From assembly GCA_963575745.1 (NCBI GenBank), contig CAUYUJ010000226.1:372001-436000 (forward strand): DNA of 64,000 nt. The letters run 5' to 3'. Each line of letters starts with the position of its first letter. Within the stretch, counting starts at the first letter, position 1. This stretch comes from Prorocentrum cordatum (taxonomy: Eukaryota). A program made the translations under genes and the position numbers. Below the pieces are notes generated by a model. The model had not been told where the DNA came from, searched no databases, and saw only the letters and a program-made list of their open reading frames with translations. Positions 1 to 64,000 of the stretch are shown piece after piece.

Positions 1-2940
1 ATCGGGCTCTCCTTCAAGGAGGTTTGCGGGCAGTGCTCTGCCGACGACCAGTTCAACGGGAACTACGAGAGGCTGATCAAGATGTCGAGTGTGGCGCCCG
101 AGGAGAGGCCCTTCCCGCTGCAGAGCATCGCGGCGCACAAGAGGATGGGGTACACTGTCGTTGCGAACTTCGCTGCCAAGAAGGAGTCCGACATGGCGAA
201 GGCGGATACAAAGGGCCTCGACCTCGAAGCTCTCGGAGAGAAGGCAGCAAGCATCCCTAGCCCGTTCAACGCGAACCAGACCCTCCAGGACATGGCCATC
301 ACGACCGACGACAGCGTCCCCTTCATCCAGGTCAAGGTGTGGTGCAAGGTGGAGATCGAGGACACGATCGTCAACATGGACAGCAAGAAGCGCCTCCAGC
401 AGTCGCAGCCAACCAACGTGTTTGACAAGATGCGGAAGTTACTGAATGACCAGTTGCCCGTGAGCTTGCGGGGAAACAAGCTCCCGCCATCTTTGGAGTT
501 CTTGAAGAAGAAAGCATTGGGCATGGTTGGCAAGGACACGCCTGCTGAGTCGAAGAGGGGCCTGTTGGATGCCGAGGGCGAGGCTGTTCCATACGGTGGT
601 GCAGACGCTGAGGGCGGTGCATCAACTGCGGCCGCTTCGCGTGATATGTTCCCGCTTGCTGCCGACAGCGGAGATCGCGCTCCAAGACCTGCTCCACTAC
701 TGGGCGATCTCGCGGGGTCGCTAGCGACCGTCTCGCAGCCTTCGCCGTCGCCCAAGGCTGCTTGCAGGGTTGAGCCACGAGCGAGCCCCGACACCAGGAG
801 TTGCATCAGCGATGGGGCGGGGACAACGACAGGTGCTGGGAAGCGGCATGGGAAGAAGAGCGATAAGGAGAAGGAGGCCGACCTCCTTGCCAGGTTGGAC
901 TCCGCCAAGGTACTCCAGGGCCACTACGACGGCAGCGACGTGTACAATGCAACTCGGTTCGAGGACACCGCAAGCGACAGCAATGGCATCTCCAACGTGA
1001 GGCGTGCCAGACTCAAGTACGAGAGTGCCTACAAGATTGTGAATCCTGGCTCCGTCGACCAGTCCTTCTTGCACAAGACGCTGGAGGATCTCCACAAGAA
1101 GGGGCAGGTCTGGCCCCCAGAGTACGCCCTGAAGCTGGTGAAGCTGCGCGTCAAGCACGCACACGAGGTCGAGGACATGGTTGACGCCATCGTGCCACTG
1201 GGCCGCGAGGAGGATGACTACAACGACGCCGTTGAGAAGGCCGAGGACGAGGAGGAGCCAACCTTCGATCCGTTGAAGCCGCGTCTGCGTGATGTTCCTG
1301 CTGCTGAGCCTGCTGCCATGGTGTCGAGGTTCAGAAGCGTGGTCTCCGAGTTCCTCGCGCAGCCGCTGATCAAGGCAGGGAAGAACAACAAGTTGCTCAT
1401 CAGATCCCTCCACCATGATATCTCCAGAGTTCTCAAGGCCACCGACTGTGCCTTGCCAGGCATCAGCGCAGATGACGTTGCCATCCTGAAGAAGGCAGTC
1501 GATGAGCTGATTACCATCCTCAAGCTGCTGGAAGTCCTGGGTACGCCTTCCGTGGAGCACATGGTCGGGATGGACCCTACGACGACGAAGAAGTTCTTGG
1601 ACGGGAGTTTGGCTGAAGCCTGGCTGCCTTCGAAACAAGACCTCGAGGACAGCAAATTTTGGTCGCCGTTGCTGGTGCAGTTCCTGCGGCACAGGGCGGA
1701 CGAGTTCGCCATCGCCCCGAAGATGGCAGCCTTGCTGGTTGAGCTCAGCACCGACATCAACGACGAGAACAGGTTCAGGGAGATCGTGGCCGAGCTCAAC
1801 CGCATGACGAAGTTGTGCAGGCCACTGTCTTGCGACAGCGGGTGGCACAAACTGTTTGATAATATGGAGAGGTGGCTCGGCGAGAGCATCTCCAACGTGG
1901 TGTCCGACGACGTCGAGAACATGAAGGGCATCGACAACTTCGTCGGGGAGATCTGCAACGCCACTGCCTTCCCCGAGAACTCTTGGGTTGGGGATAAGTT
2001 GGATTCCATGCGCCGCGTGTCCCTTGCGAAGCTGGAAGACATGAAGAAGATCGACAGCTCGAAGAGAATGCTTGATGCACTGGCCTCCTTCACTGCCAAC
2101 CCAAACCTCGAGACGACGAACGTGCTGAAGAAAGTGAGCTACCAGAGGCACCTCCTCTTCACCGATGCGGAGCAGGTGACCGCCGTGCGGGAGGCTTTGC
2201 ACGCAGGCACCTCGTTTGCGATGACAACGCTGGGGTCATATTCGTCTGCTGGTGGGCGTACTGCGGAGGAGTGGGTGATGGCGTTGTCTCGGATCAAAGA
2301 CATGATGAACCTCTTGACGGGGAAGGTGTTTTCGTTCTTGTCCGAACCCGAGCCAGCCGACGAGGAGGCCAAGGTTTTGGGGGGCCTCATCTTAGACAAG
2401 GCGACTCTCGTCACGTGCTTCCTCGAGCTCCAAGCTGAAGGTGATAATGCAGAACAGCAGGCGGCATCCGATCAGGGCAACGACTCGTACGAGAACTTGT
2501 GGGCTTCTTACAAGTCCGACCGCAGCCAGCCTTGGAAGTCGCAGATCGTCCTGGGCGCCAGCGAGAGCTGGAGCGACGCAGCCATCCAGTCTAAGTATTC
2601 CAAGTTCTTCATGGTGGAGTCGATGTCTGAGAGCGTAGCCGCGAACATCCAGACGGCCCTGAGTGAGTACGCCGTGGCAGCACTGGCTTCGGAGGCGCAG
2701 GCGCTGAGCAAGGCGGTCGACCAGGTGGAGCAGCAAAAAGGATTGGGGGGGCATCGAATCCTACCCATCGTTCGCCCCATTGCACGTTGTCAGGCCACTG
2801 CCCCGCGAGGCACAGGTTTGAGAAGGGGCAGTGGGGGAGCGTTGCGGTGGCATTCGGCGCCTCCTGCGAGGAGGCCTACTCGATGGTGGCGACTACAGGT
2901 GCAACGATCCCGCAGCGAGAGCGAGGATGACCTACGATGA
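1..2940 (+). CDS. Large hypothetical protein, 5'-truncated at the window edge; the real frame probably ends near 2740
   Basis: Frame is open from base 1 (ATC GGG CTC...) to TGA at 2940. Codons are strongly GC3-biased and the translation is protein-like up to ...VEQQK (~2739), after which it looks non-coding. No domain recognised. Confidence 0.8.
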   Translation: MGLSFKEVCGQCSADDQFNGNYERLIKMSSVAPEERPFPLQSIAAHKRMGYTVVANFAAKKESDMAKADTKGLDLEALGEKAASIPSPFNANQTLQDMAITTDDSVPFIQVKVWCKVEIEDTIVNMDSKKRLQQSQPTNVFDKMRKLLNDQLPVSLRGNKLPPSLEFLKKKALGMVGKDTPAESKRGLLDAEGEAVPYGGADAEGGASTAAASRDMFPLAADSGDRAPRPAPLLGDLAGSLATVSQPSPSPKAACRVEPRASPDTRSCISDGAGTTTGAGKRHGKKSDKEKEADLLARLDSAKVLQGHYDGSDVYNATRFEDTASDSNGISNVRRARLKYESAYKIVNPGSVDQSFLHKTLEDLHKKGQVWPPEYALKLVKLRVKHAHEVEDMVDAIVPLGREEDDYNDAVEKAEDEEEPTFDPLKPRLRDVPAAEPAAMVSRFRSVVSEFLAQPLIKAGKNNKLLIRSLHHDISRVLKATDCALPGISADDVAILKKAVDELITILKLLEVLGTPSVEHMVGMDPTTTKKFLDGSLAEAWLPSKQDLEDSKFWSPLLVQFLRHRADEFAIAPKMAALLVELSTDINDENRFREIVAELNRMTKLCRPLSCDSGWHKLFDNMERWLGESISNVVSDDVENMKGIDNFVGEICNATAFPENSWVGDKLDSMRRVSLAKLEDMKKIDSSKRMLDALASFTANPNLETTNVLKKVSYQRHLLFTDAEQVTAVREALHAGTSFAMTTLGSYSSAGGRTAEEWVMALSRIKDMMNLLTGKVFSFLSEPEPADEEAKVLGGLILDKATLVTCFLELQAEGDNAEQQAASDQGNDSYENLWASYKSDRSQPWKSQIVLGASESWSDAAIQSKYSKFFMVESMSESVAANIQTALSEYAVAALASEAQALSKAVDQVEQQKGLGGHRILPIVRPIARCQATAPRGTGLRRGSGGALRWHSAPPARRPTRWWRLQVQRSRSESEDDLR

Positions 2941-3325
2941 GGTAGCTTCAGCGGCCGAGGAGACGCTGTTCTCTGCGAAGATGAAGGGCTCGAACAAGAG
3001 GCTCTCGCAGACGCGCCTGACGGCGCGAGAGGCATTGAAACACTACAAGAAGTCTGCGAGCGACCTGCACATTGACTTCAGCTCGGATGCGACGTTCGGC
3101 CCGCTTGAGAAGGCGGTCGTCGAGGGTACGAGGGGCATCGATTCAATTCTGGCTGAGCTCAAAATCATCCACAACATTTCGAGGGATAAGAAAACAAGCC
3201 TAGCTCAGCGCCAGAGCCGCGTGGAGGAAGAGCTCAACCGCGCAAGCAACATGATCGGAGACGTTCCTGAGATAGAGTTGCACGAGAGTGTGAAAACGAA
3301 GGCGCTTGAGTTCATGAGGGCCTGA
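2916..3325 (+). CDS. Probable C-terminal part of the same protein (after a short intron or a frameshift)
   Basis: Protein-like frame MTYDEVASAAEETLF...KALEFMRA* with the same codon bias. A phase-compatible intron AAAG|ga(2741)...cgcag(2915)|CG is possible but unproven. Confidence 0.6.
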
Positions 3326-6300
3326 AGCGGCCATCAACAGGCCGAGGCGATTCAACAGGACAGCTCGAGTTGAGTTGACGACCACGCGAGATTCTCGCAC
3401 TAGCCTGGCGCTCGACAGTCTGGCAGTCTTCGTTCCGTGCTTGCGACTCGTCTGTGCTTGCAGCGTTGGCTAGTTCGGGATGCAGCAGTGGAGACCATCA
3501 TCACCATCCACATCATCATTGCCATCGCCACTTCCTCCCCTCCACCATCGCCACCGCCCTGGGTTGCGAAGAGAATGCGGCAACGGGGGGGCAAGGGACA
3601 GAAAGGGGCCTGGATGGGCCGTACGTTTTTGAGCTGACCCCCCCCCGTCCAGAAATAGCCCAAGGATGTTGGCAGAGTTTTTCACGCCACGATCGTAAAT
3701 CCATCCTGAATGCCACCCTGGCCTCTCCTTCCCTACTTGCCACCCTCCCTCCCCCTGGGAGCGATGCTTACATATCACTGCCCTTCTTCCTCGTCGTCAC
3801 CCCCCTTGTCACTCTTTGACACCTCTCGTGCGCACCTCTCTTCACGTGCGTCCTCCTCCTGCCGCTCGTTGTCTTACCTTCCGCCCCCCGCCGAAGTCCC
3901 CCTGTGGCTTGCACGAGGGCCCCTAGGGACCCCAGTCCCTGTGTCCACCCTTTCCGCTCTCCGTAACTGTGCTCGTTTGCCGCTTCGTTCAATGTCCAAC
4001 GACCGCTTCTCGGCCGCAGGGCCTTATTCCGTAGAAACATAGGTTTCCAGCAGCATCCAGACGAAGGGCCTTGATCGTTTCGAGTTTGTTGCCTTCTGGT
4101 GGCTTTAGATCGTGGAGTCGGCCCCAACCTCAATGTTTCCAATCCAGGGCTGGGAACAGATCCGATCAGCGCAACCGCCCTCCGTGAGCAGAAAAATAGG
4201 AGGCCACCAAACTGATGACCAAGGGGGGCGCCTCAGATCGCATAGCCAGTGGGCACGCGACCTTGGGACCGACCCTCAGGATCTAGAGCCACCAGAAGGC
4301 GACCACCTCATATCGATCAGCCTGTGGATCCCAGCTTTGCTGGAAACCGAGGCTTCTACTCCTCGGGAAGCTCGGAGCTGAATCCGGATGCTGCGGGTCA
4401 CGTTTCGCCCGGCTTCGCCGGAAATGGCGCCCGATTCCGCGCGGGATCCGTCGGCAGCCCCTCCTTCCCCGCGACGGGTCCTGGGGCAGGCCCCGCAGCT
4501 GGTGGAACGGCGGAGGGGGGTGGGCGGCGGGGCACTCCGTCCTGAGGCGTCTCACGGCCTGCGCGGCGGCCGTGCAGACGCAAGCGTCGCACCTGCGGCA
4601 TTTCCACCCCCTGGGGAAGGCAAGGGGCGAGCGCTGAGACTCAGAGACGGCCTTTGCCCTCTTGGCAGTCCTCCCCGTTGAAGGGGCACCGGGACCTTCT
4701 CGATCTCTCGAGATGGGCCGCGGGGGACAGACGCCGTTGCTGAGGAGGGGGCGGTGTTACGAAGCAAGACCGATGCGGCCGTGGCCACCAGGCCAGAGCC
4801 TTTTGACAGACAACCTCACGAACCTGGCACGTTTCAGCGCGAACATATGCAAGCCCGTCTGCAATAGCGCTCACACAAGAACACTCCTAGGGGGGCGGCC
4901 GTACACAAGCGGATAAGTTTTGCGTGGTCATGTGCCATGCGAGACGGGACATGGCTCAGCTCGGAAGACCTTTTCCCAAGCATGAAATAGGGCAAATTCA
5001 TGTCAGAGGTCAGAGGTTGGCGTGCTCGAGCTTAGATCAGTAGGAATTGAATTGTGGAAGCGCTAAAACATGGTTGACATGATGGCACGATCTACGACGC
5101 CCATTACAAGGCCCAGCAGCCCTAACGCATTCCACAACTGCGCTTAGGACTGTCGACGAAGCCCGTGCGCCCAGAGTCCCAGTCAAGCCTCACGGTTTGC
5201 GAGACAAGGCAACAGAAAGCCCGTGAGACCCGACGCCGCAGGGGGGGGGTTCTTTACCCCGACGCCCCCCCGAGCCATCCACCCCATACACCCCAGCCAA
5301 GTTGCCGCCTGACCCAGAACGGGCCGCGGTCCTTGGGAGGGCGGGGGAAGAGCAAGGCAGGGGAGGGGCAGCAGCCCTCGGCGCCAGAAAGCGGGCCTCA
5401 GGTCGAGCTCGTGGGTGGCCTCAGTGATAAAATGGTCGGTGGCCAGGATTTCCAGGGGCACAGCTGGGGGCCACCGCGCGCTATCAGGCGCACCATGCCT
5501 GCTGTCGAGTGGGGATCCTCCTCGAGTCTCGCCGCAAGTTGGGGAACATGCTGCCACCGAGCCAACCCGTGGGTCATCCTCATGCAGGGCAGTTTTCCGC
5601 CAGACTTAGGATTCGATCGACAATTCCAAGGCGTCCAGGAGGCAGGAGGGAGGGGCCTTGCCAGCACTCAAGACAATTCACTCCTGGCCCTCAGGCTCCA
5701 CTCGCAAATCCAAAGACTGGCAGCGCCACCCCAAGGAAATCAAAGCCGCCTGGAGAGCTCCGCGAGGACCCCCGACAAAGCGCCAGCCCTTCTCTCCGAC
5801 CCAGCAAGGCGAGTCGCTCCGTTTCTCCCCGAGGCGATCGGCCAGAGTGGGGCAACGACAAGCACAGCTGAACCAGGCTCCGACCTGCCCTCGAACGCAG
5901 ATGATCGCGCGATCCCTGCCAGCGCCGAAACTGATCCCGACAGCAGTGGTCGCACAAGTGCCCCGCGGCGGGCAGGTGCTGACAGGCCTGGTCCGGCCTC
6001 TGATGTGCTTCGTTGTCGAAGATTCCGCGCGCCTCGAGATGGAGACCCATGCCAAGGAACACTTTGCTTGCCTCTAGGGTGCCCTGGCTTCTTCGGACTT
6101 CCACGGGTTTGCGATGGAAAGCGTGGCGTTCCCACACCAAGAATCAATAGACGTCCTGGGGTCTCAGGGTCGCTGTTTTTTTGTGTGGAAATTGTCTGTG
6201 GTCGAGCGAGCTCCTAGTCCAGCCTTCGGGAAACAGTTCGTGACGAGAAACTTCGGCGCCTGGTGGGAGGTCGAACACACGCCCGAGGTGCACGCAGTCG

Positions 6301-6437
6301 CCTCGCGTCCCTGAGGCTTGCTGGGGCGTTTCACTCTGACAGAGCGGGTGGCCCCCCGGGGGGTCTTCAAGTCGTCCGCTTCTTCTCCGTCCTTCCTGGA
6401 CCATCTAGGGATTTTGGGCCCTTGTCTTCGCTGAGGG

Positions 6438-6642
6438 TCGAAGAAACAGAAACTGCATGAACATTAACTCTCGGCGCTCCGCGCAAATTTCTTGGATCTG
6501 CGCCTGGCCCCCTTCCTTGGCGGCGCCTCCGGCGCCGCCCCTGGCGCGCGGAGCGCGCCAGGGAGGGGGGTTCAGCGCAGATCCAAGAGATCCGCGCGGA
6601 GCGCCGAATGTTGATATTTATGCAGTTATGCCCTCTTTTCGA
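6438..6642. repeat. Palindromic dispersed repeat (…GATTTCTTGGATCTGCGC…GCGCAGATCCAAGA…); copies ~29305-29505, 32920-33129, 34920-35070, 45720-45860
   Basis: Long inverted arms; recurring sequence. Confidence 0.7.
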
Positions 6643-6718
6643 GGAGGGCATCGAACAACATTCGGGCAGCGCCAAACACACACACACACACACACTTCCT
6701 TCTCAAGCCGTGGCGCAG

Positions 6719-6826
6719 GGTCGGGAGGACGAGGGGGAAGGCGACGTCGAGGGCGCGCCCAGGCCCTGGCAAAAGAGGAAGAGCATCATCTGCCCGTTCG
6801 TGGAGCGTCAGCCCTGGGCCTGGAAG
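6719..6826 (+). CDS. Candidate exon (GREDEGEGDVEGAPRPWQKRKSIICPFVERQPWAWK)
   Basis: gcgcag|G acceptor, AAG|gc donor, 108 nt, phase 0-0, GC3-rich codons. Confidence 0.5.
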
Positions 6827-7061
6827 GCCGCCTGGCCACGCCCCGCCAAACTGCCGAGGCGGACCTCCTGCTTCGGGGCTGGACAGAACCCCCAACAGTG
6901 ACACGTCGATTAGTGAATTGTCCGTTTTCGGTTCTCGAGAGGGCGCCGTGGCCGTTATTTTCCAGGTTTGCGCCCTCCAGGTTTAGGCCTCAGGTCGTTT
7001 TCACTAAACCACGTTTTACTAAAGGGGGGTCTGTCCATCCCCGGTGCACCTCCAGGGCCAG

Positions 7062-7109
7062 GACATGGAGCCGGAGGGGGCACCGGAGGCCCACCGAGGC
7101 GTGGGCGAG
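7062..7109 (+). CDS. Candidate micro-exon (DMEPEGAPEAHRGVGE)
   Basis: ccag|G acceptor, GAG|gtcagg donor, 48 nt, phase 0-0. Confidence 0.35.
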
Positions 7110-7238
7110 GTCAGGAAGATGGACCAAATCCTAGGACTGCCTCGCGTCGAGGAGACGACTCGAACGGATATATGCCCCTCACGGCAGGGTCTGAGGGCTG
7201 GGTTTGAGGAGTTTTGGGGAGTTCTTTGAGGGCATACC

Positions 7239-7468
7239 TCAGAGCCCCGAATCATCCGGGGTAACTCGGGTCAGGGCTAACTCGGGTTCGTTTTTCGGGA
7301 ATCCGAACCCGAGTTATCCCGGACCCGAGTTACCCCGGATATTTCGGGCGTCCAGAGCCCCGAATCATCAGGGGTAATTCGGGTCAGGGCTATCTCGGGT
7401 TCGTTTTTCGGGAACCCAAACCCGAGTTACCCCGGACCCGAGTTACCCCGGATAACTCGGGCGTCCAA
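7239..7468 (+). mobile_element. Family C hairpin element, dimer of ~114-bp unit, TSD ATACC
   Basis: ATACC|TCAGAGCCCC...GCGTCCAA|ATACC; internal GGGGTAACTCGGG/CCCGAGTTACCCC inverted repeats. Confidence 0.85.
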
Positions 7469-8899
7469 ATACCCCTTAGGCTCCACATGCCCATACTATC
7501 CCCCTGATCAGGACTCGCTTGGATGTAGCTTTATGTTGTGCGCCGATCCGCCGACCCTCCAGATGGGGCCCCCTGGCGTGCTTTGTTGGGGGGCATCTGG
7601 GAGGCTTCTCGGGGCTCCTTTGACCAGGAGGGAAAAAAACACACAGACACAATTAATCCTCGATTCCCCAGAAAATATAGGAAAATATGGGAGTTGAGCG
7701 GGAAGACAGAAACCCAGAAAATATACGAAAATATGGGTAATCCTTTTATTTGTGTGTATTTATTTGTGTGTCCTTGGGCTCCTTGGAGCGGGCGGCTCGG
7801 AGGCCCCTGGGGGCCGATTTGGGGCCATCTTGGGAGGAAAGGCTTGACATGTCACATGCTGTATAGGCAAGACGCTGAAGCAAGGACCGCTCTGGGCTCC
7901 GAAGGGGCGCGCCGTTCCTCAGGTCATTCCGTGGTTGGTCCTCTTGCCCTCCTCCAGAGGTTGCTGGCGCCCAATTGGGCTTCGTTCCCTCGTTAACGCT
8001 CCTTCTGCTGGTACCTGCTTTCTATTGCTGCTCTGGTCCTCTTGGGCCCCAGGTGCCGCCTGACGGGCCGCGCCTCTCTGCCCCAGGCTCCGCGCGGGAG
8101 TGTGCGCGGCGCGCCCCGGGCGCCGCCCCGCGCGAGCGGCAGCTGCCTTGTCGCCGTCGTCGCCTTCGCCGGTCGCGCCGCTGCTGGCGTCCCCCGGTCG
8201 GAGGAGGAAAGCGACCTCTGCCTCGTGTTTCCTCCCTTGGCCCTCCCGGGAGGCCCTGGTCGCCACCCCTGGATTCGCCCCGAAATCCCGGTCGGAACGC
8301 GCCCCGGGAGGGGTCGGGGGAGTAGCGGACTCGGTACCTTTTGGGGGGTTTTCAGGCGGGGGTCGATGCAAACGGGGGTCGGTAGTCAGAGCGCCAGATC
8401 TTGCGGGATCCTGCAGAGCCATCATGGGTGCCCGGACCAGGGCTTGCGCGCCAGGATCTTGCAGGATCCTGCAGGATCCTGCAAGGCCCGGCTGACCCAG
8501 GTTTGCATTGACTCGGGCCAGTAGACCTGCTTGGCACGGGGACGGAAAGCGCACTTACTTTCAGAGCGCACGAGATCGCTGGCTCGTCCGCTCTTACACC
8601 TTATTGACTCCCTTCCCCTCGCTCTTGTCCTATCTCAGCCTCGGAGAGTCGCGGAGCTTTCTTTGAGCGCGTTTCTTGTTTTGGAGGGGGCGGTCGGGTC
8701 GCGTTGCGTTTGCCGCGTTTGGGCTGCCAGCATTCCAGAACCCCGCGTTTTCCTTGAATGGACCGCTCGTTGTCCACGCGTTGCCGCCCGTCCCTGTGCC
8801 CTGGCGTCAAGAACTTATTACGTCGCAGCTCTCGGTTGGGAGCTTTGGTCTTATCAGCTCGATTACGTCACCGCTCGCTCGTGGGAGCCGCGGTGCTAA

Positions 8900-9590
8900 G
8901 AGCCTTTGGGAGTATGTTAGGCCTCTTGGAGGGCTCTTGGGGAGCCTCTTGGGTGCCTCTTGGGGACCTTTTGGTGCTTTTCGGGGGCCTCCTGGGGCCT
9001 CCTGGGAGCTTCTGGGCTGCGGGGGTGAAGGGACTAGGCTGCCTTTGGCCGTCTTCGGGCTCTCTTGGTGGCCTCTTGGGGCCTTCTTGGGGCCGTCCTG
9101 GGGCCGTCTTGGGCCGTCTTGGCGCCTCTTGGGCCGTCTCGGCGCCCTCTTGGGCCGTTTTGGGGCCTTCTTGGGGCCTCTTGGGCCTTCTTGGGGCGCT
9201 CTTGGGGGCCTCTTGGCCCGTCTTGGCGCCCTCTTGGGCTATTTTGGGGGCCTCTTGGGCTATTTTGGGGGCCTCTTGGGAACGTCTTGGGGCGGTCTTG
9301 GGGGCCTCTTGGACCATCTTCAACGCCATGAAAAGCGAAACGCCGTATATGTTACAAATGCACGTTTTCCTTAAGAAAATCATTGATTTTGGCCTCTTGG
9401 GCCCTCTTGGGACGCCTCGTGGGCGCCTCCTGGGGCGTCGTGGAGGCCTCTTGGGACGTCTTGGGGCCTCCTTGGGCGGTCTTGGGCTCTCTTGGAGCGC
9501 TCTTGGGCTGTCTTGGGCGCTTCTTGGGCGCTTCTTGGGCCGTCTTGGGTGCCGTCGTGGCCGCTTCTTGGGCTGTCTTAGGCGCCTAAG
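8900..9590 (+). repeat. Degenerate ~10-11 bp minisatellite (GGCCTCTTGG/GCCGTCTTGG); similar tracts at 22540-22870 and 23360-24790
   Basis: Tandem low-complexity units. Confidence 0.8.
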
Positions 9591-10246
9591 ACGGCCCAAG
9601 AACGCCTAAGAAGCGTTGTCCGATGATGTCTCGAGCGAAACGCTTTTTTTAAGCCCCGAAGGCCGCCCTACTCGATAAAAAACGAGGCGGGAGGGCAATT
9701 AGATCCGGGCCTGGCGATGCCACCCCCCTCGAACTCCCCCAAGTCCAATTTCTTCCGACTAACGGACCGCACGCTAACGCGCGCTTTCCGTCATCCTTGG
9801 GTCCCGTCGGTCGTCCGTCTTGTCGTCGCCGCAGTCACCGTCTTGCCCGCCCGCCGCCGCCGCCGCCGTCGTCGGTGGCTGCCTCTGTGTCGCCCTTTCC
9901 TGGACCTCGTGCCCCTACTCGGGCGCGCGCGGGGCCAGCCTAGAATCCTGGAGTCCTCCTTACTCTCCTCCTCTCCTCCCCCTTCTCCTCCTCCTCCTCC
10001 TCCTCCTCCTCCTCCTCCTCCTCCTCCTCGTCCTCGTCTTCCTCTTTCCACTATCCTAAATTCCTGGAATCCTGGAGTCCTCCTCCTTCCCGTCCGTCCA
10101 GAATCCTGGAGGGCCTTCCTCCTGGCCCTCCTCCTCCTCCCCCTCCTCCTCATTAGAATCCTGGAGTTCCCCCTCCCTCCTTCCTCCTCCTCCTTCCTCC
10201 TCCCCGTCCCCCTCCTTCCCCCCTCCTCCCCGCCGAAGCCAGCCAG

Positions 10247-10325
10247 GACGGCGCCACCGCCGTGCTGCTCGCGCTCGCGCGCGCGAAGGGCGCCCTGGGC
10301 GCCCTGGTGTTCCTCCAGCTGGGCG
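10247..10325 (+). CDS. Exon of RI-like leucine-rich-repeat protein (DGATAVLLALARAKGALGALVFLQLG)
   Basis: ccag|G acceptor after a CCT tract, G|gcgagg donor, ends phase 1, LxxLxL motif. Confidence 0.65.
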
Positions 10326-11899
10326 GCGAGGACCCCGGGGGGGGGGGGGCGCCTGCCCCTCCCTGGAGGAGGGGGAGGAGGGGGAGGAGGAGGAGGAGGA
10401 GGAGGAGAAGGAGGAGGAGGACGAGGAGGAGGAGGAGGAGGAGGAGGAGGACAGACGAGGAAGGGGGGGGGGGCGCCGCGCCTGTCTCGGGTCGGGTGTG
10501 GCCAGGACCTCCGGTAAAGGGACCCGGTTACGGGAGGTTCGCGTCGTGTCGACCGGTGGCGACCCCGCCGTTGGCGTTCAAGGTTGAACGCCGATGGGCG
10601 ACCCAGCATCGGTGGGTGTTGAACGATCTTACGTTGCGGAAGCGGCCGATCGTTCAAGGTTGAACGATCCGCGCGGTGTCGGGAACCAACGCCAGGGTCG
10701 ACACGACACGAAAGATTTCGTAATAAAGGGAGGGGGGTCTCATTTCGGGGGGGGTCTCTTCCAGGCTATCTTGGAGGGCCTGGGGGGCCTGGGGACGATG
10801 TTTTGGAGGGTTCTCCCACGGGGGAGGTCTGAAATGGCTTGTCTTGGAGGGTCCAGACCCCCTCCCTTTTATTACGAAATCTGGAGTAGTGGTAGACCCC
10901 TGGAGCCTTGAATTGGCCAGAATCACGAGACCAGGTTTGCCGTAATTAGGTGGTGTTTTTCTGGGTTACGGCAGTTCCGGTTAGTGGAACGGGGCGGGGG
11001 TGGCGTCCCCCCGTACACCTTGGGCGATGATTAAGAAAACCTAAGTTTTCGTCCAGAGTCTCGATGATTCTTAATTTTTCCATGTAAATCCGAAGATTTT
11101 GATAGAAGTTCTGGGTTTTATTCCATTTCTGAGACTATGAGTTTCTTAACCCATGATTTCTTAAGCATTTCGCAGGGTGTACACATCGTTATACCAGGTC
11201 CCACTAGACCCAGTTCTGCCCACGCCCGATCGGGGGGCGCCCAGGAGAGGGCGGGGACGGAGGGCCACAGGGGGGATGTCCTTCCAGGCCTCCCAAGAAA
11301 AAACTCCCAAGCAAAGAATCGGGGGCGGAAAAGAGGAGGGCGATGACTAGGGGGGGGTGGATATCATGGCGGGGGCCATGAAATTTCCCCAGATCTCATG
11401 GCGCCTCTTCTTATTTCATTACGTCCCTGGCCCCTCCGCTGGGGCGCGCACATGCCGCCGGTCATGATTTGCGCCCCCTCCTCTTGGACACCCCCCTCTT
11501 GGCCGCTCCCGAAAGAAAATCCAACATCGCATTCAACAAACAAACAAAGAAGCAGACAGACACAGACACACGCAAACAGACAAACCTTCCCTACCAAATC
11601 ACAAAATCAACCAAAATCACCGATGCGTCGGCGATGCGGCTCGATGTGGAGCCTGCTTTTCTTCACGCCGTTGTCGCCTGGATCGTCCCGAAAGGCCGCG
11701 AGAGATCCGCGTTGCGATCCGAAGTCCACGAAGGGTCCAGGTAGCAGGTGGTGATGATTGTGTGTGTGTGTGTTCGTGGTTGTGTCTTGCATGCCGCGGT
11801 TGTGGTGCAGTGCGCCGCGCTATGGACAATGTCCGTCTGCAATTAGCACCTCCATCTGCTGCCTGCGCCTAAGGATCCTCTGCGCCGCCGACTTTCAAA

Positions 11900-11915
11900 G
11901 TGCGCGCGTGCGCGC

Positions 11916-11960
<45 letters not shown>

Positions 11961-12110
11961 TGCGTGTCTGTGTGTCTGTGTGTCTGTGTGTGCGCGTGTC
12001 TGTGTGTGTGTGCGTGTATGTGTGTGCGTGTGTGTGTGTGTGTGTGCGTGTGTGAGTATGCGTGTGTGCGCGCGTGTGTGTGTGTGAGAATGTGTGTGTG
12101 TGTGTGCGAG

Positions 12111-12186
<76 letters not shown>

Positions 12187-12219
12187 TCTGTGTGTGTGCG
12201 TGTGCGTGTGCGTGTGCGT

Positions 12220-12301
<82 letters not shown>

Positions 12302-12323
12302 GTGTGATTGTGTGTGTGTGTGC

Positions 12324-12368
<45 letters not shown>
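11900..12368. repeat. (GT)n/(GCGT)n compound microsatellite
   Basis: Direct reading. Confidence 0.95.
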
Positions 12369-12370
<2 letters not shown>

Positions 12371-13933
12371 GATATCGCAGCAGGGGCCACGTGCTACCTG
12401 CCCGCTTGCACGGCCCCCTCTTTTTGTCTCACCACGTCCCCCGGCCCCTGGTCAGTCTGCGCACGGGGCCCGTGCCATGCGGCGAGACACTGGGCCAGGG
12501 GGGGGGGGGAGCGCGCCGCTCTTGGCGGCGCCCGCGAGGGGGCGGCGCGAGGGGGGGCGGCGCGAGGGGGGGCGGCTGCCCCGAAGGTCTTGGCCTCACA
12601 CCTCTTCCCAACGGGCGACGTTGTGCCCGCCTCGCCCGGCTGTGGGCATGGCGCAGGGTTGGGATCCGAGCAGGTTGGGGTCGAAGGATCGCTCCTTCTC
12701 TTCCTCCTCCTCCTCTTCCTCTTCCTCCTTCTCCTCCTCCTCCTCCTCCTCCTCCTCCTAGGTCCTAGGTCGAGAGGGGGAGGACGACGAGGGAGAAGTG
12801 AAAGGTCCGGCTCCGCATCGCCGATGCATCGACGGTGCGGCTCGATGTGGAGCCCGATTTTCCCCACGCCGCCGCCGCCGATGCATCGCTGACGTCGCCG
12901 ATGCATCGACGATGCATCGTCGATGCATCGGCGATACATCGGCGATCTGGTGCAATCCTCGTACCCCATCTGCCCGGTCCCAATCCTAGGAGGCGTCCTG
13001 ATGGTAGGGCCCAGGCCCCCGGTTGAGTGTTTGTTATATAATTTTTGTATGGTTTCGTGACGTCGGATCTCAGGGAATGTCGGGCGGGTTTCTCGGAAGG
13101 CGTGGGAGTTCCCGAGAATACCTTCTCAGAAGGCCTCGAGAGTTCCCTCCGAGGGCGTTCTCAGAAGGCCTCCCCAGAAGGCCGAGGAGGTCCCTCCCGA
13201 GAGGGCCTTCTCGGAAAGCGGGGGGCGGCCTTCTCAGAAGGAAGGGCCCCGTTCTCGAAGTCCCCGGAGGCTTCTTGGAGAAGGCTTCTTGGAAGTTTTG
13301 CGGGCTTTTCTCGGAAGTTGAAACATATTCATGGGTTTCCTCAATCCCACGATTTTTTGACGGTCGGGGACGACGTCGGGGTGGTGATGTGTATACTTCT
13401 CCCCCGCTTTCCAAGGGAAACAGCGAAACATGTACACACCAGGATCCCACATACACCAGGATCCGCGTTCCTGTGCGAATTTAAGCGCAGGGTCAGAAAA
13501 AGCGTCGGTGTATAGAGCCCGTTTCCCTATTTTCAAGAAGCCCCGCCGCCTCGGAAGGCCGCCCTCCCAGGGCCACCTCCTTGATCATCGAGAGCAGAGC
13601 GGCCCCTAACCCTAAGAGCACGCTGAAGACGTGGCCTCACTCAGGTCCCCATCTCCGCATCAGGGATGCTACATTTGGGCGGTTTGGTCTGATACATCTG
13701 CAGGAAAATACCCCTATGCCTAATGCTTCTGGTCCTCCGAACTTAGGCCCCCCCCCAAAGAGTTGGGGGTACTTTTATTGCTTATCGCCTGAGGGCGCCC
13801 CCAAAGTACGACTGCCAGCGACATCGGCCAGGCCACCCGCAGGTGCGCAAATGTGATCGCGCGTCGCGCGTCGCGGTCCGGAACGGAGAGTTGCCCTTCT
13901 CCAGGGCGGGGTGGCGCGGCGCGAATACAGCTA

Positions 13934-14111
13934 CTCCAGATTTCGTAATAAAAGGGAGGGGGTCTGGACCCTCCAAGACAAGCCATTTCAGACCTCCCCC
14001 GTGGGAGAACCCTCCAAAACATCGTCCCCAGACCCCCCAGGCCCTCCAAGATAGCCTGGAAGAGACCCCCCCCGAAATGAGACCTCCCTCACTTTATTAC
14101 GAAATCTGGAG
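13934..14111. mobile_element. ~178-bp MITE with TA flanks; copies 51144-51317 and 10713-10886 (inverted, truncated)
   Basis: TIR of about 30 bp beginning CTCCAGATTTCGTAATAAA; TA|...|TA flanks. Confidence 0.9.
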
Positions 14112-14511
14112 TACGCGTGGTACTTCGCGGTGCGCGATGCGCGAAGTTAGGCCACCTAGCTCAAGAGTGTGGCAGCATCGGGAGGTGGTGGTTCCGCTCG
14201 AGAGTCCTGCCGAAACGTGTTGGGGTTCCCTTCGGGATCCTGGCTGAAGCGTGCCCCCTGGAGATGTCCGGGGGGGGGCCGTCGCAGTCGGGGGCCCAGA
14301 CCCTCCCGCGCCCCGAGAAGCAAGAGGACGGACCATCTTCGGCCTCCTGGGGGGGGGGGGGGCCGTGCTGTGCCCCGGTCGGGTGCTGCTAGAAGTGCCC
14401 CTGGCCCAATTGGTGCCCCCAGGATCTCCAGGGAGGCCCTCACGGCCTCCAGAGCACCCCACGCGAGGCCCAGATGGCCCCAGTCACTCGCTCAAGCCAT
14501 GCGTCCAGCAG

Positions 14512-14557
14512 GGCGCGTCGGCACGACAACCACACTGGGCCACCAGATTGGCCCCAG
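14512..14557 (+). CDS. LRR gene micro-exon (G-RVGTTTTLGHQIGP-R)
   Basis: cag|G acceptor and CAG|gc donor. Phase 1 start and phase 2 end match both neighbouring exons; GHQIG resembles the LRR GNxIG motif. Confidence 0.55.
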
Positions 14558-15020
14558 GCGCTCCAAGATGGAGCGAAGAGCCGCTTGGCATCGCTCGGAC
14601 GTGTGCGTTTTTTCCTCGGCGAGGACCATCGAGGAGCATCCTTGATCATTTGGCGAAAAAGCCACGCACGAAACCAAAAAAAACACACGGAATGGACGTC
14701 CGAGCGATGGCGAGGCCGGGGGCACCTTGGGCCAGGGGCACCTTGAGCAGCACCCGCCGCAGGGCCGTCCCAGGACGGCTCGGGAGGGAAGGCCAGTCCC
14801 AGGGGAGGGGGCCCACGCCTCCACTTGTCGTCGTTCTCCGCTTCATTGTTTTTCTTCCTCCTCCCCCTCCTCCTCCTCCTCCTCCTCCTCTTCCTCCTCC
14901 TCCTCCCCCTCCTCCTCCTCCTCCTCCTCCTCCTCCTCGTCCTCCTCCTCCTCCTCCTCCTCCTCCTCCTCCTCCTCCTCCTCTCCTCCTCGGCGCACCC
15001 CCCTCCCTCCCCGACCCCAG

Positions 15021-15060
15021 GGAGCAGATCTTGGCCGTTCTGGGCGCGTGTTTCAAGCAG
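15021..15060 (+). CDS. LRR gene micro-exon (EQILAVLGACFKQ)
   Basis: ccccag|G acceptor after a CCT tract, CAG|gt donor, phase 2-0. Confidence 0.6.
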
Positions 15061-15392
15061 GTTGGGGTCTCCCCCGCGGGGCGGGCCGCTGCAAGCAGTC
15101 GCATGAAGCAGAGGTCCGAAGCCAGGCGTCCCCCCCCATTCCCCCCCCCGTCCGCCCAATGTCAAAACGCCGAATATCGGGGGCGGCAAAGAGGGGGTGA
15201 AGACTAGGGGGGGGTGGATATCATGGCGTGGGCTATTTCCCCAGATTTCATGGCGCCTCTTCTTGTTTCATTACGTCCCTGGCCCCCCCGCTGGGCCGTG
15301 CACATGGCCGCCGGCGCCGGTCATGATTTGCACCCCCCCCTCCTGGACACCCCCCTCTTGGCCGCTCCCGAGAATGAGAAAACGTTCACCAG

Positions 15393-15431
15393 GGCCCACG
15401 CCCTGCGCAAATCGCGATGTCGGGGCTCCAG
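15393..15431 (+). CDS. Possible LRR gene micro-exon (GPRPAQIAMSGLQ)
   Basis: ccag|G acceptor, CAG|gtgtgc donor, phase 0-0. Confidence 0.35.
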
Positions 15432-16260
15432 GTGTGCGGGACAGTGCACGTGAACCCCCCTGGCCTGGCCGATCCCAGGGCCCAGTCAGGAGGGAAAAAT
15501 ACACACAGACACAATGATTCGTCGATCCCCAGGAAAACATGGGAAAATATGGGAAGTGGTGGGGAAGACAGAAACCCAGAAAACATAGGAAAGTATGGGG
15601 AATCGTTTTATTTATGTGTATTTATTTGTGTGTCCCAGGGCTCCTTCTGGCCCAGGATGAGCCCAGCCGGGACCAGTCGAGGTGCATGTGCGATGCGTGC
15701 TGCCAGCGCGGGGCAGCGCTGTTATGTCACGTGGCATCTTCGGGGGACCTCGCCTGTCCTCCGACTTGGTATCTTCTCTTGTGCCCACGCGGGCTCGAGG
15801 CGGAGGCGACGCTGATGTGGCGCGGATTCGAGGCGGATTCGACACGGATGTGACAAGGATCCGGCGAGTCCGACATGGATTCGATGGGGATACGCCAGCA
15901 CGGAGTAAAATTCAGATCGCTGGACCCCGAGATTCGACGTCACAAACAAGATCATCGAAGACAGCCCGACGGGAGCACTGGACCACATCTCTCTGCTGTA
16001 TGTCTGGAGGCGGATCGATCCGTGGGGGTCTTGGGGCCCAAAGTAATTATAAAGAGCAGTCGTCCGTTGGGGAAAAAGTTGCGACGCCAGGATCTCATGG
16101 GAGCTCTGGGTCGGACGGGGCTAGGACGATGATCGATCCGTCCCAGAGCGTTCGGCAACTCTCTCAGAGCGTTCTGGAGCGCTCTGACGAGGCCGCGGCG
16201 CCCGAGACAGCCTCCAGAGCCGCCGGATCTCAGAGATTCCCGATTCCTCCTCACCCGGAG

Positions 16261-16382
16261 CGGTCCTCGCCCTCTGCTTTCCTTTACTGCGTGGCCATGG
16301 CTCCCTCCGGCAGAAGTTCGGGGACTCCGAGCTGATGCAGCTGGCCCGCAGCGCCGAGACCGACGCGCTGCCGCCCCTGGAG
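16261..16382 (+). CDS. LRR gene exon (...VLALCFPLLRGHGSLRQKFGDSELMQLARSAETDALPPLE); 5' boundary uncertain
   Basis: GAG|gctccg donor in phase 0. ALPPLE joins the next exon's ALVLSGS to form an LxxLxLxxS repeat. Confidence 0.55.
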
Positions 16383-17566
16383 GCTCCGGGGCCCCTGCGC
16401 GGGGCGGGCGTCTTCGGTGCGGTGCGGTGGGACCGGGGTAGTTCCAAGGTCGAGGCCGGCCCGGGGAGAGTACCCTGATGTTCGCCGTGCTTGTCTGATG
16501 TTCCTGTGCATCCTTCAGGAGCGAAAGAAGGACGTACACGTACATGAATCCACGCTGTTTTCGAGAGTTCGCATTGCACGATTGTCCGTATCACGCGGCA
16601 GGTCTCGCGGGTCAAGGGGCCGCGTTCGTGTACATAGCTGGGCGCGTACGTCCTTTGTGGGGTCCCTAATCCTGGGGGGTGGGGCGCCCTCGAAGGCTTC
16701 TCAGTTCAGTGGTTGGCCGGCGGAGGGCCCCGTGTTCTTGAAGGCTCAGGAGGGAAAGAAGCACACAGACACAAGTCATCCTCGATTCCCCAGGAGATAT
16801 GGGAAAATATGGGAAGTGGGAGGGGAAGACAGAGACCCAGAAAGTATGGGAAAATATGGGGAATATGTTGATTTGTGTGTGTATTTATTTGTGTGTCCTG
16901 GGGCCCCTTCAAAGGATGTCGTGCTTGTTGGCTGTTCTTGTGCATCCCGGGGGGCCTCGAAGCTTCCTCGGTGGTTGGCCAGCGGAGGGCCTCATGCTCT
17001 CGAGGGGCGTCGTGCTTGTTGGCTGCTCGCACCCTCGAAGCCTCCTCAGTGGTTTGCCGGCGGAGGGCCTCGTGTTCTCGAGGGCTACTCTTCCCTTCCT
17101 GGGTCGGGCCGCGAGCCAGACCACTGCGTTACGTTGCATCTTCGGGGGGCCTCGCCTGTCCCCCAAATTGGTGTCTCTTCTTGTGCCCCACGCGGGCTCG
17201 ATGCGGACTCGACGCGGACTTGGCGCGGACTCGACGCGGGTTCGACACGGATTCGACACGGATCCGACGAGTCCGACATGGATTCGACACGGATTCGTCT
17301 CGGACAGGGCCGCGACGGGACAGACAAGGTCCCCCGAGGATGCAGCAGACCACTGCGGCCGTGGGTCGAGACACTCTCGATGCTTCTCGGCCGCGCGCAG
17401 GCGGGGTACACCGAAGTCGGGCCTGCCCCTCCACAGAGGGAGTGTTCAGAGAAACAGTCCCAAACTAGTCTGGGGACGAACTTTTGGGATTCTTTCCGAG
17501 CGTGTTTGGGGTATTTTTCTTGCGCGAGCGTCTTTCCGGTCCCACTTCGGGCGTCCAGATCTACGA

Positions 17567-17761
17567 TCGGGGGCGGAAAAGAGGGGGGTGATGACTGGGG
17601 GGCGGTGGATATCATGGCGGGGGCCATGATTTTTCCCCAGATTTCATGGCGCCTCTTCTTGTTTCGTTACGTCCCTGGCCCCCCCGCTGGGCCGCGCACA
17701 TGCCGCCGGTCATGATTTGCACCCCCCCCTCTTGGACACCCCCCCTCTTGGCCGCTCCCGA
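17567..17761 (+). mobile_element. Family B ~195-bp MITE-like element (TCGGGGGCGG...CCGCTCCCGA), TSD TACGA; copies at 11319-11512, 15177-15371, 29840-30033
   Basis: Imperfect TIRs of about 22 bp; TSDs AAGAA, GAATA/GAATG, TACGA and GAAGC. Confidence 0.9.
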
Positions 17762-19368
17762 TACGAGGCAGCCTCCTTGCAGGACGCCTTCCCCCGTCCT
17801 CCCTACCCCTTCCTTTTGAAGCGCGCGCGGCCAGGAGGCTGCGGCCGTGGGTCCGGACGTGCTCCAGCCCTCGTTTCCTCTCCGGGGGCTCGGCGGCGGG
17901 AGGCGACGGGCTCGGCTGCGCGGATCCAAGAGATCCGCGCGGAGCGCCAAGAGTCTCAGGAGGGGAAAAACACACAGACACAATTAATCGTCGATTCCCA
18001 GAAAATATGGGAAAATATGGGAAGTGGGGGGGAAGGCAAAAACCCAGAAAATATGGGAAAATATGGGGGATATTTTTATTTGTGTGTATTTATTTGTGTG
18101 TCCCAGTTCCCCTTCACAGAGTTGCTGTTTATTGCGTTTTCTCTTCTTTCAGAGCGTGAATTACCTGCCCCGCTTTCGCTTCCAGGCAAAGCCAAGCCAT
18201 ACCACGCGCCTCCTCGTCAGGCGGCCTGACCAGTACATGCCGTAGTTTGGCATGGCTTGGTATCTCCTGGAAGCGAGGGTGGTCAAAAGCGAGGTAGGTT
18301 TATTTGTCTCCTATTTATGGCGTTTTCTCTTCTTCGAACACTGGCCCTTTCTGCCACGCTGCTTTCTTTTTCCTGCAGAGATCCGGCCTGCAGGCTTCCC
18401 GCGCGAGGCCGCGCGCGAGCATGCCTCTCTTCTCCGCGAATGGCGTGCCACGCCGGCAGCCCGCGTGAGCCGCGGCGTAAGGTTAAGCCGGGCGTGTCCC
18501 TCTACAGGGTGGGTCGTTAGAAATAGTCCAGACATGCTATGGGGACAATGTTTCGATGTTTTGACAGATTTTGTTTTTTTGCCGTTTCTTTTCAAAAAAC
18601 ACACATTTATATACACATATAACACAAAACAAACAAACGAAACAACGCCCAACATCCGCCTGTGGGGGGACATGCCCGCCTAAGCGCAGGGTCGCTATGC
18701 ATCTTTCGTAAGGCCCATCTCTTCGGGTCGCTCCGGTGGAGAGTTCGAAGCCCTGGTTGGCGCTGTGTGGCTTCTCGCATCACGCAAGCATGCACGCCGG
18801 TCGTTGAAAGCAGGTATTCTGAGATTCCCAGATCCAAATCTGCTTCAAGCGCCTTCCTACCTCAAGAACCGACATGCTGTTGCTGTGCTTGTTATTCTCT
18901 GGGAGGACCTGGACCCAATCCACTATATCCGCCTTCCTACTTCATGCTTCTCGTTCGCAGGCGATGTTTCTCCCCCAATCCCCGAGTTTCGCCCAAAAAG
19001 TTTGGCCGCTCAGAAAAATGGAAAAACCCTGGGATACACCCCAAGGGGGCTATTCGGACGCACCCCTATCGAGGATGGGCACCCCCCCATCGTATATCCC
19101 AGGGTTAGGCCTCAAATTTCTGGTCCATTCGGAAACCCCACGAAGCCTGGGATAGGGGTCGACATATCCCCTGCTTCTCGTGTGCTACTTCTGCCACATG
19201 TGGGTTCGCCGCCCGCCCCCCCCCCCCCCCGGGGGCGGCGACGCGCCCTCCCGCAGACGCCTTCTCGTGCGTAGGCTCGGCGGCGGGCGCTGCCTGGCCG
19301 TGCCGCCCAGGGCAAACGACGCACCGCCGCCCGCGTGTATCAAGAGGGGCAAAGCACACAGACACAGT

Positions 19369-20242
19369 TCAGAGCCCCGAATCATCAGGGGTAACTCTGG
19401 TCAGGGATAATTCGGGTTCGCTTTTCGGGAGTCCGAACCCGAGTTACCCCGGACCCGAGTTACCCCGGATACTTCGGGCGTCCAGAGCCCCCGAATCATC
19501 AGGGGTAACTCGGGTCAGGGCTAACTCGGGTTCGTTTTTCGGGAGTCCAAGCCCGAGTTACCCCGGACCCGAGTTACCCCGGATACTTCGGGCGTCCAGA
19601 GCCCCGAATCATCAGGGGTAACTCGGGTCAGGGCTAACTCGGGTTCGTTTTTCGGGAATCCAAACCCGAGTTACCCCGGACCCGAGTTACCCCGGATATT
19701 TTGGGCGTCCAGAGCCCCCGAATCATCAGGGGTAACTCGGGTCAGGGCTAACTCGGGTTCGTTTTTCGGGAATCCAAGCCCGAGTTACCCCGGACCCGAG
19801 TTACCCCGGATATTTCGGGCGTCCAGGGCCCCCGAATCATCAGGGGTAACTCGGGTCAGGGCTAACTCGGGTTCGCTTTTCGGGAATCCGAACCCGAGTT
19901 ACCCCGGACCCGAGTTACCCCGGATACTTCGGGCGTCCAGAGCCCCGGAATCATCAGGGATAACTCGGGTCAGGGATAACTCGGGTTCGTTTTTCGGGAA
20001 CCCAAGCCCGAGTTACCCCGGACCCGAGTTACCCCGGATACTTCGGGCGTCCAGAGCCCCGAATCATCAGGGGTAACTCGGGTCAGGGCTAACTCGGGTT
20101 CCTTTTCGGGAATCCAAACCCGAGTTACCCCGGACCCGAGTTACCCCGGATACTTCGGGCGTCCAGAGCCCAGAATCATCGGGAATCCTAAATCCCCGAG
20201 TTACCCCGGACCCGAGTTACCCCGGATAACTCGGGCGCCCAA
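19369..20242 (+). mobile_element. Family C tandem array: 7 full ~114-bp units plus one internally deleted unit, inserted in a diverged family A copy
   Basis: Unit starts at ~19370, 19483, 19597, 19710, 19824, 19938, 20052, 20164; flanked by ACAGT ... (G)ACAGT. Confidence 0.9.
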
Positions 20243-20914
20243 GACAGTTCAGCGTCGATCCCCACGAAAATATTGGAACATCTGGGAAGCGGGGGGGGTA
20301 GGCAAGACCCATACAGTTTGTGTGCTTGGGTCCCTTCTTGTATGCTTGTGCTATATTCCGAGGCGGGGATCAGTCTCCAGAGATCTCCGCAGGCGGTGGA
20401 CATGGATGCTTTCGGCCCCCCCGGGGCCAACCCCCACATCCGCGTCGAGCGCCCGCGAGGCCCCGGGGCGCGCGGGTTCCACGGGCGTCGGATCCGGTTG
20501 TGCTGCCCCCGCTTCGCTTTGTGCGTATGCTCTCGGCGGCATCCCTGGGGCGGAAGAAAAGAAGGGGCGCGCTTTCTCAGATGGCTCGGACATCCCCCGT
20601 CCTCCCGAGGAGGCTTCTGCGCTTTCTCGGAAGGACGGGGGGCTGCTGAGAATCCCCGCCGCCTTCTGAGAAGGCCTGGAGGAGGAGAAGGCCTGGAGGA
20701 GGAGGAGGAGGAGGAGGAGGAGGAGGAGGGGGAGGAGGAGGGTGACCCTTCTCGCTCCCCCGCTGGGCTCGCTGCCTATGTGTTGCTCGGCTCGTGCGAG
20801 TGCAGAGGGGGCGGGGGGGGGGGGGGGGCGCCTCCGTTCCAGGCTGCCCCCCCCCCCCCTGTCTCATCCCGGAGTTGCCCGTGGCGGCTCGGCCTGCCCT
20901 GGCTAGAGTTAATT

Positions 20915-21076
20915 CAGGCCTGTCCCTCTACAGGAGGGGGAAATTCAAAAATAGTAAAACATAGTCTGCATGGGGAGTATGTTTTAAGTCTTGTTGAGAA
21001 TTTTGGGAGTATTTTTTGAATACTTTGGAACAAAAAATCTCCCCAAATCCCCCTGTAGGGGGACAGGCCCGACTTA
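20915..21076. repeat. MITE-like repeat with GGCCTGTCCCTCTACAGG / CCTGTAGGGGGACAGGCC arms; copies ~18483-18683, 37305-37530, 56655-56816
   Basis: Terminal inverted repeats around an AT-rich core. Confidence 0.7.
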
Positions 21077-21367
21077 GGCTAGAGGCTCCTCCCCATCCTG
21101 ACCCGTTCCCGTCCTTCTGGTTGGCCCAAATGTGGGTCCAGCTGAACGGAGGTGGTGCAATAGATTTGTGGGGATGCAGTGGATTCGGGCCGTGCAACAC
21201 ATTCGGGTGTGCAATTGTATTGCTGGATGTTCGCGCATACATTAGCTGCAAACCAATGCAAAACAAGTATCTGGCGCAATGCATTTGCAATTTTGCCCCA
21301 CATGTGTTGCACCACCCCTTTCAGCTGGACCCCTTTTGTGGGTCAACCAAAGAGCTGCTCCCTCGTC

Positions 21368-21399
<32 letters not shown>

Positions 21400-21920
21400 T
21401 GTCCTCACCTCTTGGTCCTCCTCCTGTTGACGCTGGCCAGACTCTGAGCAGCCGGGGTCGCCGCATGCGTTTGGAAGCTGCACGGAACCTGAGCCGACCT
21501 GGCGCGGTGGCCTGCAGGTGAGACTTATGCGTAGCAAGAGGAACACCCGGCAGGTAAAAAGCGGCCCGCTGGCAACCGGGCATAGGGAGTTCGCCCACCT
21601 GGTCAGCGAGGGGCTGATGAAGATGGTGAAAATCTATGGATGGTAAGCATACCTAAATATGAATAGGTCGGTAGTAATGAGGAGGAGGAGGAGGAGGAGG
21701 AGGAGGAGGAGGAGGAGATGGAGGTGGTTCTGATCCACGGATAGTGATTCAGATCGTCCTCCTCCTTTCCCTCCTCCCCCTCCTCCTCCCCCTTTCTCCT
21801 CATCCCCCTGTGTCTCTGCCCCCCTCTGCTCTCCTCCTCCCTCCCGCGCCCCCAGGGGAGAGGCGCGCGGCACCCGGCGTGCCCTCCTGCGCCCCGGCCG
21901 ATTGGGGGGGCCCCCGAGAG

Positions 21921-22058
21921 GCCCTCGTCCTGAGCGGCAGCGCCTTCGGGTCCCGCGGCCTCCGGGCGCTCGGCGCCGCGCTGGCGCGGGGCAAGCTGCC
22001 GCGGCTGGACGAGCTCTGCATGGACGCGTGTGCGCGGCTCGACGACGACGCGCTGGAG
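21921..22058 (+). CDS. LRR gene exon (ALVLSGSAFGSRGLRALGAALARGKLPRLDELCMDACARLDDDALE)
   Basis: gag|G acceptor, GAG|gc donor, 138 nt, phase 0-0, clear RI-like LRR pattern. Confidence 0.8.
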
Positions 22059-25000
22059 GCTCGCGGTCCGCTTCCCCGAGTCCCAAACGAGGGGGGGCAT
22101 TTTCGGGTGTCCTGGGTTTTGACGGTGTTGCAATGGAGAGCGTGACGCTCCACACCCAAAATCGTTGGACGTCTTGGGGTCCCAGGGTTGGGCTTCTTAC
22201 GGAAGGTTTCTTGTGGTCGAGCTCCTATTGCATATAATGATGTAAGCTAATATTACGTGCAACGATGGTGCAATACTTTGAGAATGCGAGTGATGCGTTG
22301 CATCATGGCCTCCGCAGACCTGCCTCTCGCTCCGCAGGGTGCACGTCCACAGCACGTACAGACAGGGCGCTGGGTGGTTTGCCCTGCTCGTCTGCCGCGC
22401 TGTTCTGCCGTGTCTTTCTGGCCAGTGGGCGTTGCCAGCGCCCCCCCCCCCCCACACACGTTTCAGCGCCAGGACGAGCGTAGCAACAACGCGACATTCG
22501 GAAACAACTCCGCCAGCTTATTGGTGGTTTATTCAGGCCGTTTGGGGGGGGGGGACTCGGGAGCCTCTTGGGGGCTTCCCGGCGGCCTCTGGGGGCCTCT
22601 TTGGGGGATCTCTGGGAACTCCTGTTCGGACCTCCTAGGGACGTCTAGGGTCGTCTTGGGGCGCTCTTGCGCCGTCTGACCCCTTTCGGAGGCCGTCTGG
22701 GAGGCAACTCGGGGCCGCCTTGGGGCTTTCTTGGAGTCTTGTTTAGCCGTCTTGGAGGCCTCTCGGGCGGTCATGGGGGCCTTTTTAGGCCATCTTGGGG
22801 CCCTCCTGGGCCGTCTTGGGGCCCCCTTGGGGGCGTCTGGGGCCGTCTGGGGGCCATCCAAGATTTTCTTGGGCCAACATGTGCCCCCGAGTTTTGAAAA
22901 AAGGCGAGAACGCTAAAATCATTCAAGAACCGATGGACAATTCTTCACGTTCCGCGTATCCCCACCAGCCCATTCACAGACCCTGCCCTAGAGAGTTGAC
23001 AGGATGGAGTCGAAGTGACATATGTAGTGAAATAGAGCGGGCTACCATTGTGAACAGAGAAATTTTTGGGAGCAAGGGGGTGGCAAGGGTGTGGCCTTGG
23101 AGGGCATCTTTGGGCTATCCCTGGGGCCCGCGTGGGGGCGAGGGAAGGAGGAGCAGGAGGAAGAAGACGACGACGACGACGACGACGACGACGACCGCTA
23201 CGACGACGACGGCGGCGACGACGACGACGGCGACCACGACGACAAGGAGGAAGAGGAGGAGAAGGACATGGAAGACGATCAGGGCAAGGGCGAGGACGAG
23301 GACGAGGACGAGGAGGAGGACATCGAGGACGACAACAAAGCCTTCAACATCGCCTCTCGGAGCCTTCTTGGGACTCTGTGGGCCCTCCCGCGGGGCTCTT
23401 TGCGGAGGTCTTTGGGGCCCTCTTGAGACCTTCTTTTGAGGCTCTCTCGGGGGCCTCTTGCGAGCCCTTGAGGGCTTCTTGGGGCTCTCGTGGAGGGCGT
23501 CGGTGCACAAAAGAGGGGTCGTAACGTTTGCCCCCCCACCCTCTCAGGGCCGTCTGGGGGGCCTCTTGGGTACCTCTTGGGCTATCTTGGGGCCAACTGG
23601 AGGCTTCGAAAACACATCGGAAGCGAAAAGGAGAGAATTCACAACTCTAGGTTTTCTTTCTAGGCTTTTGAATGATTGTTGACTCTTGGAGGGGGTGCTA
23701 TCGTGTACCATCTTCGGCTATCTCGAGCCGCCTTACATGCCATCTTGGCGCATCGGAGGCCCGCTTGGAGCCATCCTGCACAATCTTTGACGGCATAACG
23801 CGTCGCGACCCGCCCCGAACAAATCTTCAGGGAGGGAGGGTAGGTAAATTTTCTGTAAGGGCAGAGGTTCTTGGAAAAGGAAAGAACACATGGTTAGACT
23901 TCCTTAGCCCAAAGGGATGGTGGGATTGTGGTTTTTGGCATCTGAACGAAACGCTCTGTTTGGGGTCCACATGGGGCCATGTTGGTCCGTCTTGGGGGCC
24001 TCTCGGGTCCTCTCGGGGCCATCTTAGGCCGTCGTGTGCCGTCTTGGGCCGTTTGGAGGCAATGTTGGGCTATATTGCGACCATCTTGAGCCGTCTCAAG
24101 ACCCTCTGGGAAGCCCAAGAGGCATAAGGGGCGATCATCGATGTTCCATCGGTGTTTGTAGGTATTGAGGCCCAGAAGGTGTCCTCCACCCTTGGGTTGG
24201 TGAATGTGGCGTGGCCTCAGGGGGGGGGTCTAGGGGGGTTACATCATACTACGAATGAGAAGAATATGGTCAGGAATTCTGCAAACTATAACAATGTGTC
24301 GCAAACCTGCAACACAGGGATGCGCTGGAATTGTACAATAAGTGGATGTCGTGGATACGTTTCATTACAGCATTCGCAGACCTTCCTCTGGCAACACGTC
24401 ACTTCCAGACGTGGACTCCATTCGCCACAGTCCAGTCGTTGGGGAGCCTCTTGGACCGTCGTGGGGCCTCTCTGGGCCATATATGTGCCCTCTTTGGTCG
24501 TCTTGAGCCCCTCTGGGGGGTCTTTAGGGCCGTTTTGGGGCTATCTTGGAGGCTGCTTGAGCCGTTAGGGGCTTCTGAGAGCAGAAAACAAGTGAGAACG
24601 CACCAATCCTTGAAAAACTCGAGAAAAACCAATGATGTTTCTCTTCTTGGCCTCTGGAGGCGCTCTTCTTGGGTCCTCTAGGGGCCATCTTGGGCTGTCT
24701 TGGGGCCCTCTTGGGCCGTGTTTAGGCCGTCGTGAGCCGTCTGGAGGCTTTCTTCTCGACACCCCTAGAGGCCCAAGAGGCTGAGATCGTACACTGCCAC
24801 AGGTTTCTGCTAGTGCCTGGGCCCCACACGCGGGGGGGAAGGGGGGGCACCCAGGCCGGCGGAAGTGGCGTGGCCTCTTGGGAGGGTGGGAGGGGGGACT
24901 TCAGAATGACGCAACAGCATACAGTCGGTGCGCTGAAGAAGGAATCCTTTTCGTTGTGGAGGGGCTCCGTGCTCCTTAATTGTTTCACAGCTTGCCTCAG

Positions 25001-27203
25001 GGTTGACTGACGTTTTTGAGGGGGAGTCGAAGTTTAACTTATGGAAAAAAGGGGCCTCGCTCCTGATCTGGGGCTCCTTAGGTCAACGCCCCAATTGTAC
25101 AACGATGCAAGCTGCAGGGATTATGCCCCTGGATATCTCGGATGCGGCAGGTTCGCGACGCGTCGACCGGCGGCGGCCCCTTCCGCGAGCGCTCAAACGT
25201 TGAACGCCGCCGGCGACCCAGACTCCCAGACTCGGTCGACGTTGAACGATCTGACGTTTCGTAAACAGCCGATAATTCAGGAGGAAAACAAACACACAGA
25301 CACAATTAATCGTCGATTCCCCAGAAAATATGGAAAATATGGGAAGTGGGGGGGAAGACAATAACCGAGAAAATATTGGAAAATATGGGGAATATGTTTA
25401 TTTGTGTGTATTTATTTGTGTGTCCTGGGGCCCCTTCAGTTGAACGATCTGACGTTTCGTAAACAGCCGATGATTCAAGGCTGAACAATCCCGGCGATGT
25501 CAGAAAAACCGACGCCGAAGTCGGCACGACACGAACTTGCCGTATGTTGCATTACAGCATCCGCGGAACATTCTGCCGCTCAACGCTTTCTTTCCGAACG
25601 TGGATCCTGACTTTGCAGGCCTGCGCCACATCCGCCGACCCCGCCTTACATCTGACGGCGCCATCGGGGATGCACTCTACCGTGGGCCACCTCCAGCGAG
25701 GCGGAAGGATGTCCACGATGCCGTTGGCCCGGCGTGTCGCAGGTCTATCGCCTTGTTCGTTTCGGTGAAACCGTCGTTTTCCCGCGCTTCTCTCACAGTT
25801 GCCTGCCGCCGCAGAGAAATCGTTCGCACAAGCCGTCGCTCGCAGGGCAACCTCTCGACGTGGCTCGGCGCTTTACTGCAACTCGTGTGCACGGTGCTCG
25901 AAGTGGCTGGGTAAATAGCTTACGACAGGTTCGCGTCGTGTCGACCTGTGGCGACCCGCGCGCTGGCGTTCCAGGTTAAACGCCGCCCGTGGCCCAGAAT
26001 CGGCCCTTTGTTGAACGATCTGGCGTTTCTGAAACAGCGGATCGTTCCAGCTTGAAGGATCCCCGCAGTGTCATGAACCAACGCCAGGGTCGACACGACA
26101 CGGACCTGCCGTACACCCTGCGAAATGCCTAAGAAATCATGGGTTAAGAAATTCATAGTCTCAGAACTTCAATAAAAACCCAAAACTTCTATTCAAATCT
26201 TAGGATTTCCATTGAAACGTTAAGAATAATCGAGACTCTGGCCGAAAACGTAAGTTTTCTTAAGCATCGCCTAGGGTGTAGTCGTGTCACGGCTGTGCCA
26301 CCGACGTCATCGCGCTGCTGCGCCCGCTCCACGTCCTCCCCTCCCAAAAATCGCGCGGGAACAAGACCGAGCGCTGGAGACTAGCGGATGTTGGTTCTTG
26401 GAGGTTTTCTCGATTTGAGAATTGTTTCCTATATGTGTTTCCTCGATGTGTTTCCTCGATCCTAGATGTGTTTCTCGCGCCCTCCCGATCCTAGATGTGT
26501 TTCCTCGATTTGAGAACGTCGCGTCGGTTCTTGGAGGTGTTCTCGCCTCGGGCTGCGTCCCAGCGGCTGCGCATCGCCGACAGCGTTCCAGGAGCGCCAG
26601 GATCTTCCCAAGCGGCCGTGCGAGGCCCCAGTCATAGCCCGCAAGCCCAGATCTCCGACGATGCGATTGTTATGATTTCGATGTCACTCAAAAACGAAGG
26701 TGGGACGAATAACTACATCTTGTGGAAGGGGTCGGGACATGTGGGGCCGTGCACTGAAAGAACAAGATGATATCGGAGGTCGTGCTGGAACGGGTCCTGA
26801 AGTTTTTGGCCGTTTCCAGACCCCATGGGGCTTTTCTTGAGCCCCAGGGCTGACAGGAAACGACTGGGCACAACGCATTCTCTGGGATCCGACGTCACGG
26901 AAGGTTGTAACATCGTAAAAGGAATCGATCGGAATTTTGGATTTTACTTGTTGCATTTGACAAACGGATCGGTCCGTGAGGGCCTTGAGGGCCGAATCAC
27001 AAGACAGCTCGCCGCTTGGGCCCCACCGCCAGCCCAAACGGCGAGCATAACTCGGGCGTAGCCCCGCACGCATTCGAATGCAATACCCACACTTCGTTCT
27101 CGTACTACTCGTATTCATCCCGTCCTGATCGTCGTCGTCGTCCTCCTCCTCGTCCTCCTCATCCTCCTCGTCTTCCTCGTCTTACTGCTCCAGCTAGGTT
27201 TCC

Positions 27204-27460
27204 GATCGGTTGCGCCATCGGTTGCGTTTTCGGCGGCTGAGAATCAAACCGTCTCCCATCGGTTGCGCCATAGTTTGTGGCCTCGGCGGCTGAGAATCAA
27301 ACCGTCTCATATCGGTTGTGCCATAGGTTGTGCCCTCAGCGGCCGAGAATAAAACCGTCTCCTGTTGGTTGCGCCATAGGTTGCGCCCTTGGCGGCCGAG
27401 AGTACCGTCTCCTATCGGTTGCGCCATAGGATGCGCCCTTGGCGGCCGAGAATAACACCG
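27204..27460 (+). repeat. Tandem repeat of ~45-53 bp (ATCGGTTGCGCCAT…GGCGGC(T/C)GAGAAT), 5 copies
   Basis: Direct tandem units. Confidence 0.8.
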
Positions 27461-28264
27461 TCGCGTAACGGGTGCGACCAGTCTGTTCAATTCAGTTCCG
27501 TTCAGTTCAATTTACCTTGCGAGAAACAAATTCGTGCTACTCCCGAAAACACCGCAAATCTCATGCTTGTGAACAAATGCGTCGCCAGGAACTCAGGGAT
27601 GGCCCACCTTCTTAGGTTTTCTGGTCATAACTAGGCTCTCCGGCAGCCGTTCGGGACGATGCGGGCACCCCCGGAACGCTCTCGTCGAGGCGCAGTGGCT
27701 GAGAAGAGAAGCCTCCCGAGGCGAGCAAGCCGCCGCGAACCCACGAAAACTACCCAATACCCCCAAACCAGCGATCTTCGGAGGACGCGTCACGGGAGGG
27801 CGATCAATGGGGGGGCAGCGAGGGCTTCAGAAAGGGGCCCCTTGGGGGGCCGTCAAGGGGCCCTGGTAGGGCCCAGAAGGGGTCCTTGCAGCCCCCAAGA
27901 AGAGCATCCCTCCCCCACCCATTTTACCGCACCCTCAGTAACCCGCGCCCGAGATCGCCTGCAGGCACGCCCCCCGGGGGCTCCAGGGCCCGTCTCCCTC
28001 GCTCTGGAGGTGGGCAAGGGGCATGGCATAAAGGGGGGGGGGAATGTTGATTCCATGTTATAGGGGGGGTATGTTGATTCCATGTCATATGTCGCAGATG
28101 GCCTCGCCAGCTCCACGATTGGCACCATGCTTCGTTCTGCCACTCCTCCTCCTCCTCCTCCTCTTCCTCCTCCTCCTCCTCCTCCTCCTCCTCCTCCTCC
28201 CCTCTCCGACCTCCACAACCGCGGGGCCCGCTCCCCCCCCCCCCCCCGTGCTGCCCCCCCCGAG

Positions 28265-28372
28265 GCGCTGCTGCGGCCCCTGGCCGAGGGGGCCGCGCCG
28301 GAGCTCCGGCACCTCGACGTCTCCGGCAGCGCCGTGGGGGGCGAGGGGCTGCGCGCGCTGGCGCGCAAGCTG
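28265..28372 (+). CDS. LRR gene exon (ALLRPLAEGAAPELRHLDVSGSAVGGEGLRALARKL)
   Basis: cgag|G acceptor, CTG|gc donor, 108 nt, phase 0-0, LRHLDVSGSAVG is an LRR consensus match. Confidence 0.8.
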
Positions 28373-28607
28373 GCGCTCCCGGGGGGGGGGGGGAAGAGGT
28401 GCCCACGCCGCCAGTCAGTACCGTTGAACGGGGGAGATGCGGGCAAGGCTTATATCCTACGGTAGGTTCGCGTCGTGTCGACCCGCGGCGACCCCCGCCC
28501 GCGGCGTTTAACGTTGAATGCCGCCGGCGACCCAGAATCGGTCGATGTTGAGCGATTGGACGTTGCGGGAATTGGCGCGCAAGCTGGCGCTCCCGGGGGG
28601 GGAAAGA

Positions 28608-28829
28608 TCGCAGGTGACTTTTCTCCCCCAATCCCCGAACTTCGCCCGAAAAGTATGACCTCTCAGAAAAAGAGGGAAACCCTGGGATACACCCCAAGGA
28701 GGCTATTCGGACGCACCACTATCGAGGACGAGCGCCCCCCAATCGTATATCCCAGGGTTGGGGCTCAAATTTCTGCTTCATGCGAAAACCCCACGATGTC
28801 TGGGATAGGGGTCGACATATGCCCTGTTA
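28608..28829 (+). mobile_element. Family G ~222-bp element, TSD AAAGA; second copy 18955-19176 with TSD CTCGT
   Basis: AAAGA|TCGCAGG...CCTGTTA|AAAGA. The empty site is preserved in the duplicated block at ~28392. Confidence 0.85.
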
Positions 28830-29755
28830 AAAGAGGTGCCCACGCCGCCAGTCAGTATCGTTGAACGGGGAAGGTGCGGGCAAGACTTATACCACATATC
28901 CATATCCAGTGCGTCTTGATTTTTTTTTTTGGAAGAAGCGCCTCAAGGCCGAGGCGCACTGGATGTGGATAAGAATCTAGCCTCTGCGGTGGGCAAACTT
29001 ATCCATATACAGTGTGCCTCGGGGTTCTGGGGAAAGGCAGCCCGAAACTCCATATTGCAGTGGATATGGACAGAAGTATTGCCCGCAGAAGAGGCGCCCA
29101 CGCCGCCAGTCAGTATCGTTGAACCGACCCCCATCTCATCCTCATCACCTTCGAGACCCCCACCAAAGTATCCCGCCACTTGGGGATACACCCTCGAAGC
29201 CCGAAAGCAACGGCCTATATCCCCATCCAGGGGGCTAAATCGGCCAGTGGGGCCTAGGCTACGCCGCTGGGGATGGGGGTCGGTTAAACGATGCTCAGCT
29301 AGCTTCGAAGAAGAAAAAACAAATAAACATAAGCTTTCGACTCTCCGCGCGGATTTCTTGGATCTGCGCTGGGGCCCCCTGGCGGCGCCTCCGGCGCCGC
29401 CCCTGGCGCGGTCCGCGCGCCAGGGAGGGGGGGCCCAGCGCAAATCCAAAAGGATTCCGCACGGAGCGTCGAATGCTTATGTTTACATGTTTTGTTCTTC
29501 CTCTATATCGCCTTGCCTCGTTCTGCCCTTTTCGGGCCTCCTGGGAGGCCCTCGTTTATGTTTACGTGCTTCTTCCTTCCTATATTTATATATATATATA
29601 TATATATATCCTTGCCTCGCTCTGCCCTTGTCGGGCCTCCTGGGAGGCCCCTCGTGTCGCCATCGCTGGACTCGCCTGGGAGGCCTCGAGTGCGAACGCA
29701 CCCCGGGCGAGGTCTGGGGCGTGGCGGCGTCGGCAGCTGTGCCGTCGCCCTGCAG

Positions 29756-29782
29756 GAGCAGGGCGCCCTGCCCGCGCTGAAG
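29756..29782 (+). CDS. LRR gene micro-exon (EQGALPALK)
   Basis: ctgcag|G acceptor, AAG|gagcgc GA donor, 27 nt; continues the LRR periodicity. Confidence 0.6.
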
Positions 29783-30415
29783 GAGCGCCGGGCCTCCAAG
29801 AAATGGCTCCGGCCTCCCACACTCAAGCGGTGGCGAAGCTCGGGGGCGGAAAAGAGGGGGGTGATGACTAGGGGGGGGTGGATGTCATGGCGGGGGTCAT
29901 GATATTTCCCCAGCTTTCATGGCGCTTCTTCTTGTTTTATTACGTCCCTGGCCCCCCCGCTGGGCCGCGCACATGCCGCCGGTCATGATTTGCACCCCCC
30001 CCTTTTGGACACCCCTCTCTTGGCCGCTCCCGAGAAGCGTCCTGGCTCGCCTATAGCCCTACCAAACAATGTTGTAAGAACCTCTAGTTGGTCCCAACGA
30101 AATGTTCTTAGAACATCTCTGGCTGGGACTCTGTCTTGTTTTAACACATCGGGTGTATGCTCTGAGATCATTGTTGTTGTTCTTAGAACATTTTGGGGTT
30201 CTAGGAACATTTCGTGGGACGACGAATGCCGGGACGGTCGGGCCCTGTTCAACTGGCGACGCGCAAAAACGGGGTCGTCTGCGTGGAGATTCGCTCGTAA
30301 GTCGCGCGGGCCATTTTTTCCCTACTCCACGACTGTGCGACGAAAAATGAAGGCGGTCAAAAAAGGAGGGGGACCCTGGGATACCCCAAGTTGGCTATTC
30401 GGACGCAACCCTATC

Positions 30416-30645
30416 TCAGAGCCCCGAATCATCAGGGGTAACTCGGGTCAGGGCTAACTCGGGTTTCTTTTTCGGGAATCCAAGCCCGAGTTACCCCGGA
30501 CCCGAGTTACCCCGGATAACTCGGGCGTCCAGAGCCCCGAATCATCAGGGGTAATTCGGGTCAGGGCTAACTCGGGCTTCTTTTTCGGGAATCCAAGCCC
30601 GAGTTACCCCGGACCCGAGTTACCCCGGATAACTCGGGCGCCCAA
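30416..30645 (+). mobile_element. Family C dimer, TSD CTATC
   Basis: CTATC|TCAGAG...GCCCAA|CTATC. An empty homologous site (ggacgcacccctatcgagga) is visible at ~19056-19075. Confidence 0.9.
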
Positions 30646-31981
30646 CTATCGAGGACGGACGTCCCGCCCATCCTATATCCCATGGTTGGGCCCAGATTTT
30701 CGGTCCAGGCGAAAGCCTCCCAAAGCCTTGGACAGGGGTCGACGCATCCCCGATTGACAAGCTACCCGCGCAAGGCCACGCATAAGCCCCCGCGAAAGGT
30801 CGCTGTGACATCGCGCGAACGACCCGCTTCTCTTCGTTGCTCCAGTGGGGGCCAGGCGTTCTTACAAACCAATACACCTTAGGCGATGCTTAAGAAAACC
30901 CAAGTTTTCGGCCAGAGTCTCGATTATTCTTAATGTTTCAATGTAAATCTTAAGACTTTAATGGAAATGTTGGGTTCTTATTCAAGTTCTGAGACTATGA
31001 ATGTCTTAACCCATGATTTCTTAAGCATTTCGCAGGGTGTATGCATGTATTGTTTAGGCCTACCAGAAGATTTGATTGAGGCCTACCAGTTGAGATCGAG
31101 TCGACGGGGTCAGAGAATCGCGCCGCATCGCCGATGCATCGGCCATTCGGCTCGGTGTGGAGCCTGATTTTCTCCATGCTGAAGTCGCCGATGCATCGCC
31201 GATGTTTCGCCGATGCATCGGCGATGTGGCGCGATCCTTGGACCCCATCTACTCCGTCCCCATCTTGGAGTCTGGCAGGCCTCTGGCTTCGGGCCCCCGA
31301 CGAATGGGGCCAGAGCAGTTGTTCAGCAGCATCCGCCGAGGGGGGAGGGGGGGGGGGCGGAGGCGCGGGCCTTCTCGGAGTGGTCAGAAGGGCTTTGGCC
31401 TTCTCAGCAGCTTTGTCTGAGCCGTCCACGATGCCACATGGGGGAATGCTGGAGGGCCTTCTGAGATGCCCCGCCGCCTTCTTGGGAGGCCTGTCCCCTC
31501 GCGGCGCGCCGCCGAAAGATGTGCACAGCGAGCAATTATTATCCATAACCACCGCCTGGGGGAAGGATCTTCGGAGACCTCGCTTGGCTATGTGTATCTC
31601 CGCCGCCTGCCAACATCCCCCAAGTTTGATCGCCCAGGCGGTGGTTCTGGATAAATCCCTCCCCCAGAGATAGGGCCGGAGGGTTACGCAGGAGGAGGAC
31701 GAGGAGGAGGAGGAGGGGGAGGAGGAATTGGAGGAGGAGGGGGAGAAGGAGGAGGAATTTGAGGAGGAGCTGGACGAAGATGAGGAGGAGGGGTTGGAGG
31801 AGGCGGAGGAGGAGGAGGAGGAGGAGGAGGCGGCGGAGGAGGAGGAGGAGGAGGGGGAGGAGGAGGAAGATGAAGAGGAAGAGGAGGAGGAGGCGGAGGA
31901 GGAGGAGGAGGAGGAGGAGGAGGAGGAAGAGGAGGAGGAGGAGGAGGTGCGGGGGGGGGGCGGAGGCTCGGGCCCCTTGAC

Positions 31982-32074
31982 CTCCAGGAGCTCGACGCCA
32001 GAGACCTCCAGGGCCAGGGCGTGGAGCAGGGCGCCGAGGCGCTCCGGGCGGCGCGCGCTGGTCTTTGCGTCACC
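31982..32074 (-). CDS. Candidate exon, minus strand (GDAKTSARRPERLGALLHALALEVSGVELLE)
   Basis: ccgcag|G acceptor, GAG|gtcaag donor, 93 nt, phase 0-0, GC3-rich. Confidence 0.6.
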
Positions 32075-33389
32075 CTGCGGTGAGCGGCGCCGGCGCCGGC
32101 CAGCGCCCTGCAGTGATGCGTCGCCGGCGGCGGCGAGGGCCACCGGCGCGCAGGGCACGAAGAAGGACTCTCGACTGCGGTCGGGCCGAGGTATGAGATT
32201 CAGGCGATCGCAAGCATGGATCAAGGGGGCGTGGATTAGCGACGGGTCCCGTTTCCATGGGAACTCGCGCATTTCCGCCGCCGAGCGAGGAGGCACCAGC
32301 CGCATTTTGGGGAGGGCACCTCCCCCGATCCATGCATTTGGCGACCGCGCGGCAAATCCATGGATCGCTAATCCATGTTTGCGCGCCCCCGAGAGATCGA
32401 GGTGGGTTCGGGGATGGTGCCCTAACAGTGGAAGCCCATGCCAAGAAACACCCTGCCTGCCTCCAGGGTGCCCTGGGTTTCTTGGGTTTCGAGGGAAGGT
32501 TCCAGAGTTGGGTTCCCTGTGGAAGGTTCCTCGTGGTCGAGCTCCTGCTGTAATGTTCTTCATGCTTGTTGGGTGTGCTGGTGCTTCCTGGGGGAGGGTA
32601 ACCCGAGCCGGAGAAGCAATTAAGGAACCCCCCGGCGTTATCATTAGCACCGCGCCGTAATTAAATAATTTTTTTGGGGGGTTTTCGCCGAGCGATATCA
32701 TTAGCACCGCGCAAATGGAAGGAAAATAAATAATTCCAGCGCCCCGCCTCGGGTGGCATCCCAATTAGAATTGTAATGAGAATCCGTGGGACCCGTGCGA
32801 TCTGGTGTACCCCCTCCTGGTGCCAGGATAACGCTTCCGGGTGCCGGGTGCGTTATCCTTTCACCGGAGAGGGGGGGGGGGGGTCCTTAATCGCTTAACC
32901 CTCGACTGCACGTAGAAGGTCGAACAAGGAGAAGAATCGGTATCTGCGTAAACTTTCGGCGCTCCGCGCGGATCTCTCGGATCTGCGCTGGGGCCGCCTG
33001 GCGGCGCCCGTCGCGCCGCCCCTGGCGCGCTCCGCGCGCCGGGGAGGTGGGTCCAGCGCAGATCCAAGAAATCCGCGCTGACCTCCGACAGTTTTACGCT
33101 TATGCCGGTTTCTTTTCCTCTACTCTCGACTACACGTTGCAGTGACCCTTCGCCAGAGTGACGTGTGGTGCGGGCGCATTGGGGTCCCCCGATGGCTGCA
33201 CGCGATGCGATGGCAGCAGCTTGCGCACTTGGGTTGTGCTCTCCTGCCCCCCCCCCTGAAGCCGCGCGCCAAAGGTCACACCCGTTCCCAGCGTCACCCC
33301 TGCGTGCCGCCGACGGACTCGAAGAAGAAGTAGCCTGGCGGATGACCCAGCCATCTGCAGTCGTGAGTGCCGTCGTTGTGAACATCGCC

Positions 33390-34760
33390 ACCGGTGGATC
33401 TCCCTTTGGGGCCACGGAGCGCTGTGGGGCAGCCATGCGCGTGCCGCCACCAGGGCCTCAATTGGAGCTCCCTATGGGGCCACGAAGCGTGTGAGGTGTG
33501 TGCCGACATGGGGCGGGGCCGCCATGCGGGCGCTGCCACTGGAGCCTTGGGTAGAGCTCCCCAGGGCCACGAGACGCGGCATGCGGGCCCTGCCGTTGAG
33601 GCCTCAGGTGGAGCTCCCTATGGGGCCACAAAACGAGTCAGGGTGTACCGAAATTGATTGCGGGGACTCATGCGCCCGCAGCCACAGGGAACTCATGTGG
33701 AGCTCCCTATGGGCCCACGAAGCGTGTGAGGGATTTACCGACGTGGGTGGCGGGGACGCCTGCGGCCGCAGCCACCGGGGCCTCAGATGGAGCATCCGAT
33801 GGGGCTATGAGCGTTTGAGGGGTGTGCAGACATGAGTGGCGGGGACGCCTGCGGCTGCAGCCAATGGGGGGCCGCCGGTGGAGCTCCTTGAGGGGCCACG
33901 GCGCGTGTGAGGGATGTGCCGAAATGGGTGGCGGGAACGCATGCGGCCGCGGCCAGGGGGCCTCTGGTGGAGCTCCATTTACGAAGCATGTGAGGGGTGG
34001 TGTGCGGAAATGGGTGGCGGGGACGCATGCGGCCGCAGCCGCTGGGGCCTTAGGTGGAGCTCAGGGCAGCCGCTAGGGCCTCGGGTGGAGCTCCCTGTGG
34101 GGTCACGGAGCGTGCGAGGGGGGCGCCAAAATGGGCGGCAGGAACCCATGCGAACGGCGCCACTGGGATTAGAGGAGGGAGGGAGAGAGGAGGGGGAGGA
34201 GGAGGAGCAGGTGGGCCGCGGGGCGCTGACTGTCCAAAACTGGGTCCCCAAAACCACATGATGGTCGGGAACAAGAAGGTCCTCGAGCACCGCAGTTCCA
34301 AGGGACGACTCCGGTGGAGCTCCGTGTGCGGCCACGAGACGTATGAGGAGTCTATCGAATCGGCTGCGGGTGCGCCACGCGGACGGCTGGCCACGAAGGG
34401 TGTGAGGGGTTGCCGAATCGGGCGCGGGTGCGCCGTGCGGACGCTGCCGTTGGGGCCCCGGTGGAGCTCCCTATGGGGCCACGAAGCGTGCGAGGGGTGG
34501 GCTGTATTGCGTGGCGGGGGCGCGTGCGGCCGCAGCCACTGGGGCCTCCGGTGGAGCTCCCTATGGACTCACGGAGCGTGTGAGGGGTGTGCCGACATTG
34601 GTGGCGGGGACACATGCGGACGCTGCCGCTCCTTCGATGGAGCTCCCTATGGGGCCACGAAGCGTGGGAAGGGTGTACGGAATCGGGTACGGGTACGCCA
34701 TGCGAACGCTGCCGCTGGGGCCTAGGTGGAGCTCCTTTATGGGGCCGCGAGACATGTGAA
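33390..34760 (+). repeat. Diverged ~75-80 bp minisatellite (GGAGCTCCCTATGGGGCCACGAAGCGTGTGAGG)
   Basis: More than 10 degenerate tandem copies. Confidence 0.8.
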
Positions 34761-34832
34761 GGCATGTCCGACATGTTTGATATGCGGAGGGCTGAGGCAG
34801 GATGGAGGAGAGGAAGAGGAAGGACGCGGGGC

Positions 34833-34872
<40 letters not shown>

Positions 34873-35841
34873 CAAAACGAGGATCCGACACCACAGGATA
34901 GTTGGGAACTACGTGAGCGTAATTGTCGGAGCTCCGCACGGATTTCCTGGATCTGAGCTGGGTCGCCTTGGCGGCGCCTCCAGCGCCGCCCCTGGCGCGA
35001 GCAGCGCGGCAGGCAGGGCTGTCCAGCGCCGATCCAAGAAATGTGCGCAGGCCTCCGAACGTCAATCTTTCTGGTCCTCCTCCTCCTCCTCCTCCTCCTC
35101 CTCCTCCTCCTCCTCCTCTAGACTCAGATGAGGGCGAGCTGAGACGACGGCAGTTGGTTTCCTGGTTGGGGGGGGGGGTCGTCCCGACGGCGGCTTGAAT
35201 CAGGGAAGTGATTTCGGGCTGCCGCTGTCTCATCTAACCCTGCTCCGCAGGACGTCTCTTGTCGCATGTCGAAGGAGGGTCACGACCAGTGCCTGGAGTA
35301 CAAGAGCAGTGCTGCGCGTACCGGACACGCGATGTCGGCAAGCAGTGCTACGACGAGCGCACGCTGGTCGAGGCGGAGACTCTAGGCCTCCCATATTGGG
35401 TCAGAGTAGATGTGGTCGGAGGATCCGGCCGCATCGTCGATGCATCGGCGATGCGGTTCGATGTGGAGCCAGATTGTCTCGCCGACGGCGCAGGTGCACC
35501 GACGACGTCGCCGATGCATCGGCGATGCGTCGGCGAACTAATACTGACGCATCGGCGATGCGGCGCGATCCTCCGACCCCACCTGCTCGGACCCCATCTG
35601 GGAGGTCTCCAAGCTCTACGAAAAGGGAGGACCGCCCCCGTCCTCTCGGGGGGGGGAAGGAACAGCGGTCCCGCGGCAAGAGAGAATGACGATTCTGCCC
35701 CCGCGGCTGTGGCGGCAACGGAGCTGCGGCGTCTGCGTTCTGATGCCTGCTACGATTCGCGCGATGCCGAGAGACGTGGCTCTCGCGATGTTGGGCAGCT
35801 CAAGCATATACATGTATAGATGTGCTTACACATTCATAAGT

Positions 35842-36054
35842 GTGTATGTATGTATGTATGTATGTATGTATGTATGTATGTATGTATGCATGTATGCATG
35901 TATGCATGTATGCATGTATGCATGTATGCATGTATGCATGTATGTATGCATGTATGCATGTATGCATGTATGCATGTATGCATGTATGCATGTATGCATG
36001 TATGCATGCATGTGTATATATATATATATACATGTATATATATATATATACATA
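35842..36054. repeat. (TATG)n/(TATGCATG)n/(TA)n microsatellite
   Basis: Direct reading. Confidence 0.95.
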
Positions 36055-39000
36055 TCGCGGGGGGGGGGGGGGCAAACGTTGTGGTAACCACAACGCGTGG
36101 TGAGTCAGTGAATTGGGGCCTCCTGGGTCCTAACCACGTGCGGTGACGGACCGTGCGGTGAGGTCTTTGGCAATTTCGAGGTCACCGCGCGGTCCCTCAC
36201 CACACAAGTTCGGAACACCTAAGTCTGATTCTTGGCCCCATCCAGGATCGGGCCAGGCGAAAGGGCATGCCAGGGAAAGGGAAAGGGGGGGGGGGGGGGG
36301 GGGCGAAGTCTGCTTCGTGCAGCTGGGTTCGGCTCCACCGCCGGGTCCATCCCTCGAATCGTGGGCGCCGCCTCCCGGCGCCGGAGGCGCCAGGAAAACC
36401 AGCGGCGCGGGCCGATTCTCTACCCTGCCCTCCCTGTGCTGTCCTGCCCTGGCGTCCCCCCCGAGTCGTAGGTCGGCGGCGAGCGAGGGTGGGGGCTTGA
36501 GAAGGAGAGGAGGCCTTCTCAGAAGGCGTTCGCGGCTTCTCGGAGGCCCCCGCGCCTTCTGAGAAGTGTTCTTCGTCACCACGAGAGGCCCAGGAGACTT
36601 CTCCGAAGGCCGTGGGGGCTGCCGAGCCTTCTGAGCAGGCCCGCCCCTTCTCGCTCAGGCGATCGCAAAACATGGATTCAGGAAGCGTGGATTAGCGACG
36701 GGTCCCGTTTCCACGGGAAATCGCGGATTTCCGCCTCCGAGCGAGGCGGCACCGGCCGCATTTTTTGCATGCCCCCCCCGATTCGGATGCATTTCCTGGG
36801 AGGTCAAATTCTGATATTTTCCCCTGGTCCGAAATCTGGCTCAATCCGGTCTAATCCCGCTTAATCCGGCTTAATCCTGCTTCATCGGGCTTATTCCCGG
36901 TTCATCCACGGCCTAATCCTGCGCAGTAGCCCCCCAGTGGGGCTTAGTTCTCTCTGATAATCTTTCCGACGAAGGCCTCCCAGCAGTTGCCTCCGAACCC
37001 CGATCCACGGACCTGACGACCGCGCGCCAGATCCATGGATCCCTCACTCGCCATCGCTCGGACGTCCATTCCCTGTGTTTTTTTTGGTTTCGTGCGTGGT
37101 TTTTTCGTCAAATGATCAAGGATGCTCCTCGATGGTCCCCGCCGAAGGAAAAATGCACACGTCCGAGCGATGCCAGGCTCAGCCGTGTCTGCGCGCCCCC
37201 GATTTCTCGCCCCTTCCCCGGGCTCGCCGCCGATGCCCTCTGCCCTCTGCTGCCCTGCCCTCCTGTGGCCCCCTCTCGGAGAAGGCCCGGGGCGCCGAGG
37301 CCCAGGTCGGGCCTGTCCCTCTGCAGGAGGTCTTCCGACCATCTTTGAGCATTGTGGGGGCATTTTTAGGGGGTATTTGTTACTTTTCCTTTTGAGGCAT
37401 TTCTGAGGTATTTTTGTGAGGCATGTCTGATGTATCTGTGGTGTATGTTTGGGGTATTGCATTTTTGAAGTATGTTTGCCTCTTTTTCTGTTATTCACCC
37501 AAAACCGGCCTGTAGGGCGACAGGCCCGACGTACGCCAGGGCCACGGAGGCCGCCGGCGGCAGCGCCGACGCGTCCGGCGGAGCTGCAACGGCGGTGCGC
37601 CCCTCGCTCTGCGAGCGCTGGGCCGGGCCGCCCGGCCAGCGCGCCGCCGCCAGAGGCGGAGCAGTGGCGGAGCGTCCCGGCGTGCCCGTTAGGTCCGCCA
37701 GAGAATGCCGGGCCGAGCAAAGGTCAAGCAGTGGCGAAGTGTCTTGGCTCGCCGATAGCCCTACCAAGCAATGTTCTAAAGACCTCCTATGACAGTTCTG
37801 GCGGAGTCTGTCTTGCTTTCTCGCATCGGGTTCATGTTCTACGAACATGGTTTTTGTTCTTAGAACATTTAGGGGTTCTTAAAAAATTGTGGTAGGACTA
37901 TAGGAATACCGGGACGGTCGGTCCCTGCTCAACCAGAGGCGCAGCAGTGGCGAAGCGTCTTGGCTTGCCTGTAAGGTCCACCAAAGAATGTCGGGCCGAA
38001 CAAAAAGGGGGGATAGGGAATGGGGGTTTGCGAAATCTGCTGCGTGCAGCTGATTTCCGCCCCGCCGCCCCATGCGCATTCCTCGATACATGGGCGCCTC
38101 CCGGCACCGGGAGGCGCTGGCACAATCAGCTACGTGAGCTTGTTCTCAACCCCCCCTTTCGCCTGGCCCGAGTATAGGTCCACGAACAAATGTTCTAAGA
38201 ACCTCTTGTGGTCTGCGCGAAATGGTCTTCGAACCTTTCGGACCGAGGCCGTCTTGTCTGAACCCATGGGGCGTATGTTCTAAGGGCGTTGTTCTTGTGT
38301 TTAGAATCGGAGGTTGTCAGACCTCCTACCCTGACACGTCGATTCAGGAATTGGCCGTTTTCGGTTCGCGAGAGGGCGTCGCGGCCGTCATTTTTGCGGG
38401 TCCAGGTCCGTGGGTTTCGGTCCCAGGCCGTGTTCACTAAAGGGAGGTTTACTACAGGGAGGTTTGTCCACCGCCGATAGAACATTTTTAGAGTCCTAAG
38501 GACAATCTCGTTGTATGCCCATAGGAATGCCGGGACGGTCGGTCCCTGCTCAGCCCTCGCTCCGAGCACCGGGCCCCCGCCCGGCCAGCGCGCCGCCGCC
38601 AGAGGTGGAGCAGTGGCGAAGCATCCTGGCTTGCCTGTGGGTCCGCCAGGGAATTCGTCTGAGGACCTTTTGTCACCACCTACCAAAGCACCCCAACCCA
38701 ACCCGAAGCTGTCAATTTGCCTTGCATTTCCAGTTGGGGGGGGGTCGGGGAACGTTGAAAAAACACATGGAATCCGTACCCCCCCAACCCGAAATTCGGG
38801 TCAAATTCGGGTCTTCGGGTTGGGTTGGGGTGGTATGGGTAGGTAGTCATTTTGCGGTCTGCGCGAAATGTTCTTAGAACCTTTCTGACTGAGACCGTTT
38901 TGTGTCTTAGCACCTCGGGTCTGTTGCTGTGGGTGCAGCGATTTGGTCGGCAGAAGCTTTCTAGCTGCGACCGTCTTGTTTCAGCACATCGGGCTCACGT

Positions 39001-41592
39001 TCCAAGGAACAGTGTTTTTTTGCTCTTGGAACAGTTCTGGGTTCCGAGAGCGTCTCGTGGAGGAACGTCGGGACGGTCGGTCCCTGCTGAAAGAGGAGCC
39101 CGCCCGTCGGGGGCGGCGGAGGTGCGCCGGGGGGGGGGGGGGGGTAGAGGGGGAAGGCGAGGCGCCCCGGGAGGGGGGGGGGGTAGAGGGGGAAGGCGAG
39201 GCGCCCCGCTGACGTTGCCCGCCAACGTGTCAGGAGGGGACAAAAACACACAGACATACGTGACTCGTCGATTCCCCGGAAAAAAATACACGGGAAAATG
39301 TGGGGAAGGGGGGGGAATAATACGGAAGTCCAGACGATATTAGAGAAGATGGAGACGCCTAGGCCTTCTGTGTGTGCTTAGTCGTGTGTCTGGGCTCCTT
39401 CACAGGGGCGGTCGGAGCCCCTGGGCACATGCGAGCGACGGTAGAGAACAAGGTCGTCTGCGTGGGCACTGGCGCGTGAGTTGCCCGCGTATCAAGCAGT
39501 GGCGAAGCGCCCTGGCATGCTTGGAGGCCCTTCGAATAATGTTCTCAGACCCTTCTGTGGCTTGCACGAAATGTTATTACAGCATTTCTGGCTGAGACCG
39601 TCTTGTTTCAATGCACCGGGTCTATGCTCTAAGGACGTTGTTGTCGTTATTCGAACATCTTCAGTTCTAAGAACATTATGTGAGTAGGCATATCGGAATG
39701 CCGGGACGGTCGGTCCCTGATAAATGCGAGCGACGGAAGAAACAAAGGTACTTTGCGTGGACATTGTCGCGCGTAAGGTCGCGCGTAAGCGCCATCGTTG
39801 CCAACGTGGCGTGCCGCGCTGGCGGCCCGCGCACGCCACCGCGTAAGATCGGTCCATGTCATTGTCGGGCGGGGCTTGGACGAGGATAAATCCGCCCCAT
39901 TAGCGTTCCAGAACGCGCTCAGAACGTTCTGGAACGCTCTGAGCAGGCCGCGGCGCCCCATAGATCCTCCAGAGCCCCGCCGAATCTCACATATTGTGAA
40001 GGCCTTACGGCTGGCGCCGCCGACCCTGAAGGTTTTGGCCGTCGATGGCGACGGGATGTGTGATCACAGGAAGCAGCTAAAAAAAACGTGACAGGGTAGG
40101 CGGAGGAAGTTTTTGAGGAGGATGAGGAGGAGGGGGAGGAGGAAGGCAGCGGCGCCCGATACATCCTCCAGAGCCGCCGAATCTCACATATTTCCCACCT
40201 TAAAATCACCCGATGTTATCCTCGTCCTGGTTTCGTCTGAGAGGGGGAGGGCGGAGGGGGGAGAAGTCGAGCTGCAAGAGAGGGGGATCAATGCGAACGG
40301 GGGCTCAGCCAGAGCGCCGGAACTTGCAGGATCCTGCAAAGCCAGGGTTGCATTGACCTGGGCTTGCGCGCAGGATCCTGCTGGATGTTGGAGGATCCTG
40401 GAGGATCCTGCAAAGCATCACTGACCTAGGATTGCATTGAACTGGCCCAGGTCAGTAGAAGCCCCAGGGGAGGGGAGGGCGGAGGGGGGAGAATGGGGAG
40501 AAGGCCGTTGTCTCGATAGCAAATCATGGGAGCCTTGTATGTCCTTGTAATTCCGTCTTTAGAGTGCACTCACGTGCGTCAGCGTCCGGTAGTAGATGAG
40601 AAAACGCCAACCAAGTGTCGATCAGCGTCGAGTTAGCGTCGATGATCGTCGATTAGTGTGGGTCAGCGTCGACCCGCAAGAGCCAGCAAGATGGCATCGG
40701 AGGCCCCCATGAGTTGCCACAGAACCGTTGTGGTCGTTGTGTGAGGGTCCGGAAGCACCTCGGGCAAAATGCTCTTTCACGCACCTCCTCGGACGGGTCC
40801 GGCACACGGCGGGAGGTCCTTCCCCGGGAGACTGCCCCGGGCGGATCTCGCAGCCTATGTTGGGAGCTATACTCGGTATCGCTTAACCGATCCCCATCCC
40901 CATCCCCATCCCCACCCCCTTCGATACCCCACCAAATTACCTCCCCAGTTGGGGATACACCCCTTGAAACCCGAAGGGAACGACCTATATCCCAGTTGGG
41001 CCAGTTGGGCCCAGGCCACGCCGCTGGCGAAGGGGATCGGTTAGACGATACTCATATCCGTTGAGCTATCCGCCAGTGTTGCTACCCTTCGAGCCAGCGG
41101 CCACCCCGCGCCGTGCACCAGGCCCCCCGCAGGGCCTATACAGGCCATCGGCGCGCCGGGGCGGGGGCGTTGCCCCTCGGGACTCTGGCCCTGCCAGGTA
41201 GGCCGCAGCCTAGAGTAGGAGGAGGAGGAGGAGGAGGAGGAGGAGGAGGAGGAGGAGGAGGAGGAGCAGGAAGAGGAGGCGGAGGCGGACAATGAGGAGG
41301 AGGAGGAGGAGGAGGAGGAGGAGGAGGAGGAGGAGGAGGACAAGGACAAGGAGGAGGAGGAGGAGGAGGAGGAGGAGGAGGAGGAGAAGGGAGTCGGATT
41401 GTCCGGGTGGGCGGCCCAGGGGTCGGGGCAGGCGCGCGGGGGGCGGGGGCGAGGGCGAGGAGCCGCTCGCCCCGCTCGGCGAGGGCGAGCGGCCCTCCCT
41501 GGCGCGCGGGGCGCCAGGGAGGGCACGCCGCTCGCCCCGCGCTCCCGCGCGCGTGGGCGGGGGCGGCGGCGGGGAGCCGATGGGCGGCGGAC

Positions 41593-41704
41593 CTTCGCGG
41601 CGAGCTCGTCGAGGGCGTCCGCGCCGCGCAGGGCCCGCGGTGCCACCAGGCCGAGAGCCCAGCGCTCGAGGATGGCGTCCCGGAGGCGCTTGCCAGCGGA
41701 GCAC
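41593..41704 (-). CDS. Candidate exon, minus strand (CSAGKRLRDAILERWALGLVAPRALRGADALDELAAK); may extend further 5'
   Basis: tgcag|G acceptor, AAG|gtccgc donor, GC3-rich codons. Confidence 0.55.
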
Positions 41705-41915
41705 CTGCACCAGCAGGTGTCCGAGGCTGCTCGGCGCGCCAGCGCATACAGGGCGCATCCGATCAGGAACCTCGCCCGGGGCAGCCACCTCACACACCTG
41801 CAGGAATCTCAGAGGTGACTCGTGCCGCGCAGCAGGCACTGCGAAACTCCCACGTCGACTTCCCCAAACCCACCCATTGCAGGGCCATGGGCCACTGCCT
41901 CTGCAAAGGCAGCAC

Positions 41916-42008
41916 CTCGGTGATGGGCAGCAGCCCGTTGTCGTTGAGGTTGCCCAGCTGCTCGCGGCACCGCGCGCGCCCCGCCTCGCGGATCTTCGAC
42001 AAAGCCGC
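41916..42008 (-). CDS. Candidate exon, minus strand (AALSKIREAGRARCREQLGNLNDNGLLPITE)
   Basis: gcgcag|G acceptor, GAG|gtgctg donor, 93 nt, phase 0-0. Confidence 0.5.
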
Positions 42009-44606
42009 CTGCGCGGGCCCACGAGCGGACCGCTTGCCACCGGGCCTTCGGCCCCGCCTTTGCCGCAGCGGTCAAATGGAGCGGGGGGCGGGGCGGACAC
42101 GCCGCCATCGCCCGTCGCCTGCGCCACCGCCGCAGCATGTTGCACTCGGGTGCTGTCCCCGGCTTTCAGCGCCGCCCGGATTGCAGGCGCCACTGGCGAA
42201 CCTGGTGGCAGGAGGAGCACCCCAGCCCACGCTACGATTCAGTCAACCCGCATAACAATGATGGGCATCCTTCCGACGGGTATCCTTACATCCTTGCCCT
42301 TTTGGCCCATCCTTGGCCGCATTCGTTGGCCGCACCCCGCTCGAAAAGCTTCGAAATGGGCGTCCACGGCCCTTGCATCCTTATCGCGCATCCTTATGAT
42401 ACGAGACGACTGTAGGGTGTGATGGTCCGCGTCGCGACGTTGGCAGCAGCCCTGCTGAGCAAGCGCGTCTCGATGAAGGCGCGCACGTGGCCTCCCGCGC
42501 CGAGAGACGCGGACGAAAAGAGGCCGAGCGGCACTTCTGTCAGCTCGTGGTGCACGCGGTTGCGTTGCGGAGCCTCCTCGCGCCAGCCCCGCGCGTGGTT
42601 CGCCAGCAGTTCGGCCCCGTGGTAAGATAGAGACCCCTAGATGGGTCAGCGATGCGGCGCGATCCTCTGACCCCATCTACTCGGACCCCATTTGGGAGGC
42701 CTAGGCAAAAACCGCTGCTTCCGCGCCCGCAGGGAGCTGGCCAGACTGGAGGGGCAGCCCGAGGCCCAGGTCCGTCAACGCGCACGCGGGCCAGCAGCAG
42801 CTCCAGTCGTCAAGTACTGTCGGACCGAGGTCGGTGCGGGGATTGTTGGACGTTCTTGTGCATCCTGGGGAGGGTACCTTCGCACAACGCCCAGAATCTC
42901 TGGCTCCGTAGCCAGGCGGACGCCTCCTTGGGAGGCCCAAGCACAGGCAGCGGGACAGGACTCCAGAGGCGACCCCCCCGAAGAAGGGACGTTGGGGTGA
43001 GAGGGATGATCAATACTATCGGAATGGGTACGGAGAGAACGGGTACAGTCGGACCGAGGTATAAGATCGAGGTCGGTTCGGGGAGGGTACCCTGGTGTTC
43101 TTCGTGGCTGTTGGATGTTCTTGTGCATCCTGGGATGGGTACCCTAATACGTTATGTGGGTCTTGGCCCGCGGAGGGTCTCATGTTCTTGAGGGATGTTT
43201 TTGTTGGCTTAGGTCCGACTGTACAAAGACCGACACCATTCCCTGATCATTCTGAGCAGGATCCGCTGGCAGCGTCGCCGCGGTCGTTGTCCATCTGAGA
43301 CAGAAGGCCGCCTGCCAAACAGAGGCCGTTGTCGGTTTGGGTCAGCGTTTGTTATTTGGCATCGTGCTCATGTTTGTCCGTACCCATTTCGGTTGCCCAA
43401 ACATGAGGGATGGGTGGGAGGGGGGAGGGGGCGGGGGAGGAGGAAGACACGCTCCCCCTGCACGTGCAAAGCAGTCGCATTAAACTGGACATCTGCTCTT
43501 GGTTTCGGTGCGCTCTGCTGGGATGAGCGTCTTCGACTAGGGGACCAACTACATAATTGATTTACTCCAAAGTTGATTCCCCCGCCGAGTATACGAGACA
43601 CGCGTAGAAATTTCGTAGCTCCAGGGGGCATTCTACGTATTGCTTCCTAGACTCGGCGGGAACATCAATCTTGGGGTACAGTGGAGACCCGTGCCAAGAA
43701 GCACACCGCCTGCCTCCAGGGTGCCCTGGGTTGCTCGGGCTCCGACGGTTTGTTGTCGATGGAGAGCGCGACGCTCCCGCACCGAGGATCGACGGACGCC
43801 CTGGGGTCTCGGGGTCGGGTTTCTTGTGGAAGTTCTCTTGCGCTCGAGCTCCCACTGTGCCTCAATTCTGCAGTCGATCCCCCGCTCGAGCGTTGCACCG
43901 GCGCCCCTCTCCGCGAGTGCAGAGCTTGTGGGGGGGGGGCTGCGCGGGCGCCCGAGGCTCTAGAAGCTGCGACGTTGCCGAGCGCAGCAGCAGCGGCCAG
44001 CCTCGAAAGCATCTCCCCCTCGTCTTCACGTGTGTGTGTGTGTGTATTTGTGGGTTCCCCCTCCTGCTCGTGCTTCCTAGGCCTTTACTTCCCCCTCCTC
44101 GTCCGCCCCCGCTTTTTCTCTCCTCTCCAGTCCCTCGCCGCCTCCGTTCTCTCTTCTCCATCCCTCCGGCCATTCCTCTCCTCACTCTTCCTACGCAGAG
44201 GTTCACCACCTCACCACCCTTCAGTCAGTATTGCGCGTATCAGGTCCCACTGCTTCGCGCTTTTGAAGCATTCGTGAGTATAGCACTCACGGAATGGACA
44301 GACAACATGGCGTCAAGGGTGTGCGTATCGTATTGTGTTTTCATCATACCGCTCCTCGTCCTCCTCCCTCTCACTCTCCCCTTCATGTTACTGCTCCTGC
44401 TGCTGCTCCTCCTCATCCTCCCCTTCTTCCCTCTCATTCTGCCTCTCTTGCTGCTCCTGCTGCTGCTGCTGGTCCTCCGCTACCTCGCTCCCCCGGCCTG
44501 ATCGCTAATCCCGTTCGATCCGGCTTGCGGCTAGCGTTTGGCAGATAGCGTGCGATGTGACACCATTGGCCCGTTCATTCCACGCTGCACCCCCTTGGGA
44601 ATAGTA

Positions 44607-44771
44607 CACCTTAGGCGATGCTTAAGAAAACTTGAATTTTCGGTCAGAGTCTCGATTATTCTTAATGTTTCACTGTAAATCCTAAGATTTGAATGGGAAT
44701 GTTGGGTTTTTATTCTAGTTCTGAGACTATGAATTTCTTAACCCATGATTTCTTAAGCATTTCGCAGGGTG
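44607..44771. mobile_element. AT-rich ~165-bp MITE with TA flanks (Tc1/mariner-type); copies 11016-11179, 26114-26278 (inverted), 30875-31039
   Basis: Imperfect 23-bp TIR CACCTTAGGCGATGCTTAAGAAA / TTTCTTAAGCATTTCGCAGGGTG; TA on both sides of all four copies. Confidence 0.9.
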
Positions 44772-45241
44772 TATGCCCCGAAGAAGCCTAGGTGGATAGC
44801 CTGCACGGGAGGGGCCCTCGCGGGGGGATCGCCCCACTGAGATAGATAGTGTGCCTTTCGGAGGTCGATGACGCACGCTGTCTCCCCAGCGTCAACCGTC
44901 GTCGGCTTAAATCTCTTGGGCCTCCCTCCCGAGACGGCTTCCGACGGCTCCAGATGGGCCAGGAACGGCCTGGGACGGCCAAGGAGGCCCCCAAAGGCCC
45001 CCAAGCCCCAAAAGGCCCAGGGAGGCTCCTGGCAGGCCCCTGGAGGTGGAGCAGGCGGAGGAGGCGGAGGAGGAGGCGGAGGAGGCGGAGGAGGCGGAGG
45101 AGGCGGTGGAGGAGGAGGAGGCCTCCTTGGGGCGCTCCTGGGGCCTCCCGGGAGCTTCCTGGGGGGGGGCCTCTTGGAGGCCTCGCGTCGCTCCCCTCGC
45201 CTGGCTCGCCTGGTACCATGCGGGGGGGAGGCGCGCCCCAG

Positions 45242-45336
45242 GCCCTGCTCCACGAGAGCGAGCTCGCCCTGGCCGAGGCCGCGGAGCGCAACGACCGGCG
45301 CATCGCCGCGGAGTCCGCGCGCCTGGAGTCGGAGAG
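45242..45336 (+). CDS. Candidate exon, coiled-coil-like (ALLHESELALAEAAERNDRRIAAESARLESE-R)
   Basis: cccag|G acceptor, AG|gagcgc GA donor, GC3-rich codons. Confidence 0.6.
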
Positions 45337-45526
45337 GAGCGCCCCCCCCCCTCCCCTCGGGCCGGCGGGGCCCCTTCCCGGGGAGGGGGGAGGAGGAGAG
45401 GAGGAGGACCCTGAGATCCTGGCGGCAGTTTTGGTTCCCAGCCGGCGATTCCGCCCGATGTCGGGCCCGGTGTCCTCACGGAGCAGTCCGGCTCAACAAA
45501 ACGGAAGCAGAGACAATGTGGCCCAG

Positions 45527-45574
45527 GGCCGCCGCGGAGGCCGCTGCGGATTCCCTGCGTCTGGAGTTGGAGAG
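45527..45574 (+). CDS. Candidate duplicated micro-exon (AAAEAAADSLRLELE-R)
   Basis: cccag|G acceptor and the same AG|gagcgc donor; phase 2-2, compatible with the previous exon. Confidence 0.4.
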
Positions 45575-46397
45575 GAGCGCCCCCTCCCCTCGGGCCGGAA
45601 CGGCCCCTCCCGAGGCGGGGGGAGGAGGCGGAGGAGGCGGAGGAGGAGGAGGAGAAGGAGGAGGAGAAGGAGGTGGAGGAGGAGGAGGAGGAGGAGGTGG
45701 AGGATCGAATAACGAGCACCGACAGAAACATCTTCTCTCGGAGGGCCGTGTGGATCTGCTGGATCGGCGTGGGGCCCCCCATCCCTGGCGGCGCCTCTGG
45801 CGCCGACCCAAGAAATCTGCGCGGACCTCCGAGGATTTGTGTTTATGCCGTCGTTGTTTGTGCCCGCAGACGATGAGGAGCAGGAGCAGGAGAAGGATCA
45901 GGAGGATGAGGAGCAGCAGAAGGAGGAGCGGGACGAATTCTATGTTCTGTTGGTTCTTCATCATCGTTTGAGGCTCACAGGGTTCTGAGGCACCACAGGA
46001 TGAGACAGCACTGCTGCAATCTGCGCTCTGGAGACATGCACCAATTGCGCTGATGATTAGCGTCGTGGTGCTGCACAGCGCTGATGGGGCGAGGTCGCAG
46101 CAGTACAGGCTGTCACCGTCAGGGAGGCGAGACGCAGGTACGAGGAGGAGCAGGAGGAGGACGAGGACGAGAACGAAGAGGAGGATTATAATCCAGGTCC
46201 TTCGGGGGTGTTAGCGGCGTGTTAGCGGGATGGAGGTGGTATACATAGTTCCCCGCAGCTGAGGATCAGAGTGAGGGGGCGGCGGGGACATCTGCAGTCT
46301 GCGAGGCTCTGAAGAAGCCCGCCGCAGACGCTGGAATCTTATGAATTATACAACGAGCCACCCGCGAGCGCCGAGTTTCTCGTTAAAGCCATGTGGC

Positions 46398-46655
46398 TGG
46401 GTCGCTGGTGGGCCGCGGGTGGGTCGCGGGTGGGTCGCGGGTGGGTCCCGGGCCGGGCTGGGTCGGTCGCGAGTGGGTCGCGGGTGGATCTCGGGCGGGT
46501 TGCGGGGTGGGTCGCAGGTGGATCGCCGGGTGGGTCGCGGGTGGGTCGCGGGTGGGTCGCGGGCCGGGTCGCGGGCCGGGTCGCAGTTGGGTCGCGGACC
46601 CGGTCGCAGGTGGGTCGCGGGTGGGCCGCGGGCGGGTCGCGAGGTGGGTCGCGGG
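46398..46655 (+). repeat. GGGTCGCGGGT minisatellite; similar tract at 55115-55465
   Basis: Tandem ~12-bp units. Confidence 0.85.
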
Positions 46656-47151
46656 GCTCGATACCCGCTACCTTCGTCTTCGATCGTGCCCCCTTAGGGG
46701 GTAGATCTTTCTTACCTGCAACGTGCATTTCATGCAGCCCAGAAGGCAGGGGAAGAGAGGACGGATGGAAGAAAGGGACAAGGCGGAGGGAGAAGGATGG
46801 AGCACGAGAGAGAGTAGCAGGAGGGGGGCTAGGAGCAGAAAACACCTGGCAGAACCAGACGGGCAGATCGGGCGGGTAGACCCTAACGGGCGAGTCGGGA
46901 AGGCGGGCCCAGACGGCCAGATCGCGGAGGCGGGTTGCTGAAGCGTGGGTCTTGCATCAATCGCGAGGATGTGTCGAGCGACAGCGCGATTCCTAAATAA
47001 ATCGTGAGGGAATCTTTGGGGAGAGGGCATGTGAATCAAATGCGAGGAAGTCCCCCGCGAGAGCGCGATTCCTGCACAACTTGCAGGAAGTCTCTCGCGA
47101 GAGCGCGACTTGCGAATACATCGTATCAGCGGGATCCGTTGTTGTTGTTGC

Positions 47152-47196
<45 letters not shown>

Positions 47197-47654
47197 GGTT
47201 GATGAACTCTCACTTCTGAAGAATAATTATTGTTGATCCCCCCACCGGTGCATATTGTTTTTTCTCAATCAAAGTGTGTCCCTCGACGCTCGCACCCTGT
47301 TTTTTGACAGGGAGATTCTTCCTGCTCAAACTGGCCCCCTGGCCCCTGGGTTACAACAACAACGGCTCCCGCTTGAGACTTCCCTACAAATTAGCCAGGA
47401 CCCCCGCTCCCGCCCGAGATGTCTCACATTTTACGCAGGAATCGCGCTCTCGCTTTGGACTTCCTTACAATTTATTAAGGAATCGCTCTCTTGGCGCTCT
47501 GGAGTCGCGCTCTCGCTGGATACTTGCTGACGAATAGCGCCCTTGCCTGGGAATTCTTGCAATTTACTCAAACGCCGCGCTCCCGACACCCAGGCACCCA
47601 GGAGTCGCGCTCACGCTTAGGACTCCCTCACAGATTACCTAGGAATCGGGATCT

Positions 47655-48410
47655 CGCTGCCCTTCGTGGCCCCGTTGCAACCCGTCGTGGCCCCCTCGTT
47701 TTGTTTCGTGGCCCCGTTGCAGCCCTTCGTGGCCTCCTGACTTTGTTTTGTGACCCCCTCGCTGCCCTTCGTGGCCTCCTCGCTGCCCGTCGTGGCTTCG
47801 TTGCAGCCCGTCAGTGGCCCCCTCGCTTTGTTTCGTGGCCCCGTTTCAGCTCTTCGTGGCCCCTTCGCGGCCCCGTTGCAGCCCGTCGTGGCCCCGTTGC
47901 AGTTTTTTGTGGCCCCCTCGCTTTGTTTCGTGGCCCCGTTGCAGCCATTCGTGGTCCCCTCGCTGCCCTTCGTGGCCCCATATATGTATGCCCTTCGTGG
48001 CCCCCGCTCGTTCGCGCCCTTGGTGGCCCCATATGCATGCCCTTCGTGGCCCCGCTGTTGCCCTTCGTGGCCCACTTGCTGCCCTTCGTGGCCCCGTTGC
48101 TGCCGTCAGTGGCCCCGTCCTTGCCCTCCGAGGCCCAACATACGTATTCCCTTCGTGGCCCCCGCTCGTTCTCGCCCGATGTGGCCCCATGTGCATGCCC
48201 TTCGTCGCCCCGCTGTCGCCGTGTGTGGCCCCCTCACTGTCCTACGTGGCCCAGTTGCTACCCTCAGTGGCCCCATAGTTGCCTTCTGTGGCCCCGCATT
48301 ATCTGCCCTTCGTGGTCCCGGCTCGTTCGCGCTCCTCGTGGCCCCATACGCATTCCCTTCGTGTCCCCGCTGTCGGCCTTCGTGGCCTACTTCGTGTCCT
48401 TCGTGGCCCT
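47655..48410 (+). repeat. ~21-bp minisatellite (CCCTTCGTGGCCCCG core)
   Basis: Many tandem degenerate copies. Confidence 0.85.
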
Positions 48411-48441
48411 GCTGTCGTTCTCGCTCGCTCTCGCTTTCGCT

Positions 48442-48473
<32 letters not shown>

Positions 48474-48474
48474 A

Positions 48475-48508
<34 letters not shown>

Positions 48509-51500
48509 CTAGTCGGTCCCTTGTCCGTCCCTCTTGGGGTCGGGTCGACGGTCCGCGGCCGCCCCGCCGATCAGCACTGCCGCTGGCCAGGCCGAGCCGG
48601 CCCGCCGCTTGCTGGAGCCCGGCCTGCAGGGAAGAAAGGTCTACCCCCCAAAAGGGGTTCGATCGAAGACTAAGAGGGCGGGTATCGGGTGGTGGTGGGA
48701 AATACGCGTGATTGGACACTCGAACAGGTACGGGCGAACAGTCTTAAAATGTTTGTTGTTGTTGTTGCTGCTGCTGTTGTTGTTGTAAACCAGGGGCCAG
48801 GGACGCAGTTTGGTGGCACCTCACTTGGTTGTAAAAAACATTCCCGGGATAACACTTTGATTGACAAAATGCAACGGCTACCAGGCATCATTCTTTTGAA
48901 ACGAGAACCTAACAACAACCTCAACAATCATGCTAAGGCTGTTCGCTCATATCTGCTCGCGTGCCATCCGATACGTATGTACCAACACTCGGTACCCGCC
49001 CTCGTCGTTTTCGATCGTACCACGTGGGGCTATATGTTCCTTAAGTGTCACGCGCATGTCGTGCAGCCCTTTAATCCGGGGAAGAGAGGAGGGGTGAAAG
49101 GGGGAGAGAGAAGGATGGAGCACGAGAGAGACCAGCAGGATTGGGGGCAGTGAACAGAAAACCAGTGGTAGAACCAGACGGGCAGATCGGGTGGGCAGAC
49201 CCTTAGCGGGCGTGTCGGGAAGGCGGGCCCAGGCGACCATGGCGGTTTGCTGAAGCATGGGTCTTGCGTTAATCGCGAGGAAGTGTCGAGCGATTGTGCG
49301 ATTCACAAGTCATTCATGAGAAAGGCCAAAGCGAGAGCGTGATTCCTGAGCGCCGAGGGCGCATCGCCTGAATTAACTGCAAGGACGTCCCACGCGAGAG
49401 CTCGACTCCTGCATACATAGTGAGGTAGTCCCTCGCGAAGGCGCGATTCTTCAATCATTTCTGAGGACGTATCAGGCGGGAGCCGTTGTTGTAAACCGGG
49501 GGCCAACAACCCAAGTCTGAGACGCAAGCCTTCCCCTTGTAAGGAATCCTTTGCGAGCCCCGGGAAGGGCACTTCAATTCAAAAAGCCAATGTGCCCCGG
49601 AGGAGGGATCAACATCAACATTAATTGTTTGATAGAAATGAGAACTCAACAACAACAGCAACAACACCAACAACCACACCAACAACAACAGCAACAGCAG
49701 CAACAACACCAACACCACCACCAACACCACCAACAACAGCAACAACAACAGCAATACTATCACCAACAACAGCAATAACGGCGGCAGCAGCAACAACAAC
49801 AACGACAACCATCCGCACCGCGGATCCTCGCTTCAGCCACGCGCCCAGGAACAGTGAATGACCGTTCAGCACCATCGCTCTGATGAGAAGGGGGATCGAG
49901 CAGAGGTGGAGGAAGAGGTTTCCTACTGGCAGATCTGTTGGACGTGGTCCATTTTGATTACGAAATGGGCTCGATGTTCCTTAGGCCATTCGTCCTTTCC
50001 ATACGGAGAGGAATACGAGAGTTATGAAAAGGAACGCAAGGATAGGGAGGGCGACGGACGATGAGTGCATGCCCCTCCCAAGCAGTGTTTTTTCTTCCAT
50101 TCTTCGTTCTCGTCCTTCTCCGTCCCTGTCTCTTCTTCATATTCATCCTCTGTCGTCGCCCTTGGAGTTTTATTGCTCGAGGTTTGTGCGACACCAGTCT
50201 TCTCATGCTAGGACAAGTTGGCGTTGCGTGGTGAGGGAGGATTTCATGTGCATGACGAATGTATGTGCACCGATTTCGAGGTTTGCTGTTGGTTGGGGCA
50301 TCTTGCCATGGTTGCACGTATGCCGTTGGTCCTGTGGGTGCCGTCAGGTGCGGAGGGTTGCGGACGCGGGCGGAGCATTGCCATGCATGCGGGGAGCCAG
50401 TGCCCGACTGAGCACCCGTCTGACGGGGCGGCATCTTGCGATCCGTTCGTCAGGTTGCGGCTCCATCTCCCCTTTCTCCCCCCGCCCCCCCGTCCTTCCC
50501 AGCCTTCTCCTGCAAGGAAACGGATCGACCTGGCCCGCTCGCACATTGAGAAGGACGTTGGCATTCCTTCCGTAGTCGATGGTACCATGTATGCGCCATC
50601 CATAACAATTCGGTTGCCTTCGCGTTGGCGCAGAAGTTTTGGGGTTTTAGTGTGCGTTGCCTTCCCCGCTTTGTTCCATGGAAAGGGGCGAGCTGGCAGA
50701 GCAGATGTGGCGCAGGAACTACGCGTGGCGCAAGTAGTACAGTTGGGGCGTTGACCCAAGGAACCCTAAATAAGGAACGAGGCCCCTTTTTTCCATAAGT
50801 CAAACTTCGATTTCCTATCGAAGACATAAGGGAAACCTGAAGCTGTGAAACACTTAAGGAACGCGGAGCCCCTCCCCAACCAAAAGGTTCCTTCTTCAGG
50901 GCCCCGACTGTAGCGACCGCAGCGAGCACTGAAACGAAGGGCTCGTGCACTCGGGGTTGCCAGCACGCTGCCGGGAGCAGCAGCGAAGCATGGGTCGGGT
51001 TGTGGTCCGGGGAGGCTGGCTTTGCAAGTTGGCGGTATTGTTGCCCCCCCCCCGCGATGCGTCATGCTGACAAACGAAGCGTGAAAGCGACCGGTGCCAA
51101 CGTCGGCATCGACATTGGTTTCTAGGGTGTGGTGCATTGCATACTCCAGATTTCGTAATAAGAGGGAGGGGGTCTGGACCCTCCAAGACAAGCCATTTCA
51201 GACCTCCCCCGTGGGAGAACCCCCCCCCCGAAATGACCCCCCAGGCCCTCCAAGATAGCCTGGAAGAGACCCCCCCCCCGAAATGAGACCCCCCTCCCTT
51301 TGTTACGAAATCTGGAGTACTCTGGGCACGGGGGAGGTTCAGGTGAGGAAGGATGGGGCAGTGGGAAGGAATTTGAGGCAAGATCTCTGAGGGGAGGGGA
51401 AAGAGTGAGCCAGGAGACGGTCAAACGAAGAAGAGAAGCGGGGATCGGGAGGAACGAAAATTGGGAATGAGGAGCACGTGTGTGGACAACGCTTGCGGCA

Positions 51501-52030
51501 CACTTCAGATTACACACGCCCACATATTACCCAAGTTTTGCCAGATCTATAGTTCTTGCACGCGCGAGCACGTGGAAATCAAAACGTAGATTAAAAGGTT
51601 TACCATATTCGCATATTCAGCATGTCTTCCGCCTGAGTTGCATATCATCGTTGACGCGTGACATACGTATAGATTGGTGTACCCGTGTTCGCCCACCTTA
51701 CGCCACACGGTAGCTCGCACGGCATCCGACTGGATACCGGCAAGACCACCCTTTCGAGGGTGAAAAAAAACCGGGGGTGAAACAAAACAAACGCGGGTTT
51801 TTTTATCACCCCCGCTTTCTTGACCTCTTGCTACCTTGCTCGCGCGCTGCACGGCACGCGCGTGGGACACCGCAGCCTTTTGGCCCAGAAGAGGACCCCG
51901 AGTCGGAAACGCGTCGCCAGTTAAAATAATTAGAATTGACAACACACCAAGATAAAGATGTTTGAGGGGGGGATGGGTGCAGCGTTCGGCTTGCGAGTGG
52001 TGTCGGACGGGGTTCGCAACCGATGTATGC

Positions 52031-52196
52031 TCAGAGCGTGAATTGCCTACCCCGCTTTCGCTTCCAGGCGAAGCCAAGTCATACCACGCGCCTCCCCGTC
52101 TAGCGGCCTGACCAGTACAGGCCCTAGTTTGGCATCGCTTGGTATCTCTTGGAAGCGAGGGTGGTCAAAAGCGAGGCAGGTTGGTTTGCCCCCCTA
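52031..52196 (+). mobile_element. Family F ~166-bp element without clear TIRs, TSD TATGC; second copy 18149-18313
   Basis: TATGC|TCAGAGCGTG...CCCCTA|TATGC; highly similar copy at 18149. Confidence 0.8.
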
Positions 52197-54301
52197 TATG
52201 CATGTGTGCATCGATCCCTCTGTCTGTGCTCGCACCTGGGGGCTCGCACTTCGCTCCCGAGGAGCTGGGCCCCGTGCTCCCCTCGCCGCGCGCCGGTCCT
52301 GGACACAGGGCCGCGTCCGCGGGCCCGGCGGCCCCGTCCCCGGCCGCCGCGCGGCAACGCGCGGAGCGCACCACCCGGCGCACCACCACGCAGACTTCAC
52401 CCACGGCTGATGGCGCACCACAGCCTGCGCCAGACCGCTTGCTCCACGCAGCTTGTCAGAGGGCAACAACATATGTACATGTACGCGGTTTGTTTCCGCC
52501 GAAGTGCGTTTGAACGCGGAGGTTCGTGCACGCAAGACGGCGGAGGGCGTACATGTGCACATGTCGTTGCTCGCTCAGCTTGCACCACGCAGCTTACGCC
52601 ACGTGGCTTGCACCACATGGCGTGCACCACGCAGCGTGCACTGCGCGGAGTGCACCACGTAGGTTGCACCACGCAGCTTGCCGTCCAGGGCAAGAGAACC
52701 CTTAATCGGAAAAAGACAGTGAAGACGTGGCCTCACTGAGATCCCCGTCTTTGCATCAGGGATACTAAGTCTGGGCGATTTGGGTCGATACATCTGCAGA
52801 TAAGACCCCCTCATCCCAAATGTATGTGGTCCTCCTTACTTCGGTCCCCATCCAAAGGGTTGGGGGTCCTGTTGCTGCTAGTCAGCTTGCACCACATGGC
52901 TTGTACCACACACCTTAGACCACACGGTTGCACCATACGGCTTGCCTATCCACGTCTGCGTCCAGCTTGGGGTCCACGCTGGCTAGCATGTACTCCCCAA
53001 ACAGTGATGGCGCTTGGGGGTACTTACATCTGTTCTAAGGACTTGGACGTGTCTTCGGTCGGGCGGCTGTGTGGCCGCCGCCACTGCCCCGTCGCCGCTC
53101 GCTGCCGCCTGTCGTCTGGGCCGTCTCTTCGGTTTGCTGGCTATGTGGCCGCCGGCGCCGCCTCGTCGCTTCCCTGGATTGCAGCGCGTAGATTTTCTTG
53201 TCTGAAGACGTCCACTCCAAACAGGAATCCGTACTATGCCATGCAGTCCCTTATCGTCCACCCCATTATTCTCGGCAAAGTATTTCTGTGCGCGGACACT
53301 CGTCTATCCAAAATCATCAGTTTCAAGATTTGCTTGCAACATATGCGGCGAAATGCACATGCTCGTGTCGTCGCGCGCGCATGCCAGAATCATTGAAAAA
53401 CCAAAGGTTTCGTAAGGATTTCCAGGTCGAATGCCCCGACACCATACGAAAACAAACAAACGATACACTCGCGCTTTTTCGAATTCTCCAGAAAACTGTC
53501 GGAATTTTCAACATTGTCATCAACAGCTACCAAACGGGCTTCTCTTGCGCGCATGTCGAAATCGTTCGGACTCCCTTGCGCGCGTGCTGTCACCACAGAT
53601 ATTGCACTACATAGGCTGCACCGCATAGAAGTCACCACATGGATTGCACTACACAGATCGCACGACATATGTTGTGCCACGTGGATTGCACCACATATGT
53701 TGCCATAAAACAGTGTTTGGGGTCCGCGCTGGCTAACATATTGTGTCGGGCCCACTCTGGTAAACATATGTTTCATGTTTCAAAGCCTATAGGGGTGTTT
53801 GACCCTGGCGTCGCGATCTGCGTGATTAAATTGTTCGATCATGATAACTGTGGCGATGACCCTAGCGAAATTGCCAGAAACATCGCGATTGGGGCGGCTT
53901 CATCAATGATAGTTTCTGTATGTGCATTCCCTCGGAGGGATGCGTATCATGGACATGCACGCACTCATCATATTCACATATGTATATACATAAAATAGGT
54001 ACATACATGTATATGTGTACGTATATGCGTTCATATGCAGGGGGAGAGACAGAGAGATAGAGAGAGCGAAGGAGGGAGGCATCGAGGGAGAGAGAGACAG
54101 AGAGAGAGGGAGAGAAACATGGACCATATATGTATATACACCCTTCTATCCCACATCATGCATGTGAACATGCAGAATTTGTCAACATAAAGAAACACAT
54201 GTTGAAAGAGACAGAGAGAGAGAGAGAGAGCGGGAGCTAGATCTACCAGAACCAACAGGTGCGAACCGTAGATGCATAGTTGTGCATTGGGTGGGAGGCA
54301 G

Positions 54302-54355
54302 GGTTGCCTCACACAATGCGAGGACTCCGAGAATCTCAAGGAGGAGTGGCAGCAG
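54302..54355 (+). CDS. Candidate exon (GCLTQCEDSENLKEEWQQ)
   Basis: gcag|G acceptor, CAG|gcgcgg donor, 54 nt, phase 0-0. Confidence 0.5.
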
Positions 54356-55483
54356 GCGCGGCGACCGCTCCTTCCGATCTCCGCTGGTGGCTTCCTCCTC
54401 GCCCTCCCTTGTCTCCTCCTCGTCCTGCCTGCCGCCCCCTCCAGCCCGAACAGAGCCTCGGGCTTGGGCTGAGCGCGCGTGTGCACTCTGCATGAATCGA
54501 CCTGCCTGTTGGGCACTTCGCATGGTGCCGTGTGGGCGCCTCGTCAATTTCTCCCGCTCCCGATCCCGTGGGCTTGATTGCGGCGGCCGTTCATGGACCG
54601 TCTTCCTCGTCGTCGTCGTCGTCCTCCTCCTCCTCCTCCTCCTCCTGCTCCTGCTCCTCCTCCTCCTCCTCCTCCTCCTCCTCCTCCTCCTCCTCCTCCT
54701 CCTCTCCCCCCAAACAAACCCGATCAAATTTGGTCCCCAAGCCCCTCCTGTGGTCCATCCTGCCCAGCCTTCCATCTCCGGGGTCAAGTCGTGACGAGCC
54801 CTGGGCTCGAAGCGGGGACCCGGGGCCCGAAACAATTAGGAAAAGCTTGCCCCGGACCCCCGTTCCCAGAATCCTCCAACCTGCAGCGGCCACGAGGGCC
54901 GAGAAACGCCCCCAGCTTTGGAGGGGGCCCCCCTGCTTGGAAACTGGAGCATACACACTGCGTAGCACCCCGCAGGTGCGTGTAAGAGTGGGGGGGCGGT
55001 GGGGACGTCGGCAGTCTGCGAGACTCCGGAGAAGACCGCCGCAGGCGCCAAAGCTTCACGACTTATACAAAGAACCCGCCGCAGGCGCCGATTTTTTTTT
55101 ATATCAAAACCCAGGTGGATCGGTCGCGGATGGGTCGCGGTCGGGTCGCGGGTAAGGTCGCGGGTGGATCGGGGTGGTTCGCGGGTGGGTCGCAAGTGGG
55201 TCGCGTGTGGGTCGCGGGTGGGTCGCGGATGGGTCGGGGTGGGTCGTGGGTGGGTCTCGGGGTGGGTCGCGGGTGGGTCGTGGGTGGGTCGCGGGTCGGT
55301 CGCGGGGGGGTCGGGGGTGGGCGGGTCGGTCGCGGGGTGGGTCGCGGGGTGGGGCGCAAGGTGGGTCGGCTGGTTGGGGTCGCGGGGTAGGTCGCGGGCT
55401 GGGTCTTTGGGTGGGTCGCGGTGTGGGTCGCGGGGTGGGTCCCAGGTTGTGTCGCGGGTGGGTCCTGGGGGGACGACGAAAAC

Positions 55484-55484
<1 letters not shown>

Positions 55485-55527
<43 letters not shown>

Positions 55528-55586
55528 GCAGCAGCAGCAGCAACAACAACCACAACAACAACAGCAACAACTACAACGACATCTAT

Positions 55587-55646
<60 letters not shown>

Positions 55647-55696
55647 CTCTACTACTACTGCTACTGCTACTGCTACTGTTACTGCTACTGCTACTG

Positions 55697-55753
<57 letters not shown>

Positions 55754-55880
55754 CTACAACTACAACTACAACTACAACTACAACTACAACTACAGCTACA
55801 ACTACAACTACAACTACAACTACACCAACCACATTAACAGTAACAACAACCAACAACACCAATAACAACACTAACAACAA
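55485..55880. repeat. (CAA)/(CTA)/(CAACTA) compound microsatellite
   Basis: Direct reading. Confidence 0.95.
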
Positions 55881-56303
55881 CATCACCAACAATATAAGCA
55901 ACAACGCAACAAGCAGAAGCATCACGGATTCTCACTTCAGCCACGCACTCAGGGACAATGAACGGCCGTTCGGCCCTCTCACTCTGACGAGTGGTGGGCA
56001 CGTTTTCCCGAGAAAGAACTAAACATATATATATATATATATACATATATACAGTCAACCGGCATGGTAAGGTTGGGCAACCTTTCCAAGGGTACCCTTG
56101 CATCCTTGCCTCCTCAGTCCATCCTTGGCCACTTTCGTTGGCCGTGCCCCGCTCGAGAAGCTTCGAGCGGGGCGTCCAGGGCTCTCGCGTCCTTGTCGCA
56201 TTTCCTTGTGCCTCGGGCCGGCCGTGCACTGGGACCCCGTACCACACCAGGGCCCGCGTTCCTGTGCAACCGTCCGTGGAGGGCCAGAAAAAAGCGAGGT
56301 TGG

Positions 56304-56337
<34 letters not shown>

Positions 56338-56359
56338 GTATATATATATACATATATAT

Positions 56360-56390
<31 letters not shown>

Positions 56391-56560
56391 GAGAGACAGA
56401 GAGAGAGAGAGAAAGACAGAGAGAGAGCTCGTTTCCCTGCCTGCGCGCTTCGTGCCCGGGCCCTCCGCCCCGCAGCTTGTCCTCTGACCTTCGCTCCCCG
56501 CGCACCTCCGCCGGGGCCCCCGTCGGGCCCCGCGGCGGAGGGGCCCGCGCCCCGGGCCAG

Positions 56561-56651
56561 GCACCCGCACCCCGTGGCCGCGCTCTCGGCCCGTGCGTCG
56601 GAGGAGGCGGGCCTCGAGAAGCCATGCGTCTTCGCCATCGGAGGCGTCAAG
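56561..56651 (+). CDS. Candidate exon (HPHPVAALSARASEEAGLEKPCVFAIGGVK)
   Basis: ccag|G acceptor, AAG|gc donor, GC3-rich codons. Confidence 0.45.
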
Positions 56652-56855
56652 GCTGAAGTCGGGCCTGGCCCTCTACAGGGGGAAGGTTCAGAAATAGTCC
56701 ACAAAATAGTCTCTGGGGCCAATGCTTTGACCAGTTTTGAGCTCTGTTGGGGCATTTGCTGTATTAAAAAAAAAAATCGTCCGACATCGGCCTGCGATGG
56801 GGACAGGCCCGACCTAAGTCGAGGTCGTGCTGCCCGGCGCCCCGCGAGCTGAAGT

Positions 56856-57100
56856 TCTAGGCCTCCTAGATGGGGTCCGAGTCGATGGGGTCGGAGGATC
56901 GCGCCGCATCGCCGATGTATCGACGATACGGCTCGATGTGGAGCCCGTGTTTCGCCACGCCGACGTCGTCGATGCATCGGCGACGTCGCCGATGCATCGC
57001 CGATGCATCGCCGATGCATCGCCGATATATCGGCGATGCATTGGCGATGCGGCGCGATCCTTCGACCCCATCTACTCGGACCCCATCTAGGAGGCCTCTA
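56856..57100. mobile_element. Family E palindromic element with CATCGCCGATG core repeats, TSD GAAGT; diverged copies near 12760-12990, 31055-31285, 35381-35610
   Basis: GAAGT|TCTAGGCCTCC...GGAGGCCTCTA|GAAGT; long inverted arms. Confidence 0.8.
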
Positions 57101-58520
57101 GAAGTGCCGGCCGTGCTGTCCAGGGCCCCCCGCGAGGAGCACCCGCCGTGCTCCACCAAAAGCACGGGCCGGGCGAGAGCCGCTTCGGGCTCGGGGGCCT
57201 CTGGGGCCGCCGCCCGAGGGAGCCAGAGCCGGGGTACCGTGGGAGCTCGGGAGGCAGAAGACACACAGGCACAATGAATCGTCGATCCCCTCGAAAATAT
57301 GGGAAAGTATGGGAAGGGGGGGGGGGAGGCAGAAACCCAGCAAATATATCGGAAAATCTGGGGGATCCTGTCATTTGTGTCTGTGGATTCGTGTGTCCCA
57401 GGGCCCCTTCAGGAACCCGTGCCAGGAAACACGCTGCTCGCCTCCAGGGTGCCCTGGGCTTCTCGGGTTCCGATGGCTTTGCGACGGAAGGCGTGAGGTT
57501 CCCACCCCAAAAGACCAATGGACGTCCTGGGGTCTGAGGGTTGGGTTTCTTGTGGAAGGTTTCTTGTGGATTGGCCTCCACTGTACCGCGGCATTTGCCT
57601 TGTTTTCCGGGGGCGTCCAAGCGGGGGGGTGATGACTACGGGGGGGTGGATCTCTTGGCGGCAGAGTCTTCAGGGATGGTTCGTTGGGCCTCGTCGGAGC
57701 GCACTCGTAGGCCTCCGAGGGGGCAGTTTGGGGGCAGCATGAGCATCTTGGGGTACTGTTGGGAGCCTCTTGGGGGTCTCTTCGGGCTTCTTGGGGGCCT
57801 CTTGGCGGGGGCCATGACATCTCCCTCGATCTCATGGCGCCTCCTCCTATATTAAGTCTTACGTCCCCCGCCTTCCCCCCGTGATTTGCGCCCCCCCCCC
57901 CCCCTTTGGGCGCCCCCCTCTTCCAAGCAGTGGCGAAGCGTCCTGGTTCGCCTATAGGCCCACCAAAGAATGTTGTCAGAGCCTTTTGTGGTTTGCACGA
58001 AGTGTTCTTAGAGCATTTCTGGCTAAGACCGTCTTGTTTGAACACATCGGGCTTAATTTCTAAGGACATGCTTTGGTTCTTAGAACGTTTTGGGGTTCTA
58101 AGAACATGTCGTGGTAGGCCTATAGGAATGCCAGGATGGTCGGTCCCTGCTCAATTCGGGGGGGGCATGGCCTACCCGCCGGTCGTTGTGAGTAGGCGTT
58201 TCGGGGAGGGATTCCCAGATCGAGGCACAAGGTCGAGGTCACTTCGGAGAGGGACTCCCAGGTCCCAATCCGCACTAGATGCACGTTCCAACTGCGAGAG
58301 TCGAGTGAGTTTCCCAGTTCCCTCTTCTTCACGGGGCGGGTGGAAGTCCAATCTATGTCCAACGCGTTCTTACTTCATGTTTCTACCCACTTCTTCCGAT
58401 CGAAGGGTAATCTTCGTCCTCTTCGTTGAGTGTTATTGTGCATCCTGAGGGAGGGCACCCTCGATTTTTTCGCAGATTGGCCGGCGGAGGGTCTCGTGTT
58501 CTCGAGGGATGCTCTTCTGT

Positions 58521-58564
<44 letters not shown>

Positions 58565-58745
58565 CGTCTGGGCCTTCCCCTGCCAAGCCTTGCAGGCGCG
58601 TCATGCGCCGATCCCGGGCCCAGGATCGGCCATGTCAGGATCGACATGGGCGCCGGCCTCCTACACCCCCCCCCGCTCTCCGCCTTCGTAATTCGCCGTC
58701 GCCATTGCCGCTCGCTTCCCCCCGCCCGACCGCCCCCGGCATCTC

Positions 58746-58908
58746 TCAGGAGGGAAAAAAACACACAGACACAATTAATCGTCGACCCCCAGGAAAATAT
58801 AGGGAAATATGGCAAGTGGGGGGGAAGACAGAAACCCAGAAAATATGGGAAAATATGGGGAATCTTTTTATTTGTGTGCATTTATTTGTGTGTCCTGGGG
58901 CCCCTTCA
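58746..58908 (+). mobile_element. Family A ~163-bp element (TCAGGAGG...CCCCTTCA), TSD ATCTC; other copies ~7624, 15486, 16746, 17956, 25277, 39230, 57247, 59567
   Basis: Dispersed similar copies. TSDs: ATCTC here, AAGAC at 59567-59769, AAGGC/AAGGA at 16746-16911, GGAGC/GGAAC at 57247-57411. Confidence 0.9.
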
Positions 58909-59704
58909 ATCTCCCTCGCCTCCGCCGGCGCTCGTCGCTTCGTCGCTTCGTCGCTCGCCGTCGCTCGTGGCCGTCCGCTCGTGGTGCGCTGTCGTCGGCG
59001 TTCCTTCGCTGTCGGCGTCCGCCGCCGTCGGCGATTCTCCGTCGCCGGCGCCCTGGCCGTCGTCGCCCCGCCCGTCGCCGTCTTCCTCTGCCGGCCCGAG
59101 AGGGGTGGCCTCCGGCCTCCCGAGGGGTGCTGAAGCTTTTTCGGTTAGCCTTCCCCGGAAAGACGCAGAGCACGTCGCAGACGCCGCGAGGGAGCCTCTG
59201 CAGAAGCTCCGCCGCCCTCCGACAAGGAGGAGGAGGAGGAGGAGGGAGGAGGAGGAGGAGGAGGAGGAGGAGGAGGAGGAGGAGGAGGAGGGGGAGGGGC
59301 AGGAGGAGGGATGGGAGGACGAGGGGGAGGAAGGAGGAGGAGGAGGAGGAGGAGGAGGGGAGGAGTGGAGGAGGAGGGAGGAGGAGGAGGAGGCAGGAGG
59401 AGGAGGAGGGGGAGGGGCAGGAGGAGGAGGAGGAGGAGGAGGAGGAGGAGGAGGATGGCCCACTCCTTCTCGCTTCCTCCTTCCACATTCCCCCCACGGC
59501 GCGCCGCCCAGCCCCGGGAGGATCGTCGCCCGAGGGCGGAGCAGGCTGTCTCTATGCAGCCAAGACTCAGGAGGGAAAAGACACAGGCACAGTAAATCGT
59601 CGATTTCCCAGAAACTATAGGAAAATATGGGAAGGGGTGGTGGGGGACAACAAAAACCTTGGAAATATGGGAAACTATGGGAGATCCTTTTAGTTGTGTG
59701 TATG

Positions 59705-59757
<53 letters not shown>

Positions 59758-60507
59758 AGGGCCCCTTCAAAGACGCTGACAGAAGGAACGGTTTGATTTT
59801 GGAAAGGGTTCGATGTTCTTGAGGTCCTTCCGTGGCTACTCCTCAAGCCCTCCTCATGGAAGGGGGGGCGGTCCTGGGACCAAGAAGGGGATTCGTTCCT
59901 TTTTCGGCGCGTCGTATTTTGACAGCCCGACTGTACACTTCTTTGCCATCTAATGCCCGCCCGCCCTTCCCGCCCTCTTTGCCCTCGCCCGCTCATCTTT
60001 GCAATATCGTTCAACCTGTCCCAATTCCCACCGGGCCGTGGCATCTGGGCTCCATCATCCCACCACCCCAGTTTGAAATAGGTTATGATGTTCCAACCTA
60101 CTTCTAGCCTTGACCACCAGAAATAATTCCGAGCATCAAAAAATCACCGAAACTCTATGGTTTTCACGTGCCGGACCCTGGGAAACACTCGCCCGACATT
60201 GTTTCGACACTGGGAGGAGTATTCGAAAATAGTAACAATGGTCAGGGGACGATTGTTCGACTATTTTTTTGTAAGTTTGGTGTACTCTTTGGGTACTGTT
60301 TGTTTTTTTCCCCACATCCAAAGTGGGGTTCTTGTTTTCTCTGGACACCCCGCGCAGGAACAGGAACACACACACACCCACTCACACTCACTCACACTCT
60401 CTCATCATCAACCTCATCAGCATCATCGATGATGCTCTCTCACATGCTTAGTCACTCACATACTCACCATCATCATCATCACTCGCACTCTCTCACACGC
60501 TCACGAA

Positions 60508-60574
<67 letters not shown>

Positions 60575-60700
60575 GGCATCGGCATCATCCTCATTCAAAC
60601 ATCATCATCGCCACCACCACTCACAATCATTCATCATCCTCTTCACCACTCATCTTCACCACCACTCATCATCCTCATCCTCATCATCGTTGAGTAAATT

Positions 60701-61332
60701 GTGAGGAAGTCTCAGGCGGGAGCCCCCTCCCTATGGGGCCCGCAGATCATGTTGGTAATCCGAGCGGGTCATCGGAACCCAGTAACTGTCGTCACTTTTG
60801 GGCTCCCCAGGCCTGAAAATGGAGGAAGTCTCAGGCGGGAGCCTCGTCTGTGAGTGAATTGGGAGGAAGTCTCAGGCGGGAGATCCCTCCCTATGGGGCC
60901 CGCAGATCATGTTGGTAATCCGAGCGGGTCATCGGAACCCTGTAACTGTCGTCACTTTTGGGCTCGTCAAGCCTGAATTTGGAGGAAGTCTCAGGCGGGA
61001 GCCTCGTCTCTGAGTGAATTGTGAGGAAGTCTCAGGCGGGAGCCCCCTCCTTATGGGGCCCGCACTTCATGTTCGAATCCGAGCGGGTCATCCGCAACGT
61101 GCAACAGTCGTCACTTTTGGGCTCTTGAGACTTGAATATGGAGGAAGTCTCGAGCGGGAGCCTCGTCTGTGAGTGAATTGCGAGGAAGTCTCAGGCGGGA
61201 GCCCCCTTCCCTATGGGGCCGCTGATCATTATTATTGTTGTAATCCGAGGGGTTATCGGAACTTTTTTTTTTCTTTGTTTTTTTTTTTTCTTTTTTGTAA
61301 CTGTCGTCCCTTTTTTGTTATTTTTTTTTTTT

Positions 61333-61367
<35 letters not shown>

Positions 61368-61383
61368 TTTTTTTTTTTTTTTT

Positions 61384-61464
<81 letters not shown>

Positions 61465-61622
61465 GGCTCCTCAAGCCTGAATATGAAGTCTCAGGCGGGA
61501 GCTTCGTTTGTGAGTGAACTGCGAGGAAGTCTCAGGCGGGAGCCCCCTCCCTATGGGGCCCGCAGATCATGTTGGTAATCCGAGCGGGTCATCCAAAACC
61601 TGTAACTGTCGTCAATTTTGGG
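60701..61622 (+). repeat. 160-bp satellite, about 4.6 units; one unit swamped by poly-T
   Basis: Units start at 60701, 60861, 61021, ~61180 and 61521; each has two GAGGAAGTCTCAGGCGGGAGCC copies. Confidence 0.9.
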
Positions 61623-61693
61623 TTCTCGCGCTGCCAGAACGCAGCTCCCAGGCCAAATTTTGGACGCAACAAGGAAGTTTTTGGGCTCCTCAG

Positions 61694-62175
61694 GTCGCCG
61701 AGGTGCTGCGACAGGGCGCCGAAGGCGCCGACGACGACGGCCAGGCCGAGGCGCGGGCGCGGAGCTTGCTGATGTTCAGGCCAGCGAGAGGGAGTTCACA
61801 TGGCAGAGCTCGGGGGCGCACAGCGTGCGCCGCTCGGGGTTCACCCTGACGCACGCGTCCTACCTGACCTCCTCGCTGTCGCAGGGCCAGACGCTGCGCA
61901 AGGGCGTCACCATCGACTGCGCGAGAGACGAGGACGCTGGCCGCACGGGCATGTCGGACGAGCAGTGGTGGCTGCACCTCTACGTCATGTTCCCCCGCGC
62001 CACGTGCATGCGGAACATGCTGATCCTGCGGCCGCCGCCGCGAGAGTTCCTGGAGTGCGGGCCGCCGGCGTCCCTGCGGAAGGCGCTCCTGGAGTTCGAC
62101 AAGAGAGCGGTTTTGTCCAGGGCGGAGGCGAAGCAGCTCGCGGCAGAGCTGGGCTTCGTGCCGCCTTCCGCCTGA
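61694..62175 (+). pseudogene. C-terminal fragment of a PIF1-like SF1B DNA helicase (Helitron Rep/Hel type), frameshifted near 61785
   Basis: RRSGFTLTHASYLTSSLSQGQTL..VTID matches PIF1 motif V (RxQFPLxLAxAxTxHKSQGxTL). LYVMFPRAT matches motif VI (YVALSR) with S>P. The upstream part VAEVLRQ...LLMFRPA is in another frame. Confidence 0.75.
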
Positions 62176-63237
62176 GCGCGGCTGCGCCTCGCTCGAAGCC
62201 CGCGGGGTTGTCCCAACGGCTTGGTCTTGCGCGCCAACGGTTCGCGGGGTTGTCCCGACAGCCTGGCCCGCGGGGTTGTCCCAACGGCTGCGCGACGTGA
62301 CCAGTAGAGAGCGCGCCTGTCCTGGCCGTGGCGGCGACGGCGCCGAGGAACATCGACATGCGCGCTCATGCAACAGGAAGGGGAGGAGGTGGCGGGGCGC
62401 GGAACAAACAGGGGGGCGAGGATGGGGACAACGTAAGGAGTGGAAGGGGGGCCCGCGCCGAGGCGAGAGGAAATATACGCAGAAGAGACAGCCAGGCCGC
62501 CTCACCAACCACGAGGACGACGGTGATGGTTTTTTTCCAGATTCGCCCAGAGGATTCTTATGTGGGGTTCTTCCGTCGGAGTGATTGTCGGAGGTCCGCC
62601 TGTAGGGACACATTCCCAGCCTAAGGATAGGCCCCTCGAATTCCGAGGGCACCAGCCTCTATCCACCCCTGGGGGGGGGTAACTCGGCCAGTGGGGCCTA
62701 GGCCACGCCAGTGGTGACGAACGAGCGGGGGGTAACTCGGCCAGTGGGGCCTAGGCGACGCCAGTGGTGACGAATGAACAACACACACCCACACCCATGG
62801 GGAGGTCGGAGGGAGAAGGACTGGCTGTGGGTGTGGGTGCGGGTTGGGTGTGGGTGCTTGGTGTGATCGCTCGCTACATTCGGGGGAGCGTAAGACCCGG
62901 GTTTGCCGGGACTCGGGTTCGCCATCGTTTTTTGACGACCGCGCCTCGGATTTTGAAGAGGAGGAGTTTCGTGGGATGTCTGCAGCGGGAGGCCTCGTCA
63001 AAATGCAGGCTCGGCCTCGTCATTTTTTTGACGACCTCGTCGGGGATTTCCGAGTCCCCCGTACCCGGGTCTTACGTCTCCCCGATAGATGGGGGAGATG
63101 GATCGGCGAAGCGACGCTCCTCCGTGGGCCTCGGCGCCGGCCTGCAGAGGTCCAGGGGCCCTGCCCCCTCCGCCTCGAGCCGTGGCGGAGCGTCCCGGCC
63201 TGCCCGCAGGCCCACCAAACGGTGCCCTAAGAACCTT

Positions 63238-63409
63238 TCGGGGGTGGACAGAACCCCCAACAGTGACACGTCGACTAGTGAATTGTCCGTTTTCGGTTCT
63301 CGAGAGGGCGCCGTGGCCGTTATTTTCCAGGCCTGCGCCCGCCAGGTTTGGGCCTCAGGTCGTTTTCACTAAACCACGTTTCACTAAAGGGAGGTCTGTC
63401 CATCCCCGA
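63238..63409 (+). mobile_element. Family D ~172-bp element (TCGG...CCGA), TSD ACCTT; copies at 6873-7044 and 38307-38477
   Basis: TIR TCGGGG(G)TGGACAGA/TCTGTCCATCCCCGA; TSD TAGAA at the 38307 copy. Confidence 0.85.
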
Positions 63410-63499
63410 ACCTTCGGGTGGTCTGCACGAAGTGTTCTCAGAACGCCTCTGGCTGAGGCCGTCTTGTTTTGACACATCGGGCCTGTGCTCTCAGAGCAT

Positions 63500-63984
<485 letters not shown>

Positions 63985-64000
63985 ATACAGGCGGGGCAGA

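What the first reader, a model, noticed from the sequence alone, without database searches (positions are those of the whole stretch)
6873..63409. Seven or more apparently unrelated short elements share one signature: 5'-TC start, usually A end, and a 5-bp TSD
Seen: families A-G (160-250 bp, no obvious shared internal sequence) start TCAG/TCGG/TCTA/TCGC and end TTCA/CCGA/CCAA/TCTA/CCTA/GTTA. They are flanked by exact 5-bp duplications with no target consensus: ATACC, AAGAA, TACGA, CTCGT, AAAGA, GAAGC, CTATC, TAGAA, TATGC, GAAGT, ATCTC, AAGAC, ACCTT. Empty homologous sites in the window confirm three of these as true TSDs. Some families have TIRs, while F and C have almost none. Known: Transib (CAC..GTG) and many LTR elements (TG..CA) make 5-bp TSDs but have different termini; Helitrons begin with TC but make no TSD. 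Inference: a single mobilisation system that needs only minimal termini, which I cannot assign to a known superfamily.
Basis: partly seen in the sequence, partly recalled or inferred. Interest (0 to 1): 0.85.

Follow-up and report, generated by a model that had tools for sequence, protein, structure and literature searches.

The report
Dinoflagellate mini-transposons with 5-bp duplications
The window, from a Prorocentrum-like dinoflagellate, is packed with at least ten families of small non-coding jumping elements that nearly all start with TC, mostly end with A and duplicate 5 bp of target; this is real and fits one transposon lineage, but its enzyme and superfamily remain unidentified.

Summary
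The window has about 60% GC. Its only clear gene has homologues named Prorocentrum cordatum. Interspersed repeats fill 31% of it. I curated 28 full-length copies in 10 families with no shared internal sequence. Of these, 27 start with TC and 24 end with A. Fifteen have an exact 5-bp target duplication and 5 more match 4/5, against 7 exact of 3024 displaced-boundary controls. Four are proven by empty paralogous sites.

The elements are non-autonomous DNA transposons (MITE-like). Eight of 10 families have significant inverted ends, one is marginal, and the most abundant has none. None of 236 ORFs matches a transposase. Copy number appears very high.

The signature is not universal in the interval. 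Other families are TA-flanked (Tc1/mariner-like), and one makes an 8-bp duplication.

New points:
- Two copies carry 21- and 36-bp duplications and one a 7-bp duplication.
- Three copies have the duplication displaced by 1-4 bp.
- Nearly all repeat families are co-oriented.

The superfamily stays unassigned. My best guess is an integrase-like DDE enzyme. TIR elements with 5-bp duplications are already recorded in other dinoflagellates as introner families, with conflicting tentative labels. Interest is moderate.

The parts
6873..7044 (+). Family A copy (TCGGGG...CCCCGG)
   Evidence: No duplication at the canonical ends (0/5). An exact CCTCC duplication lies 4 bp further out on both sides (element 6869-7048).
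38307..38477 (+). Family A copy, TSD TAGAA
   Evidence: 5/5 match. It is inserted in an older repeat (my family 22) whose other copies carry one TAGAA.
63238..63409 (+). Family A copy, TSD ACCTT
   Evidence: 5/5 match. TIR 13/14. Empty site present in family-22 paralogues.
10492..11229 (+). Family X: A-like ends (TIR 12/14), host of three nested TA-flanked MITEs
   Evidence: The TSD TCGGG is 5/5 but identical to the element's first 5 bases, so it is ambiguous.
11319..11512 (+). Family E copy, TSD AAGAA
   Evidence: 5/5 match. TIR 11/14.
15177..15371 (+). Family E copy, TSD GAATA/GAATG
   Evidence: 4/5 match.
17567..17761 (+). Family E copy, TSD TACGA
   Evidence: 5/5 match.
29840..30033 (+). 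Family E copy, TSD GAAGC
   Evidence: 5/5 match. It is inserted in a family-22 copy, and other family-22 copies have a single GAAGC.
7624..7786 (+). Family B copy, decayed ends (CC...GG)
   Evidence: 1/5 match, no duplication found.
15486..15648 (+). Family B copy with a 7-bp duplication GGCCCAG
   Evidence: The only k=7 exact match.
16746..16911 (+). Family B copy, TSD AAGGC/AAGGA
   Evidence: 4/5 match.
17956..18116 (+). Family B copy, AGAGT duplicated 1 bp outside each end
   Evidence: Flanks read. 2/5 match at the canonical register.
25277..25438 (+). Family B copy flanked by a 36-bp duplication of its target
   Evidence: 35/36 identical. The target is a TA-flanked MITE (my family 7) whose other copies carry the 36 bp once.
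57247..57411 (+). Family B copy, TSD GGAGC/GGAAC
   Evidence: 4/5 match. It is inserted near the start of a family-0 MITE, and paralogues have 5 bases there once.
58746..58908 (+). Family B copy, TSD ATCTC
   Evidence: 5/5 match.
59567..59769 (+). Family B copy with an expanded internal GT run, TSD AAGAC
   Evidence: 5/5 match.
35381..35611 (+). Family f11 copy (TCTAGGCC...)
   Evidence: 1/5 match, no duplication found.
56856..57100 (+). Family f11 copy, TSD GAAGT
   Evidence: 5/5 match. Inverted repeat from base 4 to 38.
18149..18313 (+). Family G copy flanked by a 21-bp duplication
   Evidence: 20/21 identical.
52031..52196 (+). Family G copy, TSD TATGC
   Evidence: 5/5 match. Only a subterminal inverted repeat, marginal.
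18955..19176 (+). Family F copy, TSD CTCGT
   Evidence: 5/5 match. This copy ends TT, not A.
28608..28829 (+). Family F copy, TSD AAAGA
   Evidence: 5/5 match. Weak but significant inverted ends.
30330..30760 (+). Third, 5'-decayed F copy split by an S element (limits approximate)
   Evidence: Read. It supplies the occupied site whose empty form (one CTATC) is seen in the F copies at 18955 and 28608.
29110..29297 (+). Family f21 copy, TSD GCCAG/GCTAG
   Evidence: 4/5 match. TIR 11/14.
40873..41054 (+). Family f21 copy, TSD TATAC/TATCC
   Evidence: 4/5 match.
7239..7468 (+). Family S copy (two internal 114-bp units), TSD ATACC
   Evidence: 5/5 match.
19369..20242 (+). Family S copy (about 7.7 internal units) inside a B copy
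   Evidence: ACAGT is duplicated with one extra G at the right end.
30416..30645 (+). Family S copy (two units), TSD CTATC
   Evidence: 5/5 match. It sits inside the third F copy.
38673..38849 (+). Single-copy element S1 (TCACC...AGTCA), TSD TTTTG
   Evidence: Found by the structure scan that required TIR >=11/14 and a 5-bp duplication. The inverted repeat is significant.

Best explanation
These are at least ten families of small (about 160-250 bp; one with internal 114-bp tandem units) non-autonomous DNA transposons of the MITE kind. All belong to one lineage, defined by a 5-bp staggered cut of the target and element ends 5'-TC...A-3'.

Shown:
- They are insertions, proved by empty paralogous sites.
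- The duplication is 5 bp in most copies.
- Targets have no consensus but are AT-rich.
- The families share no interior sequence.
- No coding capacity lies in or near them.

Inferred: they are moved in trans by a DDE-type transposase encoded elsewhere in the genome. This enzyme would bind the inverted ends, join a 3'-terminal A of each strand to target phosphates 5 bp apart, and leave gaps that repair turns into the duplication.

My best guess for the enzyme is a retroviral-integrase-like (Ginger / IS3EU-GingerRoot / IS481EU-like) transposase. That guess carries about one third of the confidence given here. It rests on three points: the T...A termini, the 4-6 bp duplication class, and the rare much longer duplications within one family.

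The uniform orientation of the copies is most likely a property of the region (long transcribed, mostly non-coding DNA of a plus-strand gene cluster) rather than of the transposition chemistry.
For: - **Duplications.** 15 of 28 copies are exact 5/5 and 5 of 28 are 4/5, against 7 and 50 of 3024 controls. The effect is specific to k=5.
- **Empty sites.** They are seen for six 5-bp insertions (A at 38307 and 63238, E at 29840, B at 57247, S at 30416 and 19369) and for the 36-bp case B at 25277.
- **Termini.** TC start in 27/28 copies and A end in 24/28.
- **Inverted ends.** Significant in 8 of 10 families (at most 1 of 300 shuffles reach the score), marginal in G (0.08), absent in B (0.55).
- **Unrelated interiors.** No cross-family similarity.
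- **Targets.** The duplicated pentamers are AT-rich, 57/100 bases against 40% in the window, p=0.001.
- **No coding capacity.** None of 236 ORFs of at least 130 aa reaches a Pfam cut-off, and there is no transposase.
- **No RNA origin.** No Rfam family and no tRNA in the window.
- **Copy number.** A DNA run of the same organism has unique contigs at depth 2-5 with 0 differences. The summed depth over the repeats is 10^3 to 6x10^4. This is a rough sign of thousands of copies; the tool warns that depth is not copy number.
- **Integrase-like guess.** Kojima 2023 (passages) gives 4 or 5 bp for Ginger2, TA..TA termini with 6 bp for IS3EU/GingerRoot, and discrete duplication lengths of about 4, 15 and 25 bp within single IS481EU families. 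The Gozashti 2025 data table lists an Amoebophrya TIR family as 'Ginger, 5-bp TSD, TA/TA termini'.
- **Long duplications.** Flanking duplications of 10 bp or more were found only beside copies of this group: the 21- and 36-bp cases, plus a 12-bp flank match beside F at 18955 that I read as chance. A fourth, 10-bp hit at a family-22 copy lies inside that element.
Against: - No autonomous element or transposase was found, so 'one system' and the enzyme class are inference.
- The termini are not the TG..CA or TA..TA of the integrase-like superfamilies. Only the outer T and A agree.
- The long duplications (21 and 36 bp) are two cases, and their spacing does not follow the roughly 10-bp steps reported for IS481EU.
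- Family B, the most abundant, has no significant inverted ends.
- 8 of 28 copies lack a simple 5-bp duplication.
- Family boundaries were set by eye from alignments of only 2-8 copies each.
- A published table labels the 5-bp families of Polarella 'PIF-Harbinger, possibly NuwaI' instead.
Confidence: 0.6

Rival explanations
1. They are MITEs of the PIF/Harbinger (PHIS) superfamily, in a Nuwa-like branch that makes a 5-bp duplication.
For: The Gozashti 2025 supplementary table labels seven Polarella glacialis introner families with a manually seen 5-bp TSD as 'PIF-Harbinger, possibly NuwaI'. The label rests on a terminal-motif profile hit. Han 2015 could not decide between a 3-bp (TNA) and a 5-bp (CTNAG) duplication for NuwaII. 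Families A, X and E have a G-run directly after TC.
Against: PHIS groups have sequence-specific targets (TWA, CWG, C|TNA|G) and TIRs that start with G or A. Kojima summarises the group as making 0-4 bp duplications. The Polarella label is itself tentative, and I saw no Polarella sequences.
Confidence: 0.12
2. They are derivatives of another known cut-and-paste superfamily that can make 5-bp duplications: Transib/CMC, or an atypical hAT.
For: Han 2015 quotes 5-8 bp for hAT. The reverse complements of some right ends (f11, G) and the left ends minus their first T look like hAT-type purine-rich ends.
Against: 0 of 28 copies start with CAC. The T is part of the element, because the duplication stays 5 bp with T outside it. 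An 8-bp-duplication family with different ends coexists in the window.
Confidence: 0.1
3. There is no single system. Several unrelated transposases that each happen to cut 5 bp apart moved these families, and the TC/A ends are partly a selection effect of how the families were grouped.
For: The right-end second base differs among families (C, A, G or T), inverted ends range from 35 bp to none, and no enzyme was found.
Against: Every family in the window for which I could show a 5-bp duplication starts with TC. The structure scan, which did not ask for any terminal base, gave credible 5-bp hits that all start with T, 7 of 8 of them with TC. The remaining hits lie inside tandem arrays or palindromic interiors, a sorting I did by eye. 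The families with other duplication lengths (TA, 8 bp) have other ends.
Confidence: 0.1
4. They are introner elements: transposons whose copies are spliced out as introns, which would also explain the uniform orientation.
For: The P. cordatum genome paper reports introns enriched in elements with 8-20 nt inverted and 3-5 nt direct repeats. Polarella has a 5-nt-TSD introner class that works in one orientation. An element starting with T after a target ending in G, or ending in A before a target starting with G, would supply GT and AG.
Against: Only 2 of 20 duplicated pentamers fit any register that would give G[ACT]...AG boundaries (AAGGC, GGAGC). Seven copies (six with 5-bp duplications, one with the 36-bp one) sit inside other repeats. 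My crude codon-usage scan found no convincing exons between 3.4 and 64 kb. No RNA data could be laid.
Confidence: 0.1
5. They are solo LTRs or very small LTR-type retroelements, or single-strand (Helitron-like) elements.
For: All copies are co-oriented.
Against: 0 of 28 copies have TG..CA at the canonical ends. 0 of 41 same-family pairs share an exact outer pentamer, and 2 share 4/5, which is chance level. Inverted ends of 11-35 bp are unlike LTR ends. Helitrons make no duplication (Gozashti 2025 passage), whereas duplications here are proved by empty sites.
Confidence: 0.03

Closest known systems
Dinoflagellate introner-like TIR elements with a 5-nt duplication: Polarella glacialis class 12 of Roy et al. 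(preprint, read); Polarella and Amoebophrya families in the Gozashti 2025 data table
   Same: Dinoflagellate host; short non-autonomous elements, many families per genome; a 5-nt target duplication; one-orientation behaviour reported for class 12; one Amoebophrya family noted with T...A (TA/TA) termini.
   Different: The published elements are defined as introns with AGG-containing targets. I saw no published sequences to compare.
Ginger2/TDD and IS3EU/GingerRoot (integrase-like DNA transposons)
   Same: A duplication of 4-5 bp (Ginger2) or 6 bp (IS3EU); inverted ends; outermost T and A (TG..CA, TA..TA) (Kojima 2023 passages).
   Different: The second and penultimate bases differ (TC and NA here), and no integrase gene was seen.
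IS481EU of parabasalids and the bacterial IS1202 group
   Same: Within one family, most copies have a short duplication and a few have much longer ones. Here the lengths are 5 bp versus 21 and 36 bp.
   Different: The reported classes are about 4, 15 and 25 bp with TGT..ACA ends. Here there are only two long cases, with other lengths and other termini.
Transib
   Same: A 5-bp duplication (recalled).
   Different: The CAC..GTG termini are absent in 28 of 28 copies.
Helitron
   Same: A 5' TC start (recalled).
   Different: Helitrons make no duplication. Here duplications are verified by empty sites, and most families have inverted ends.

Membership tests
MITE / non-autonomous TIR DNA transposon (generic kind) | Short, multi-copy, non-coding element with sharp ends | tested here: met
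   Ten families; simple copies are 161-245 bp, S copies 230-874 bp, and X is a 738-bp composite. No Pfam domain in 236 ORFs.
MITE / non-autonomous TIR DNA transposon (generic kind) | Target site duplication of fixed length, verified by empty sites | tested here: met
   15/28 exact and 5/28 with 4/5 at k=5. Four exact pentamers have empty paralogous sites.
MITE / non-autonomous TIR DNA transposon (generic kind) | Terminal inverted repeats | tested here: inconclusive
   Significant in 8 of 10 families, marginal in G, absent in B.
MITE / non-autonomous TIR DNA transposon (generic kind) | A cognate autonomous element with the same ends | not testable with these tools
   No whole genome is held. 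There is none in the window. The metagenome scan gave 2 unrelated hits.
Transib | 5-bp duplication | tested here: met
Transib | CAC...GTG termini (recalled definition) | tested here: not met
   0 of 28 copies.
Ginger2/TDD, IS3EU/GingerRoot | Duplication of 4-5 bp or 6 bp | tested here: met
   The mode is 5 bp.
Ginger2/TDD, IS3EU/GingerRoot | TG..CA or TA..TA termini | tested here: not met
   TC start in 27/28. The ends are CA 10, GA 7, TA 4 and AA 3. Only the outer T and A agree.
Ginger2/TDD, IS3EU/GingerRoot | Integrase-like DDE transposase | not testable with these tools
   No coding copy is available.
PIF/Harbinger-Nuwa (PHIS) | Sequence-specific target (TWA, CWG, C|TNA|G) and TIR starting with G or A | tested here: not met
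   There is no target consensus, 0 of 20 pentamers are CTNAG, and the elements start with T.
Helitron | No target duplication | tested here: not met
   Duplications are verified by empty sites.
LTR retroelement / solo LTR | TG..CA ends; pairs of LTRs sharing one outer duplication | tested here: not met
   0 of 28 at the canonical ends. 0 of 41 pairs are exact.
SINE | Head derived from tRNA, 5S or 7SL RNA | tested here: not met
   0 Rfam matches and 0 tRNAs in the window.
Introner elements | Copies coincide with spliced introns; the duplication supplies splice sites | tested here: inconclusive
   2 of 20 pentamers fit a splice-compatible register. No RNA reads or annotation were available.

The most novel reading that the evidence does not exclude
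The families are the non-autonomous tail of a so far unclassified eukaryotic DNA-transposon superfamily, perhaps specific to dinoflagellates. It would have ends 5'-TC...A-3', an enzyme that normally cuts the target 5 bp apart but can occasionally use cut sites 21 or 36 bp apart, and a tolerance for elements (family B) with almost no inverted ends. The same lineage may be what is tentatively and inconsistently labelled 'Ginger' or 'PIF-Harbinger/Nuwa' among 5-bp introner families of other dinoflagellates.
Probability: 0.2. Interest if true: 0.75.

Novelty: new variant of a known kind. Interest (0 to 1): 0.5.

Why it matters
Dinoflagellate genomes are huge and repeat-rich, and their introns are thought to be seeded by small DNA transposons whose enzymes are mostly unknown. 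A clean, checkable signature (TC...A, 5 bp) shared by many very abundant families gives a handle for finding the autonomous element in the full Prorocentrum assembly. It would also help sort out the conflicting labels given to 5-bp families in other dinoflagellates. The rare 21- and 36-bp duplications, if confirmed genome-wide, would be a second eukaryotic case of discrete duplication lengths within one family and would say something about the architecture of the transposase complex. If none of this holds up, these are ordinary MITEs of an unnamed lineage.

Tried and rejected
- **Whole genome.** None is held for this window, so no genome-wide table of duplications or search for long copies was possible.
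- **Protein atlas.** It was closed for this sequence.
- **Metagenome scan.** A scan with the family-A end motif gave 2 loci. Neither has any BLAST similarity to the window, so both are chance hits.
- **Laying DNA runs on 6500-26499.** This showed that run X1 holds the same organism and that the repeats have enormous summed depth. The joints and loose ends listed were dominated by other repeats, and no insertion polymorphism could be read from the rows shown. Parts without cover say nothing.
- **Pairs in the window.** I searched for TCGG...CCGA pairs up to 12 kb apart with equal pentamers. Apart from the known copies and X, only low-scoring chance pairs appeared, and no long candidate autonomous element.
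- **Structure scan.** The de novo scan (TIR >=11/14 plus a k-bp duplication) is noisy. It gave 25 k=5 hits among 8435 TIR pairs, against 5 and 8 in two shuffles with about 2800 pairs. About half of the real hits lie in the 114-bp tandem units or in palindromic interiors. It is useful only for the individual hits named in the report. A first version timed out.
- **Codon-usage scan.** Trained on the one clear gene, it found only trinucleotide repeats beyond 3.4 kb. The ORF translations look like GC-rich noise, so I could not place the elements in introns or between genes.
- **Family 22.** This older repeat (T/CCAAGCAG...CTGCTCAA) has T...A ends but no readable duplication in 0 of 3 complete copies, so I left it out.
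- **Families 12, 14, 15 and 23.** Their ends could not be fixed from two copies each, so I left them out.
- **Earlier findings of this scan.** There is nothing for this genome or sequence.
- **Supplements.** bioRxiv supplements (the Polarella element sequences of Roy et al.) are closed and could bear on whether class 12 is the same lineage.

Full report
**Setting.** The window has 54-64% GC throughout and no whole genome is held for it. Its only convincing gene is a long plus-strand ORF at 1-3322 with one short intron. The ORF is 99% identical to an unnamed 1075-aa protein and 39-44% identical to two proteins named Prorocentrum cordatum by their sources. The published P. cordatum genome has 59.7% GC, mean gene length 24.5 kb, mean intron length 4.7 kb, and introns 'enriched in introner elements' (passages). 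I therefore treat the window as Prorocentrum-like dinoflagellate DNA. None of the 236 stop-to-stop ORFs of at least 130 aa reaches a Pfam cut-off, so the window holds no transposase. No Rfam family or tRNA is present.

**Repeat landscape.** Self-comparison gives 91 interspersed repeat segments covering 20,184 of 64,000 bases. They cluster into 34 groups. Alignments with flanks show at least three kinds of short element:
- Families flanked by TA, with long inverted ends that begin right after the TA (my families 0, 7, 8, 9, 20, 27). These look like Tc1/mariner-type MITEs.
- One family (20911-21076 and 56656-56816) with an exact 8-bp duplication at the first copy.

So the signature is not a property of all short elements in 6873-63409.

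**The TC...A, 5-bp group.** I curated 28 full-length copies in ten families: A, X, E, B, f11, G, F, f21, S and S1 (coordinates in the parts list).
- For 27 of them the ends were set by where copies of the same family stop aligning, independently of the flanks.
- S1 came from a structure scan that required a 5-bp duplication, so it is not independent evidence.
- At these ends, 15 of 28 copies have identical pentamers on both sides and 5 of 28 match 4/5.
- With the right end displaced by 7-60 bp, 7 of 3024 comparisons are exact and 50 of 3024 are 4/5.
- On the 24 copies curated earlier, exact flank identity occurred 0 times for k=3, 4, 6 and 8, 11 times for k=5 and once for k=7. In that run one B end was misplaced by a base, which I corrected later.
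- All 13 pentamers in the finding are confirmed.
- 27 of 28 copies start with TC and 24 of 28 end with A.
- The pentamers have no consensus but are AT-rich: 57 of 100 bases against 40% in the window, binomial p=0.001.

**Proof of insertion.**
- Two A copies and one E copy sit inside copies of an older repeat (my family 22). Its other members carry TAGAA, ACCTT and GAAGC once.
- An S copy sits inside a third F copy at CTATC, which is single in the two other F copies.
- A B copy sits near the start of a family-0 MITE.
- An S copy sits inside a B copy.

These are true target duplications, not chance repeats.

**What the elements look like.**
- Family representatives share no internal similarity; all cross-family hits have E>0.06.
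- Inverted ends are significant in 8 of 10 families (at most 1 of 300 shuffles reach the local score). They are marginal in G (0.08) and absent in B (0.55).
- A, X and E share the same first ten or so bases.
- The left end is always TC. The reverse complement of the right end starts with TC (A, X, E), TA (f11, G, F), TG (B, f21, S1) or TT (S).
- Family S carries 2 to about 7.7 internal 114-bp tandem units. The 'satellite' arrays at 7.2, 19.4-20.2 and 30.4 kb are therefore mobile elements.
- Within-family identity is 74-95%, so the copies are not very young.
- In a DNA run that holds unique parts of the window at depth 2-5 with no differences, the summed depth over these families is 10^3 to 6x10^4. 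The tool warns that this is not a copy number. I take it only as a sign of thousands of copies.

**Exceptions, told in full.** Eight of 28 copies lack a simple 5-bp duplication.
- B at 25277 is flanked by a 36-bp duplication (35/36) of the MITE it landed in. Other copies of that MITE have the 36 bp once.
- G at 18149 is flanked by a 21-bp duplication (20/21).
- B at 15486 has a 7-bp duplication.
- B at 17956 and S at 19369 have the pentamer displaced by one base.
- A at 6873 has an exact CCTCC four bases outside both ends. The extended copy then reads TG...CA at its tips. With about ten symmetric offsets tried, this is roughly a 1% coincidence.
- B at 7624 and f11 at 35381 show nothing.
- A search of the clustered repeat segments, leaving out the tandem arrays and large duplications, for flanking duplications of 10 bp or more returned four hits. 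Three are beside copies of this group: the 21- and 36-bp cases and a 12-bp flank match beside F at 18955 that I read as chance. One is a 10-bp match inside a family-22 copy.

**Orientation.** In 29 of 34 clusters all members point the same way. The five mixed clusters are four palindromic MITE families and one large inverted duplication. All 28 copies of the group have the TC end on the left of the plus strand. Because two TA-type families (5 of 5 and 5 of 5 segments, two of which in family 7 are halves of one split copy) are co-oriented as well, I read this as a feature of the region rather than of the transposition chemistry. The plus strand carries the one clear gene and has G>C and T>A skew over most of its length. 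I could not test transcription.

**Mechanism.**
- Shown: these are insertions with a 5-bp staggered target cut, no coding capacity, and mostly inverted ends.
- Inferred: a DDE transposase encoded elsewhere moves them in trans.
- I favour an integrase-like enzyme for three reasons. The outermost bases are T and A. The duplication falls in the 4-6 bp class. And one family (B, also G) mixes 5-bp with much longer duplications. The only precedent I found for that mix is IS481EU/IS1202 (Kojima 2023, passages).
- The Gozashti 2025 main text describes Amoebophrya TIR elements with LTR-integrase-like ORFs that lack Ginger termini. Its data table lists an Amoebophrya family as 'Ginger, 5-bp TSD, TA/TA termini'.
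- Against this: the inner terminal bases differ from all named integrase-like superfamilies, two long duplications are few, and the same table labels seven Polarella 5-bp families 'PIF-Harbinger, possibly NuwaI' from a terminal-motif profile.
- PHIS groups, however, have sequence-specific targets and G- or A-initial ends, which these elements lack.

**Introner reading.** Roy et al. (preprint, first two of four parts read) describe a Polarella class with a 5-nt duplication, NAGGH or NNAGG targets, a single orientation and an initial C. Here only 2 of 20 pentamers fit any register that yields G[ACT]...AG. Seven copies lie in other repeats. So these particular copies are probably not introns. Whether the families make introns elsewhere in the genome is open.

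**Novelty.** My searches were made, plus the data table of Gozashti 2025, where Prorocentrum does not occur. I found 5-bp TIR families recorded in other dinoflagellates. I found no description of the TC...A signature, of these Prorocentrum families, or of their long-duplication outliers. Repbase and Dfam could not be consulted. I rate this a new variant of a known kind, of moderate interest.

Noticed in passing
window 1-3322 (+): A gene for a roughly 1075-aa protein without any Pfam domain. It is 99% identical to an unnamed database protein and 39-44% identical to two Prorocentrum cordatum proteins. It has one 73-bp intron (2725-2797) with AG|GT and CAG|G boundaries.
   Followed up: partly
window 6040-6207, 10525-10712, 10713-10889, 11013-11182, 24920-25103, 42237-42398 and their paralogues: At least six families of TA-flanked MITEs with long inverted ends (Tc1/mariner-like). 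They are nested with the 5-bp families. Three of them lie inside element X at 10492-11229.
   Followed up: partly
window 20911-21076 and 56656-56816: A family with an exact 8-bp duplication (GGCTAGAG) at the first copy and different inverted ends. It is probably hAT-like.
   Followed up: partly
whole window: In 29 of 34 repeat clusters all members have the same orientation, and the plus strand shows G>C and T>A skew. This suggests one long plus-strand transcription unit or strand-specific retention of insertions.
   Followed up: partly
window 7239-7468, 19369-20242, 30416-30645: The 114-bp tandem 'satellite' is the interior of a mobile element (family S). Its unit number varies from 2 to about 7.7 between copies.
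   Followed up: yes
window 33443-34775, 47653-48418, 60691-61625: Tandem arrays with units of about 89, 158 and 160 bp, unrelated to the families studied.
   Followed up: no
window 46251-47517 versus 54968-55387 and 48988-49707: Larger diverged duplications (70-76% identity), one of them inverted, in the repeat-poor right part of the window.
   Followed up: no
window 7600-7624 and 15460-15485: The left flanks of two B copies resemble the 3' end of B itself over 9-13 bases. This could be chance, remnants of older copies, or head-to-tail junctions.
   Followed up: no
window 11824-12450, 10297-10520, 31620-32035, 41120-41460, 55460-55930, 63439-63900: Long GT/GCGT microsatellites and GAG/GAC/CAA/TAC trinucleotide runs. 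These produce most of the apparent coding signal outside the first gene.
   Followed up: no
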